Shown here: in pieces, positions 1 through 64,000 of the stretch | Layout: each line of letters starts with the position of its first letter | Numbering within the stretch: the first letter of the stretch is position 1 | Assembly: GCA_965202585.1 (NCBI GenBank) | Contig: OZ241830.1 | Location: 40,920,001 to 40,984,000 of the forward strand | Length of the DNA stretch: 64,000 bases | Source of the DNA: Thalia democratica | Taxonomy: Eukaryota | Direction: 5' to 3' | Position numbers and translations under genes: made by a program | The notes under the pieces: generated by a model | Databases searched by the model: none | Told to the model about the DNA's origin: nothing | What the model saw: only the letters and a program-made list of their open reading frames with translations

Positions 1-3000
1 ACTAACTCTTCTCGAGGGACAATGCAGGAAAATTGACCAAGAAGTACTGGATGTCGTCGCTGGTGACAACATTATATATGTAAGGCCTTTACTTATTTGT
101 AAACAAAATTTGCCTTAATAAGTGGTGTGATGCTAGCTAGCTTGAGTAAAAAAAGGGTCGAAATTTATATTTTTAATTAAAGTGTGTAAAATTATTATTG
201 TTAAGAGTTTTTTAAGAAGATTTAAACTTGTTTTTTCTTCTTTCACACTACTCGTAAAACTTTTTATGAAACTTTGATGTTAGATTTCACTTTTTTTTAA
301 TATTAAGGATCATGAAAATACCAGCTTTTAATAACTATGTTTCATGTCAGGCTACTTTAAATTCGTTAAAGTCAATCAAGATTTAGTATAGATATACTAA
401 TATCTAATTTTAACAGTTTACTTATACTGTTTCATTTTAAAAAATAGGCAGAACACTTTCAAGGTAGCTGGTTTATAAAAAGACCAAAGATGATAAACTT
501 CAAAAAAATGTTATTAAAAAACAAAAAGTATATACACACTGTATTTAAACTGTTTATAAACTTACATAAGCTGGTTTCATAAACTTCCGAAACTAGTTCA
601 TAAGTATTTCTTAACATCTTAATTAACAAAACACTAACAGGTAAGAGCCACTTTGGTAGGAGGAACGAATCATGGACAACTTCTAGTAAATTTGATTCCA
701 TCATATTCTTTTACGTATCAAGAGCTCATTGGGGGAAATGTTCAATATTGTCATGACGACAGCGACACTACTAATGACCACATTTTATTTCGATTAAGTG
801 AATTTCACCATAGGTTTAACTTTTGTTATCATTGATAAAGAATATTCAACAAAGTTTTACACTCGTTCATTATAAAATAATACAATGTAGTTTTTAAAGT
901 GTATTTATCTTAAAGATAACTAGCTTACTTGTTAAGATTTACAAGTATTAGTTTTTCCAATAAGTATCATATTAACGCAAAAAACTAATATATATAATAA
1001 GAATTGATAGTTAGCTTCCTTTTATTTTTGGCAGCACGACATTCAAACTACCGATTGAAATAATTGCTAAAGATGACGCTCCTCCATATTTAGTCAGCAA
1101 CTTAGTTGTCGACACCACTGAAGGAGAGGTACTAAATGTTGTTTGATTTTCGAAAATATAATACTAACTTAAATAGTTTTTCTTGATTTTTAAACATGTG
1201 CTACCTTTTAAAGAAATTAACGGTTAAACTTAAAATACTCTATGTTTGTTTATTTTAAACAAGTACATATCTAACAAAAATATGTTTTTTACAGGAAACT
1301 ATGATTACTTTCGATTTGTTAGAGGCATCAGATTTGGATTGTGATCCGTCTTTTATCAAGTTTAGCATAACAAAACAGCCTGTAGCAGGACGGTTGATGA
1401 TGAAAAGTTCTTGGGACGATGAAGGGTTTTCTCATCAAGTTGCGCTTTTTAAACAAGCTGACATTAACCAAGTAATACAACTATTTTGTCTTCTTTTGTT
1501 ACTTAGTAAACTATGATTATATAACTTTTTTTAAAGTATTTAAAATCACTAAGTTGATGTTTGCAAACATATTAAAAGTTTCTCAATCAATTAAAAAAAA
1601 TTACTGTTTTAATGTGATTAATTTTATAATTTCTTAAACACTTACATTTAATACTTGAGGTTTAAGAATATAAAGCTTACATTAAACAACTTTATATTTT
1701 TCTAAACTATTTTAAAGTTTTACAAAATTGTAATGAATGACTCGAAACTAGATAAAATGTGAAGTTTACAAACAGATAGCTAGTTTAGTTTTTTTTTGTT
1801 CTTATCAAAATAGCATTACTGTAAGTCACTTTGAATTTAAATGTGAAATAAAACAGGGATTGCTGTGGTACAAGCACGATGGGGATGAAATTTTTGAAGA
1901 TTTTTTTGAGTTTCAACTGATTGATACAAACGATCCTCCAAACATATCATCGGTTAAGAGAGTAGTCTTGAAAATTCTTCCTCAAGATGATCTTCCTCCA
2001 ATGCAGGGACAAAACAATAAATTGTTAGTTGTAGATTTTACAACAACAAATAACATTTAAAAATAAACTTAATCTATTTTATATAAGCTTATTTTTTATA
2101 AAATAATACTACAATTTTGATAGTGACGGTATTTATGTGCTTAACAGTGACTGTTTTTTATTTTTTTTTTACTCTTTTTACCTATTCATTAAAAAATAAA
2201 ACTTTAAAAAGTTAAAATAATTTGTTAGTGTACTCAACAGTTTTAAAATTAAGCTCGTTTTGTAGAAGCTTGCAAGTGAACGAAACAAGTCTTTTTGTTT
2301 TTACTGCTAATGAACTGAGCTATTATGACGTAGAACATCCAAAATACAACGTTTTTTATGACGTCATAGGTGACGTGTTTTGTGAGAACGAAAATAAAGA
2401 ACAAGATTGCGGAAGGATTATTTCCTTGGAAAATGTTTCTATGCCAATGAAAGACATATCACTACCAACCATCAAGTAAAATTCAGAATAAAAAAAAATC
2501 AACTGATATTGTTTTTATAAAAAATTATGTTATTTTAGTCTTACTCTAAAAAGTGTTTTTAATTTTTTTTCAAAATGTTTTAATTTTGTAGAAATCGAAA
2601 ACTAATACTCTATAACATTGTAAATTACTTTAAACAAATATTTTAAAAATAATCTCAGCAAGTTTTCGCAAAGATTGGTAAACCACAGTAGAGTAGCTTA
2701 CATGCCACCAATGAGAGAAATTGGTGCTGATAGTGAAAGCATGAGGTTCTTTTTCATTGTGAAAACTGTTTCCGGTGTTGAGCTGGAACCTGTATCCTTT
2801 AGCATAAAAGTTCTTCCGGTCAACAACAAGGTGATATTTTTATATACTTGATTTATAAATAACATTCTGAACTCTTTTATAATTAGTTGCTCTAAATTTG
2901 TTAAAGTTTGAATACCTAGGCTTAAAATATTAAACTACTTTTTAGTAAACTAGTATACTTAAAGTAACGTATGCTTCTTCATAATACCTAAGTAGGTATT

Positions 3001-6000
3001 GTATACTTTTATAGCTGTGCTTTACATATAACTTGCGTACTTTTTATTAATATAGTGAATTTTTTTTAATCTGTCTGAATCAGATGTTTAAAGTGACTAG
3101 AAATTTATTTCTTTTTTGAATTATTTTGCAACAGCCACCCTCGATAGAAACAGTACCCGTGACAGTTAGGGAAGGTGATGAAGTTGTGATCAGTGAGAAA
3201 GAGATCATAGTAACAGATGAAGACACTCTTATAAGTGATCTTGTCATTTTTGTGAAAGAACATCCCTCGCACGGAAAACTGTTATTAGGTGGTGAAAAAG
3301 TAGAAAAATTCCGCATAAAAGATATTCATAATAAAAGGTAAGAAATTAATGTCTAACTTGTGAGATGCAGATGATATTTCCCGTTTAAATTTGCTTTTTT
3401 TCAATAACAAAAAATTTAAAAAATTAAATATGATTATTTTCATAAGTTTTCTGTTGATATGTTTAGCATATTAGCTAATATAATATTTTCTGTGCTACTA
3501 GCTTCAGGTTTATATAAAAATTCTAATTTAAGTTAGAACTTACAAGTTTACTGATAATGAAAACAAGATTACTGTTTTACATTTCAAACTGATTTATGCA
3601 CACTATTAAAAACTGTTTGCTTTTACTGTTTGGATTAAACCTTGTATAGATGATAAATTAAAATAAATGTTTTTACAAATACTTAATAACGCTTAAATTT
3701 TTTTTCGTAAATAAAAATTTTTAATTTTATTTATGTTTCATAACATATTTTAAACAAAAATACTTCGTGTTTACTAACTTATAATTTAATGGCTACTTGC
3801 AGTAAAATAAAAACAGCTGTTTAACTATATTTAATAAGTTTTGCTTATCATAAATCTACTGTCGCTAAAAAAAGTCATGATTTCGGTTTAAAAAAAATCT
3901 TTTGCATAAGACTTTAATTTATACTTTATACTTTTTCACAAACCTAACAAACTCAACAACAGATTGAGGTACGTGCACGATGGGAGCGAAACACAAAACG
4001 ACCAGATTGTGTACCGTGTCAGCGACGGTGTGCACAAAATAACCGCGCACACGAACATATTCATCGAAAGCGTCGATGATCAGATGCCAGTTATTAATGG
4101 TTAATCTATTGTTAATTATAAAAAATAATCTTTAAGACAGTTTTGAGATGTTTAAATTTTATCTTAATGCAGACTTTTCTGTCTTTTAGTAGTGTAATTA
4201 CTTAAGGCTTAAAAAAGAGTTTATACACAGTTTTTAATAGGTTAAATTAGGTATGAGCTTGACAGAGTCTAACTGTATCAAATTGTGTATTTAGTAATTA
4301 TCCGGTATTTTTTTAATGGAAATATCGGAGTCAGTCAATGTTACGAACATAAGTTGTTTATATCGTATAACTTTGATTTTAAAGTTAAAGCACTTTTCAT
4401 TATAGATTGTTGTGGACCTAGTGGTGCTTTACTAAAGCTATAATAAGTATTGTTTTTTGTTTATCTTTAATTTTAGATAGCAAGCTTTAAAGTAAAAAGG
4501 TTTTGTGTAGAATAACATTTAGCTCTAAAATATCAATAAATCTAGGTTTTAAACCAATTAATCCTTATTTTATTTTTAGCATTTTTCTTACTTAACAGTA
4601 AAAGTTTCAAAAGTTTTACAGTTTAAAGTTTTTTGTTTTATAAGTATTGTAGCTTAGTTACAGTTTTCTTTATTTGTTAAAACTTTAAAATCGAAAAACA
4701 CTTTTTATAATGCTGGATGCAAAAAACAAATGTTTTAAAAATTAACAAAGAAACTAGTATACCAAATTGGTAAAAAACCTTATGCGATCAAAGATCGTTT
4801 TATTTACTTCTTTTGTTATGATGTATAAGCGTAAATTTTTATATAAATTTATCGAGTAAAAAGATCAAAACGTTTACAAAGATACGCATCACGTTATTGT
4901 ATATAAAACACAAAAGATGACAAAACAGGCTGGTTGTAGTTGAAACATTGTTTTAGCTAGGGTTTTGTTTTTTCTAAACAGATTAAATCACTGTTTTATA
5001 TTCTAAAAACATAACAAGCTATTTTTACATTTACATTTATTTAGGCTGTTTAATTTACAAAATTTATCGATAGAAATTTGAGTGTGTCCGATACAATGTA
5101 GTTTTGATCTCTATACCTAACTATAAAATTAATTTCTTGATCAGTTTCAGAAAATAAAAGCTGTCAAGATAATAATTTATTTAAATAAAGTAAGTACAAA
5201 TGTCAGAAACGTTATTATTTAAAAAAAGTATCAAAAACCTTCGACTGTATAAAATATAAATAACATGTTACAAAGGCTAAAAATATGTAAAGCTGTAATT
5301 TTTATAATTACTTTGCGAAAATTCGAACTTGTATTAAGTAGAGGTATTAGCATCAAAATATACGTATAAAAAATATATCAATTTTTAATACAGCTGTCTT
5401 TATATACTTTAATTAAATTTAAAGCAATCTAGTCCGATTTACCTGCTATAAAAACCTTTGCTCAACCAAAATCTTTTTACAAAACAATGACAACCTTTAT
5501 AATAAATAGAAGGGCCATCTGAAATAGAAGTGAAAGAGAAAGATGTAGTTGTGATAACTAGCGATGTTTTGTCTGCAACAGATGCCGACACTTCAGACAG
5601 TTTCCTTGTATTCGACATAGTTGAATATCCTAAACAAGGAAATATATATGTAGAAGGAGATGTAAGTTTCTTATGTGTATTTGTCTTTTTGTACTTGAAC
5701 TTTGTAAGCGACGAAAATAAAAACATAAGTAGATGATAAACTAAGTTCGATGTTCTGTACATTTGTGCTGTAGTGGAACAATCAAATCGTCATGATGGCA
5801 AAATTTTAACATGTATGGAATAACAATAATTTAAAAAATAAGGTTATTTCAAAATCACTAAGAAAGTGATGTAACTTTTTTGAAAATATTAAGACCATGT
5901 TGTGATTTTATTAGATTCTAATCAAGTTTAAAACAGAAAGTATTTGTTGATATTGTAACCTTAACCAAAAAAAGAAGGAAATGCTTAAAACTTAAACTTA

Positions 6001-9000
6001 TTTTAGAACAAAAAACTTACTCAAATTTATAAAACTAATTTAGATAATTTAAACATTTGTAAACTAAGGTTATATGTTTTGTACAAATCCTATATTATAC
6101 AACGAATAGTATTAGTTTAAACAATTTTATTAACAGAAAAATACTCATAAAAATGTTTTAGTTAAGTATATTAACGATTTGTAAAACATTTTTTACACGA
6201 TTTCAAATTGTATTGAAGCATAAAGTATAAAATGATCTTGGTTACTTTATTAGTTTTTAGTTTTGCATATTGTATAAAACCTTAAAAATACTTTTTTTTT
6301 CATTGACAAATGATTTCATCAACTTTACTTTATAGCAACCGACACTGCGCTTTACCCAGAAAGATATTTTGTCCAATCAGGTGACGTATAAGCACAACGA
6401 AGAACTTTTAACCCAATCAGAAAGTAGAGATTCTTTTACAGTGCTTGTCAGTGACCGACGTTACCCAGATTTTTCCGGTTAGTTTTCTAGCAGCTAAGTT
6501 TATAATAAAAAAATTTAAAAAAATTAAAATTAAGATGAATGTTATGTATGTAGTTTGGTTTCTTCAAAAGAGTTAATGACAGCTTAGGATAATTTGAAAA
6601 ATAAAAACTGGTTTAAAACTATAGAACAAGATTATTAACATTCTTAAAACAAATTTAAATTGTTACAAATATTCCTTGTTTTAAACAACAATATGTTATA
6701 CATATAAGTATTTATGAATAGAATTCAAAATGTTATAAAAAGTTTAATACTTCTTTCTAAGTGGTTTAGTTTTAGCAATTAAGAATTTTTTTCTATGATT
6801 TCTTAGCCAAACTTTGTTTTTTAACATATTTAAAAGGTATAACTTTGGTAATATAGTATTATCTATCTATTTAAAAACTTAGAACTTTTTTTATGAAATT
6901 TTAAAATAGTTCGATTAAAAGTTGATATTAGTTTTTGTTCATTAATTTTTTTATTTTAAATAACGTTTATGTCAACTGTTTAATTTTATTAAAGTTTTTC
7001 TTGAAAAAATGAGTTTATTTGGACAACACTATTTTGCAATGAATTACAACAAACTTACTGTTTTATAGTTTAGGCGAAAGTTTACTTTTTTTTAACAACT
7101 GAAGCGTTTTGTTTTCTCAACAACTCAAAGGATTATTAAAAATCATAACTAAAAGAAAACAAACCAATGAGCTGTAAATTCTTTAAGTAAAACTTTTACC
7201 TGACTCGGTAAATTCTAGTTGACTCGTCAATAATGGAGGCAGCGATGAAGACAATAAAAATCCGGGTTCTTCCTGTTGATGATCAGCCACCCACCCTTAT
7301 TGTCGGTCACATAAGCATCAGTTGCGATGAAGGGGGATTTACCCAAATCACAACTAAACATATCAGTGCAGAAGACGTTGACACAAAACTTGAAAAACTA
7401 AGTTGGTTTAAAAAATATTAAAACATATACTATCACAGAATTCGATTTAAACTCTAGTCTGCCATTCTTTTACTTTACAATGCAATAAAGTTTTTGCTTT
7501 AGATTATCAAGATCTTAAAGAATTCAAAATAATACCAAAAAGGTAGTCTGCTTGCAAATATATGATAGAATCATCATAATAAAAAGGTTTCTTATTATGT
7601 TTTCAAGTGAACTTGAGTTTTTTTTAAGAAGGTGGTCAACAGTTTATATAAGTAGCTATTAAAAAAGATATATCTGGCTCTATTTGATAAACGAACAAAA
7701 CATACAAACATTACAGTCTTTTTCGTATCTGAGCAACCAAAGTTCGGCTACATCGAAGATTCGTCACCACTGGAAGGCCATGAAGCCGAGTATAGAAGGA
7801 AAGCGTCGAATTTCACATACGAGAAAATTGTGCAGCGTTACATCTCGTACCAGCAGTCAGTCCACCAAGGTATTGAGCCCACCAGCGACATGATGCAGTT
7901 GTTTGTCAGCGATGGAATTCACAACAGTCAACAGGTTTTCGATTTATCTTTAGAAGTTTTAAAAAGATTTTCAGTAGTGTTAAGTCTTAATATTCAACAA
8001 AAATTGTTAATCTTTGTTTATTAACTTATGAAATTTAAAAATGTCTTTTAAGAATATTTTCTTATCTTATATGAGTTTTAATAACATGTTCTTCGATGTA
8101 AAAATATTGCATTAGTTGCTTCTACTAATTAAAATTCTCGGTAATAAAAATGCTAATTAAGCTTGGAATAGTTTTTGTTGGTTTTCTTAAACTTTGAGCT
8201 TCTTAATACTTAAAAACTTAAGCAGAAAATTGTTAACTTTTTCATACTTTTAATCGAAAATTTTCATGACTTATACAAATTTTTATTTAACTTTATTTTT
8301 GTTAGGCTCTTTTACTTGTAACAATAGAGCCGACAAACGACGAACCGCCAATATTAATTTGTTCTAATGTGACGTCGTGCATGGAAGGTTCAATGACGTC
8401 ACTTGCAATTGAAGTAGCAGATCTTGATGTACCACATGATGACGTCAGTTTATTTACGTTTATTTATTTAATTTTCAAATAGTTATTTAATATCTTGAAG
8501 TGTTCGATAATTGTAATGTTAACATAATTACTATTTATTTTCTTATTGAATGCCATGACCATTATAATTTATAAGGTGTACTTTGTCTGAATTTTTCTAC
8601 TTTAAAAAGTAAAGTATATTTTTGTAAACTTAATCTTAAAAAAAAACTTTAGCCTGGTGTAAAATAAATAATAAGAAGAAATAAATTCTAATATTTTAAC
8701 ACTAGGTTATGGTAGTTGTCTCAAAGAAACCTAAACATGGAATGCTTATGAATGAAATGGATCATATAAAAAGAAAGAGAAGTTCAAGACATAATAACAA
8801 CAGGTTATTCAAAATCTTACAACTAAACTTTTATTTTGAAAAAAAATATGCTTAGTAAATTTAATAAGATTTGAATCTAGGATTCAGTAAAGGTTGAACA
8901 CTTCTCATATAGGTTTACCACAAAATTGTACAAAGAAATTATTTTGTAGCTAATAGGATACTAATAAAAAATAATCAAAACTTTTAACAACAGGCATCAA

Positions 9001-12000
9001 CACCACAATGATGTAACAATGGGAGAGTTCAGCATGCGTGAAATCATCAACAACGACGTCATACCAGCATACATGCACGACGGAAGTGAAAATTTCATAG
9101 ACGAAATAGAACTGAAAATTTCCGACGGAAAGTTCGAACAAAGAGAAAAAATGGCAAGTATTGTTTTTTTTATTTTATTGTAGTTGGTTTAATTTACAAC
9201 CTCGCACTCATAAAATAAATAATTTTTTGTTAATAATTTTTTTTTGAGAACACTTAAAAACCAACATTTAAATTATGCTAAGCTCTGAAATAAAATAACC
9301 AATATTCCATAATTCTATTTGAATCATCATCAATAGAAAATAGTTTGCATGATACTACTTTAAAACGGAGTATTTTTAGATACCGCCCAATTTTGAGCAG
9401 AACTGATGCGTGATCAATTATTCGTACGTACCAGTTTATCCTGAGTTTAGCGGTATTATACAAAAATATGCCCTTGATTTAGGAATTAATGCCTTAAAAT
9501 AATGATCTTTTGTCAAAAAACAAAAATTTAACAGATGATAAAAGTTGTTAAAGTAAACGATGAAAAGCCGGAGTTGATCACAAACGAAGCTCTAACAGTT
9601 GAGTTTGGAGAAGACAAAGTTATAAGTAATTTAAACTTACACGCAATCGACAGAGATTCGGAATTAGACAACCTTAAATACGTCTTAACTGTTGCTCCTA
9701 GAAGGGGCTCTGTATTGGTATTAAGGTAGGTTATAATTATTAAAAATTTTAAGTCGATATAAAATATTACGGTTGAATAAATAGAGTTATAAATTGTTTA
9801 ATAGTTCTTAAAGTAAAGTATTTTACAATGAAATAATTTATTTTAAAAAGTATTTGAAAAATATATACAAACATTATGTTTTAAACAACTTAACAAGTGA
9901 ATGTATTTACGTTATAAAAGATGCTTATTAAGAATAAATTTATAAAGAAAGAGATGACCAATGGAACAAATTGCAAGTTTCACATTATTTCACTGAAGAA
10001 GACCTAATTCTCAACAAAGTCAAATACTTTCATGAGGGTGTGCTTGGATCAAAAGATAAGGTTAGTAGATTTTACTTAAAAAAAAAAGCTTACAGTGTTT
10101 TGGTGTTTAAAAAAACTACTTGATAAGTGTTTATATTTTGTGCCTTACAAACAAAGAGTACTAAATTCTATGGTTTTGTTTTATCTGTTTAAAAACTACT
10201 TATATTACCAGGACTCTTTTTCATTTCGCATAAGTGATGGTAGTACGAATTCGAACAAGCAAATATTCTCAATTAATATTCAAAACGTGAAGAGAGGACA
10301 AGTCAGAGTGGAAAACAATGGTTTACGGATTCAACAAGGTGAAAAGGTTGTAAAAATCATATCAATAACTTTTGCAATTTGTTAGCATTTTTTGAATATT
10401 ATATTGATGTATTAAAAAGAGTTTACTTTATTAGAGTAGTGTAAGAAATTATAAATGTAACATCAAAATTTATGTAAAAAGAGATTTTTTATTTATTTTA
10501 CTTCAAATTACGTAATTTCTTTACTTTTTAAAATGAAATAAATAGTTGAATTTAAAAACACGATCAAGTATGGTGTTATTATTTTAAAAAGTTCAAGAAA
10601 TTAAAAAAAGTTTAAATTTTTATATATTATGGTGCAAAATCTTCATAACAAAAATTATACTTTCACACAATTTTTTTTTAATAAAAAGTAAGTCAGCAAA
10701 CAAGTATATACTTTTTAAATAGTTTTAGCAAATTTAAAAAAGTTCTTCTTTTTGTTAATATATTAAACTTTCTTAAGATTTTTATCTGTCAGGTATACAT
10801 TTTTTCAAATCTAATTAGTCGTTTTAAATCAACACAATTTATTTTTGTGAATTTTTTGATCCTAAGTTAAAAATTAAAGAGTCTTTACATTTTTTTAAAC
10901 ATTTAAAATGTAAAATGTAGTACTAAAAAATGATTTTTTATTTTTTTATTTTAAGTTTTTGTATTGATCAAAATGTTTATCTTTTCTAAACTATTTATTA
11001 ATAGCTGGGACATATTTAAAACTATTAATTTTCAAGAGGATTGCGTATTGTTGTGGTAAAAGTATTTTTGGTATAATTATTACAGTTTAAATTTTCGGTA
11101 TACATAAAAACTACCGTTCAACAGAAATTAATAACAACAAACAATCTATCATCTTGGGACGGAACCAATCAGATTAATATCATGTACCACGTTACTACAA
11201 TGCCCTTATATGGTCATGTCGAGTTAGTAAATAATCCTGATGTCACTGTCAGTAAATTTAGTCAAATTGATCTCCTTGCTGGAAAAGTAAATTTTTTTGT
11301 TCATTTAGTTATTGAACTAAAAAAGTATAAAATATAGTACAACTTCATATAAAAGCATAATGTCAGTAACTAAAAATAAAACTAAGAAATTCAAACCACT
11401 AGGTTGTGTACGTGAGTCACAATTCACCAAACTACGAACCGTATGATGACTTGATGGGATTACAAGTAACCAACAACCTGTACTCAGCCGACGTAGATTT
11501 CAATGTAAATGTTACTCCAGTTGACACTCACTTACCAACACTCTATTCAGACAACTACCGAGAAATTTCAGTTTTAAGCGGTGCTTCTGTTACGCTCGAT
11601 AAAGAAAAAATTAACATTTCAGACGATGACACTCCCGATGGTAAAACTTTATTTTTTAATAATTTGTTTATAGTTTTTTTTTAAACATTTTGTTTCATAG
11701 TTATTAATCAATATGTTTTCTCTATCAACAAACATTACTAAATTTATTTATTCATACTAAGTTGAATTATATTGTTCGAAAATGTTTAGATGAGGAAAAA
11801 TATAATCATACTAAAATTTGTTAATCAAAATAGCGTTGTTTTTTTTTTTTAATCAGTTTACATTAAAAATATAAAGTTGTATTCCTAATGTCTAACATAT
11901 ATCAAATTATGTTTAAATTACTTTATTTAAAAATACGTCTGCCAAAAAAAAAAGCTAAATTGAAACATTAAACGAGTTTTAAAAATTGATTAGCTGTGTA

Positions 12001-13391
12001 AACATTTAAACAAAAAAAAAAACAGAAAAGCTTCACATCGTCATCACTAAAGTACCTACACACGGAAAAATTATGCTTAAAAACAAGGAAGTTTATGTGG
12101 ACGACAAAGTGAACATGGATGAAATAAGAAGTAAGCAGTTTGTGTACAAACACATGGGTGGTGGTGGGCTCATCGACACTTTCTCATTCACTGTTCACGA
12201 TTCAACTAATCAGGGTTTCTTCCTTCAAGGTTGTTAGAATTACATTAGTCTAACGTAATAATCTCATCATAAAAATGTTTGCATTGTTTCAACTCACTTT
12301 AAATAATTTACCAAGTATGATAATATTTTTTAGTTAAAGTATCTCAATGTCTCGGCCAATCTATTAACAGTAATAAAACATAGAAATAAGAACTTGGTTT
12401 TTTTAAACGCTACTGACCTTTGTTGAAAACTAATTTTGATTTGAAATACTAAATAAATTGATTTAAAAGATTTTTTTCTAGTAATAAAAAACTTGTTTTA
12501 TTTAGAGTCGGGAGACAAACCTACATTAGACCCGATTACTTACTACTTTAGTGTAAAAGAACTAGACGAAACACCTCCTTACAAAATAAACAACAAAATT
12601 GCGTACAATATTAAAGTATTAAGTAAGCTTTTTAATGGTCTAGTTTAACGAACAAGAAGTTTTTTGATGTTAAGTTCTTTATTTCTCAAAACTTTATGCA
12701 CTTTAGCTTTAACAAACTTTGACACAAAAAAATTTATTTCTAAGTTGTTATAAATTTTAAGTTTATATTTTTTAATTAAACCTAAGTTAAAAAAAAATTA
12801 GTTTTGCAAAAATATCTTTAAAAAAATATTTCACGCCTTGAACTATTTTGTCTCATTTTATGCTTCTATGCATTTCTAATAATCTTAAAAAGTTGAACTT
12901 AAAATAATCAAAAACTGTTTGCTTAGATAAAAAGAAGAGACGCAACAATTTATATATTTTAATTGACAAGAACAACTTAATGTATGCCGACGATGATACA
13001 AACGATTTATCAAAAATAACTTATTACATCACCAAAAACCCTGCTTATGGACAAATTAAAAAGGTATTTAATAAAAAACATTAAATACATGCTATAATGT
13101 TATTTATTTTTTATAAACAAGTATAATTTTATTCATTTATACATTTTTTATTATTATTAGGAAAATGTTAAACTAAAAGCAGTGCAATTTTGTTTAGTTA
13201 TTTTGTGAAAACTTTAACATTTTGCAGAGAAGTTCTTCAAGTAGCAAGTATAAAGCCACAACGACGTTCAATCAACGAGACTTAAACATGGGATTAGTTG
13301 CGTATGTTACGTCACAAAGACTTGATGTTGTTGAAGACAAGTTCGTATTCGACGTAGAAGACTACTGGGAGAACAAACTGTTCTATCAAAC
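1..13391 (+). CDS. CSPG (NG2/cadherin-like) repeat-encoding exons of the FREM1-like gene
   Basis: Translations include GLLWYKHDGDEIFEDFFEFQLID, RLRYVHDGSETQNDQIVYRVSDG, YQQSVHQGIEPTSDMMQLFVSDG and AYMHDGSENFIDEIELKISDG, each followed by an I/V-x-P-V-D/N-D-x-P linker. Confidence 0.92.
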
Positions 13392-16300
13392 GTTTGTCTC
13401 AGTGTTTTTTCTAAACGTAAATCTCGAACTAAGCTTGTTGTATTAAAGTGCTTAGTTCTATAAAAAAGTTTAATTATCTTCTACTCTCTAACAAGTAGTA
13501 TTTTAGTAGTAACTCTGTATTTTGCAAGTTTTTTACGCAAGTAATTTTGAACTATGTGGTAAGAAAAAAATTAAATATTGTCAAAATATATTTTTCCTAG
13601 CTTTTATTAAAAGCTTTAATAAGAGCTAGAAAGTATTTAATTAGAATTGCTACATAATTGTTTTAACAAATTTTGTATAATGTTATAAAAACTAGTAGTA
13701 TTTTTTAAAGCTTTTGATAATTAAGCTGTACATAACTAAGTTTTCAGCATTAAACACTTAAAATCTTAAGCTAATTATTTTTGAAATCAAACGTTTAGTT
13801 GTAATCATAGTTATTTTCTATTTTTGTTATCTTTTCTTAAATAGTTTTGTAAACTTGGTTTAATTTTTCATTAGTTTACCATTTTATGTGTCTAAATTTT
13901 TTTTTAGGTTTAAGTTTCATTGGTCAAGAGTTCATTTTAACTTAACAAAGAATGCAAGAGTGTGTGAAGGAGAAGTTTTCAGCATTGAAGTTTCAAGAAA
14001 GGGCAATTTAGACCACTCTTTGTTTGCTGAAGTTGAAGTTACTAACAAGAACAACAAAATAATAAATTCTGCTTTTCACAACAACTTTACCCGGCATGTT
14101 CAACTTGATCCGGGTAATTATAAAACACGTTTTTTTTAACAGCTTGATGTTGATGAAAATAATAAAGCTTTAAAAAAGTATGCATTAAAAAGTAATGTTT
14201 TAAAACTCATTTTTGAATGTATAAATTTTAAAAGTTAGGTTGTCCATTGTATTTTTTATTAGTCTTTAACTGTAACTGTTTAAAAGAAAGACAAACTAAA
14301 AATAAGTTAAGGTGGCGCTTAAAAGTAAAATAAAATAATTCTTACTGACAAAGGATTAAGGAAAGATGTTTGGCAATTGTGGACAAAAGACGACCACCTC
14401 GAAGGTCTTAGTAAAAAATTGAAAATAAAGTTCACAAATTTCGTAAATTCCGTACCTCAACTGTTCAGGCTTATAAGAATTAAACCATTCACGCTTACTG
14501 TACTTGATTCAAGTAATAAAAGATGTGGAAAACGTTAGCAAATTTAATATTGAAATATTTTTATAATGACCTTAATAATACATAAATGCAAACTAAATGT
14601 ACTATTTCTTAAAGGTGTAACAAAGCAGAATCACATAAAAGCAAAAGTTGTCCACAACATGGTAAACGATCGACCCACAGTAGGAAACGATAATAGTAAG
14701 TTTTACTTGTTACTACCGTTTATTTATACTGTTTATTGAACAACAAATAAAATGGCTGAAAATTTTTGGTCCTAAGACCTGGTGCATGAAAAAACCTTTT
14801 GGTTATCGAGTCGCACACCAATTGGATACCTTTTAATGTCTATATAAAAAAAAATGAAGTAATAAAAAAAATTTTTTATAAACAATATGCAAAAAACAAA
14901 TACTATATTTATAAATAAATCATTAAAGTTGTAGTTTTACAACAAACTATATATTGCAGCTATGTTACAAAAACATGGAAAAGTTGGTGGCACAGAAATT
15001 TATACTGAACATTATTCTTCGTCTTTGACAAATGGGACACAAAAGTGGACTGTTAGTATGGTCTAAAAAAATAATTTTAAATTTACTCCTGTAAAGTATC
15101 TTAAATTATCTGTCTTAATGCTCAAAATTCTAATTTCAGATTCATGCATTATCATCGATTTCGATAAACGATGGTGAAACTGTAGATAGTTTCGAAGATA
15201 GGCCCTCACATACTGATCTCAACAACAATGATGTAATAAATAGTTACTTAGATAAAAAAGACAACAATACTCAATTAAATTCTAAAAGTAACGTAATAAA
15301 GAATTTCTGGAATAAAAAAATAATAGATAATGAAGAAAGCTTAAAAGAAGATTACGCTAAAAGCGGTAATTTTGAGAAACTTATACAGCAAGATGAAGCC
15401 AACCTTCAGAAAGGTAAACTAGTTTATAAAGTTTGTAAGATTACGAGATCAGTAGTCAAACTTTCGTTTATAGTCGGTAAAAGTTTGATTATTTGCTTTA
15501 AAAAATCAAGTTACAGAGTCAAAGTAGTGTGTTAATGCCTTAGTTCCGCTTTTAACTACTTGAAACAAGGTTATCATTATAACGATAAGTTGTTATTAGA
15601 ACTAGCTATTTTCATGTTTTTTATCTATAATATTTGATTAATAAAAAGTAAAACAAGATGTACTTTACTTAAGCACGTTGTTTGATTTTAAAAACCTTGT
15701 ACATTATTTCATTTTGAAAAGAGTTATGCGAAACAAAATAATTTTTAATCATATTACAGAAATATTAAACGTACCAAGAAAAAGAATGTACAAAAAAAGA
15801 AACGAGGAAATAAATAAATTAGTAAGAAATCTAGCTCAAGTAAGACTTGTTAATCTTAAAACAAAACGCTGCAATTTAAAACTACATTTTAATTTTAAAA
15901 AGTTTTACACCATCCAATAAACAATTGGTCGGCAGCCTTAAATAAATAAAGAGAGATTCTTTTCTTTAAAAATTACTCGCAGGCCGCATTGTATAAAAAA
16001 TAGTCTCTCGCAGGCTGCAATTACTTAAAATTTTTCTAGTAATCATAATTATTACTATTTTAAATTATAATTGCGATAATATATGTAATAAAAAGCCAAA
16101 ATCTAATTGTATTAATAAATGACATCGCGGGCAGCATTTGTTGATTGCTGCAATAAACATTACAAGTTTTTAAAATATAAGTTAATTAGACGACAAATAA
16201 AGCGCTCAAAAAGTTTGGTGAAGGACCTGGTGTACGAAAAATCCTTTCGGTTATCGAGACATGCATCACGGCTACAATTAAATGTATCATTAAACACCAC

Positions 16301-18212
16301 ATTTAAGCTACAATTTTACTTAATCACAAAAAAAAAGTCCTTCACTATAGAATTATCGACAATTTAAGCATTGTCTAGTAAATTGCAACAAAAATATTAG
16401 TTCTTGCTTTTAATCGTTTTCATCTAGTTGGTATATCAAAAACTGTAATTTAATAAAACGTAAACCGGTACAACTAGCCGTTACGGTATATCAAGTATGG
16501 CTTTATTTTATATTTCAATTGGTGCCATAAAAGTTTTATTTAATGATAGTCTTATTTATAATGTTTTTTAAGTCTATCTGAAAATTTATATTCAGTTACT
16601 CATTAACTTTAATAAACATAACTTTTTGTTTCAAGTAAAACACTAATTTAAACAGTATAAAAGTTAGTTTTATGTTTTTATTTACTCAAACAGATTTGTA
16701 TCGTAAAAAATAAATTTAATAATAAAATCAAAAATTAGTTTGTAGTATATATTTACTTCTAGTTTTTTTTTGAATAAAGGCTAGTGTTTATGTACTTTGA
16801 GTATGAATTCAAAAACGTATTTTTTTTGTTGAAGCTACTGATCATCAAAAAAGTTGTCTTAGTATTGTTTATTATTCTCTTGTCAAAGTATCCGTTAGTA
16901 GGCGTAATAGATCAAAATATGGTTAACCACTAATCTTTGTTGAGATATCTATGTTATTAGCGTTTCTTAAGTGAATTGTTATACTAATACTTGATTTTAA
17001 TTTTTTTCGACTAATAAGATTTAATCATTTGCGCCTAGATTTGTTTCTTAAAAAAAGACTAACTCCTGATTATCGCGTTTTTTAAATACTAATACATATT
17101 TATTTACTTCTTATTTAAATTCTATACTTTTATATAACATTTATTTTTATTTAAATTTTACTCTGCTACTTATATATTTTAAAGTATTTGTTATAGTTAT
17201 TATACGCTTTTTTATCAAAAACTAGGTCACTTTGTTTCAGATCGTTAAGTTTTAATTAAAAAACTTTCAAACTGACAGCCTAACGCTCAAACAAAAAATC
17301 GTCCTACAATTTCTAAAAGTCGTTGTAATGAAAATAGCAGAGGTGAGATACAGACGGAATCCAGCAACATTTATGTGTGTAATGGAGCTAAGTGGATTAG
17401 ATGGAAGCCTAAAACAAGTAAAAAGAAAAAGAAGTGTGATTATAACTGGAAGCAAATTGCAAACAGGTTAATTTATCTAATTCTATGTATTTTTTATAAG
17501 CTCTAGGTAAACTTCTGGATGACCGTCATGTGTTTTTGAGCATTAAAACAAAAATACAGTTTAGTACTTATTTTACTAAAGTATGAAGCAGCTTTTTAAA
17601 CAGTTAACATTATGGTTTAACAGTTAACTCCCTTATTTACCTATCTAATAAGGTAGTTCTCGTTTTTAAGTAAAAATAAACATGTTTTTACAACTCAAAA
17701 CCTTTAAAGTCTTTTGTTGACGTTTAAACCATGTTATAGTTGAAAATAACGTGATAGGTGTGTATACGTCACAAAAACAAAACGTGAGCTTTTTTCCACT
17801 TGGAATGAGGCGTCCATGTACTGCAGGGAACACTACTCTGCGTCCCTGGTCACTATAGGCAGCCAAAAAGAAATGGACCAGCTGTGGCGATTTACCAAGT
17901 TTTCTCCGTTTTGGTTTGGTGAGTACCTGGAAACAAGCACGAATATATTCAAATGTTTTATTTTTATACAAAAGTCACCATATTTAGAAAAAAGTTTATT
18001 TAAAACATTATTTTAAAGGTCTCAATCGTAAACTGGATATGGACACTTGGGAGTGGTTGAACAGCAAAGGCATGTCCTACCTCAACTGGTCACCGGACCA
18101 CCCGCACCGCAGTGACGAGTGCGCGTACGTGGGCAGGAAGAAGCTGTGGAAGAGTTTCTCGTGCGAGGGAATTCACCCGAGAGGAGAAATAAAACTTGTG
18201 TGCGAAAAATAA
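1..18212 (+). CDS. FREM1: FREM1/QBRICK-like extracellular matrix protein, 5'-partial, multi-exon (CSPG repeats + Calx-beta + C-type lectin)
   Basis: Hand-traced exons: <1-79, 641-813, 1035-1128, 1295-1471, 1857-2023, 2266-2475, 2659-2830, 3135-3337, 3963-4099, 5510-5661, 6336-6477, 7219-7401, 7717-7934, 8306-8443, 8706-8803, 8994-9153, 9535-9725, 9952-10060, 10212-10346, 11125-11286, 11403-11640, 12026-12229, 12506-12622, 12927-13063, 13228-13391, 13908-14113, 14354-14533, 14615-14695, 14960-15051, 15140-15413, 17279-17466, 17758-17918, 18019-18212 (TAA 18210-18212). All joins are phase-consistent except 15413->17279 (see microexon finding). Recurring CSPG-repeat motifs include YxHDGSE..D..F..SDG, V.PVDDQPP and D.DT. 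The order CSPG repeats, single Calx-beta, C-terminal CTL is the FREM1 architecture; FREM2/3 and FRAS1 lack the CTL. Boundaries at 9952 and 14533 are less certain. Confidence 0.93.
13908..14533 (+). CDS. Calx-beta domain exons of the FREM1-like gene
   Basis: FKFHWSRVHFNLTKNARVCEGEVFSIEVSRKG...VQLDPG|LRKDVWQLWTKDDHLEG...LTVLDS matches the Calx-beta pattern (V.E..G...I.V.R.G ... F.PG ... DD..E ... I.D). Confidence 0.8.
14764..14820 (+). repeat. Short dispersed hairpin element, copy 1
   Basis: TTTGGTCCTAAGACCTGGTGCATGAAAAAACCTTTTGGTTATCGAGTCGCACACCA, homologous to 16204-16268 and 49361-49426. Confidence 0.8.
15927..16150. mobile_element. Degraded hAT-type MITE remnant
   Basis: GGTCGGCAGCC at 15927 resembles the CAGGGGTCGGCA TIR of the 19150 element. 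Repeated CTCGCAGGCCGCA / CTCGCAGGCTGCA / CGCGGGCAGCA motifs resemble its GCGGGCCGCA subterminal repeats. Confidence 0.5.
16204..16268 (+). repeat. Short dispersed hairpin element, copy 2
   Basis: GCTCAAAAAGTTTGGTGAAGGACCTGGTGTACGAAAAATCCTTTCGGTTATCGAGACATGCATCA. Confidence 0.8.
17279..18212 (+). CDS. Cys-containing spacer and C-type lectin domain exons (C-terminus) of the FREM1-like gene
   Basis: RCNENSRGEI..IYVCNGAKWIRW..KKCDYNWKQIANRCVYV..TWNEASMYCREHYSASLVTI..FWFGLN..WEWLNS..YLNWSP..ECAYV..WKSFSC..LVCEK*. The CTL Cys/Trp pattern and WIGL-like motif (WFGL) are present. Confidence 0.92.
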
Positions 18213-20466
18213 CATCAGGGTTGAGGCGTTTCTCGCGTAAGGAATTTTCAAATCGTTTTTCTGTTTTGTATTTTTTAAAGTTATTACAGCTTTTTTTTTA
18301 TTACAGTTCTTTAGTGAATGATTTGTTTTTAACTCTTGTTTAAAAAGTTTTTGTTAAAATAAATAAGTTACGAGTTAAATTAGAAAAGAAAACTAAAACC
18401 TTGGATTAAACTTTAACCAAAACAAAAAAAATAACATTTTTATTTTTAGCTAATAGGAACTTAGTGTAGAAACTCTTAAATAAAAAAGTATTTTAATAAA
18501 AGATACAAATATAATTTTTTTTTGTAGTTTTATAATTTTTTTTCTGTTATGTTTTACTTTTAGAGCACATGTACTGTAAAACTTTTTTATTTAAATATTT
18601 TTTTAGTTGTTTGAAAGTTTTTTTCACAACATAGAGCATAAACCAAACTTTAATTTAGTATTAAAAAAAACGAAGTTTGCTTTATTTATACTTTTTTTGA
18701 ACATAAAAAACAAACTTTTTCTGAATGTGTTTTTTAACTTATAAACAAATATAATTTTTGTCGTACCTAAAATAGTTCAATCTTAACTTAGACTTGTTTT
18801 ACTAGTTTGATTATTTATATACAAACTATAAAGGTATAAAAGTGTGTATTATAAAAAGTAAGAATGTTAAACCATGTAAAGTATTGGTTTGATTTTAGTA
18901 TAAGTTTTGTTTTGAAAACAAAATAATTATATAGATTTTTTAGAATTTAATTTTAAAATGTATTTTAAGTAGTTTGTTAACTTAATTCAGAACGCTTTAT
19001 ACGTAAAATAATGATTTAAAAAACTTTTACTTTATTGTTTAGTAGATTAAAAAGTATTTATTATCTAAACTTTAGGCTAACCCGAGAATGCAAATTATAA
19101 CCTACGTAGTATGTGGATTACTTAAAATAATAAACTTGTTTGGTTATTGCAGGGGTCGGCAAACTGCGGCCCGCGGGCCAATTGCACGTTATTTTTTTGA
19201 ATGGAATGCGGCCCGCGCCAGAAAATTTTGTGGCCCGTGAGCATGTAAATGTGGCCCGCTGAGCAAAAATATGTTTCAAGTTAATTTTTTTTTCGGTAAC
19301 TCGATTTAATTTGATTAGTTTGGTTTCAAGTCTCTGTATAACATTTAAAAATAATTAGAAGAAATTACTGCTTTAGTTTAAAAATGTGAAAAAGACAAAT
19401 TAGCATTTTAACAGGATACTTTTCTGAGTTTCATAATAACTTCTTTTTTACAACAGCAAGTAATTATCTGAAAAAAGAGTGTAAAGAGTGCTTGAACTTA
19501 ATAAGTTAGTTATATAATATCTATTTATTAAATAAACTAAATGCAAGTGTTTTCCATTTTGTACAAAAGTAATTCACAGTAATTAACTAAAGTGTCATTT
19601 CTTTATAGCTTAGATATTCTTTTTCACTGTTTTTTATACCTAAGTATAAAGAATTCTTTTATAGATTTTTCAATTTTTAAGTGTTATATTTTAGTGTAAA
19701 AATATTTAAAATAACATAGTAATAAGAAATAAGGGTTTTTTAATTTTTCTTTTGACACATTTTAATTTTTTAGAAGTTTTCTTTGAACTTAAATTAATTT
19801 ATATGCACACCAACTTAAAAAGATGCTCATATTTTAAACCACTTTTTATTTAATACTTTAGTTAGTCTAAGTTTAGTTTATGCATAATTATCTAACATTG
19901 TTGTTTCTACATGTATCATCTAAATTTGTATAGACTCATTTAAAAGAGTACGTATGATATAAATTAATATAGTTTTTGTTAGGTAAATATTTTCATTTTT
20001 CAAACATTGTTTTTGTAAAACTAAGTTAACTTTTATGCCTTGCATATCAATACACACATTTGCTGATTTTTGGAGCTACCTAATTAATATAAACTAGACT
20101 TAGGGATGGTAAATTTATCAAGGTTGTACACTGTTAATCAAAATAGTTCAAATTCAAGCTAATAAACAACTAAACATTGACACACACTTAGACTATCGCT
20201 ATTTGTAGACTTCAAATCTCAAGCCAACTAAGTCATTTTATAAGTTTTTGGCTAGAACTGTTTTTTGTATACAAAAATATCAGAAATGTTTTTGTTGACT
20301 TAGGCTGGCTTTTTGCTTGAAAGAGTGGCAAATTAAACTTATGATGTATGTTTTGCTCAATCCACAGTGTTAGTTTGAGTTATAATATATGTTAAATTTT
20401 AAGTCTTGCAGCTGATATAATTCAATATATTATTTATATTATTGTGTACATTTAAGTGTGAACAAT

Positions 20467-20770
20467 CAGTGTTGCCAAAAAAACTTGAATCCCGGAAAAG
20501 CTTTGAACTTGAAAATTAATGCTTAAAAGTTCTGGAAAAAAACTTGAATTTGAAATTTTTTGAATAAACCTGGAATTTCAAACAATTTTTCAATGTAAAG
20601 TAATAAAATTTCGATTTGACACAAAAAATTTAGCAAATAAACATTTCTTTATTAAAAAATATACTAAAGTAGCATAACAGTGATTTTTAATATTGATATA
20701 TTTTTTAAGACACATTATAAACTTTAATTAAACTTTATACTAAAATAAAAAGAAGGAGTTGTACTTCTAA
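20467..20770. mobile_element. Putative MITE-like insert nested in the hAT element
   Basis: Starts with CAGTGTTGCCA and carries short internal repeats (AAAAAACTTGAAT x2, (C)TGGAA x2). It shows no transposase-like reading and interrupts the collinear transposase remnants. The right boundary is uncertain. Confidence 0.4.
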
Positions 20771-20789
20771 AACCTTTGTATTGGTGCAT

Positions 20790-21140
20790 TGCAGCTTTAC
20801 TTGTAAAATTTCACCGATTGTTATGCTTCGTGTTGGAACTAAACCAAGAAATTCTACTAAAATGTCAAAGTTAGTAAAAACATCTCTAATAAAAATTCTC
20901 AGATGAGCAATATTTTTTCTATCAGTGTTCTCTTGTTAGCATATTGATTAAAGTATTAATTATTTAAGCGACTTTGTGACCTTAATGCATTTCCTAAATA
21001 CGAACTTTTGTTGTCATTGAAGAAATAAACAAAAGTTTTTCATTACTACCAACATAAATTCTTTAAAAAAGTTTTCAATTATAAACGGTATCTCATTTTA
21101 AATAATAAATTTTGCTACTTTATAACTTTCCTTAACAATT
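20790..21140 (-). pseudogene. hAT (SPIN/GTF2IRD2-like) transposase remnant
   Basis: Minus-strand peptides ESYKVAKFII*NEIPFIIENFFKEFMLVVMKNFC (~21030-21130) and QENTDRKNIAHLRIFIRDVFTNFDILVEFLGLVPTRSITIGEILQ (~20801-20935) resemble the SPIN/GTF2IRD2-type blocks SY.VA..IA...KPF.EGEFVKECM and DESTD..DTAQLAIFIRGVD.NF...EEFL.LVP...TTTG.DI. In-frame stops are present. Confidence 0.8.
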
Positions 21141-22547
21141 TTTTTCTGATAATTCTGTAGTTACTAAAGATAATCTTGTGCTTTGTTGGAACTGATTTTG
21201 GTGACTTGTTTTTTTATCGTTTCTCGCAATAACTCCTAACTAACTTTTTTATTTATTTTTGTAGCTCGTCTTATATTTTGCAATTAATATTTTTAAATGC
21301 AATATTCTTATTGCAGAAAAAGAATTGCTATAATGCTTAATAAAAAACAAGTTTTTCTATTTCGCTAATGACTCAATAAAGTTTAATACTTTTGTTAAAA
21401 TTGTTCGAGAGACTTAATTGTCCATTCCAGCTGACTTGTAAGTTTTTTTGGAATGTAATTTATTTACTGTTAATAACTTTCGTTATTTCTTTATGCTGTG
21501 AACTTAGTTTTAACTGGGTTGCTACACAAACAGGCTATTTTAATTGCTTAAAAACTTAGGTTTGTGTGAAACTTTTATTTCAAACACTTTAAAGAAATCT
21601 TTTAATTTCAAGAATTGTTTTTATGATTGTAGTGTAGTTTACTAATTGTAGTTTTTTCTTGTTTTCTTACACTTTGTGTACTTTTTGATGATGATGATAT
21701 TTTTACTAGGTATTTAAGCTTAATTAACAACGATTTATTAGTTTTTTCAACTTTTAATAAACTTAGGCTGGTTTGATACAACTCAGACATTTTTGCTTTT
21801 TAAGTGGCAACTATGTAAAACACTAGTTACTAATAAGATATTTTATTTAAGTATTCGAGAATTAATTATGTTAAAGAATTTGTTTTAGCTTTCTGGAATA
21901 CAAACAGGTATTAACTTTATTAAGTTTATTAATTACTAAATTTTTTAATTAATGTAAACTATTTAACACGCAAAAACATTTTTTTGAAGTAAATATTCTT
22001 AGAAATATAAAAAAAAGGGGTTAATAGTATAACAAATATATAAAAGTAACCCATAAATTGTCTTTCAAATTTGTTTTTTATAAAGAGCTAGGTTGTTAGT
22101 AAAGTTACAAAAGTATTAAGTTTAACTTATTAATGCTTATGAAAGTACATAGTTATTAACACTTAAATATATTAGTCAATGTAAATTTTATTCTAATAAA
22201 TGTTTATTTAAATAAGCATTCTATGTATAGCTAAAAGTCATTTAAAATGATAAAGTGAATAAAAGTAAAACTTTTCTCTCGTGTGACTAAAACTAAAACC
22301 AAAAGATTATTCAAATGTCACTAAAACTAAAACTGCGGCCCGCGAGGACTTCGTAAACTTGAAATTTGGCCCGCGACCACCAACTGCCTGCCGACCCCTG
22401 GCGTTATTGTGTAGTGTACATTTACACTAAAAGCCATAATTAGATTTAAACTTATTTATAACTAAATAACACTTAAGGAGGCTACTATATACGCTACTTA
22501 TAATAACTAGGCATGACAATAATTGGTTACTTTTTATTTTAGAAAAC

Positions 22548-22879
22548 ACTTTAAATGGAGCTAAATCTAAAAGAATGAGTTTACAAAATTTTAAAGCTTG
22601 AATAAGAATTAACTACTGATCTTTAAATTGTAAATCACTTTTCAGAAAATGTTATTGTTGAAAAAAAGAGTTTTACAATGAAAAATTTAAGTTATAATTA
22701 AGTTCAATTCTATAATTACATCTGTAGAGGTCTCTACTCGAATCTCACTGCAGTCAAACTGACACCTTCCCCACACACGCCTATATATAGTATATCTTTC
22801 TTCATAGTATTTTGTAACATCAGGCGTTTTTCCTAATAACTATTACTTTTTTTTTCCTTATTTAGACTCCATTTAAAGT
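22548..22879. mobile_element. MITE-like element with ~19-bp terminal inverted repeats
   Basis: ACTTTAAATGGAGCTAAA (22548-22565) versus TTTAGACTCCATTTAAAGT (22861-22879; reverse complement ACTTTAAATGGAGTCTAAA). The interior is non-coding and no TSD is clear. Confidence 0.55.
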
Positions 22880-25800
22880 ACATCAGTAATTGCACACACC
22901 TCATTCTGGGATTTTCACTTGAACACAAAGTGCTTAAGAAATAAAATTCCGTTATACATGCTAAGTTTTTGTAACAAATTAGCAAAATAGAAAAACTAAT
23001 TCTAAATAGGCAATGTGTTTCTACAAACAGAGTGTACGACTAAAAACTAAATTCTGTAAAAAAAAAAGTTGTTAAAGTTTTACACAACTTAAGAAATGAT
23101 TTATATTATTGAAAGATATCTTTCAAAATTTTACTAGTTACGTCAAATTATTTAAAAAACTGTAAATTTAACATCAATATGTATTCTATACAGTTTTCTT
23201 TTAAACCATCATTTAAAGTATTAGAATAATAAGTAAGGACTTTTATATGACATTGTTTATATAGGTTTTTAGTAAAACAATAATTATTAGTAAACCAAAA
23301 CTTCTAATAACTTGTAAGTTTGGTTAAGTTTGATTTTGTAGACATATTTATTACTATAAAGAAAACCAGAAAGACTTTGTTAAGATATAAGTAATCTAAA
23401 ACAATCATATTTTGGTAAACTTTTTTCAAAATTTTTATTAGTTATTTAAAGTTGTTTAATGCAATAAACGGAATTTCATTACACTTTTAGCTTTATAACT
23501 CTTCCTGTTGATTGAAGTGCTCGACAATGTAACTTATTGTTGTCATTAAATGCTACGTAGCAAGTTCTTTATTTTATGTGTTGTAAAAATTGTTGGATAA
23601 ATGAAATCATTAAATAAAGTTTAAATATTAGAAAAAAGTTCTATTTTATAAGCCAATACTATTTTGCAAGTACTATTCATACAGCTAAAAAGATAAAAAA
23701 GAAGAAAAATAACTGCTTAAAATTTAAGAGCTTAGTACAAGTTGTAAGCAAAAGTAAATTTTATAATTAGTCGTAAACTACTAGGAATGCTTGTGGATTT
23801 TTCAAAACCCCTCTATTTAAAACACACACTTTCATATTTGTCTTCATTGAAAGTACAAAGTGAAATATTTTTATATTTAATCTATATAACTTAATAAAAT
23901 ACTTAAACGTTCTAGAAACTTTTCTGTATATGTTTAATTTTAAAACATTCTCTTGCAAACAATATATTTTATACTTTTTTTGTTGCCTTTGTGATTCAGA
24001 ACGGTAGTTTTTCAAAGACTATGCATTATAGTAGGTTTAATTTACAAGTATAACAGCTAAACGATTAACAATAGTTAATATCAAAAACGATTTGATAATT
24101 TCTATATACAATAATAACTTTCTATTTCTTACAAAAAATTACCAAACAATATTCATTTACTAATTATTATTTTTTAAATTAAATGAATTATTATAAAAAG
24201 AAATTTACATTACTGCTAGGCATGACAAAGTTATTGCTCAATAAGTTATCTGGTTTGTTGTTTTTTCTACGTATATAATAATAGTTCAAAGTATAAAAGT
24301 TAGAAAAGTAAACATCCATACTTTAGTTTTAACAAACAAATTAAACTAAAAAATAACATAATGGTCGATGTTAAATTAGTTTTAAATATGTTTCTGTAAA
24401 TTAAAAAACTCATTAAAAAAGCGATTAATTTCCTTAATGTTTAGTTTTTTACGTTGTATATTAATTTGTTGTTTCAGTTAATGTCGTGGTTTTAATAAAT
24501 TTTTTTACATGAAAAATACTTATAGTTTTGATACAAAAGATCTCTATAAAAAAGTTATACAAAAAAACAGACTAGTATCTAAAAAAATATTTAAAGCATT
24601 ACTCTGAAGTCTAGATAGACACTACGAATAAAAGTATCAAATAACTTATGAAATTTTAACCATAAAAGTTTTCTGTTTATTTTGCTAAAACACTAGTAAC
24701 TAACAATTTTTTACTTTAATTGTAGTCATTGAAAAAAAAGGTTATTAAGTTTGCAAAACAAAACTAAAATTGGAATATTGTTTTTAAATGTTGCAAAACT
24801 TTTGGTTTAAAATAATTTTCAAATTTTGTTTGTGTTTTTAGATGAAAATAATTTTATAGACGTTTGCACTAGTTTTCAAATACCTTTATACCTAAACAAA
24901 AGTAACATTGAAACTTAAAAGATTAATGTTTAATTTCGGTGAGTTTTTTAAATGTGGCAATTTAAGTGTAAACTTATTTTATAAGTAAGATAAAACTTCA
25001 TCATTCATTGATAAACTTTAGAAAGTAAAATATCAAAAATTATTAAGTTTTTTGATATTAGATTTTTGAACACTTTACAAATTGATAAGGGCTTAAAATG
25101 TTGTTTTGCCTTAAACATTTTTAAGATTTGGAGAAAAAGCCTTTTTTTTAAATACTAGCATTTTATTCGACACTTTTAAGTATATGTATATATCTATCCA
25201 AAATTCTAAAGTTTTAGCACTATTAAACATTTATATTTACAAATTAAAGTTTCTAGCTAACAAAATTAAGCCTAATATTTTGCTTATTTTTACGATTACA
25301 TTAAATTAGTCGTTTGAATGACTATTTAAAAAACATTTGACAAAACTTACTTTATTTTAAAGTTTTTTGGTAAACAAAAAAAAAACTTTTTTTTACAACT
25401 AAATAATCAAGTATTTAAATTAAATCAACTTCCACAAGATTGTTTTTATTTTTTTACAATATCAATAAGTTACAACAATAGAGTCTAATAAATATTTGTT
25501 TTTGTGGAAAAAATCTGTTAAAAAAAAACTTATTTGTTTGACGTAAACCTTTTAAAATCAGTTTTTGTTTATGATAAGAACAAACGAATAAAATTATTGT
25601 CTAATTGGAAAATATTTATACGAAATACTTCTAAGGTCATTAAGATGTAATTAGTCTAGTTTAGTCGTTTATGTATTATGAAAAATGAGCTAAAAATTAA
25701 AAATAGCTTAAGACTTTTATATGACTACCACAATGTCTCTGAATATAAGAATAAGTCTTAATACATACATTTTTATATGTTAAAATTAAAAAACGTGAAC

Positions 25801-27325
25801 ATTTTCACAAACCCTAAAACTTAAGTCTCATAATGAAAATGTTCGGTAAATCCTTTCCTGTTTATCCTACAGCGTTTAGAATATTAAAAAGAGATTATAC
25901 AAAAGCTATTAATCAACATTAGATTTTGACTTTGATTAATTCTTAAAAAATATATGTTCCTTTGTTTGGAGCAACTAGATTTTCTGTAAAATGACACCTG
26001 AAATTTTACAAACATGTATGTAGATTCAGAAAAATTAATATAAAAAAATTGTTTTTAATATTTTTTCATTTCAATCTGTTCTGCTGAATATTTGTCGTAT
26101 ACAAAACTTTGACATAGCTATATAGTACGAATAAATAGTCTATTTGAGTTTTATAAAAACTCTAATATAATAAAATAAATGATTTATCTTAGCTTATTAG
26201 TTTACAGGTTATAAAATAAAAACTTAAACATAGATTTTGCAGTATATGAATTTTGATAAATTTTTAACTATTATTTAACATTTGACACTTTTTTACAAAA
26301 TCTTCCTTTTATTTTTTTCAGTTATATCATCGATAAGACTAATCAAAAAGAAAAGAAATACTTATTTAGGTTTAGTAAAATAATGTAACTTAAACCTTAC
26401 AGTTTATTATATAAGTTTTCGTAAATAAGCATATGTTGCTGTTTAATCTAAACTTATTTTATTCAATATTTATTCAATTGCAGTAAACTAAAAGTGTATG
26501 ATAAATAACGAAATATCATAAGATAAGTTAAAATAAAAATATGTACAAAATATTGAGATAAAAGGTAGGTTTTACGTAATAAGTAAAGTCTTTGTATACT
26601 ATAAACAGCATATGTAAACTATTTATCAAATGATTAAACTGTGAAGTGGCTCTACGATGTTTAGTTAGTAAATGCATAAATATCAACTAAAAAAAGCTAT
26701 TAAATGTTTTACAGACATATAAAAACTTTTTCAGAAAATTAGACAATACAAACATTTTTCTTTCTGCGTAGTAAAAAAGATGCAATATTAAAGCTCAAAA
26801 TAAATTTTCATAAAAAAAAGTATTTATGTATCCTAAAAAAGAGAAAGTTTAACAACTAAGCAAATATTTCTATACATATTAAACAAACCTTATAGAAATT
26901 TTTGTATAAAAAATGTAAAATTTATATATATATATGTATATAGTAGTTAAATGTACAGTATTAAAAAGTTAAGCATATAAGTTTTTCTGATTAAAATTTT
27001 GCTTATACAAAGATATGAAATATAAACTTACAAAGTTATTGAACTACAACAATATAAAACAAACTAACATTTTTAATATTTACAAATAAATAAACAATCG
27101 TTTATTACTTAAGCAGCTTTTATGTATGGTGTGTGTAAAAACTCAAATACAACATTATTTTCCTGCTAGTATTACAAATAAAGCATTTATAGATTTGTTG
27201 CCAATATATAATTGAGTACGTATTATATACACACTTATAGAATATCTGTAAAATTTTCTTACATTAGTTTTACGTTAAGTTTTAAATCATTTTTCTTACA
27301 GCTAATTCAAAATAATTGTTAAATA

Positions 27326-27774
27326 CTAGTAGTAATATAGAGGGTTTTCTTTGTCATAATCAGAAAGAAATTTGAAAAAATCTTTGTTGTAATCTTTAAA
27401 TTCTATATTTTCAGTGCTAGGGTTTGATTGAAATTTTCGATCTTTTATTGGCTTGATTGTTTTGTTTGGTATACTTACATCAAACTTATAATCGATTGAA
27501 TCTTGTAAATAATCATTGTTGTTACCGATATAATCAGCTATTGCATCAGCTTTTTCTTTTTTGATCTGTTTTTGTAAATCTGAGGAATTACTTTTTGATT
27601 TGCGAATTTTTTCATGTAGTCTTTTTTGATTATGCTTTTTGACCAAATTTAAATTATGATAAGAAAGTCCATTTGTTTTTATGCCAACATCTATAGTATT
27701 AATTGTATCAAACAAATCTAAATCTGAACTAGCTTTAGATAGAATTTTTTCCACTGAAGAAAAATCATCTTCAT
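27326..27774 (-). CDS. Terminal coding exon of the proteoglycan-like gene
   Basis: TTTCAG acceptor, then DEDDFSSVEKILSK...KDFFKFLSDYDKENPLYYY* (TAG). It coincides with ORF-track 27326..27754. Confidence 0.75.
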
Positions 27775-30700
27775 CTGAAAGTACAAACTAGTTAAAAACT
27801 TTACATCAATTAGAAAACATAAAAGCAAAACAGTTAGGTATATGCTATAAAAGTTAAGTTTTATTTAGTATTTTACATGATTGTTTTAACAGTTTTAAAG
27901 TTTAGTAATAACTTAAGTTATCAATGGTTTACGACTAGAGTATAAAACAATAACACAACCACCTTAAATCGTAAATTTAATAGATAGAAAACCAGATTCT
28001 TTTTTTTAACGTAAAAACTGAAGCCAAACTAGTGTTAAATTAAGTTTTAAATTATGATAGAACTAGTTGATATTTTATTAACTTTTTTAGTTAAAAGCAG
28101 TGTTTTTTAAAGTATACATCTGTGCTTAGCAGAATTTGAAAAACACTGGCTTAAAGTATTTCTGCTACTAGACATTTTGTAGAAAGAAACGATCAAAACT
28201 TAAAAACACATTCTGTTTGATGGAAACAGCTTGCTATTTAAATCTTATTTTTATTTATTTTTTTTTAAAAGAAACAAATTTGTTTACGAAAAATAACACT
28301 TAGAATATTTTAACAGTTTTCTTAGACTTGTCAATTTAATGCAAACTTAATATATTTAACTTTTAACAGCATAAAATAATGACATATTATAAAAATTCAT
28401 ACCATCACAATAATCAGCAGAGCTAGATCCTTCTATAGATTCTTTAGTACTTTCTAAAAACAATGTTTAAATGTTTTTTTTTCTACTTGTTTACTTTAAG
28501 TAAAAATGACTTTTTTTTTACGTAAACTATAATCCTCGTAAAGTATTAAACAAGATTTACTTCAGAATTAATAAAAACACAAATTTATTTTAAATTTGTT
28601 ATTCTCGAAGTGTATAGCATAAAATTATACTGTCTTTATTTTGTCATTTTAGGTATTACTAATTTGTCTTAATAAAAATAAAACATAACATTTTTTTACA
28701 TTTATAGTAAAATGATGCTAACAATATAATTTATCAAAACTTGTACTTTGTCGCACTTTTTTAAATAAAATAAAAGTTATATAATAGAAGCTAACAATAT
28801 ATATGGTAATCACGTTTTTAGTTTTATACAAATTTGTTATTAAAATTATAATAAGTTCGAACAAGTCTAAACAACCTTACCTGTAACGGTGACTGGTATA
28901 CTAGGTGTCAGTGTTGTTTTAGAAGCTTGGTACATTTCTGTAAATTTTTTTTTTATAAATAGCTAACTTTCCTACTAAATAAAAACTCAATTTTATCTTT
29001 TTAGCATATCTATTTGAACTTTGATTTAAAGGGTCGGCAAACCTTTTCTTACGGGACAGCTCTCCTTCGTGTTTCAAAGATTATAATCAACTTTTGAAAA
29101 ATAAGTCATACTAAGTATTCTTATAAATAATGTTTACAAATGTGGTCGTAAATTACTTTTGAAAAAACTGTAGTACTCAAATAATGATAGTTTAAGTAAA
29201 TTTAGACTTTAAAGTGTTTTAAAACATTTTAGTACTATACTTATGTCCACTTACTTTTATAAAAAGTTATATTTGTTCCAGTTTTCGTTATACTACGTAT
29301 TTATAAGAGCTAGAATGAGTTACAGTCAAAATTGTTTGTGTTGGTATTTAGTATGTATCTTTTATTAGTGTAATTTTTACAATTAAGAAACATTACAAAG
29401 AAATTAAGAAAAATTTGAAGTTGCAGCCTATAACGCATAAAAAAAAATTGGGTAGAGATGTGTTTTTACTTGTATAAGTTTTCGGTTGATTGGTAGTCAA
29501 CATTGCCTTTGTCGATGCTGTGTGAGTACCTGCTGCAAAAAAACTAATTACCTACTTATATTATAAAATAAATAAAAACAACCTAGTTTACTATTTTATC
29601 CAATATGTCAAATAAAATATCTAAAAAAAAGCTGTCTTACTAGTATGAGTACTTGTTCGACTTGAAGTTAATGCCGGCATAGAAGACGTATGGTAACTCT
29701 CTGTAAATCAACTAAAATTTATATAGTTATCGAAATTGAATCTAATTTTTATACTAAATTGCATTACAAAAGCTTTTGAATAAAGATATATTTCAAATTT
29801 TCAAAATTAAGCCTAAAAAAATATGATAAGCTTTAAAATTTAGTTTTAGTAAAATGAAATATATTAAAAGATAAAACTTAATAACTTTTAATAACAGATA
29901 GTTTGAAAAATAACAAAATCATAAGTTATGTAGAAACTATACTTGATATATTTTCACTTACTTTGTAAGCCTTTTATAGTTGTATGATTAACGAAACCTT
30001 GTTTGTAATAAAAGTTACGTATATAAAAAGTATTAATGCAAACTGGCTATTGATGTTTAGCTTAAAAAAATTAAAAAAACTATGTCTTGTCACTAGATTT
30101 TTAAATTAACTTATAAAACATTGATACAAACTGTTTCACATTGTCTGAGATGAAATACAAAAACACAGTGATAGCTTCTAATTATATAAACAAATCAACT
30201 TGTTCTACGACGGAAACAAGTTTGTTCATTGAAAATTGTTTTAAGTAAACAATTGCCTTAAATTACTTTTTTTGGAACTAATAATAGTTTAAAATGCAAC
30301 TAAACTTTTGTTAAAAACTGGAAGAAACTATAAGACTAGACGTATGTTTCATACATATTTTTAACATTTTAAAAGGTACTCTTGCAAGTTGAAAATTTTC
30401 TAAATCTACTTTGTAACTTAAAACTAAATTTATAAAACTGTTAGTTTATCAGTTTGAATTTTTCTTCCGAAAAGTCATTATATTTCTCATATACATCAAA
30501 AAACTATTTTTTATAATAGAAAACCTGATAGCGCAAAGTAAAAAATGATAGCTTATCTATCTGTTTAGCAAAATATTTTTAAAACTAATTTGATTGGTCT
30601 AAGTTTTCTAAAATGCTTTCAACAGTTAAGTTCAGAAAACGTAAACCAATCAAATTTAATGTAAAAAAATAATTAAGCAAAATAGATAGATAAGTTATCA

Positions 30701-33700
30701 TTTTATTACTTTGCGTTATGAGGTTTTATTATAAAAAATAGTTGTTGACAACCTTTTTTTTTTATTTGTGTTAACAATACAAAACATTAAGTAATTAAGT
30801 TTCAGGTGAAGGTGAAAAATATCATAAAGTTTCGTACTTACTTACTTTATTATCAATTAACATAGCTTATTATTTTATTGAAATCTTTTTTTAAGTAGTA
30901 ACGTTTCCAGCTATTATCTGCAAAGCCAAGAACACCGGATCATCGTGGCTATATTTTTTTGGGGACACGTTCAAAATCCACCTGCGATCAAAAACCACCC
31001 GATCAAAATCCACCCAGACAAATTTGAGAACTGCTTACCGATCGAGATTAAGGGTTAGAGGTAACAGTGATAGTGAAAAATTAATAAAAAAAATAAAATA
31101 TATATGAAATAAGTTAATATTTTAAAAAATATAAATAAAATCGGAAGGGTTTTGAACGCGGGTGGATTTTGATAGTATACCATTTATTTGATGGATCCTA
31201 ACTATTTTGAAGTAAGCTGAGTGTTGGGTGCATCATCCATGGTGCTCATGTGATTCAGCTTATTTTATTTCTGTTACTACATATACTAAATCTAAAGTTT
31301 TGATTAAAGTTAATAAAATGTTTCTTATGTTTCAAATAATTGATTTTTTTAAATTGCTTATGTTAAAATACTTGGTAAAAATGCCAAGTATAAACAAACT
31401 AAAAGTTAAGTAGCTAACAAAGTTTTCTGAACTAAACTTGCATTCGTTGATATTTTTGATCCACTTATAAAATACTTCATACTTTCTCAAAAATTAAAAA
31501 AGCTACTTTCTAATATAAATTTAACTCAACCTACGCTTTTATAGTAAAGTAATTAAATAATACTTAAATTAAGACTTACGTGTTTTTTGTCAAAAATTTT
31601 TACTGATTTGAATAAAAAAGTGAAAGCAAGTGTTCAGTTTGTTAACTACAAAGATTACATGACAAATTTTGAAGAAAATAATTTATTGATAACTAAACAT
31701 AAAGATACAATTCGATACTTTTTTATAATTAAAAGTTAACTAGTCAGGTTTAATTTACAAGTTGTTTTACAAAAAGAATGTTGTTTCAGCTTGTTCTTTA
31801 AATGAAGTTAAAAAAAGTATAGTATCTGAGCAAGAGCTATTAAGTTTTCTGAGTTATATCAATACAAACTTTAACGTCTAAAAAGATGTATGGCTGCAAG
31901 GAATCACGAAACTTAAACTTAAATTTTTTTACAAATTTATATATTAGCACTTTATATTGATCAAAAATATGTTTGTTTAATACTTTAAACATAACATTTG
32001 TTAAAATAACTTTTCTAAGAAAATTTTTTAGACCTAAAGTTAAGTTTCAATATTCAAAACAATAGTACAACTTTTTTCAATTTTTCTAAATTTCAATTAA
32101 AAAAAATAGTTTAATAACTTTTTTACTAGTATTTTTAGACTTCAAAATAATTCTAAATTCTATAAAACATCTTTTAAACTCATGAAATTTTAAAAGAAAC
32201 TGAATAGCTTACAAACTTCAGAATACGAATGCTTTAAAACAATCAATAAGCAAGAAAACATCTTCTAAAAATCAATTGACAGTGATTATTGTAGTAGGTT
32301 GTATATGCGCTTGGGTGTTATGATTTCAGTTTCAAAAAAGTGAGTTGATTCTGAAAAGTTCAGTTTGTTTAATTCTAATCAACTATTCATGCAGAAATAA
32401 AATCAAGAAAAAAACATTTTTAAAAGTTAAACTAGAAAGTTCTACAAACTAAAAAAGTAAAAAAAAAACTTACTAACTTGAGAATATTTTACAAGTAACA
32501 ATTTAAAAGTAATAATACTAGTAATCTTTTATTACAAAACTTTACTGTTTTAGTTTTTGAGTTTCATAATTTTAATCAGGTTGTTTCAAATATTGTATTG
32601 TTAAGTAGTTTTCTAAAAGAACAAATTTTACTAAAGATTTATTGATTTTTTACTAGTCCATATATTTTAAATTTTTTATTTAAAACATTGAAAGATTCAA
32701 TTAAAAATCAGTGCTAAAATCTTGTATACATTCCATTATTGAATAAATCACATTCAATTTATAAAACAATGATAAATGGTAGGAAATGTGCATTTGTAAC
32801 AAACATGAAGTGAAATTTTTGTAGAAAGAAGACTAAAAAATTACTAACTGTATGGCTAAGGTTAAAAAAGATAATTCGAGGTCAGACAAAATTTAGCATT
32901 TAATCACTTATGCTACGTGATAGGGAGTAAAAAAATTAAAAAACGTTTTAATTGAATACATTGCTGGAACTTTATCAATAGCATTTTAACTTTACATTAA
33001 CAAAATTAAACTATCTAATATTATTAAAACACTAGAAATTCAATAGATAAATATTTAAGCCTGCGAAAACACAATTAAATATTAAAGTTTTTACTTTATA
33101 TACTTTTACATGCTTCAAACATTTAAGGTATAAGATATTAAAAGTATAAGGTATTAAAAAAAAAAAACTCTTGTTTCTTAACCTTTTTTCGGCAGTGTAA
33201 GTTCTTCTGTGGAAGTGAATACATCTGAAATAAATTGCTTAGTTTCACTCTAGTTGAGTATTTATTAAAAATATAAAATATGTTTTGTTTCTGTTAGAAA
33301 ATCAAAATACTGGAATATAAGTGACCAGTATTTATACAATAAGATATACAAGACACTTAATTTCAATAAAACTAGATATATTTCGAGCAATTTTGATCAG
33401 TAGAGTATAAAGCTAACAAAAAACAAGATTTAAAAAGTTATATAATAAGCAAGTAATCAAAAAGTAATCAAGAGATTAATGAAAGACAAAAGCAGTTAGT
33501 AAAAACAAAAATAATCTAAGTTTATTTACCTTATAATTAATCTATAGTAAAACTAAAAATCAATGTAATGAAAACAACACTTATAAAGTATTATAAAAAT
33601 AAAGAAACAGTATAGTAAAATCTTTTTGCTTGGTTTCCTTAAATAAAATCAAATAGCTTCTAGTTTATTCAAATCGAAAAAATTATTACAAGTTTTAATA

Positions 33701-36700
33701 AATTTTTATCTATTTAGATTACAACTGTTTCGACATGTTTAATAATTAACCAAATGAATACTGATGAGAATTGCTTGAAATGTATTTGGTTTTATTAAAA
33801 TCAAGGCACACAATTTCAATAAAACCAGATATATTTCGAGCAATTCTCATCAGTAGTCATTTGGTTAATAATTCAACATGCGGAAACAGTTATAATCTAA
33901 ATGGGTTTAAATTTATTGAAACTTGTATTTATGTTTTCGATTTGACTAAAATAGAAGCTATTTGATTTTTTTTAAGGAAACCTGTTTTATGTAAATAAAA
34001 ATATTTTGACTATACTGTTTCTTTATTTTCGTAATAACTTATAAGTTCTTATTAAAATCAAAATACAACAACATAATTATAGTTGTAACAAGTTATTTTG
34101 TTATTTAACTTAACATAAATTAAGTTAAGTATTGTAGACTTTTAAACTTCAAAGTTCTGTACACTAGTTATTTAGATCACATTTAGATATCTAATAAACA
34201 TAGCCTAGTGTTTTACTATGTACCAACTCTAAAAAGTATATCTATAAAGCTTGCAAAAATTTTTTTATAAAAATTAAATTATTACAAAAAAAAGGCTTAA
34301 CTGTTTTCACTTTCAACACAGCATAAGCTATGTGAACGAATCATAAGCAAACGTGAAGAAAAACAATTACTTTAATGATTTTAAACTTAAAAGCGATTTA
34401 GAGTGATCAATAAAACATGGCATAAAACTTTAATCGCTCAGAAAGTTGTATACCACCCAAAAAACAACCGCAAAGTTTATCCAAAGGTGTAAGTCGAGGA
34501 AAGATAAAAAATTAATCTGACACCTTAAACTTTAGAAATTTATTCAAAGTAACTTAAATTCTCACACATGATCAAAAATAAGATGGATCAGTTTAATTCC
34601 AGTTTTAAGAGAATACGTAATTGCAACTTTGTAAATTGCTTTCAAATGAACGTGTTCTGAACTTAAGAAAACTATTTTTATATTCTCAGTCACCATAAAC
34701 TGCAAGTGATCAATGTAATAAAAAATGTACTTTATTCACGTTTAAAAAAGACTTTGCGAGCGGTAAAACATATGTAGCAAGCTTTAAACTTTCAGTTTAA
34801 CAGGTTAAAGTTACGTCACTGGTTTAAAAGTCGTGCGATAGCCATCTGCGGCTCTCTTTGAATGACAGTAATATAATTGTTCTACCTTTAAACCTTTGCT
34901 GCTCATCATGTAATATTTCGTATTTAGCTACCATTATAATTGATTTCAATACCTGATACGCTTAATGTACTTTTATCCTACGCACATAAGGGGATTTGGT
35001 TTTTAATGTCTTTTTACTAAGTTGATGTTTGAAACAAAGTACACATTATTATTACTAGTCATTAAGAAACATAACTTGAAATCAAAATTACGCACTTAAA
35101 ATAACAAATTTAATCAGGGCAGTTCGCATTTTTTAGATTATAAATTTGTATTATTAACAATTGAATTTCCTAATGCCATGTAAAAAATCCACTAAAATTA
35201 TTCTCTTTTTGTCTGATAGTATAAAGTACTTTTACGGCGAAAAAAAGTATTTTAAAAGATTAATCTTTAAACACAGCTTTAATAGAAACATAAGTTTCTA
35301 AATTCTTTTTGTGAATTTTATTACAGCTTGAAGTCATAAAAATAGATTAAAGAATATAGATTTAATTTACCTTTATTTACTAAAAGTTAATGAAAGTGCA
35401 TCTAAAAACTTTTTAGTAGTTCAAGTGAACAAAAAATACTTACTTTTGATACTTAAATAAGCCACTGGTGAGTAAATTCTTATTTATTTAAAGCAAATGT
35501 TTTAAATAAAAATGCAAACACACTTTTGGTGTACGAAGGTATTTATTTTATTATAGTTTTAGCAAAACTTGTATTTTAATTAGGAACAAACGAAAGTAAT
35601 TGAAAACAACTACTATCACTTAGAGTTGTGTTTTTACAAAGTTCCTAAGAGTTTGAACTAATAAACGTTTATTATTACAGAAAGTTTTGTTGTATTAAGT
35701 TTTATTCACGAGAAATAAAATATTAGCACTGTATCTTTAAATACCATCTATAATAAAATATAAGTATAAATAAAAAAAGATTGTTTACAAATTTAGCATT
35801 AAAAATTCTAGAAACAAAGTATACAGTATCACAAAAGTCATCTGTACTAAATATAGGTTCTAAATTAATGGCAGTAACCTTATCATGATTAATAGCAACT
35901 ACGAAAATCTTGTTTAATATTTCCGCTAAATGTAGAAGGAAAGTGTTAAAAGATTTGGATTTAGACAGGATGTAATAATGCGTCAAAAGAAGATAAAATG
36001 CACATTTCTAATAAAGATCACGTTTTGTCTTTTGATGTTTTTTCAATGGATTTTGTGTTTCGCAATAAATTTTTCAATTATAAAGAAAAAAAATATAAGT
36101 ACCTCATTTCTCAAGAAAAACTGTGATGAATACTTTAATGATTCTTGTTACTATAAATATTTTTATATTTCGACTATTTTTAAAAATTTTCTGTGATATG
36201 GTATGACCTGCTTTTAAAAATGTGTACTAATTTGGAGAAAAAAAAGTTAAATCAAAATTTTATTTTAATTTTAATCAAAAGTCTTTAAATTGATCAGTTT
36301 ATAAATTACGAAATGTAGGCAAAAGTAGTATTTGGCGTTTAATATTTGTTTCTTAAACTATAGGTGTTTTTCTGTTATGTTTTTTGTTTATAGCTGAAAC
36401 ATAACATAGTTTAAAACCGTTTACAAGAATGAATATTTTGCATATAAGTCAATCATAAAAGAATTTTAATTTTAATATGCATTTGTAACCGCGAATTAGT
36501 TTTCAATTTAAATTTCTACCCTATTTTTTATTATTATAGACCAAAACTTTAACTTACACCTGTAGCTAAAACCTTAAGATATTTAATACAAAATAAATTT
36601 ACATAAGAAACCAAGTTTTAATCTCTTTAGTACCCGTAATTTTGTAATTTTTAAAAACCCTTAATTATGCTCTCCCACAAAAATAATACGTGATAGAAAA

Positions 36701-39700
36701 ACCTTACATAAGATAGACATTATAGAGTTTTTTAGATTAAAATGATTAAACTGCATTTTAAGATATTAGTTAAGCAAAATTTCTAAACGTTTGTTCAAAA
36801 CAGACTTCATGTTTATGAAAAATCTTAAAAACTCATTAAAATGAATTATTGGTTTAATAGTTCCATTAAAAATACTAATATTATAACTTATTTTAAATAG
36901 CTTTTAAACAGTTTGCAACAGCTTAAAAACAGTTAAACCTTTGGTTTAGTATGAAGCTATGAAGTATATGTATAGTTTATATAAAAAGTGATAAAAAATA
37001 GTTATATCTGTCATTTTTAGCTTCTTATAAGATTAGTTTTGATGTTTCTTATTTAAAAAACTTTAATCACATAAATGATCTTAATCTTATAACTAAAAGT
37101 GTTAATATATTTAGTACACTTGAATAAAAAAAATCAAGACTTTTCTACTAATGATTATTTAGTTCATAAAGTGTATATTACAAAAAGTGTATGACAATCA
37201 TCAGAAGTATCTTACTCAATATTTTATAAAAAAAAATACATAAGCGATTAACTATTGTAAAGCAATTAGTTGCTGAAGTGTATTGTCTGTGATTTGTAGA
37301 CAAAGTAAATCTTTTTTTTAAATTATTTAGGTTATTTGAAATTATGAATAAGGAAAAAATTCCAGGCTACTTTGTATAAAATGAAACATAGAAATAGTTT
37401 TAAATGCAAACCATTAATCTGCTTAAATGAGAAAATTAAGTTTTACAAGCAACAAGAGTTTACTTTCTAGATTTATAAAAAAGCTTTCGATAATTACTTA
37501 AGTGAAATAATTTAACAATTTTTTTCAGATTAATCTAAGGCAAACCAAAAATTTTCACCGACAAAACTATTGAAAATAATTATTCATTATTTTTAGAGCT
37601 TATTTTTTACCATAATGTTGTTGGCAACTAATCAGAAATTGCAAACGAACCTCCATCTCCAGACGACGTTGCGAATTCATCGTCATCGGTCGTTTCAACT
37701 GCTGGTGTCGCACTTTCGGTAGAATAAACATGTTTGTCAACATCAGGAGTTATTGTCATTTGCTGCTCATCAGTAAAAGTGACATCAGGAGTGTTTGTGG
37801 TTGGTTCTTCCGTGTCAGATACATCGGGAATTACATCCAGTTCATCTGAATCCGTAACTTCTTGTGCATTTTCTGGTGTTAACCCAACAGCAGGAACTTT
37901 GACTACAAGAATAAGAATTATAAAAGTATAGTGTTTTAACAAATTATATTAGATAATGTATAAAACGGTTGTGTTTACATTTATAAATACAAAATTTTAT
38001 GACTAATATTAATTAGTATAATTAGTTTAGTAAACATTGCTTGATTAAATCTAATTAGTTTAATTTTTATTTATTGAGTTATTTATGTTTTAAATAATAC
38101 TTTAGTTGTTTTAATTTACCTTTTTTATATAAGTCTTTTTGTAAAATCTGGCAACATATACAAGGATTAAATAGTAATGAGTATACGTCACAGACTAGAA
38201 TATACAAAAGAAAAACAATACCGTGATTTAAAAACATTTATTTTCAAACAAAACTTAACCAACCTTGACCGTTCAAATCTTCAGTAAAATAAGCTTGTAC
38301 TCTAAAATTAGGATTTTCGAAGTTCAATTTAACTTCAGCATATATTTTCTCATCTGTTTTATTTATTTAAGAATGCTTTTAATAATAATATAGAAGTATT
38401 TCAGTTGAACTATTACACGTCTTAATTTTTCAAAAGATAATTATTAAACTTTTCTCATAACTTTAAGGTAAAATTTTCGTTTTGTGTAAACGTAAGTATT
38501 AATTAGAGTAAACTAAATTTAACAAACTAATTTTAATTTAAAGCGAAGAAAAATACTTTTAAAATACTATTTCTCGCTAGTTTTTCAAGTTTTATGCATG
38601 AAATAAAGTTTTATTTGTAATAGTCAGAACACTAAAATTAAAAAAACACAATAAAATTAGAGTGTAGTTTACTTTTTAAACTATTACCTTTATCTAAATT
38701 TTTGTTAACAATGCTGTTGATACTATCAATGTTCTCCATAATCTCGTTTCTGTGTAGATTTAGTTTGTGCTCTATTTTTGGTGGCACATCGTTGTATTTT
38801 CTTTGCACGTTGTAGCGAACTAAAAGTGGATTTGAAAAGCGTTTTCGTAATCGACCTGCAATAAGTATAATTAAAACAATGAAGTTTACAACAGTAAAAA
38901 ATATTCACTAAAAAATACTATTTATTTTTATATTTTATTATTAACGATATTTTAAGGTTTTGGCTCTTTTGCTACCGTTGTTGTTATTTACGTTTTGTTT
39001 TTTTTAGTTTATAAAGTCTTGTTATAACTTTATTATTTAAAAACGTATTTAAATGTATATATTTATTTTTAAGTATAAAATCTAAACAAATGAAAAATAT
39101 TTATAAACTAAACGACCAAATATTTTGACTGTTAACACTAAATATTTAGAAAAAGATTTGAATATAATTGTGACCTGTTTTAATCTATATACCAACTTGC
39201 TTTAAAGTACTTTTAGTAACAATAAATCTTTTACTGGAATATATTTAAACAAAAAAAAGTACTGGTTACAATCTGTTTAATACTAACGGTGTTCTCTTTT
39301 CCTCAATGGTCTGGATTCGTTTGATACTGAAAAAAGTAGTTATAGTTTGAAAGTGTAATTGTGAATAACAGTAAATAAAAAACTTACTTATAATTAGAAA
39401 CAGTGTGATAGCAGCTATGTAAAAGTGTTTAGTCTTCATGTTAAGCTTATATTAATTAAAAATAAAAAGTTTGTTAGTAGTTTTGTTACTCCTGCAAAAA
39501 AAAAAACTTGTTCATTTGTATGATCAAAACAAACTAAACTAGTTTCAATTATTCTAGCTTAAACTATAGATTCAAATACTCTAGCTTGATTTAACAAATA
39601 ACAGATAAGTTTTAAGTTCATTTCTTTGTAGAACAATTTTCGCGTTTAAAACTGAAAGTTATCATGACTTGGTTTAATGTAACCAAACTACAAAGTCATT

Positions 39701-42700
39701 TGTATCAGAAATTGGTTTGGAACGAAATAAAACTAGCCTAATTTTCACTAAAAAAAGTTTAAAGGTTCAATACTTTATAGAAAAACTTTTTAGGTTTAAA
39801 CAAAAAATGTTGAAGTTTAAGTATACAATTTTTTCCTTTTTTATCCTCTCTCGTATAAATTTACCATTGATTTTTCAGCATGCTTTCGTCACATGGTTTG
39901 CTAATTTTAAAAAGTTTAATTATTTATAATTTAACTTGTTAATAATAAAAAAAATTTAAAAGTTTTAAAAATATTTTTGTATATAAATATAAAGTTTAAA
40001 GACAATAAATGAGCGTTATAGTATTTTTACATGTTTCTGTATACTTTAAAACCTTTAATGTAAATAAAGTTTGTTCAATTTAAAATATAAAATATACCTT
40101 CTTAAACGATATACAAACGAACTTTCTGACATAGAAATATCAATATTTAATAGAATTCTAAAGTTATTTAAAGATGTTTTTTATTAGAAATCAATGAACT
40201 TAAAGTTTTCTCTGAATACAAAAAAAAACTTGAGATGAAGTTTTATTTGGTATAACAATCTAAAATAAACAAATTTAAGTTATAATCTATTAAAAACCAT
40301 TTATACATTGTATAGTTTTTTATAAAAGTTAATTCTTGTTATAACCAATCCTTACTAGTTTAAGTAATAGTTTAAAAACAGTAAGATAATTCTAACCTGT
40401 TTAGATAACAAGGCGAATAATCAGATACGTAAACAATTTATTTTTCTTCAGGCAGTAAAAATTTCGTTTTTTAAGGAAAAATATTAAAATAAGACTCTTT
40501 AACTTTAAAGTTATAAATAAAATTTGTATTACTAGATTACGTCAGAGTAAAAATTATCTTTTGTTCAATTAAAAATGTATAACTTCAAGTTTAAAAACTT
40601 TAATTTAAAGTTTAAAATTTGACCAATTCCTAAACACATTAGGAAGATTTAATGAACCTAATCCCGTTTTAATTAAAACATTCAAAAGTCAAAGTGTTTC
40701 AACTTTAAAACGATGTCAAAAATGACGGAGCGATGGTATTTTTAGAAACTTTACCCCTTCTAACACGCGACTTGCTAGTTTAGAAAGAATACATTTGTCA
40801 AATAAATTATATTTAAAAAGTTTGTGCCAAAAAAGGTTACCACAAGTACTACTTAAGGGTTTCGTATTTGCTGCAAGTTTTCCATGCGGCTTTTTTACTA
40901 TCTTTTTCAGTTTAAGAATAATTTTAAATTAATGATCTAAAAATTACAAAATTGTTTTAAGATAAGCTTTTATATTGGTTTTAAAGAGCCTTTAAAAATA
41001 TGTTAATGTATTGAACATGTTTTTTTTAGTTTTTAAGAATTAGTATATGTACTTAGAAGTTCGATGGTGTTATAAATAGATTTTAAAAAGCAACAGTCTT
41101 ACTTATTAACTTAATAAAAAAAAAAACCTTAAATTTTCAATGACAAATGAAGAATTTTTAAGATTAAGTAACTTTAAGCTTTTACGATTTGAAAAGTTGC
41201 TTACTAGGTTTAGAATTTTTACACTCTATAAAACTAACATTATTTCAAACTGATTAGTTATTAGTTTTTTATATAAAAAGTTAGTTGTAACTTTTTATAC
41301 TTATTAGTTTGTTTATGTCTTATAAATAATTCTAAAATATAACTTGGGTTAAATTTGTGTATAATCTGTATTTAGAATGGTAAATTTTTTAAATTAAAAA
41401 AGCACTTTTTTGTTATAAAATTCTCTTTTAATTATTTTAAGTAAAAATTTTTATGCATATTTTCTAAAACACACTTTGGTTTAACTTTAAAGTCAATTAA
41501 TATGTTTCGAAATTAAAAATAGTAACTCTTCCTTAAATTTTTTATAGTTTTTAAATACAACTTTTCGTTTCACCGATATAATCTAGTGTTCAAATTTTTC
41601 TATTGTTTATATTTTAATGTGTTAATTTTAAATATAAAGTTTCAAACATCTTAACAAATTATAGAATAATATACTATTCAAGCAATAAGATGGTTTCTTA
41701 TGGTACGGAAATAGTTTTATTTATTCCGGTACCATCTAGAGAACTATTTTTAAAATATATTTATCCTTAGCATAAACAAAACAAGTTTCAAAGCTCTTGG
41801 AAATAAAAAGTTTTGATCTAAAAATATTTAAGCAAGATTTTAATCATGTGCACATTACTTTAAGTATTTCTCGTATTATAACAAAAATTTTAGAGCTTAT
41901 TATGAGTTTTTAGGCGTGGGTCGGTATGTTTTGTTTACATGATTTCATAAAACGGTAGTCAATAATAACTGCTTCTGTTGTTTGACGTCGATAATTTAAA
42001 TACTACTTTTTATATTTAAATATAGATTTTTTTTTGTTTAACTTAGAATAACTATATAAACTTTAACTAATTAAAGTTAACTTTAGACTAGTAAACAAAA
42101 ATAAAAAGAAGTTTAAATGTATTTACGAACAAATTCACCTCAGCTGTACTATTTTCAACTTTTAATCATTAAGAATATTATTTAATGTTTAGTAATAAAT
42201 GTAGAAGCATTATTTCTAAAAGTTAAAATTTTTACTAGTAAAAAGACATGTAGGAACAAAAAACATTAAAAACAAACTAAGTATAATTATAATTTTAAAG
42301 TACATTTTAAAACTAACTTAGAGAGGTTGATTTTGTACTAAACAGAATTAAATTGCAGCACCAAAAGATTAGTTTTTCAAACTAAAATAAAATAATGGTT
42401 GAATCAACCACAAGTTTGAAGAAAATTTGTATAAATATTTTACTTATTATATACATATATTAATCGCACCAAGTGATACTAAAATTTTAAAATTTTTATA
42501 TACGGAAACTAAATAAGGCCTACTAAGATAAATTTGAAAAAGTGTTTTTAAATTATTTATTTAAACAATACATGATTTTAATACTTTGTATTTTACTGTG
42601 AACATCTAAAGACGTAAAGTTTTTATAAAATATTCCTATATGTGAAGTTATTATAAATAATTAATAAACCATCATAAAGTTTAAACAGTTTAAGTAACAA

Positions 42701-44786
42701 AATTGTGATAGATTTTATCTGCTCTTGTATAGGTTTTTAAAAACCATTTAGCTTTGTTTTTTAAACATATTTTTCTAAACAACATTACATAATGTTAGTC
42801 TAACAAATTCAACGTAATACACTTCAGCTTTTAAGTAAAGTTTTTAAATATTTTGAAGTATACTTAAAGTATAAGTATGTTTAAGAATAAAGCATATTTA
42901 TAAATAAAAATATATCTTCAATGCTTGTCTAAAACATAAGTGTTTAAAACACTTTACTATTATGAAATTATTTTTTGTTTCAACTGTTGAAAATTTTCAA
43001 AAGTGATCAGTAAGAAAAAAAGTCTACTCTGTATCATTTTTAGCTTTTAAATAAAATTGTTTTGATACTTTCAAAGATTAGTTTGTTGTAGTTTCATTTA
43101 AAACTATAACATAATTTTGATAACATCAAATAAACAAACTAAGTTACACATTTAAATTTAGTGTTGACGTACTATTGTTTATAGATTTTGAATAATTTTG
43201 TCATAGAATATTAATAATCAAGTAAATAAGGCTGCTAATAATGTTTTGAAGTAACATATGTATTACTTGACAGCTTTTAAATGCATTCTGAAAATTTTCT
43301 TAGTATATTTTTTGTTTGTTTTAAAACGCTTTAAAACATTTTTATAGTAAAAATTGAAAAATCTAATCGTAACGTTTTAGTTAGTATCTAAGATAAACAT
43401 TTATTTCTTTTTTAAAATTAGATGATTCGATCTATATTATCAAGCACCTTAGTTTTGTTTTTATGCTAAAATATAAAATCTAAAAATGTAGGTTTCATCA
43501 GGAAACAGCTATAAATTTCAGCTAGATTTTTTAAAATTAATTTTACTATTGTTTGTTTTTTATTTCATTTAGTTTTGAACTGAAATATGTAATCAACTTC
43601 TAACGAAATAATTTAAATCTTTTTGTGAATTTACGTCAAAAAGTAGTTTTTGTTAAAACGATAATTTAAATAACTTAACTAACTATCTTTTTTATACCTG
43701 ATAGATATTAAACCTGATAAAATAAGTAGCAAGAACGTTTATAACTAGAGTTTTTGTCGTAAGTACAAGTTTTGTAAACATGAAGTAGCAGTGAATAATT
43801 TAAAATAAATACAGCAAAAAACTATATCTTCTACTTATATATGTTCAAGTATTAAAACTTTTGTAAAGCAAACGCAATTATACCTATAAGCAAGTTAATA
43901 TAAGGACTTTATACATGTATCTGATTCATAGTGTGAATAAAAAGTATTATTTAAGTTTTCTAAGTTAAAAAACGGTTTAGTATAAGTTTACGTTTCAACT
44001 AACTGTTTCAACAAAAGAAATTTAAAAAAAAGTTTTGGTTAAAGAAAAAATTTAAGTTTTGTATCGCTTTTATTGTATCAATAAAACCTTATTCGATAGA
44101 TATTAACATTTTATGAAACTTTAATAACTTCGTTACAATAGTAGTAACAAAACTTAATCTTGACGAATTCATCATAATATAAAAATAACAATTATTTGCG
44201 AAGTACTAGCTTTTATTGAGCAGTTCTTACTTTTATATAAATAATAAATCTTATTTATCAAATTAATAAAAAAACAGAACTGAAATCTTAGTTAGACGAA
44301 TAAAATGCATAACGTATTTTTTCTATAAATAACTATACTTAAAAAAAAATTTTCCTACGAATTTAAACAAGTGAAATATTAGTTGAATTAAATTCAAAGA
44401 AAAACTAAAAAATACAATAGGTAATTATGTATATATGGTTATTATTCACGTTTGAAGTATGTTTTACATATTTTTTCAACAATCAAAACTTTCCTTCATA
44501 GTATGTTGAAAATATTCAATTTTCTTAATCGTTATTGACAAGCGAAACACTTTTAATCCATCACGTGTGCAAGAAAAACATACTCAAGTTTGAAAGTGAA
44601 AAACTTTTTTTATACTGTTTATAAAAACTTTAATTTTGTAATGATACTAAACTTTTAATAGTATAACACAAGTATCAGAGCATATCATTTGAGGAACTTT
44701 CCAAATAAAAAACAAAATTAAATACTTGAAAATGGTTGAATTAAAATCAAATTTTAATTTTTTGACATATTTTCACATATGTAATT

Positions 44787-44829
<43 letters not shown>

Positions 44830-47800
44830 GATAAGGTGATAATTTAAACTTAATCACTTTCTGCAGAGCCCACTTAAAAGGCTTTCAAATAGTTTTGTAG
44901 GAAAATGATATTTAAAAAATTTCAGAACATTTGTTTGATAGAGACAAAAAAAGTCTTTAATTTTATATAAATATATACTAATATACTAATACATACACAA
45001 CATTTTACTACAAATGTTTCACTATTTTGATAAACAATTAGTTCATTAAAATAGTTAGTAGATAAATAAATATATACATACTTATATTGTTACACTATAA
45101 TATACATTAATTAACATTAAATTAATAATTTTTAAATCTTCAAATTATTTTTATACTTTAAGTTCAGAAAAAGTTAAGAGTTTTAATAAAAGTTATTTTT
45201 TAGTACTTACTATGTCTTATGAAGTTTTAAGTTAGTTTAACTAGTTATTACTTTCCGATTACTAAAACGATATCACCCCTTTCGGAAACCCTGGTTTTGA
45301 GAGATGCATTTCAAAGAAAGGTGAAACATTGAAACATAAGTTCAAACATGACTTAGTATAGTTATACAATAACAAGCTTTATACGTTGAACTTTCTACTT
45401 TAACATTTTATCCATGCACTTAAACTTAAAATATTATATATTGTCCTTAAAACATCACATTTAACACACTACTTATATTTGTTGTAAGTTTTTTACAAAA
45501 ATTTAATAGTAATAAAAAAATATACTATTTCTTATTTACGAGGGATATAATTCAACCTACTTCAACTTCAATTAAAACTTTTTGTAAAACTCAAAGTAAT
45601 TTTTTAAACTATCTATCAGTATTTACTACGCTAATAATAAAATAGTCATTTCAGTTTGTAAACACTAAAATCTAAAACTCAACCGCAGTACAATCACAAA
45701 ATGTTTAGTACTATAAATATACATAAAAGTGTAATAGATAAACTTAACAATTATTGTAGCTAAAAAAACGGCAAGTTTGTCTAAAACTAAAGTGTTTTAT
45801 TTACACAATAATAAATATAAAGAACTTTTACCATAATTAAAACATATAAAATTGATTATGGTTAGATTTAATTGCTATATTTACCATTTAATATTGGTAG
45901 CTAAATGTTTTATAAGCTGATTTACAAAATAATGAATGTTTTATTTAAAGTGAATTGTTAATGTATGAAACATGAAGCAAGTTGTTTAAAATAAATTTGA
46001 AAAACTTAAAAGTACTGTTGAACCACTGTACATTTATTTGGTCTCAAACTAAGAGTTTAAGCACATTTAAATAAAAAGTTAATCCACTTTTTCTCATGGT
46101 TTAATTGTAATGATAAACTACAATTGTTAATGACAATTAAATTAAAATAGTTATCATTAGACTCAACATTTAAAACGTCATACTCAAACTTTGTATGTTT
46201 CATTAAATTAAGTTTTTATTTCAACTTACTAATTTTAAAATCTAATAAACTAAAAGCTTAATAAGTTTTAAGCCTTTTATAAAAGTTTAGAAATTTTTAA
46301 CGATAATTCCTAAAACAAAAAAAAATTGTAAGTTTTTTAAGCTGGCATTTTTGAAAAATCATTATTTGTAAGATTTTACAACTCTAACCTTAATTGAAAA
46401 ACATGTGTTTTCAAATAAAAATTAGTACAGCTTAAAAAAACCAGTAAAACTATAAAGTGCTTAAACTGTACTTAAAACTTGTAAAATAATTCTTCTAAAG
46501 CGTAAAAACCACTAAGAAGTGTTATTACAAAACAATGTATACACACAGTTCGTTATTGTTGTGCAATGTTTTATTTAATTTCTGACAAAATAAATCAACG
46601 TTTAAAAGCGTGATAAAAACTAACATGTTGTCTTCATTATTTCTATTAAGTAGTGTGTTAAATGTGATGTTTTAAGGACAATATATAATATTTTAAGTTT
46701 AAGTGCATGGATAAAATGTTAAAGTAGAAAGTTCAACGTATAAAGCTTGTTATTGTATAACTATACTAAGTCATGTTTGAACTTATGTTTCAATGTTTCA
46801 CCTTTCTTTGAAATGCATCTCTCAAAACCAGGGTTTCCGAAAGGGGTGATATCGTTTTAGTAATCGGAAAGTAATAACTAGTTAAAGGGGCGTTTTTCAA
46901 ACAAAAACTACAATCATAGAACTTTCACATTCTAGCTTGCTTTTCAATGTTTAATTCTGATGTAAGATTTGAACGACAATGCCCATTTTGCTCATACAAA
47001 ATATAGAAAAAGATAAGTTTTTATGACAATCTTTACCGAAGACAGCGATATTGTCCCTTTGGAAACGATTTTGGCTGTCAAGGTGTGTTAATTAGTAAGG
47101 TGGCAAAAAAATGAATGGTTGAACAACTCATAAAAGGGGACACTTATTTTCTTTAGAGCATCTAGTAGGGGCCGTTTATATTTAAAATTCTACCAAGGGG
47201 TGTACTTATGACAAAGAGTTTAGAAAACTCTACTTTAAACTTACATAAAGCTTTTTATCCTTAAACTTTTTACTTTTTGTGTTAGCACTTGTATTTATAA
47301 AATTTAACTAAACTTAAACAAAAAGTTTAGTTTAAATGCTTAATTTCGTATAAGATCTTGGTTAAATTGTTTAGACCTAAGAGTTTATTGTCATCTGTTT
47401 AACCATAAATGAAAATTTTTTATATAACAAACAGAACTTTAACTTTATTTTCTTAAATACTTTTTTTACGAGTAAAAGTATTTTAAACTAAATAAAAATT
47501 TTTGTTAAGGTCTTTAGCTATACTTTGTTTTTTTGTATTAAACTGATATAAAATTAAAATAATAAATTATAGTTAAAAAAAATCCAATTAACTTAGTTTT
47601 TAACACTCAAAATAAGACTATTTTTAATTCACTAACTTTAAAGTGAAAATCAAAATTTTTCTTTGAAATAATAATACTTACTACAACAAAACTATTTTTT
47701 TTATAACGAGTAAAGTATACTACTACAACTTTCAAATTGGGAATTTTAGTTAGTTTAATCGTATTAAAAGTAATGTAGCAAATAAGTAAATAAGTATATA

Positions 47801-50605
47801 AAATTTGTACAATTAGATTTTTTAGGCAGTTTTATGGCTACTTTGTTTTTAAAAGAGCTTCTATTTACGTAAATAAGACTAATTAATCGAAATATAAAGT
47901 AAGTAAATTTAAATGAAAAATAAAACATCTTTATTTGTTTGTTTTAAAGTTTAACAAGTCTCTTTTATGAAAATATTGTTTGTAAACAATTTTAGCAATT
48001 TTTAGCAAAACAAGGCTAGAAAAATAAAGAAACAAATAAATTACGAAAGTAGGTGAAAAACAGTCTTGCATAACTTATCGTATTAAAATTGGAATGTTTT
48101 TATAGAAACAATAAATTTTTGTTTTGCTGTATGAACTATGTATTAAAATTTTTTTTTTTTAGAAAATATTTAAAAATCAAAATTGAATAAAAAAAGTTCT
48201 AAAACTATATATGTTATTTAACATAAGTTTCAAAAGGAAAATTTTTGCTGATAAATTAATTCTAAAAAATACAAAGAAGTAAGTTTTATTTATTAACTCG
48301 AAAATAACCGTCAATTCTTTCAGGAGTAATGATTTCAGTTTCGACAAAATGAGTTGACTCTGTTTTGGTTAAAAAAAGGTTTTAGTATCAAAAATTTGTT
48401 ATAACTCATTTTTTACAACGACATACAAAAGCAAAGTGCTAAAAAAACCAAATAGTTCTATTTTTACCAAGTCTAAAAAAGCTAGTTCTAAAATTCTTCT
48501 CATATAAATATATCAAAATAATTTATTCAAAAAACAGTATATACCTAAACTATTACCTAAAGCTTTTAGATAGTTTAAAACTTTAATCATGTTAAACAGT
48601 TAGCCTATTTTTCATATAATAAAGTCTAATAGAATATTTTAAACAATTTTTTTATCTGTTTATACATTTTTACCTGTAATAGTTTAAAACTTATTAGTGT
48701 AATTTTATAATAAAAATTGAAGAACTTTACAAAAAAGTTAAATATACCTTTTTTTGGGAGGTATTCTTCTGTTGAATTGTAGATTTCTATTAAAAAAATG
48801 TTTAAATTAACAAACTCCATATTTCAAGCATATATCTATTTTAAGTTTTAAGTAATAAATTGTATCAAATTAAAGCTGTTTAAAAGCAAGCAAAATGTAA
48901 GTTTATTAATTTTAAAAAACACCTTTTATTTATTTAAATAAAATAAAAAAGATTGTAGTTTAGCTAACAAAAACTATATCTTGAGAAATAAAATTTTTCA
49001 AGCAATTAAGTATTCAAAAACAAAAAATGTCTAATTTTTCAAATTGTTAGTTTTTGCATACCATATATACCACCCAAAATTAAACCTCAAAGGTAATCCA
49101 AGTTTTTTGGTATACATACATATAAGTTAAAACCGTTACTTAACCGTTTATTCAAGTTTAAGCTGGCTTTATTTTTTGATATATAATAAGTATTTTTTTT
49201 TTTTTTCAATAAGATTGTTTTTATAGCAGACATAATTAAACATTTATGAATAGACTATGTGCATAAGCTATCTATTTGCTGAAAAATTTTGTGTGTTATA
49301 TTTAAAAAAAGCTTAAAAAGTTTTATATATATGCTGTTTATTGACCGATAAAACAAAAATGCTCAAAAAGTTTGGTCTAAGGACCTGGTGTACTAAGGAA
49401 CCTTTCGGTTATCGAATCGTACACCACATGCTTATAAAGTTTCTTACGAGCGATTACACTTTTTTTTTATCATTTGAATATTAATATCTTTAGTAATAAG
49501 ATAATCCGTTTAACGAAATGAAAGAAAAGAAAACTAATCAAAAATTAGCTGAATTTTGTGTTTAAAAATGTACTTAAAACTTGTTTAGTAACATAAGAAA
49601 TAAAAAAATGTATATTACTTTAAATTGATCTGAAAATATCATCAAAAATAACTTTAATCATAAATATTAAAAGTTTAATTTAATTTCTAAAAATAATACA
49701 TTGTTGGTGAACTCAGAGGTACTAATACGCAAACTATCGAATAAAATATATTTGAAAGATATAGATTTTAGAATAATTAAACTTATTTATGTATATTTTG
49801 AGTCATCAAAAAAAAAAAATCTTTGAACTTTTTACGTAAAAGTTGTTTCTTCTAATTTTGCAAACTTTAACATAAAAGCTCTTTTGTATTCACTTTTGAC
49901 TTTAAATTCGTGGCTTGTCTTAGACAGTTATCGATTTATGCTTATTTGCAATCAATTAAAAATCATTGCTGTTTCCGTTTAACTGACAATGAGGTGTTAA
50001 TAAAAATGTACCAACAGAGGATGTTTTTACGTCATAGAACGATTAAGTTACCGGCCAGCTACCAAGTAAAAAAAAAATTCTTGGAATACTTATACTTTTT
50101 GCCAGCATTAGTTGCAGTTTTATAAATTACAAATATTTTATTTTTTACCTTCATCACCAGAAGAAGTTATCATGTCGTCGTCATCAGATATTTGTGGAAA
50201 ATTCACTGTTGAGGTTGCTTTTATGAAATCAGAATCATCTTTAATCATATCGACCGTTCCTATGTTCTTATTTGTGGCTTTGGTATAAGGATCTTTAAGA
50301 AATATTTCATTTTAAAGTTATAAAAACTTTGCTAGAAATAAGGCTTTATATTAAAAATACTGAACAGATTACCATTTAAAAAATATGTAAATAGGTTTTC
50401 GAAACTAAACTACTAAAATAACTGATTTTGCGAATACGTAAAATTTAATAAATCCTATAAGTTACATATCTTTAAACACTAACTTTTATCAAAATAGTTG
50501 CTGTAAACTTCGTTAATTTTCCGAGTCTTAATTATATTATTTCGTAACCTAAAACTGCTGATCCTTTTCCCACTATGATTTCTTGAAAATAATTTGTAAG
50601 GTCTT
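27326..50605 (-). CDS. Orphan multi-exon Ser/Thr/Asp-rich, proteoglycan-like protein (5' end not found)
   Basis: Phase-1/phase-1 AG..GT exons, all multiples of 3 and open: 50605-50549, 50292-50149, 48359-48309, [41974-41939, 40897-40841 tentative], 39326-39288, 38855-38724, 38353-38264, 37902-37651, 33224-33183, 29700-29641, 29529-29470, 28937-28881, and terminal 27774-27326 (..ENPLYYY*). Every junction codon is sense. Two acidic SSGD motifs are present. The function is inferred. Confidence 0.7.
30961..31181. mobile_element. MITE-like element
   Basis: TCAAAATCCACC occurs near the left end (repeated internally) and as GGTGGATTTTGA at the right end. The ends are GC-rich and the middle contains an AGGGTTAG-like motif. 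Confidence 0.6.
33581..34044. repeat. Long imperfect palindrome (arms ~33581-33800 and ~33813-34044)
   Basis: The reverse complement of the left arm aligns along the right arm with scattered substitutions and a small indel. A third partial direct copy lies at 33359-33403. Confidence 0.85.
37651..37902 (-). CDS. Acidic Thr-rich exon ending in DDDEFATSSGDG
   Basis: CTTGTAG acceptor, GTTCGT donor, 252 nt, GC-richer than the flanks; it lies within ORF-track 37628..37942. Confidence 0.8.
44791..44826. repeat. (TA)18 microsatellite
   Basis: Uninterrupted TA run read directly. Confidence 0.95.
45236..46886. repeat. Perfect 240-bp inverted repeat (45236-45475 / 46647-46886), 1171-bp spacer
   Basis: Base-by-base comparison of 45236-45475 with the reverse complement of 46647-46886 found no mismatch. 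Confidence 0.95.
49361..49426 (+). repeat. Short dispersed hairpin element, copy 3
   Basis: GCTCAAAAAGTTTGGTCTAAGGACCTGGTGTACTAAGGAACCTTTCGGTTATCGAATCGTACACCA. Confidence 0.8.
50149..50292 (-). CDS. Acidic exon ending in DDDDMITSSGDE
   Basis: TTCTTAAAG acceptor, GTAAAA donor, 144 nt open frame DPYTKATNK...SDDDDMITSSGDE. Confidence 0.75.
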
Positions 50606-53600
50606 CTATTTGGTAAATTACCTACGTAGCAAAACAAAAATAGTTAGTTAAAAATATTTTGTCGTTTTTATAATTCCGCAAAAGTAAATTAGTAAAAGTA
50701 ACAGCAAAAAAATGTATTAGAATTTAAGCTATCAGTAATTTTAAAATTTCGAAATATGTTAACTACTATTGTTGTTGTTTTTTTTTGACTATTTTTTTTT
50801 TATCAAATAACCGAAATTCTAATAACAAGTAGGAAGTTAAAAAGTTTTAAGGTACGAAAATACAAACTAACTACGTTGTTTTTTTCTTATTGACCTACCA
50901 TCCACTGAGCCTAAATTCAAAATTATTGTTAAAAATTTTTTTTTGACAAACTTTTTGTACATACAAAAACTATATAATCTTACCTATTATTATGATTAGT
51001 GTTAGATAAATAAAGCAGGTAAATTTAGTGATCATGTTTAGTTTTATAATTGATCTGAAAAATAACTTTGCTGTTTTGAAAAGTTTTTGTTATTGAAAGT
51101 TTTAGTAAAATAAAAAGTCACGCATTATAAGTGAATTATTTTTTCTTAATAGGTTAAAAACTAAAAAAAACGCTTTTACAATAACACTAAAATGTTTTGA
51201 GTTACTATTAAAATGAATAAATTAACTCATAATTACAACACTAACAAATTTAATCTATTATTGGCTGTTAAATGTTAATTTTAAGTATTAAACTAGGATT
51301 AAGTTTTTATGTTTATGATAACGCTTTTTAGTTATCAGATTCTATTTGTTTATCATTATGTTTCATATAAGTAAAATCAGTTTAACTTTCGTAAACACTC
51401 AAAAATGTGTAATATAATTTATTTAAAAAATGTTTCATTAAACTTTTACTATCCGTTTAAAATATATTATAACATAAAAATGCTTTGAAACTACTGAAAA
51501 ATGTACGTTACAATTAATAATGTTAGCTTTACGTATAAACAAACAAAAAAAAATAGGTAGGACTTTTATTTATTTTTACATTCACTTATTACGAACAAGT
51601 ATGTAAAAAACATAATAGTGTAAGTAGAACAATACTCATAGAAAAAAAAACTGTAAAATAATAATACAAATTTGATGTATTTCTACTTTAAGTATAAAAC
51701 TAGTATTATTTCATCAACTGTCTCATATAGAGTTTTTCGTTGAATGATATATTTAGTAACATGCTTTAGACACATGGCGCTATGATGGCTAAAAGTTAAA
51801 ATTAAAAACCCTTTCTAGCTTAAATCATTTACAATTTAATTGTGTATAATCCATTCTAAAACAACAAAACAGTCATAAAAATAGCAAAAAAGTATTGATT
51901 TATACTGTACATTGAAAACAATTTATAAATGTTAGAAGGTTTTTTAAGAAGCCTTGTAACCTTAATATTTTTTGAGATTTAGTAAAAGTCTAGTTGTACA
52001 TATTTTATAACAAATATTCTGTTTGAAAAGTCTAAAACATTTTTTAAGATTCATTTTACAGTATAACAGGTAAACTAAAACTAAAAATATACACAGTATG
52101 AGTTAATAAAAAAAAATGTCAAACATAGTGGAAGGTACTGCTATATTTGTTATATGCTATATATATTTATATACTGCTTTGTTTTGTTTAGTTTGGTTTG
52201 TAGTGCTCTATAGTTTATAGAATAAGTAGTGCGACATACGTGTAAGGTATAAACAAAATAAAAGTTTACATATGTTCTGCCTGTACAATAAATCTACATG
52301 TATATATGAGTTTTAGAGTAAATTGTATTTTAATAATCACTACTGTTAAACTGGTAGAGTTTATGCATAATACTACTACAGAAATTTAAATATATATATA
52401 TTATTACATGTTTATACAATTTTGATCGGACTAACATACATTTACTTCAGAATAAAACAACAATCTTAAGTGGTAGGTTTCGTGCATATAAAGAATTGAA
52501 ATTTAGTAGATTTTGCCAATTCTTAATCTTTTCTAATTAATACTTTAAGTCGTAAAAAAGACTTTTAATAGTATCAAATACTCTGAAATTGAAAAACTCT
52601 GATATTACGAGATAAAACTATTTTTAGAAAGTCTGCCTAAACTCACGCAATTTAGTGTTTAAATTAGAATAACTTGCTAAAAAGTTTAGTTTTATTACAT
52701 AGATTAAAGGTTTTTTGTTAAAAAATTTGTGTTTGACTCATTAGTTTTACATTAAACTTACCACATGCTACTTAGTGGTTTGATATTTATTGTACTTATG
52801 ATATTTGTTTCCAAATTTTATAATTTTTATCAAAATATTTTAATAAAAGTAAAAATAGTTTTAGTTCTGCTTGTAAAACAAGTTTGTAGCTCATTATGGT
52901 TAATAACATAATTTTCTTCAAATTGTTGTAGACGATAAAAAAATTAGAAAAAAAAACTTCTCAGGCCGTTATTTAATCAGAAAGGCTAAAGAGCTTAGAA
53001 ATAACTGTCAAATGAGATATAAACCAAAGTATTTATTCACAAAGCTTTCATAATTTATTTTACAATTATATTTATCAGACCGTTATATAACTTTTTTAAA
53101 CTCAAACATTTTCGATAAGACTATGTTAGATAAATAAAGAATAACTAAAATGCAAATTTTTGTTAAAACTTAAAACAAAATTACGTAATATAAGTTCTTT
53201 CATAGATATCTATTTGTTTTTGTATTGTCAAACAGTAAAAAAAATCTCACCTTTGTTTATTTGTTAAATAAACAATAAAACCTTACTGAAGATGTTTTAT
53301 ATTTGAATATACTACAGGGTTGAATTCGTTCCTTCACAATTCAGCTACACATTGAAATTTTAATATGGATTTTTTAGTTTTCAGTTGTGTAAATTATTAT
53401 TTTTATACGTTGTAGAAAAAAAAAATATTATCATAAGTACACGACAAGTTTAAAGCGCTACATAAAAGAAAGACAAGTTATGGTCGAAATTATTTTTTAT
53501 ATTCTATATTTTAGTCCGCTGTGTTTGTAAGTATAATATAACTACAATTCTTTAATATAAAATTACAAAATATCAATAACATAAGTTTTGCTGAAGTTCA

Positions 53601-56600
53601 AACCCTTAGAATTTTATTTGAAAAATTAAAAACTTAGGTCTTATTTTCTTATTACGAGTAAGATATAAATTGCGAATTTTATTTCTAAAAACGTTACTTG
53701 TAAAAATTTATATGGTCCAATAAAAATAAATTAAAACAGAAAATATAATCAGTTAGTAACAATTAGTAAATTGAATAATTAAATAAATTGCTTTAAACTA
53801 TTTCAAACTATTATTTATAAATTTGTTATTAATATATTAAACCATACAAAGTAACAATAAAAGCTTTACTAAAATTTAATTTTCTTAAATGAATACAATT
53901 TCACAGAAAAACATTCTTATTCAGCGGTTTAATAGTTAACTAACAGGAAATAATATCGAATAAAACTGTAGCACTAAACACAGTCTTCAGAATTTATTTT
54001 TGAAACACAAATGCTTTTGTTTTATCTAATAGCTTACCTGTGACTATTTGAGCTACAGTATATCTTTTATTGAGTAATACATTTTAAACACTAAATCAAG
54101 CTTTTACACATAACTCAAAATAAATAACCCTAGGTTAAATTTTATACTTTACTTTGATATACTTATATACACTCTTTTAACGACAAATTACTTAAATCAA
54201 AAGTACGCAAAACGCTCACGTATAATTCCAATACCGTATAAATAATTTGTTAATTTTCCAACTTTTATTGAAAAATAGTACAAAGTAAACTTTGAACAAA
54301 AACTACGTAATAATATGTTGTTTAAATGTTTCTATTTGTGAGTTCTTTATACTTTCTTTTTCTATAAGGATTTAGTAAATCTTATTATATTTAAAAAAAG
54401 AATACATTTAATTATTTCTAAAAACTAGTGCATTATAAGTAAACCAATTTATATAAGAACAAATTGGCTGGTCTACCAAGTAATAAGAACTATATTGTAT
54501 TTCAATATATTTAACTTTTTATATACGTATGACTAGAAAAAATAGTTTAAAAATTTTAGTAGTTTTTTATACTATACACAACTAATTTATTTTTTTATTT
54601 TAATAAATTAATACATTAATTAATTGTAATTTATATGATTGTTATTTTTTTCAATTGTTGTAAAACCTTTTTTTTTTCATTTTTTTAAATTAAATGTTAT
54701 GTCTTTCAAGCTTGAATTAAAATACTTAAAGTATTACTTAAGCTATCTTAGGAAGAATTTAATCTAGTTTTATTTAAAGTTTTAAAGCTTACAATTTTTT
54801 TTGTATTGTACTACAAGATTTTTAACGTTTTACCCGCCAACTTTGACCCTGATTTAAACCACAAAATCACTTTACGTTTAACACTAAGCTGACACCAAAA
54901 TGCTTGTATTAAGACCGCTAAAGTATTCTTAGAGTATAAAAATGTTATACAGAGTTAAGTTATAAGACTTACATAATTAAATCGAATTTTAAGCAGGAAT
55001 AGTTGGTTTTTTATTTTATATATTACCTTTAGCGTAATAAAAGTTTAGGTTTTGCCTCATCTCATTTAAATAAAACTATACTATTTAAGTATCTTTACTT
55101 ACTTAGTAATTACTGTTCTGAACTTATGTCCATTTAGTTTTAAACTTTTCTTTAAAGTATTTTTTAAAACAAGACTTTTAGTAAGCTTATTTCAACAGAT
55201 ATGTGGTAAAATTTTCTGTCTAAGTTTTTTAATTCCATTTAGAATAATTAGAAATATATAAAATGAAATTTTAAACTTTAGGAAAAAGCTATTATAGGTT
55301 TAACATCCTAAAATTGTTCATATCTATACAAAAATTAATAACTTTAAAGTCTTAAAAATAAGTTTAGTAAAGAATATTTTTTGTTATTTTGTACGTAAAA
55401 GTTAAAAACAAAATCGTGTAGAAGAAAACAAAAATTGACTAAAACTGACTTGTGTAAACCAACATAAAACTTTAATGTTTTAAAAAATCAAAACTTTTAT
55501 TTTTCTGTCGGCTACACTAAAGTTAGAGATAACCGTTTGCAAAAGTTATTACTTATATACTAATGGTAAGCTTTATATTTGACCAAGAAAAGCTTAAAGT
55601 ACAAACAAACAAAATATTTCTGCAATATTTAAACGCGGTTATGAAAAGACCATGAATATCAATTTTTTTTTTGATGTTGTAGAACTTTTATGACAAATTA
55701 AAAATTTCGTAGAGAAAAATAAAATAAAATTTATATTGAAAAACAGATGAAATTTTTCAAAATACTTTGAATTACCGAAATCATTTTAAGTGTAATTTTT
55801 CTTTTAAACTGTTGCACCGCAAGTATTAAAGTTCATGTTGTTATTTTTCATCACGTAAACCGCTCACGTACATTATAAAGTGCTATTTAAGAATAGACAT
55901 TACGGCATATATCGGTTGAAACTCTGTACAGACAAAAGTCTGTAAGAAGTTGGCATTACTTATGCTTTATTAATAAGATTATGTTAAACAGGTTTAAACT
56001 AAAGAAAAGGAACTTTATATACAATGCTTTTTTTCTAAATGATGTCTTATAAACGTATTATTAAAGCTTAGTAATTTTTAATTTAAAAAGGTTTATGGTA
56101 AACTGAAATTCAAGTAAATGAAGTTTTTGTAAAGTAATATCAAAAACTTTTTATAACTTTGTATCTAGATAAACTCATATACGATGTAAGTCAATCAATA
56201 TTTTAAACAAATTATGAATTTTCACTCATTAAAACGTTCCGCTAAGCAAAATAACAACCACAAAAGTAATCAAACTTTACAAACCTTACCCGATACATAT
56301 TTAAAAACCACAAAAATTCTAAACTTCGATTAGCAGAATTGTCAAAAGTTACATCATACTTAATGTTTGTAAGAATGACTAACTAAGACCAAAATTTTAA
56401 AGTTGTAATACTCTAGTGATATCTATATTGATCTAAACATTTTTACTTGATAAAATATTTTCAAAACATTATGTCTAAGTATTCCATTAAAAATTCTATG
56501 TTTAAAAAATATTAAAACATTTAAGTTTTGGTTGTGATATGTTGTCAAGTATTTTTTTAAAGTAAAATTGAAATGTTTGAGTGGTTTTACTTTTAATTCA

Positions 56601-59600
56601 TATTTTTATTAAATTTAAAAGAAAATTTAATAGCATGTTTTTTGTTGTTTTTTTTTTCATTGTCAGCTCTCGCTTTACACAAAATAAAAATATTATTCAA
56701 AGTACTTTAGATTAAGCCTTACCCTGTTTACCAAAACTAACATTTTTTAAACCTTTTAATTTTTGGCTTACAAAATTACGCTTTAAATATTTAGACAAAA
56801 CCAAAAAATAAACTTTTTTTTCAACCAAGGTAAAAAAGATACATATAAAATTATTTTACTTACTTGTATAACTAATGAATATTTATACAGTACTTTTTTT
56901 AAGAAGTTCTAGTGCAATAAGACATAGTTAAAGCAAAAAATATTCAAACAAGTATACCGGTTCCTGTTACTTGTTTGAAGACAAATTAAAAGATAATAAC
57001 TACATTGTGTACTTCAAGTAACATTAAATATCATGTTTACTATTTACAGTAATTCTAAATTTATAGAAATATAAAAGTTTAATGTTAAAGTAATACTTTT
57101 GTTCTAAAAATTTTGCTATGACGAAAACTTAAAAACTGATTTATTTAAAACTTTTGATATTATTATGTACAATTTAAGTGAAGAAGCAATCACCTAAAAT
57201 ATCTTTTTTTCTCCTTTTTTGAGTTCTACCAATTGATTAATTGTTATTTGAACTGTAAAAACATGATTTGGTTACAATTTCTTTGTATGATATTTATCTA
57301 GAATGATTAACGTTGTAGGTATTTTGATTGTTTAATTGAAATTTATAGTTTTGTGTAGTATTCTCAATACTTATGCATTTGAATAGCTCTTTTGTATTTT
57401 TGTAAACATTTTTACGTATTATTATTATAACTTAAATGTTGGTAAGCACATATGGAATGTAAGTAGTAAATTTTTGTAGTACAACTTATCATTGTTTGTT
57501 TAATACAAAACAAAAAAACATTTTTGCTTTTCAAATTGAAAATTTTATAGATCAATCATTTGTTACTTATAAATAAGTTTGTTTCCCCTGAAATGAAATA
57601 GTCAAGTTTAGCTGAACAAATAGATACTTTAAAGTTTTATTTTATAAATAAAATTATGTAAAAATTAATATGTTTAACACTTTCATAGTTTTTATTTTCG
57701 AAATTAGGATGATAGTTATTTAAGTAATATAAATAAAATCCTGATATTGCTCATTGTAAAATCACCTTAGAAAAAAAATAATAGTAGTTATTACAAGGTT
57801 TCTCTAACAAAAAGTTTTACTATGTAGTAGATGTCACTAACTTTCATTTAATAAGACTAACTAATTTTCAGAAAATAAACAAAGAGTTTAAAATTTATTT
57901 TTAAAACATACCCTAACAAATCGAAAAGCTTGTTAAGTTTCGAGGTTTTAGTTTAAAAATAAACATATTGATTATATATAAACTATCGGTTTTAGTACTG
58001 ACAGAATGTGACAAAAGATAAACATATTGAGTACAGAAACAATTACATTTTAAAATCATACATATGTTTAAGTAGTAATTTTCTGTTTTATAACTGAATT
58101 AAATTAAAAGTTATCACATGTTTAAAAAGTTATGAACATGTTTTTTTGTCATAAATTAAAGCCTTCTTTGCTACACATTACAGTATCGAAATAAAGATAT
58201 ACTTAAAGTTCAATAGTTATCTTATCAGCAAAATTCCTAAAAATGGAAGTTCAAACTTATCTAAAACTGATAATTTTTGTGTTATCTAAATTGATTTTTT
58301 ACAAATTAAACACAAATAAAAAGCTTAATTAAATTGTTTTAAATTACGTAGCATTAAACACGAGGTTTAAATGATTTTTTTAAGCATTTTTTACAATTGA
58401 GGTAAACTATACTTAAGATCAAAATTCTTTTATCAATATGATATATATTTTTTTATAGAAATATTTACTAAGAATTTTCATAGAATTATAGTATATTGTA
58501 AAAAAGTTTTATTATGTACTAGAAAAAAAACAAAAATAGTTCTGTTTCAAAGAATGTTTTAAGAATAACGTAATAGAAAAATAATCGACAAAGCAGTGCC
58601 ATTACGTTTTATAAAAACTAAAATCAGTATTTTTCTTTAGGTATATTGTTTAAAGTTTAGCTTAAATGAACGAACTTAAAAAACCTTTTTTGTTAACTTT
58701 ATATTTTAGATTACAAAGGTTTAAAGTTATTTTAAATTATAAAGAGTAACTTTTTGTTTTGTTTGATGAATTAAAACGTTTCGCTTGTCGAATAAATTAA
58801 ATTTTGAAAGCTTTTTTGGAGTTTGTTTTTTTGAATTTTTATTTATTTTTAATAAACTTGAATATTTGTTTTTATTAATGTATACTTATTCTTTTTTTTT
58901 TTTTAATTAAGCCAAGTTATATACACAACATAACAATAATACAATTTTAAAAACTACTTTAATTGCTTTATATGATTTATGATGGTTTAATTTAGAAAGG
59001 TGAATAAATTAATTATATAACTGTTATCTTTTTGTTTTTAAAAACACGCAAATACTTTTATAAAAGTTTTTTTTTTTTTTTTTGACAGACAGATAAATTA
59101 CCGTATTAATTTTTTATTTATTTTGTAACTGTTACTTTAGAACACAATAAAAAATTAAAAAAAAATTGTTTAAATGAATATTAAAAATTATCTTAAATAA
59201 CAAACACAGAATAAAACTTATGGCTTTTGAGTAAATGTATACGAGATCTAAGGAAATATAACGGTGTACCTTAAAGTAGTATATATTTATGTATATATAA
59301 ACAAATATGACAAACTTAGTACTCGGAAATAAAATTTTACCCTGTAAAGCTGTTTCAGCGTTTTAACACGCTTTCTTAAATAACCTTTCAATAAATAAAA
59401 TAAAGTTATAAGCATAACTACACAAAGTATTTTGAATTAGAAGTGAAGTAAAAATAAAATAAAAACATATGTTAATAGCATTTCAACCACCACAGTTTTC
59501 AAATATATTTTCTTACAGTAATGTAAATAACCTCTTTGTAGCTAGTTTAACTTTTATCATCCACGGACTTTACAATGCAAGTATATATACATATATGGAT

Positions 59601-60419
59601 AGTTAACTTTTATTATCTTTCTGAATTAAACGACTAATGGTAGGTAGTTATTAAAGGGACATGTTTTTAATACAAGTTTCGTTTTTTTTTTGTCAAAAAT
59701 TCCTTATAGTTTTTACATATATAAAATAAAAAAGCAGAGTTATGCTTAAACATGATTTATGAAAAATATTTTGCAGTAAAATTAAGTAAAATAACCTTAC
59801 AATTAGATTAATTGTATATAACTTATAATATATTTGTACAATTCAGTAAATTTAAAGTTAGTTTGACACTAATTGTTTTCAAGAATTAAGTTATGTTTAA
59901 ACAATGTAAAATTAATTTAGTGAACTGCTTAAATAAAGTTTATAGCTAAAGTATAAAGAATGTCTTACTAAGCATAAATAGCTTTTTTTAAATGAGCTAA
60001 CTTTTAAATAAAAACTGAAGTCAAAACTTTATGTTTTAAAAGTTACAATAGTCTTTCTTGAAGGGTTGTGATTAGGTAAAACTTTCATATTTAAATGTTA
60101 TACAAATCATATAAGTTAATATGAATATAGTTTTTGCTTAAAGTTAATAAAAAAATTGTACAGAATTGTAATTGTAAACAGTAAACTGAAAAAAATAATT
60201 AAAAAGTGTTAATAAGTATTAATAAAACAGCAAGTTTTACACAATAATTAAGATTGAAAATTTCTTGTTGGTATAAGTTTCAATTCAATTTTTCAACTAT
60301 ATGAATGCAAAAATTTTCAAATTTAAATAAGTTCTACAGTTAAAAAATAAAACATTTTTAATAATTTATGCAAATTTATTAGTTAAAAAATTCACAGAAG
60401 TTTATACTTGAGTAAAATA

Positions 60420-61196
60420 ATGACCAGTTACGGTGTGAAAATTTTACGCTGGGGTGAAAAAGGTAAATGGAAAATGACATCACTTGGGTTCGTTGTCAAT
60501 GGTAACTACTGTCCTGCATACACAATATTCAATGAAAGTAAACAGCAAGACGAAGTTAAAGATGAAAGAAGTATGGTGGGTTTGTTCAGAGAAGACTATC
60601 CGCATCTGAGGTATCTGGTCAAGGGTATTTACAAAGCGTTCCTTAAAATGCGTACCAATGACAAAGTCAACATAAACAGACAGTCAGCAGAGTTTACTGC
60701 GGATCCTAAAAAGGAACAGTACAGAATCCAAATCGAACCATTCAAAAGTAAGCTGAATGTGAGAGCTGAAAGACAGTGCTTGAATGGCTGTTGGAGTACT
60801 TTAGCGTTATCCTTTAGCGTTGTTGATGGAAAGTGCAGTGTTGGCAAGTATGGCGATGGTAAATGTGGTGATGAGTTCACAGCGAACAACGATGAGAAAA
60901 GTGATGATCTAAGTCGGACAAACGAGTTAAAGTGCATTTTAGGTCTGATGAACAAGTTTGTATACGCATATCCTTATCTCGAGAAAAAGTTCGACAATAA
61001 AATTCGTAATTTATTTCATGAAATGCGTAGGCTGGACAAACAGAACACAAACCAGCAATCTATGGAGTTTATTTTTCTTAACATGGGTACCAAAGAAGCA
61101 AATGTTATAAAACTAGCTTCACATCTGCAGTTACCAGATCTAGCTGAGTTTCAGAAAATTTCAATGACTAAAATTAACAGAGAGTGTAATTATTAA
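60420..61196 (+). CDS. Intronless hypothetical protein, 258 aa from the first ATG (MTSYGVKILRWG...RECNY*)
   Basis: Longest ORF in the window (777 nt), with coding-like composition. Diverged paralogs nearby share amino-acid blocks despite DNA divergence, which indicates a real coding family. No domain recognised. Confidence 0.75.
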   Translation: MTSYGVKILRWGEKGKWKMTSLGFVVNGNYCPAYTIFNESKQQDEVKDERSMVGLFREDYPHLRYLVKGIYKAFLKMRTNDKVNINRQSAEFTADPKKEQYRIQIEPFKSKLNVRAERQCLNGCWSTLALSFSVVDGKCSVGKYGDGKCGDEFTANNDEKSDDLSRTNELKCILGLMNKFVYAYPYLEKKFDNKIRNLFHEMRRLDKQNTNQQSMEFIFLNMGTKEANVIKLASHLQLPDLAEFQKISMTKINRECNY

Positions 61197-62379
61197 TTGT
61201 TTAGTTTGTGATAAATACGCCAGAATAAACTGTCAAAGACCATAAAAATAATTTAATTTAAGTTAGTACTGGCTCAGTTACAACAGTTTTACGTTATTTA
61301 CTACTCATTTTGTGTTACGGACTTATGTTTTTATTTTATAAGTTAGTAACGATGTGTAATACAGTTTTATAAAAAATGTGCAATTGTTTCATTTATTTCT
61401 ATTAATAATGTATGCTTAAATAGCTTATTTAGTTTGAGTTTTTTATATTTAAGCTTTCAGTAGAATGTCATATTGTAAGAAAGATGTGCTACAAACATTG
61501 TTTTATAAACTGTAAGTCTAATTAACAGATGAAAATATAAGATAATACAAAACTTATTTTACAGTGTTCTATGATAATGTTATAACACTATCTATCGACT
61601 ACTTTTGAATAAGTTTTTATTTCACTTGTATAATGTCAAAAATCATTTTTTAAACTATCCATGTATTGAATTTTTTTACTTTTCGTAATACTTAATTTTT
61701 AATTTTAACCTGGTTAGATAATATAACCAACCTTTTTTTTGCATGAAGGTTATACCAAAAATGACATAAGCAATTTTTTAAATAATTTAACTAGATCACA
61801 AATTAGTTAGATTGTTATATAGTGTTATTATAATATTAGATGTTAGGATATATGTAAATTTAAACTAGACAAGTTTGATTAAAAAATAATAATTGAGTTA
61901 AACGAATTAAATTACTGAGGCAAAAATAACAAACCAAAAAAAAATTACAGCTCAAAATTGACATAGTTAAATAAGGGTGCAAATGAAGCTATGTAACATA
62001 ACTAGCTCAAACATTTTTAAACACCAATTAGTTTTAATAATTTTATCTTTTTTCAAACTATATAGTAAACGTAGTTGGTTAAATTTCTTGAAAACTTTAG
62101 AGTTAAAGTGAAAAAATTATAAGAAAAAACACTAACTGTAAACAGTATGTTTTCTTTTTTTTTTTAATTAAAGAGTGTAACCAACTTTTGATAAACAGCT
62201 AATTTTTAGAGTAAATGATTTTATAAAATTTGGCTGCAGGACTATTAAAATTTTAATAATTCCGAGTTATTGTTGATAATCGTTTTTAATAATTTTTGTA
62301 TACCATAAATAGTTTACTAATATCAATTAAAAAAACATAAATACTTTACATTTTTTAAACATTCATACTATTTTCAAAA

Positions 62380-62515
62380 CTGCATCAAAACGACATAAAA
62401 ATAAGAAAAACTATTCGCAGAATTCAAAGCAGATCCTGAAAAAGAAATACTTGCGGGCTACCGTTCAAATTATGTAAGAAAATTGACAGTGAAAGTGGAA
62501 AGACATCACAAAACT
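62380..62515 (+). pseudogene. Truncated paralog fragment of the 60420 ORF
   Basis: LFAEFKADPEKEILAGYRSNYVRKLTVKVER aligns with SAEFTADPKKEQYRIQIEPFKSKLNVRAER. There is a frameshift in the upstream A-run. Confidence 0.7.
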
Positions 62516-62547
62516 GACAAAGTTTAGAAGTAAATAATCTGCCAAGC

Positions 62548-63050
62548 TTGTTTGAAGCAGACTATCCGCATTTGAGACAATTAAGCACGGATATACGTAA
62601 AGGATTCTGTTTCTTGCGGGACAAGGACGTAGAAAACAAGAGGAAACAGTACGTAGAATTCACAGCAAATCCCGAAAGGGAATCACGTCAAAACTATCAA
62701 CCAAAACCGTATGAATGTAAATTGACAGTGAAAGTGAAATACAGTGTTTGAATGACGCTTGGAAAAGTTTAGTGTTGTCTGTCAGCGTTGGTAAGTACGG
62801 TGACAAATACACAGCTCACAACAACGAATCTGCTAACAATGACGAACTTATGAGCCAGACAGCCGAGTTAAAATGCATTAAAGGTTTAACGGAGAAGTCT
62901 GTAGCCGCCTTCAACAAATTATTGAAACGTGCGTTAACAGAATCAATTCAACTTGTATCTAAAAGTTTAGAAACCGACAAACCGAAAGTTAAAAAATTGG
63001 CTTCAGTCCTGTAGTTACCCAACTTGGTTAAGTTTAAGAAGGACTCTTTA
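62548..63050 (+). pseudogene. Frameshifted and nonsense-disrupted paralog of the 60420 ORF
   Basis: FEADYPHLRQL..EFTANPERE..KLTVKV, then a 1-nt deletion at ~62740, then QCLNDAWKSLVLSVSVGKYGD..TAELKCIKGL..KLASVL*LPNLVKFKK. This parallels FREDYPHLRYL..QCLNGCWSTLALS..TNELKCILGL..KLASHLQLPDLAEFQK, with TAG where the intact copy has CAG. Confidence 0.85.
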
Positions 63051-64000
63051 AAAAAAAAACAAAAATAAAGTAAATACTGCAAGTGTAACTTATACGGAAC
63101 GTCCTTGAAAGGTCTTTCACAGAACTTAGCGTAACTATAAATTGTTTATCTTAGTAGTAACTCAGCTATAGTAATTTTATTTATATTAATGACTATTTAG
63201 TTTGCATTTCTGTTTATGTATTTGTTTTATATGCTAAATTATATACTAATTCTTTTATATACTAAATGTTTAATAAAATATTTCTTTAAACTGGAATTGA
63301 ACCATTTTTATCTAGTTTTTATATACAGCAAACTAACAAACTTTTGTCAAGTTTGAAATTCTTATTAACATCTTTATATAGAATGACTGATCGTAAGAAT
63401 GGTGTAATACATAACATATAGAAATTTCAAAAGTTTTAATGGAAAAAGTTATAATTATTACTTTTTTATATTAATTGACAGTTACTTAATATTATATAAT
63501 AGTTTTTATTGTAAATGACAATATATGTGAATCAGTGGTTTAAATTATAATACTATAGTTTACTTAAAAAAAGGTTTAATGTAACAAAACTAGATTACGG
63601 CCACGCATTTAAGAAATTTTAGATGAAATTAATCAAAGCTGATGATGGCACTTTAAACAAATAGTTGAGTTATAAGAAAACGTCTCTAAATAAACTACTA
63701 ATAAAAAACTACTTAATAATAAGCTGTTTGTTTAAAAACGAATGAACTAAAAATATTTCAGAAAACTTTACTCTGTCAACCATTAGTTGCTTTAAAACAA
63801 TTAAAAAAATTGTTTATTATATCAATTTTTGATAATACTTTTAAGTAACTATTAGTTTAATGAGTAAAGGTCTTTGAAATGTTAAAGAACTTCAGTATAA
63901 GTTTATGATGACGAAGTACAAAGCAAATTTAATAGCTTTTAAAACTTTAACAGTTGTGATAAACTAAAAATTAAAAAACTTAGTTCGAGCTCCAATAAAT

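What the first reader, a model, noticed from the sequence alone, without database searches (positions are those of the whole stretch)
27326..54052. Orphan modular proteoglycan-like gene built from symmetric phase-1 mini-exons
At least 12 exons, most 36-144 nt, are all phase 1-1 and therefore freely skippable. They are spread over >23 kb and encode an acidic, Thr/Ser-rich protein with no recognisable domain or C-terminal TM segment. Two sites, SDDDDMITSSGDE and TDDDEFATSSGDG, match the known acidic-cluster + Ser-Gly glycosaminoglycan attachment pattern (SGD as in perlecan domain I). The gene lies tail-to-tail with the ECM gene FREM1. It is a candidate undescribed secreted matrix proteoglycan with combinatorial splicing.
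Basis: partly seen in the sequence, partly recalled or inferred. Interest (0 to 1): 0.7.

Follow-up and report, generated by a model that had tools for sequence, protein, structure and literature searches.

The report
Three small genes, two secreted paralogs
The supposed 27-kb "proteoglycan gene" is three separate small genes of a planktonic tunicate; two of them are sister genes for short secreted acidic proteins that keep a motif resembling a sugar-chain attachment site, so this is an unnamed lineage-restricted family of modest interest.

Summary
They do not form one gene. cDNA-like contigs and metatranscriptome contigs split the interval into three minus-strand transcription units.

- Gene 2 (51035-48286): 6 coding exons, 160 aa. 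It carries SDDDDMITSSGDE.
- Gene 1 (39439-32286): 7 coding exons, 235 aa, with its own stop and 3'UTR. It carries TDDDEFATSSGDG.
- Gene 0 (29680-27326): 5 coding exons, 219 aa, no signal peptide found.

All 15 introns are phase 1.

Genes 1 and 2 are tandem paralogs. Each has an N-terminal signal-peptide-like segment, then a basic stretch, then an acidic Thr/Ser/Pro-rich stretch. Both end in a shared ~45-residue module (67% identical) that begins with the DDD..SSGD motif.

Gene 1 is under purifying selection (omega 0.24 overall, 0.15 over the motif and C-terminus). SSGDG is invariant in four sequences, from at least two related taxa besides near-copies of the window's own. No Pfam family, language-model look-alike or confident fold was found, and relatives appeared only in marine plankton data.

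A single conserved glycosaminoglycan site is plausible but untested. I saw no evidence of combinatorial splicing. The FREM1-like neighbour faces gene 0, not the motif-bearing genes.

The parts
50984..51054 (-). Gene 2 exon 1: short 5'UTR after an AG acceptor, ATG at 51035-51033, signal-peptide-like MITKFTCFIYLTLIIII, phase-1 donor
   Evidence: Sequence; tblastn similarity to the gene 1 ortholog N-terminus; hydrophobic window at residues 1-22, Kyte-Doolittle 2.38
50875..50910 (-). Gene 2 exon 2 (36 nt, phase 1-1), GSVDGRSIRKKQ
   Evidence: Homologous to gene 1 exon 2 (..SRSIRKREH) by tblastn; splice sites read. Inferred; no direct RNA joint seen
50484..50621 (-). Gene 2 exon 3 (138 nt, phase 1-1), strongly basic peptide
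   Evidence: Open frame with AG/GT sites that keeps the phase; intact and free of indels in metagenome contig L016. Inferred
50149..50292 (-). Gene 2 exon 4 (144 nt, phase 1-1) ending in SDDDDMITSSGDE (50150-50188)
   Evidence: 97% identical peptide P0013 in a Tara metagenome contig; homologous to the end of gene 1 exon 5
48748..48786 (-). Gene 2 exon 5 (39 nt, phase 1-1), EIYNSTEEYLPKK
   Evidence: The loose end of an X5 cDNA-like contig equals 48750-48779 and joins it to the next exon
48286..48359 (-). Gene 2 exon 6, ESTHFVETEIITPERIDGYFRVNK, then TAA at 48288-48286
   Evidence: The X5 contig reads straight through the GT that would be needed for a phase 1-1 mini-exon here (loose end = 48299-48328)
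39388..39491 (-). Gene 1 exon 1: 5'UTR after an AG acceptor, ATG at 39439, signal-peptide-like MKTKHFYIAAITLFLII, phase-1 donor
   Evidence: cDNA contigs L015 (97% identity) and L001 align here; sequence; hydrophobic window at residues 3-22
39288..39326 (-). Gene 1 exon 2 (39 nt), SNESRPLRKREH
   Evidence: L015 and L001 alignments
38688..38855 (-). Gene 1 exon 3 (168 nt), basic conserved region RRLRKRFSNPLLVRYNVQRK...
   Evidence: L015 99% and L001 78% nt identity; omega 0.11 for the N-terminal region
38264..38353 (-). Gene 1 exon 4 (90 nt)
37651..37902 (-). Gene 1 exon 5 (252 nt), acidic Thr/Pro-rich, ends in TDDDEFATSSGDG (37652-37690)
   Evidence: the X5 loose end at 33226 equals 37653-37682, which is the exon 5 to exon 6 joint
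33183..33224 (-). Gene 1 exon 6 (42 nt), DVFTSTEELTLPKK
   Evidence: X5 and X1 joints on both sides; L015 and L001
31757..32350 (-). Gene 1 exon 7: ESTHFFETEIITPKRIYNLLQ, TAA at 32288-32286, then 3'UTR
   Evidence: An X5 contig of 1294 nt (depth 99) lies on 31757-32350 and leaves at the acceptor; stop codon read; L001 and L015 3'UTRs align
29641..29759 (-). Gene 0 first exon seen; first ATG at 29680-29678, in-frame TGA at 29710-29708
   Evidence: An X5 contig covers 29641-29759 and runs through the proposed acceptor at 29700; no X5 depth over 29900-30899
29470..29532 (-). Gene 0 exon 2 (63 nt, phase 1-1), Thr/Ser-rich
   Evidence: X5 depth is 9.71 at 29509 and 0 at 29533; the bin depth fits
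28881..28937 (-). Gene 0 exon 3 (57 nt, phase 1-1)
   Evidence: X5 bin depths fit a 9.71-deep contig over exactly these bases
28403..28453 (-). Gene 0 exon 4 (51 nt, phase 1-1)
   Evidence: X5 bin depth 2.48 = 51 x 9.71 / 200; conserved in frame in L009 and L010
27124..27774 (-). Gene 0 last exon: 148 codons, TAG at 27328-27326, 3'UTR (3' end approximate)
   Evidence: An 852-nt X5 contig leaves the genome exactly at 27774; 70-83% identical ORFs in Tara metagenome contigs, with indels in multiples of 3; single copy in the genome
30900..31299 (.). Very high-copy repeat in the gap between gene 1 and gene 0
   Evidence: DNA-run depth about 3e5 against about 200 in the flanks; no Rfam or tRNA match

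Best explanation
The interval holds three separate, transcribed minus-strand genes in which every intron is phase 1.

Genes 1 and 2. Gene 1 (39439-32286, 235 aa) and gene 2 (51035-48286, 160 aa) are tandem paralogs of a family seen so far only in salp-like marine plankton. Each encodes, in order:
- a cleavable-looking signal peptide;
- a strongly basic stretch that opens with a conserved Arg/Lys cluster;
- an acidic, Thr/Ser/Pro-rich segment predicted to be disordered;
- a conserved ~45-residue C-terminal module (DDD-x-x-x-TSSGD, STEE, LPKKESTHF-ETEIITP-RI) spread over three exons.

Inferred mechanism. The products are secreted, largely unfolded acidic glycoproteins. The invariant acidic cluster + Ser-Gly is a modification site, most likely xylosylation that seeds one glycosaminoglycan chain, which would make them small 'single-chain' proteoglycans. 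The basic N-terminal part may be a convertase-processed or polyanion-binding region.

Gene 0 (29680-27326, 219 aa) is a third, unrelated, weakly constrained gene with Thr/Ser-rich mini-exons and no signal peptide.

What is shown: the exon chains, the separate transcripts, the paralogy and the purifying selection. What is inferred: secretion, from sequence only.

Sub-probabilities:
- genes 1 and 2 are separate genes: about 0.9;
- gene 0 is a separate gene: about 0.7;
- genes 1 and 2 are secreted: about 0.8;
- a GAG chain sits on the SSGD motif: about 0.3-0.35.
For: Exon chains.
- An exhaustive protein search with exon 5 found P0004, a 221-aa ORF on a 1641-nt metatranscriptome contig.
- That contig, and the near-identical full-length cDNA contig L015/P0012, map collinearly to seven window exons from the ATG at 39439 to the TAA at 32288-32286 plus 3'UTR.

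Same-organism cDNA-like contigs (X5) and a marine metatranscriptome (X1).
- They give the exon 5-6 and 6-7 joints.
- They give a 1294-nt gene 1 mRNA ending near 31757.
- They give a separate gene 2 transcript: the exon 5-6 joint, and read-through to its own stop.
- They give a separate gene 0 contig whose bin depths fit four downstream exons exactly.
- Coverage is zero between gene 0 and gene 1 apart from a repeat.

Protein features.
- G1 and G2 are 67% identical over 45 C-terminal residues, E 1e-16.
- Each has a single N-terminal hydrophobic window and a basic-then-acidic charge layout; 15 of 15 introns are phase 1.
- omega is 0.24 overall, 0.11 for the N-terminal region and 0.15 for the motif plus C-terminus.
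- DDDE-x-x-TSSGDG is invariant in four ortholog sequences.
Against: - No biochemical evidence exists for secretion or for any glycan.
- The gene 2 copy of the motif is SSGDEE, which lacks the Gly after Ser-Gly-Asp found in the gene 1 copy (SSGDG).
- The motif also fits kinase sites.
- Gene 2 exons 2-4 are inferred from homology, splice sites and frame, not from seen joints.
- The 5' end of gene 0 rests on contig topology in one run. Rare joints, or a joint to a short leader, could have been pruned by the assembler.
- The AlphaFold model is uninformative (mean pLDDT 35), so 'disordered' is an inference from low confidence and composition.
Confidence: 0.65

Rival explanations
1. One reading: one >23-kb gene of 12 or more freely skippable phase 1-1 exons that encodes one modular matrix proteoglycan with combinatorial splicing.
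For: All exons share phase 1, so any chain would stay in frame. All lie on one strand.
Against: Two independent full-length cDNA contigs begin at 39439 and end at the stop at 32288-32286. The gene 2 transcript reads through to its own stop at 48288-48286. There are two separate signal-peptide exons. X5 depth is zero over 29900-30899 and 31300-31699. No alternative exon set was seen.
Confidence: 0.04
2. Genes 1 and 2 encode secreted precursors that are cut at the conserved basic cluster. The active product would be a cationic peptide (host defence or signalling), and the acidic tail would be a neutralising pro-piece. They would not be proteoglycans.
For: The RK(R/K) cluster right after the signal peptide is kept in orthologs and in the paralog. 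Net charge is +9 (gene 1) and +12 (gene 2) over residues 21-60, followed by an acidic tail. Further points: tandem duplication, lineage restriction, high cDNA depth.
Against: The second dibasic site is not conserved in P0004. The basic region evolves slowly (omega 0.11), unlike most defence peptides. The most conserved paralog-shared part is the acidic C-terminal module, which is not expected of a disposable pro-piece.
Confidence: 0.15
3. Genes 1 and 2 encode secreted acidic phosphoproteins of the SIBLING/SCPP type. The SSGD and STE(E/S) serines would be kinase targets, not xylosylation sites.
For: S-x-E motifs (YSTES, TSTEE/NSTEE) are conserved. The products are acidic and probably disordered. 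The genes are a tandem small-exon cluster. A weak language-model look-alike list includes MEPE (score 0.77; below the tool's usable level).
Against: No sequence homology. SIBLING/SCPP genes have phase-0 introns (my own knowledge), and here all introns are phase 1. Salps are not known to mineralise.
Confidence: 0.15
4. Gene 0 is not a gene of its own but an alternative 3' end of gene 1: exon 6 spliced to 29700, skipping the stop-bearing exon 7.
For: Phases are compatible. There is a good acceptor at 29700, the frame is open from it, and gene 0 has no signal peptide of its own.
Against: The X5 contig 29641-29759 passes unbroken through the 29700 acceptor. There is no depth between 29900 and the gene 1 3' end apart from the repeat. 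The depths differ tenfold (9.7 against 99).
Confidence: 0.1

Closest known systems
Small or 'part-time' proteoglycan core proteins with one GAG site (decorin N-terminus, endocan, bikunin, serglycin) and the SGD sites of perlecan domain I
   Same: Secretory signal. A Ser-Gly preceded by an acidic cluster and followed by Asp/Gly. The site is conserved among relatives. The core protein is small.
   Different: No sequence homology and none of their domains (no LRR, SEA, Kunitz or IGFBP; Pfam found nothing). There is one site per protein, not a Ser-Gly array. No biochemical evidence of a chain.
SIBLING/SCPP acidic secreted phosphoproteins (osteopontin, MEPE, DMP1)
   Same: Tandem gene cluster, many small exons, signal peptide, acidic and probably disordered products with S-x-E motifs, fast sequence divergence.
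   Different: Introns here are all phase 1, where those families use phase 0 (my own knowledge). No homology, no RGD or ASARM motif, and a non-mineralising tunicate host.
Mucin-like O-glycoproteins
   Same: Thr/Ser/Pro-rich stretches in gene 1 exon 5 and in the gene 0 mini-exons; phase 1-1 exons.
   Different: No tandem PTS repeat array, no VWD/CK polymerising ends, and products of only 160-235 aa.
Granin-type or defence-peptide precursors
   Same: Signal peptide, basic-residue clusters, an acidic region, no cysteines outside the signal peptide.
   Different: Only one basic cluster is conserved. No amidation or peptide-repeat pattern. The conserved core is the acidic C-terminal module.

Membership tests
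Proteoglycan core protein (GAG-bearing) | Entry into the secretory pathway (signal peptide) | tested here: met
   Genes 1 and 2 each have a single N-terminal hydrophobic window (residues 3-22 and 1-22, Kyte-Doolittle >1.6) after a Lys-containing start. Gene 0 has none. No dedicated signal-peptide predictor was available.
Proteoglycan core protein (GAG-bearing) | Ser-Gly with nearby acidic residues (xylosyltransferase-type site) | tested here: met
   TDDDEFATSSGDG at 37652-37690 and SDDDDMITSSGDE at 50150-50188. The motif is invariant in four ortholog sequences and shared by the paralogs.
Proteoglycan core protein (GAG-bearing) | A covalently attached glycosaminoglycan chain | not testable with these tools
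   Needs enzyme-shift or glycoproteomic experiments.
Perlecan domain I-like | Clustered SGD triplet followed by a SEA domain | tested here: not met
   One SGD per protein; Pfam finds no SEA or any other domain in P0012 or P0004.
SIBLING/SCPP | Phase-0 introns throughout the coding exons | tested here: not met
   15 of 15 introns are phase 1.
SIBLING/SCPP | Sequence or profile similarity (Osteoregulin, osteopontin, DMP1 Pfam families) | tested here: not met
   No Pfam hit. MEPE appears only as a 0.77 language-model look-alike, below the usable level.
Gel-forming or tandem-repeat mucin | Tandem PTS repeat array and/or VWD and CK domains | tested here: not met
   Products of 160-235 aa with no Pfam domains.
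Prohormone / processed peptide precursor | Conserved dibasic cleavage sites flanking a conserved peptide | tested here: inconclusive
   RKR/RKK after the signal peptide is conserved. The second site and the KK/KR pair around ESTHFFETEIITP are not conserved.
DUF4770 (PF15994), considered for gene 0 | Score at or above Pfam's gathering threshold (27 bits) | tested here: not met
   21.3 bits, E 3e-4, for all six orthologs. The sequence is Lys/Asp/Asn-rich, so this may be compositional.
FREM1 (the plus-strand neighbour only) | CSPG/Cadherin_3 repeats plus a C-terminal C-type lectin domain | tested here: met
   Cadherin_3 at 3120-3338 and 7737-8021; Lectin_C at 17988-18209. The Calx-beta domain was not recovered from the one piece tried.

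The most novel reading that the evidence does not exclude
Genes 1 and 2 define a salp-restricted family of very small secreted proteoglycans. Each would have one conserved GAG site, at the start of a conserved C-terminal docking module, and a basic N-terminal region. They would be highly expressed components of the animal's extracellular material (mucous feeding net or tunic).
Probability: 0.3. Interest if true: 0.45.

Novelty: new member of a known kind. Interest (0 to 1): 0.3.

Why it matters
The result corrects a tempting mis-annotation: same-phase exons of neighbouring genes chained into one 'modular' gene. It also gives exact models for three unannotated genes.

Two of these are an expressed, selected, lineage-restricted pair of secreted acidic proteins with a conserved candidate GAG site. 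They would be simple candidates when asking what pelagic tunicates secrete into their mucus or tunic.

The wider significance is modest. The protein class (small, probably disordered, acidic secreted glycoprotein) is familiar, and the function is still inferred.

Tried and rejected
- **Pfam** on P0012, P0004 and the gene 2 exon 3 peptide gave nothing at threshold.
- **Language-model atlas searches** gave no usable hit. I tried whole P0012, its residues 20-118, and the gene 0 last exon.
- **AlphaFold2** on a 4-sequence alignment gave mean pLDDT 35. I ran no fold search because the model is meaningless.
- **JGI metagenome scan** with the gene 0 C-terminal alignment returned four contigs that share only the short DYDKENP-like pattern. 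They encode unrelated membrane proteins and were rejected.
- **DUF4770** for gene 0 is below threshold in all six orthologs, and two papers mention it only in passing.
- **Own-genome search** with P0004 found only this locus. Gene 2 is too diverged for that search, and there is no further paralog at that sensitivity.
- **tblastn** of all three models against the window found no extra copies between or upstream of the genes.
- **Rfam and tRNA scans** of 17-56 kb gave nothing.
- **Two X5 loose ends** (at 28584 and 29827) match nothing in the window. I treated them as repeat-borne contigs.
- **Composition-only exon finding** missed most true exons.

Full report
**Setting.** The window is very AT-rich (21-28% GC). 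It lies at G000:C6:40920001-40984000 of an 802-Mb assembly. Earlier notes of this scan call the organism a pelagic tunicate, probably a salp. I did not test that. Every relative found here comes from marine plankton metagenomes or metatranscriptomes. This locus had not been reported before.

**The observation.**
- Both motifs are on the minus strand: TDDDEFATSSGDG at 37652-37690 and SDDDDMITSSGDE at 50150-50188.
- The exons that carry them have AG/GT borders and are phase 1-1: 37902-37651 (252 nt) and 50292-50149 (144 nt).
- The 3'-most open frame (27774-27329) also begins in phase 1.
- The plus-strand neighbour is FREM1-like, with Cadherin_3/CSPG repeats and a terminal C-type lectin at 17988-18209.

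**Gene 1.**
- An exhaustive search of 1.84 billion representative proteins with the 83 residues of exon 5 gave one informative spliced hit, P0004 (221 aa). It also gave two genomic exon calls from related taxa, P0001 and P0002.
- P0004 sits on a 1641-nt JGI metatranscriptome contig, L001.
- A word-index search with P0004 then found P0012 (235 aa) on the 919-nt cDNA contig L015.
- L001 (about 78% nt identity) and L015 (93-99% in six of the seven exon alignments; about 90% for exon 4, whose alignment runs into the intron) map collinearly to seven exons: 39491-39388 (ATG at 39439), 39326-39288, 38855-38688, 38353-38264, 37902-37651, 33224-33183, and 32350 onward.
- The last exon carries TAA at 32288-32286, followed by aligned 3'UTR.
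- The window exons translate to 235 aa with no break.

**Reads from the organism.** I laid four runs on 27300-33299. X5 behaves as cDNA, because its contigs leave the genome exactly at exon borders.
- A 1294-nt contig at depth 99 covers 31757-32350 and exits at the exon 7 acceptor.
- The loose end at 33226 equals 37653-37682, which is the exon 5-6 joint.
- Loose ends of the marine metatranscriptome X1 give the exon 6-7 joint in both directions.

Gene 1 is therefore a compact mRNA of about 1.3 kb with its own stop and 3' end.

**Gene 2.**
- One X5 contig landed on gene 1 exon 7 by similarity. Its two loose ends are exact copies of 48750-48779 and 48299-48328.
- So the upstream copy is transcribed. 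It splices EIYNSTEEYLPKK (48786-48748) to ESTHFVETEIITPERI (48359 onward). It then reads through the GT that would have made a mini-exon, reaching TAA at 48288-48286.
- Upstream lie an ATG exon with a hydrophobic start (51035-50984), a 36-nt exon homologous to gene 1 exon 2 (50910-50875), a basic 138-nt exon (50621-50484), and the motif exon.
- Joined, they give an uninterrupted 160-aa product.
- Exons 2-4 of this model are inferred. They are intact in a 92%-identical metagenome contig in which indels fall only in introns.
- G1 and G2 are 67% identical over their last ~45 residues, E 1e-16. The two GAG-like motifs are therefore the same ancestral site in two paralogs, not two sites of one protein.

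**Gene 0.**
- An 852-nt X5 contig at depth 9.71 covers 27300-27774 and leaves at the acceptor.
- Its remaining 201 nt equal 51 + 57 + 63 + 30 nt. The binned depths fit exons 28403-28453, 28881-28937 and 29470-29532 to two decimals. For example 2.48 = 51 x 9.71 / 200, and depth is 9.71 at 29509 but 0 at 29533.
- The next contig (29641-29759) passes through the acceptor at 29700. X5 has no depth over 29900-30899 or 31300-31699.
- The only signal in between is a repeat at 30900-31299 present at about 1500-fold genomic depth.
- The first ATG is at 29680, after an in-frame TGA. The model gives 219 aa with no hydrophobic segment.
- The last exon is single-copy. It is conserved at 70-83% in Tara metagenome contigs with in-frame indels only, but it is weakly constrained (omega 0.45-0.76).
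- I read gene 0 as a separate gene (about 0.7). A rare joint to gene 1 exon 6, or a short trans-spliced leader pruned by the assembler, cannot be excluded.

**Shared anatomy.** All 15 introns are phase 1. With roughly 30% phase-1 introns in animals (my own knowledge) that is far from chance, even when the paralogs are counted once. It is not evidence of exon skipping. The two full-length cDNAs use the same seven exons.

**What the proteins look like.**
- G1 and G2 have a Lys-containing start, a 13-17-residue hydrophobic core and a small-residue c-region. There is no other hydrophobic segment.
- Residues 21-60 carry net +9 (G1) and +12 (G2). The rest is acidic: -23 in G1.
- G1 has no cysteine. 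G2 has one, inside the signal peptide.
- Against the L001 ortholog, omega is 0.24 overall, 0.11 in the basic N-terminal region, 0.57 in the acidic variable stretch, and 0.15 from the DDD motif to the end.
- DDDE-x-x-TSSGDG is invariant in four sequences.
- No Pfam family, no look-alike and no confident fold were found.

**Mechanism.**
- Shown: the transcripts, the splicing, the paralogy and the selection.
- Inferred: secretion, from sequence.
- Inferred: the conserved acidic cluster + Ser-Gly-Asp is a post-translational modification site. From published consensus as I recall it, xylosyltransferase sites are Ser-Gly flanked by acidic residues, often SGxG or SGD. The G1 site (SSGDG after DDDE) fits well, and the G2 site (SSGDEE) fairly well. 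I put a GAG chain at 0.3-0.35.
- Rivals are kinase sites (S-x-E motifs are also conserved) and a processed cationic peptide with an acidic pro-piece.
- The conserved STEE-LPKKESTHF-ETEIITP tail looks like a binding motif of unknown partner.

**Comparison and verdict.** The nearest functional analogues are single-site small proteoglycans and acidic secreted phosphoproteins. Membership in any named family fails or cannot be tested (see the membership table). The FREM1-like gene faces the tail of gene 0. About 9 kb separates its last recognised coding exon (about 18.2 kb) from the approximate 3' end of gene 0 (about 27.1 kb), so adjacency says nothing about genes 1 and 2. The finding is real but smaller than proposed: an unnamed, lineage-restricted pair of secreted acidic protein genes plus an unrelated orphan neighbour.

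Noticed in passing
window 30900-31299: A short GC-richer block (up to 47% GC) present at roughly 1500 times the flanking depth in both DNA-like runs, and also present in the RNA runs. It is a very abundant interspersed repeat sitting between gene 1 and gene 0. No Rfam or tRNA match.
   Followed up: partly
window 19070-19309 and 22263-22467: Two GC-rich islands (57-58% GC) about 3.1 kb apart. By eye, the first contains CAGGGGTCGGCA and GCGGCCCGCG-type motifs, and the second contains their reverse complement. These may be terminal inverted repeats of a DNA transposon between the FREM1-like gene and gene 0. The repeat tool did not call them.
   Followed up: partly
window 39492-39493 and 51055-51056: The first exons of gene 1 and gene 2 both start right after a strong polypyrimidine-AG acceptor about 20-50 nt before the ATG. 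The cDNA contig L015 begins exactly there. This is compatible with spliced-leader trans-splicing, which earlier notes report for this genome. The leader itself was not seen.
   Followed up: no
L001 1-201: The first 200 nt of the ortholog's metatranscriptome contig do not align to the window upstream of 39516. They may be a diverged outron or promoter-proximal read-through, or an unrecognised 5' exon.
   Followed up: no
window 27329-27772 (-): The gene 0 last exon and all five metagenome orthologs give the same sub-threshold Pfam match to DUF4770 (E about 3e-4, 21 bits against a cut-off of 27). This is either remote kinship or Lys/Asp/Asn composition.
   Followed up: partly
window 29054-29404, 27883-28033, 32518-33138: Introns of gene 0 and gene 1 carry low X5 depth (3-7). 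For gene 0 that is close to its mRNA depth (9.7), which suggests much unspliced pre-mRNA or some DNA in that library.
   Followed up: no
Read-laying run X3 (organism B), 29479-30008: A DNA-like run labelled as another organism matches this locus at about 94%. Substitutions are denser in the first gene 0 exon (7 in 60 nt) than in its flanks, so that exon is poorly constrained.
   Followed up: no

Follow-up and report, generated by a model that had tools for sequence, protein, structure and literature searches.

PC4-like domains occur in PC4, in the PUR repeats of Pur-alpha, in Whirly/PBF-2, in MRP1/2 and in the coat proteins of MS2 and PP7 (PMC7549692). Their plan is four strands followed by a helix, a linker, and again four strands followed by a helix, in about 150 residues; the helices are swapped between the repeats, which fold only when paired, and the surface of the sheet binds single-stranded DNA or RNA (PMC7549692). 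The protein discussed here, the product of gene A in a stretch of 64 kb that was analysed as a whole (the window), shares with them two (sometimes three) tandem modules, each a small antiparallel sheet plus helix, a basic and soluble character and a lack of sequence conservation between families. It differs in the predicted order within its units, which is three strands, two helices and one strand and not four strands then a helix, and in their size (95-110 residues vs about 70, with about 220 for two units and the linker). The Pfam families of PurA, Whirly and PC4 gave no match even at E 10, none of the 50 best PDB matches to the confident model of the unit is PC4-like, and Whirly and Pur-alpha were matched at chance level (E 0.28-0.95, TM 0.13-0.23) and solely with the whole-protein model of pLDDT 43. 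The likeness is a lead and does not amount to membership.

The MHC-like alpha1-alpha2 platforms (MHC I, CD1, EPCR, ULBP/RAE-1) are also made of two tandem modules of about 90 residues, each a sheet plus a long helix, and they prevail among the weak matches in the two fold searches of the PDB, a database with a great excess of MHC chains. No match rises above chance (E 0.08-0.9, probability 0.03-0.3, TM no higher than 0.45, rmsd about 10 Å or more), for which reason kinship with these platforms was rejected; in contrast to them, moreover, the gene A protein is devoid of a signal peptide and of a membrane anchor. Resemblances to GIY-YIG, KilA-N and SAP motifs were dropped, as none was returned as a significant match.

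With respect to its evolution, the locus resembles the orphan tandem families in birth-and-death, a label which describes an evolutionary mode and not a function: it shows a narrow lineage, a constrained copy beside a decayed paralogue and a host-like composition. It differs from them in its minimal array (one live copy and one dead), in the old age of its duplication and, unlike many young orphans, in a well-defined and repeated predicted fold. Such a pattern is nothing unusual in evolution, since dead paralogues often accompany orphan genes; what is new is the absence of any known family, and no new mechanism is claimed. Gene A and its surroundings comprise the following features.

60420 to 61196, forward strand: gene A, an intact ORF of 258 codons plus stop, with a hydrophilic 30-kDa product of pI 9.1
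60342 to 60419, forward strand: conserved 5' leader of gene A; upstream of 60342 no clade-2 contig remains similar to the window
61197 to 61512, forward strand: 3' flank of gene A, which aligns with clade-2 contigs at about 79-85% identity

The first-pass annotation had pointed to an intact single-exon ORF at this place, and our analysis bears this out. The ORF measures 777 nt with its stop and encodes 258 residues, "single-exon" applying to the coding part alone; the coding sequence of the neighbouring FREM1-like gene is split among many short exons. An open run of 258 codons would arise by chance with a probability of about 2e-8, as calculated at the ORF's own composition. Orthologues of gene A are present on marine metagenome contigs at 93-96% and 83-84% identity (the Logan contigs derive from Tara Oceans runs), and 11 of them keep a length of exactly 258 residues, with the reading frame maintained in 11/11. 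Between the two clades dN/dS is 0.23-0.27 at a dS of 0.32-0.38 (about 0.35), and the within-clade values of 0.3-1.0 rest on 10-20 substitutions. Judged by these ratios, intact gene A is under purifying selection. A constraint at the protein level had indeed been proposed in the annotation from six conserved blocks, all of which (6/6) are found when the ORF is aligned to its neighbours. The GC content of the ORF (38%) was rightly described as similar to that of host exons, which is 34-46% in those nearby, vs 21-22% in the flanks. Given the low chance probability, the exact length in 11 orthologues, the dN/dS and the host-like composition, we judge the ORF to be a real gene. The opposite reading, of a frame left open by chance or of a dead gene, is refuted by this conservation, since frame and length are kept in every orthologue at a dN/dS of 0.23; the chance probability is against it, as is the confident unit model described below, which rests on covarying paralogous units.

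Upstream of the ATG, by about 22-30 nt, an AYAG is conserved, and relatives of all three kinds (A-type, B-type and three-unit) retain its AG; it is possibly a splice or trans-splice acceptor. The stretch 61197-61512 is probably a 3' UTR plus neutral flank.

The product of gene A consists of two tandem copies of a previously undescribed alpha/beta module of about 95 residues, followed by a tail of 38 residues. That the protein is an internal tandem repeat was absent from the first-pass annotation. Its parts are as follows.

60420 to 60704, forward strand: repeat unit 1, aa 1-95; matched at aa 5-93 by the unit HMM of P0013, 73.9 bits
60705 to 60743, forward strand: inter-unit linker, aa 96-108, between both HMM matches (alignments A2 and A3)
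60744 to 61079, forward strand: repeat unit 2, aa 109-220; matched at aa 112-217 by the unit HMM of P0013, 36.4 bits (alignment A3)
61080 to 61193, forward strand: conserved C-terminal tail, aa 221-258 (alignment A2, P0014 and P0013 sequences); pN/pS 0.35

The halves of the protein match each other in a self-BLASTP comparison (E 1e-6), unit 2 having an 11-residue loop insertion compared with unit 1. P0013, a distant relative with three units, aligns to the ORF in two registers. The unit HMM was built solely from the three units of this relative, and is independent of gene A; its two matches compare with 12.6 bits for the best of 500 shuffles. The tail is common to A-type and B-type sequences and is missing from the three-unit relative. 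Units have been duplicated within the gene, with two in gene A and three in the distant relative.

Modelled with AlphaFold2 on the unit alignment, a single unit reaches a pLDDT of 89.4 and a pTM of 0.80. Within 95 residues, the model places three long strands (4-13, 16-26 and 29-37), a helical hairpin (45-59 and 61-83) and a fourth strand (87-93). Unit 2 can also be read, with its boundary moved by one strand, as four strands then a helix, a further likeness to the PC4-like plan. When the family alignment was used to model the entire ORF, the result was poor (pLDDT 43); a single unit folds confidently alone and the two-unit model of the protein is unreliable. The confident prediction for a lone unit speaks mildly against obligatory swapping of helices between units. 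The protein has neither a signal peptide nor a membrane segment, as had been noted, and contains no hydrophobic stretch (the Kyte-Doolittle mean over 19 residues peaks at 0.88). It counts 42 Lys+Arg vs 32 Asp+Glu, in line with its pI of 9.1.

Downstream of gene A, the window contains two further pieces of the family.

62523 to 63112, forward strand: copy B and its 3' flank, a decayed tandem paralogue with coding-like similarity at about 62536-63050
62397 to 62505, forward strand: displaced B-type fragment of about 110 nt, upstream of copy B, running from the end of a unit through the linker into the start of the next

Copy B lies about 1.3 kb downstream of gene A, whose protein matches it between the outer bounds 62536 and 63026 (tblastn on the whole window, E 3e-21); unit HMMs give partial unit matches there, and its DNA is 88% identical to positions 753-1355 of L004, a B-type metagenome contig. 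Compared with intact relatives it is truncated once at its 5' end, its reading frame is shifted once and broken by one premature in-frame stop, and at least one internal segment is deleted. The fragment matches the same contig at 83% (862-907) and 91% (941-974) DNA identity and forms an 87% direct repeat with copy B itself (family D1); its match to gene A is weak (62417-62506, 43% amino acid identity over 30 residues, tblastn E 0.47). It represents the inter-unit junction of B itself, copied to a displaced position, and not an independent third lineage, which means that the B locus was rearranged. The intact copy, the fragment and the pseudogene listed in the first-pass annotation are therefore all there, with the correction that the fragment belongs to the rearranged B locus. 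Neither tblastn nor the unit HMM in six frames detected a further copy of the family in the 64 kb.

Comparison of A with B gives a dS of about 1-1.7 and a dN/dS of 0.2-0.36, and comparison of B-type copies with one another, piece by piece, a dN/dS of 0.4-4.2. The B-type copies are disrupted in 3/3 places seen and, according to these ratios, now evolve roughly neutrally. Flanks common to copies A and B were sought and none were found, from which the duplication is judged to be old. Besides its units, the entire gene was thus duplicated, in tandem, into A and B; B is an old paralogue that remained under constraint for a long time, then lost it and decayed. The "rapid" turnover of the earlier reading holds as birth-and-death, the B-type copies being neutral and disrupted; the word itself overstates the pace of an old duplication.

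Searches of public collections agree with the earlier impression of a family that matches no known one. Pfam returned no domain for the ORF, the units or the relatives (best E 0.014-0.18, 12-15 bits vs cut-offs of 26-27, and inconsistent between members), PHROGs nothing above threshold (best E 0.034) and the PDB sequences a best E of 0.57-0.84 in phmmer and profile searches. In IMG/VR, neither the ORF nor P0013 as query gave a significant match, and no relatives were found in phage genomes, JGI metagenome contigs and GTDB genomes. In Foldseek searches, the unit model of pLDDT 89 had a best E of 0.25 in the PDB and of 0.045 in BFVD, with TM below 0.45, and the whole-protein model (pLDDT 43) had chance-level matches alone. 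Rfam and tRNA scans of the 64-kb window were empty. HMMER singled out 4 real relatives from the 1.84 billion representatives; each lies on a short contig, of about 30% GC, from a marine metagenome, and the use of P0013 and P0012 as queries yielded no further members and no intact B-type protein. Homologues are thus confined to a narrow lineage of marine contigs. In the collections searched, no relative outside the family was detectable by sequence or by predicted structure, and the module family appears to be new. Our verdict is that the family is real, lineage-restricted, in birth-and-death and built on a new domain. Taken together, we consider, with a probability of about 0.6, that gene A is functional and codes for a protein made of a novel domain, that it is restricted to the lineage of an AT-rich marine animal, and that the gene was duplicated in tandem with subsequent decay of B. 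In the databases, the module would be listed as a new domain of unknown function that is confidently modelled. The locus would also provide a small and clean case of lineage-specific protein growth, combining intragenic duplication of units (two vs three) with tandem gene duplication followed by decay, and it indicates that ocean metagenomes alone suffice to recover such genes and to test selection on them.

The first-pass annotation considered the pattern typical of retro-, virus- or TE-derived genes, and this proposal is not supported. A place of the ORF within a transposable element or an integrated virus, or its recent capture from one, is disfavoured and very improbable: the circumstantial signs in its favour (an intron-free frame, no known domain, a decayed copy nearby) meet neither terminal inverted repeats nor long terminal repeats at either copy, repeats around 57-64 kb being short, AT-rich, 70-80% matches of chance type only. 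There is no transposase, reverse transcriptase, integrase or capsid domain, and the viral collections (IMG/VR, phage genomes, PHROGs, BFVD) are devoid of relatives. Copy number is low, with two loci only in the 64 kb and few distinct contigs across public metagenomes. In addition, a contig from a related population (L007) is collinear with 59706-61911, that is 2.2 kb including flank, at 92%, an orthologous, single-copy setting, and the host-like codon composition and the purifying selection over a dS of about 0.35 are also at variance with such an origin.

The intron-free coding region might be explained in another way, if an intron-bearing gene had given rise, long ago, to a retrocopy that was later duplicated in place. 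The contrast between this uninterrupted frame and the many-exon FREM1-like gene beside it is consistent with such an event, and so is the fact that every relative, the three-unit one included, is a single ORF on a genomic contig. However, no parent gene or other relative was found among about 15 billion proteins, and the conserved AG upstream of the ATG suggests a leader that is possibly spliced or trans-spliced. Neither a poly(A) remnant nor a target-site duplication flanks gene A, although an ancient event would have erased both. We regard a retrocopy as improbable.

From architecture and charge alone, and with low confidence, we propose that the two modules might pack as a pseudo-dimer and that the protein could be a soluble, non-enzymatic, intracellular binding scaffold. 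Nucleic acid would be the first candidate ligand, as in PC4-like, PUR and Whirly proteins, in view of the basic charge and of the repeated sheet-plus-helix architecture. A variable recognition surface could be formed by codon 174 and by those parts of unit 2, its sheet and loop, that evolve fast.

60744 to 60905, forward strand: fast-evolving patch in unit 2, made up of strands and a variable loop (aa 109-162)
60939 to 60941, forward strand: hypervariable codon 174 (Leu, Ser, Gly, Lys; four codons among seven sequences)

Within aa 109-162, pN/pS is 1.13 in the strands and 0.60 in the loop, vs 0.10-0.35 in the remainder of the gene, in a comparison of the window with L002 that involves very few changes. 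These sites, known from few sequences, are the only hint of the immune-conflict role that the first-pass annotation also named. They bear on a rival that differs from our preferred explanation in function and not in anatomy, in which the protein would serve recognition or defence in a host-parasite or reproductive conflict, with diversifying selection acting on residue 174 and on the sheet and loop of unit 2, and with an arms race behind the gain and loss of paralogues. A tandem paralogue that is now a pseudogene and a lineage-restricted family would also be expected from this. However, the counts behind pN/pS are very small, the overall dN/dS is far below 1, one intact and one dead copy do not make an expanded array, the duplication is old (dS at least 1), and neither a signal peptide nor a known immune domain is present; we hold such a role to be rather unlikely. 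Slightly less likely still is a truly new fold whose tandem copies form a pseudo-dimeric recognition platform, selection having diversified residue 174 as well as the sheet and loop of unit 2. If true, the intracellular recognition of nucleic acid or of a parasite factor would involve a hitherto unknown class of protein, confined to one lineage of marine zooplankton. At codon 174, the alternatives among near-identical alleles differ by up to three bases, and further members of the cluster carry Arg too, which brings the residues seen at this position to five.

Gene A is a real gene, maintained by selection, whose product carries two copies of a new module of predicted fold, and its family has grown by duplication of this unit as well as by duplication of the gene. 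Three pieces of the family lie in the window:

60420-61196, + strand: gene A, an intact ORF of 258 codons plus stop
62397-62505, + strand: fragment, 83-91% identical to the inter-unit junction of the B-type copy on metagenome contig L004
62523-63112, + strand: copy B, a decayed paralogue with 88% DNA identity to L004 and 84% to contigs L005/L006

By composition alone, an open run of 258 codons has a probability of about 2e-8, which confirms the 777-nt ORF reported in the first-pass annotation; the conserved blocks quoted there were all found in gene A and its neighbours. GC and GC3 of gene A match those of host exons, in agreement with the similarity in GC described earlier, and relative synonymous codon usage is correlated between the two (r = 0.60). 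In the window, tblastn with the gene A product returned only gene A itself, copy B and the fragment, and a profile scan in all six frames revealed no further family copy in the 64 kb. The gene had also been called intronless. Just upstream of the ATG, compared in window 60390-60419 and in contigs L002, L003, L004, L007 and L011, an AYAG motif is kept 22-30 nt 5' of the start in all family members, including the three-unit relative, which suggests a 3' splice or spliced-leader acceptor. The description thus holds for the coding part only.

As read from its sequence, the gene A product is an internal tandem repeat, which is the main new point of this analysis and had been overlooked. Its two halves share 28% identity (E 1e-6). 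P0013, a distant metagenome relative with three units, aligns to the gene A product in two registers, and an HMM built from the three P0013 units alone matches that product twice, at aa 5-93 with 73.9 bits and at aa 112-217 with 36.4 bits, whereas none of 500 shuffles exceeded 12.6 bits. Arg10, Trp17, Glu45 and Arg78 are invariant across nine aligned units. The 38-residue C-terminal tail is common to A- and B-type proteins but absent from P0013. Units 1 and 2 of P0013 are separated by a 65-residue spacer (aa 101-164; L003 655-846); both there and in the C-terminal tail of P0013 are short stretches similar to a unit's start, which may be degenerate extra units.

AlphaFold2 gave a poor model of the whole gene A protein (pLDDT 43) and a confident one when run on the unit alignment (pLDDT 89.4, pTM 0.80). 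The latter predicts three strands (4-13, 16-26, 29-37), then a helical hairpin with helices at 45-59 and 61-83, and a fourth strand at 87-93. Foldseek returned nothing significant for this unit model (best PDB E 0.25, best BFVD E 0.045, all TM below 0.45), and Pfam, PHROGs and PDB sequence searches gave no significant match for the family, consistent with its being listed as unassigned. The protein (30 kDa, pI 9.1) is hydrophilic and has neither signal peptide nor membrane segment, as had been stated.

The proposed protein-level constraint is borne out by seven A-type coding sequences from two clades: dN/dS is 0.23-0.27 between clades (dS 0.32-0.38) and 0.23-1.0 within them, the latter from 11-20 substitutions per comparison. 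Constraint is uneven along the gene when the window is compared with L002, with pN/pS of 0.23 in unit 1, 1.13 in the strands, 0.60 in the loop and 0.10 in the helices of unit 2, and 0.35 in the C-terminal tail. Moreover, codon 174 takes four different forms among the seven A-type sequences, up to three bases apart. Coming from few changes and few alleles, these regional and codon patterns are a hint only.

We give a probability of roughly 20-25% to a working model in which the two units would form a pseudo-dimer that serves as a soluble scaffold for binding, with its variable surface provided by the fast-evolving face of unit 2. A basic protein with sheet-plus-helix repeats in tandem, the gene A product recalls the PC4-like class (PC4, PUR, Whirly), which has four strands then a helix, a linker, and again four strands then a helix, with swapped helices and without sequence conservation (PMC7549692). 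However, the predicted strand order of the gene A unit is not the same, and the gene A models had no significant structural match, the PC4-like class included. The resemblance is an analogy and not membership.

Copy B, whose tblastn match to the gene A product spans 62536-63026 (E 3e-21), is truncated at the 5' end and carries a frameshift, a premature stop and one or more internal deletions relative to intact relatives. Each of the remaining two B-type loci is also disrupted, and no intact full-length B-type protein was found in the protein collection searched. Piece by piece, dN/dS is 0.4-4.2 between B-type copies and 0.2-0.36 between A and B (dS about 0.9-1.7). Thus, B is an old paralogue, formerly constrained and now a pseudogene. 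The fragment matches the gene A product over 30 residues (62417-62506, 43% protein identity) and at DNA level shares 87% identity with the corresponding stretch of copy B. Being closer to the B-type junction than to A, it belongs to a rearranged B locus; the earlier count of an intact copy, a fragment and a pseudogene stands for the pieces, but not for the fragment as a third lineage. No flanking similarity was found between A and B.

In a word-seeded search, 5.8 billion protein clusters yielded two of exactly 258 aa, with 93-96% and 83-84% identity to the gene A product. Scanning 1.84 billion representatives in full with HMMER and the family profile brought in P0013 (396 aa) and the B-type proteins P0012 (204 aa) and P0014 (130 aa); three further matches were discarded as noise or artefacts of repetitive sequence. 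No additional members came from searches that started with P0013 and P0012. All relatives lie on short (0.5-2.3 kb) marine metagenome contigs of about 30-39% GC, with Tara Oceans runs as the source of several. L004 shares its sample with an A-type contig: in ERR1726819 (L004, L007/L012), two variants of the A-type (P0003, P0004) occur together with one B-type copy, so a single population contains both paralogues as well as allelic variation of A.

The first-pass annotation had called the pattern typical of retro-, virus- or transposon-derived or immune-conflict genes. Neither terminal inverted repeats nor long terminal repeats were found, nor any transposon or viral domains, the family has only two loci in the window, and IMG/VR, phage genomes, JGI metagenomes and GTDB prokaryote genomes contained no relatives. 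Furthermore, two contigs run collinear with the window around gene A, L007 over 59706-61911 (92%) and L001 over 60166-61651 (95%), which places gene A in a stable orthologous setting and speaks against a transposon or viral source. A retrocopy origin is conceivable, but no parent gene was detectable.

With 21-28% GC per 2-kb interval, the window is very rich in AT, and the gene A/copy B region forms a GC island (38-41%) between flanks of 21-22%. The first 14 kb or so of the + strand hold many short exons with Cadherin_3 (CSPG-type) repeats, and a C-type lectin domain is encoded by two exons at 17750-18209; together they resemble the 3' portion of a FREM1-like matrix gene (1-18209, + strand) and identify the window as animal DNA. 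About 42 kb of low-coding DNA separates this gene from the gene A region. Rfam and tRNA scans of the 64 kb gave no matches. An exon-like ORF at 37631-37948 (- strand) encodes a hydrophobic N-terminal segment and, after it, an acidic region rich in Thr/Asp/Glu; it has no Pfam match and may represent exon 1 of a secreted mucin-like protein. Two 240-nt arms (45236-45475 and 46647-46886, 1171 nt apart) form a perfect inverted repeat, which could mark the termini of a young DNA transposon or be an assembly artefact. A palindrome at 33632-33982 (170-nt arms, 88% complementary, 11-nt spacer) resembles a foldback or MITE-type element. Finally, a GC-rich 62-nt direct repeat (16208-16269 and 49366-49427, 76% identical, 33 kb between) may be part of a short repeat of the dispersed kind.
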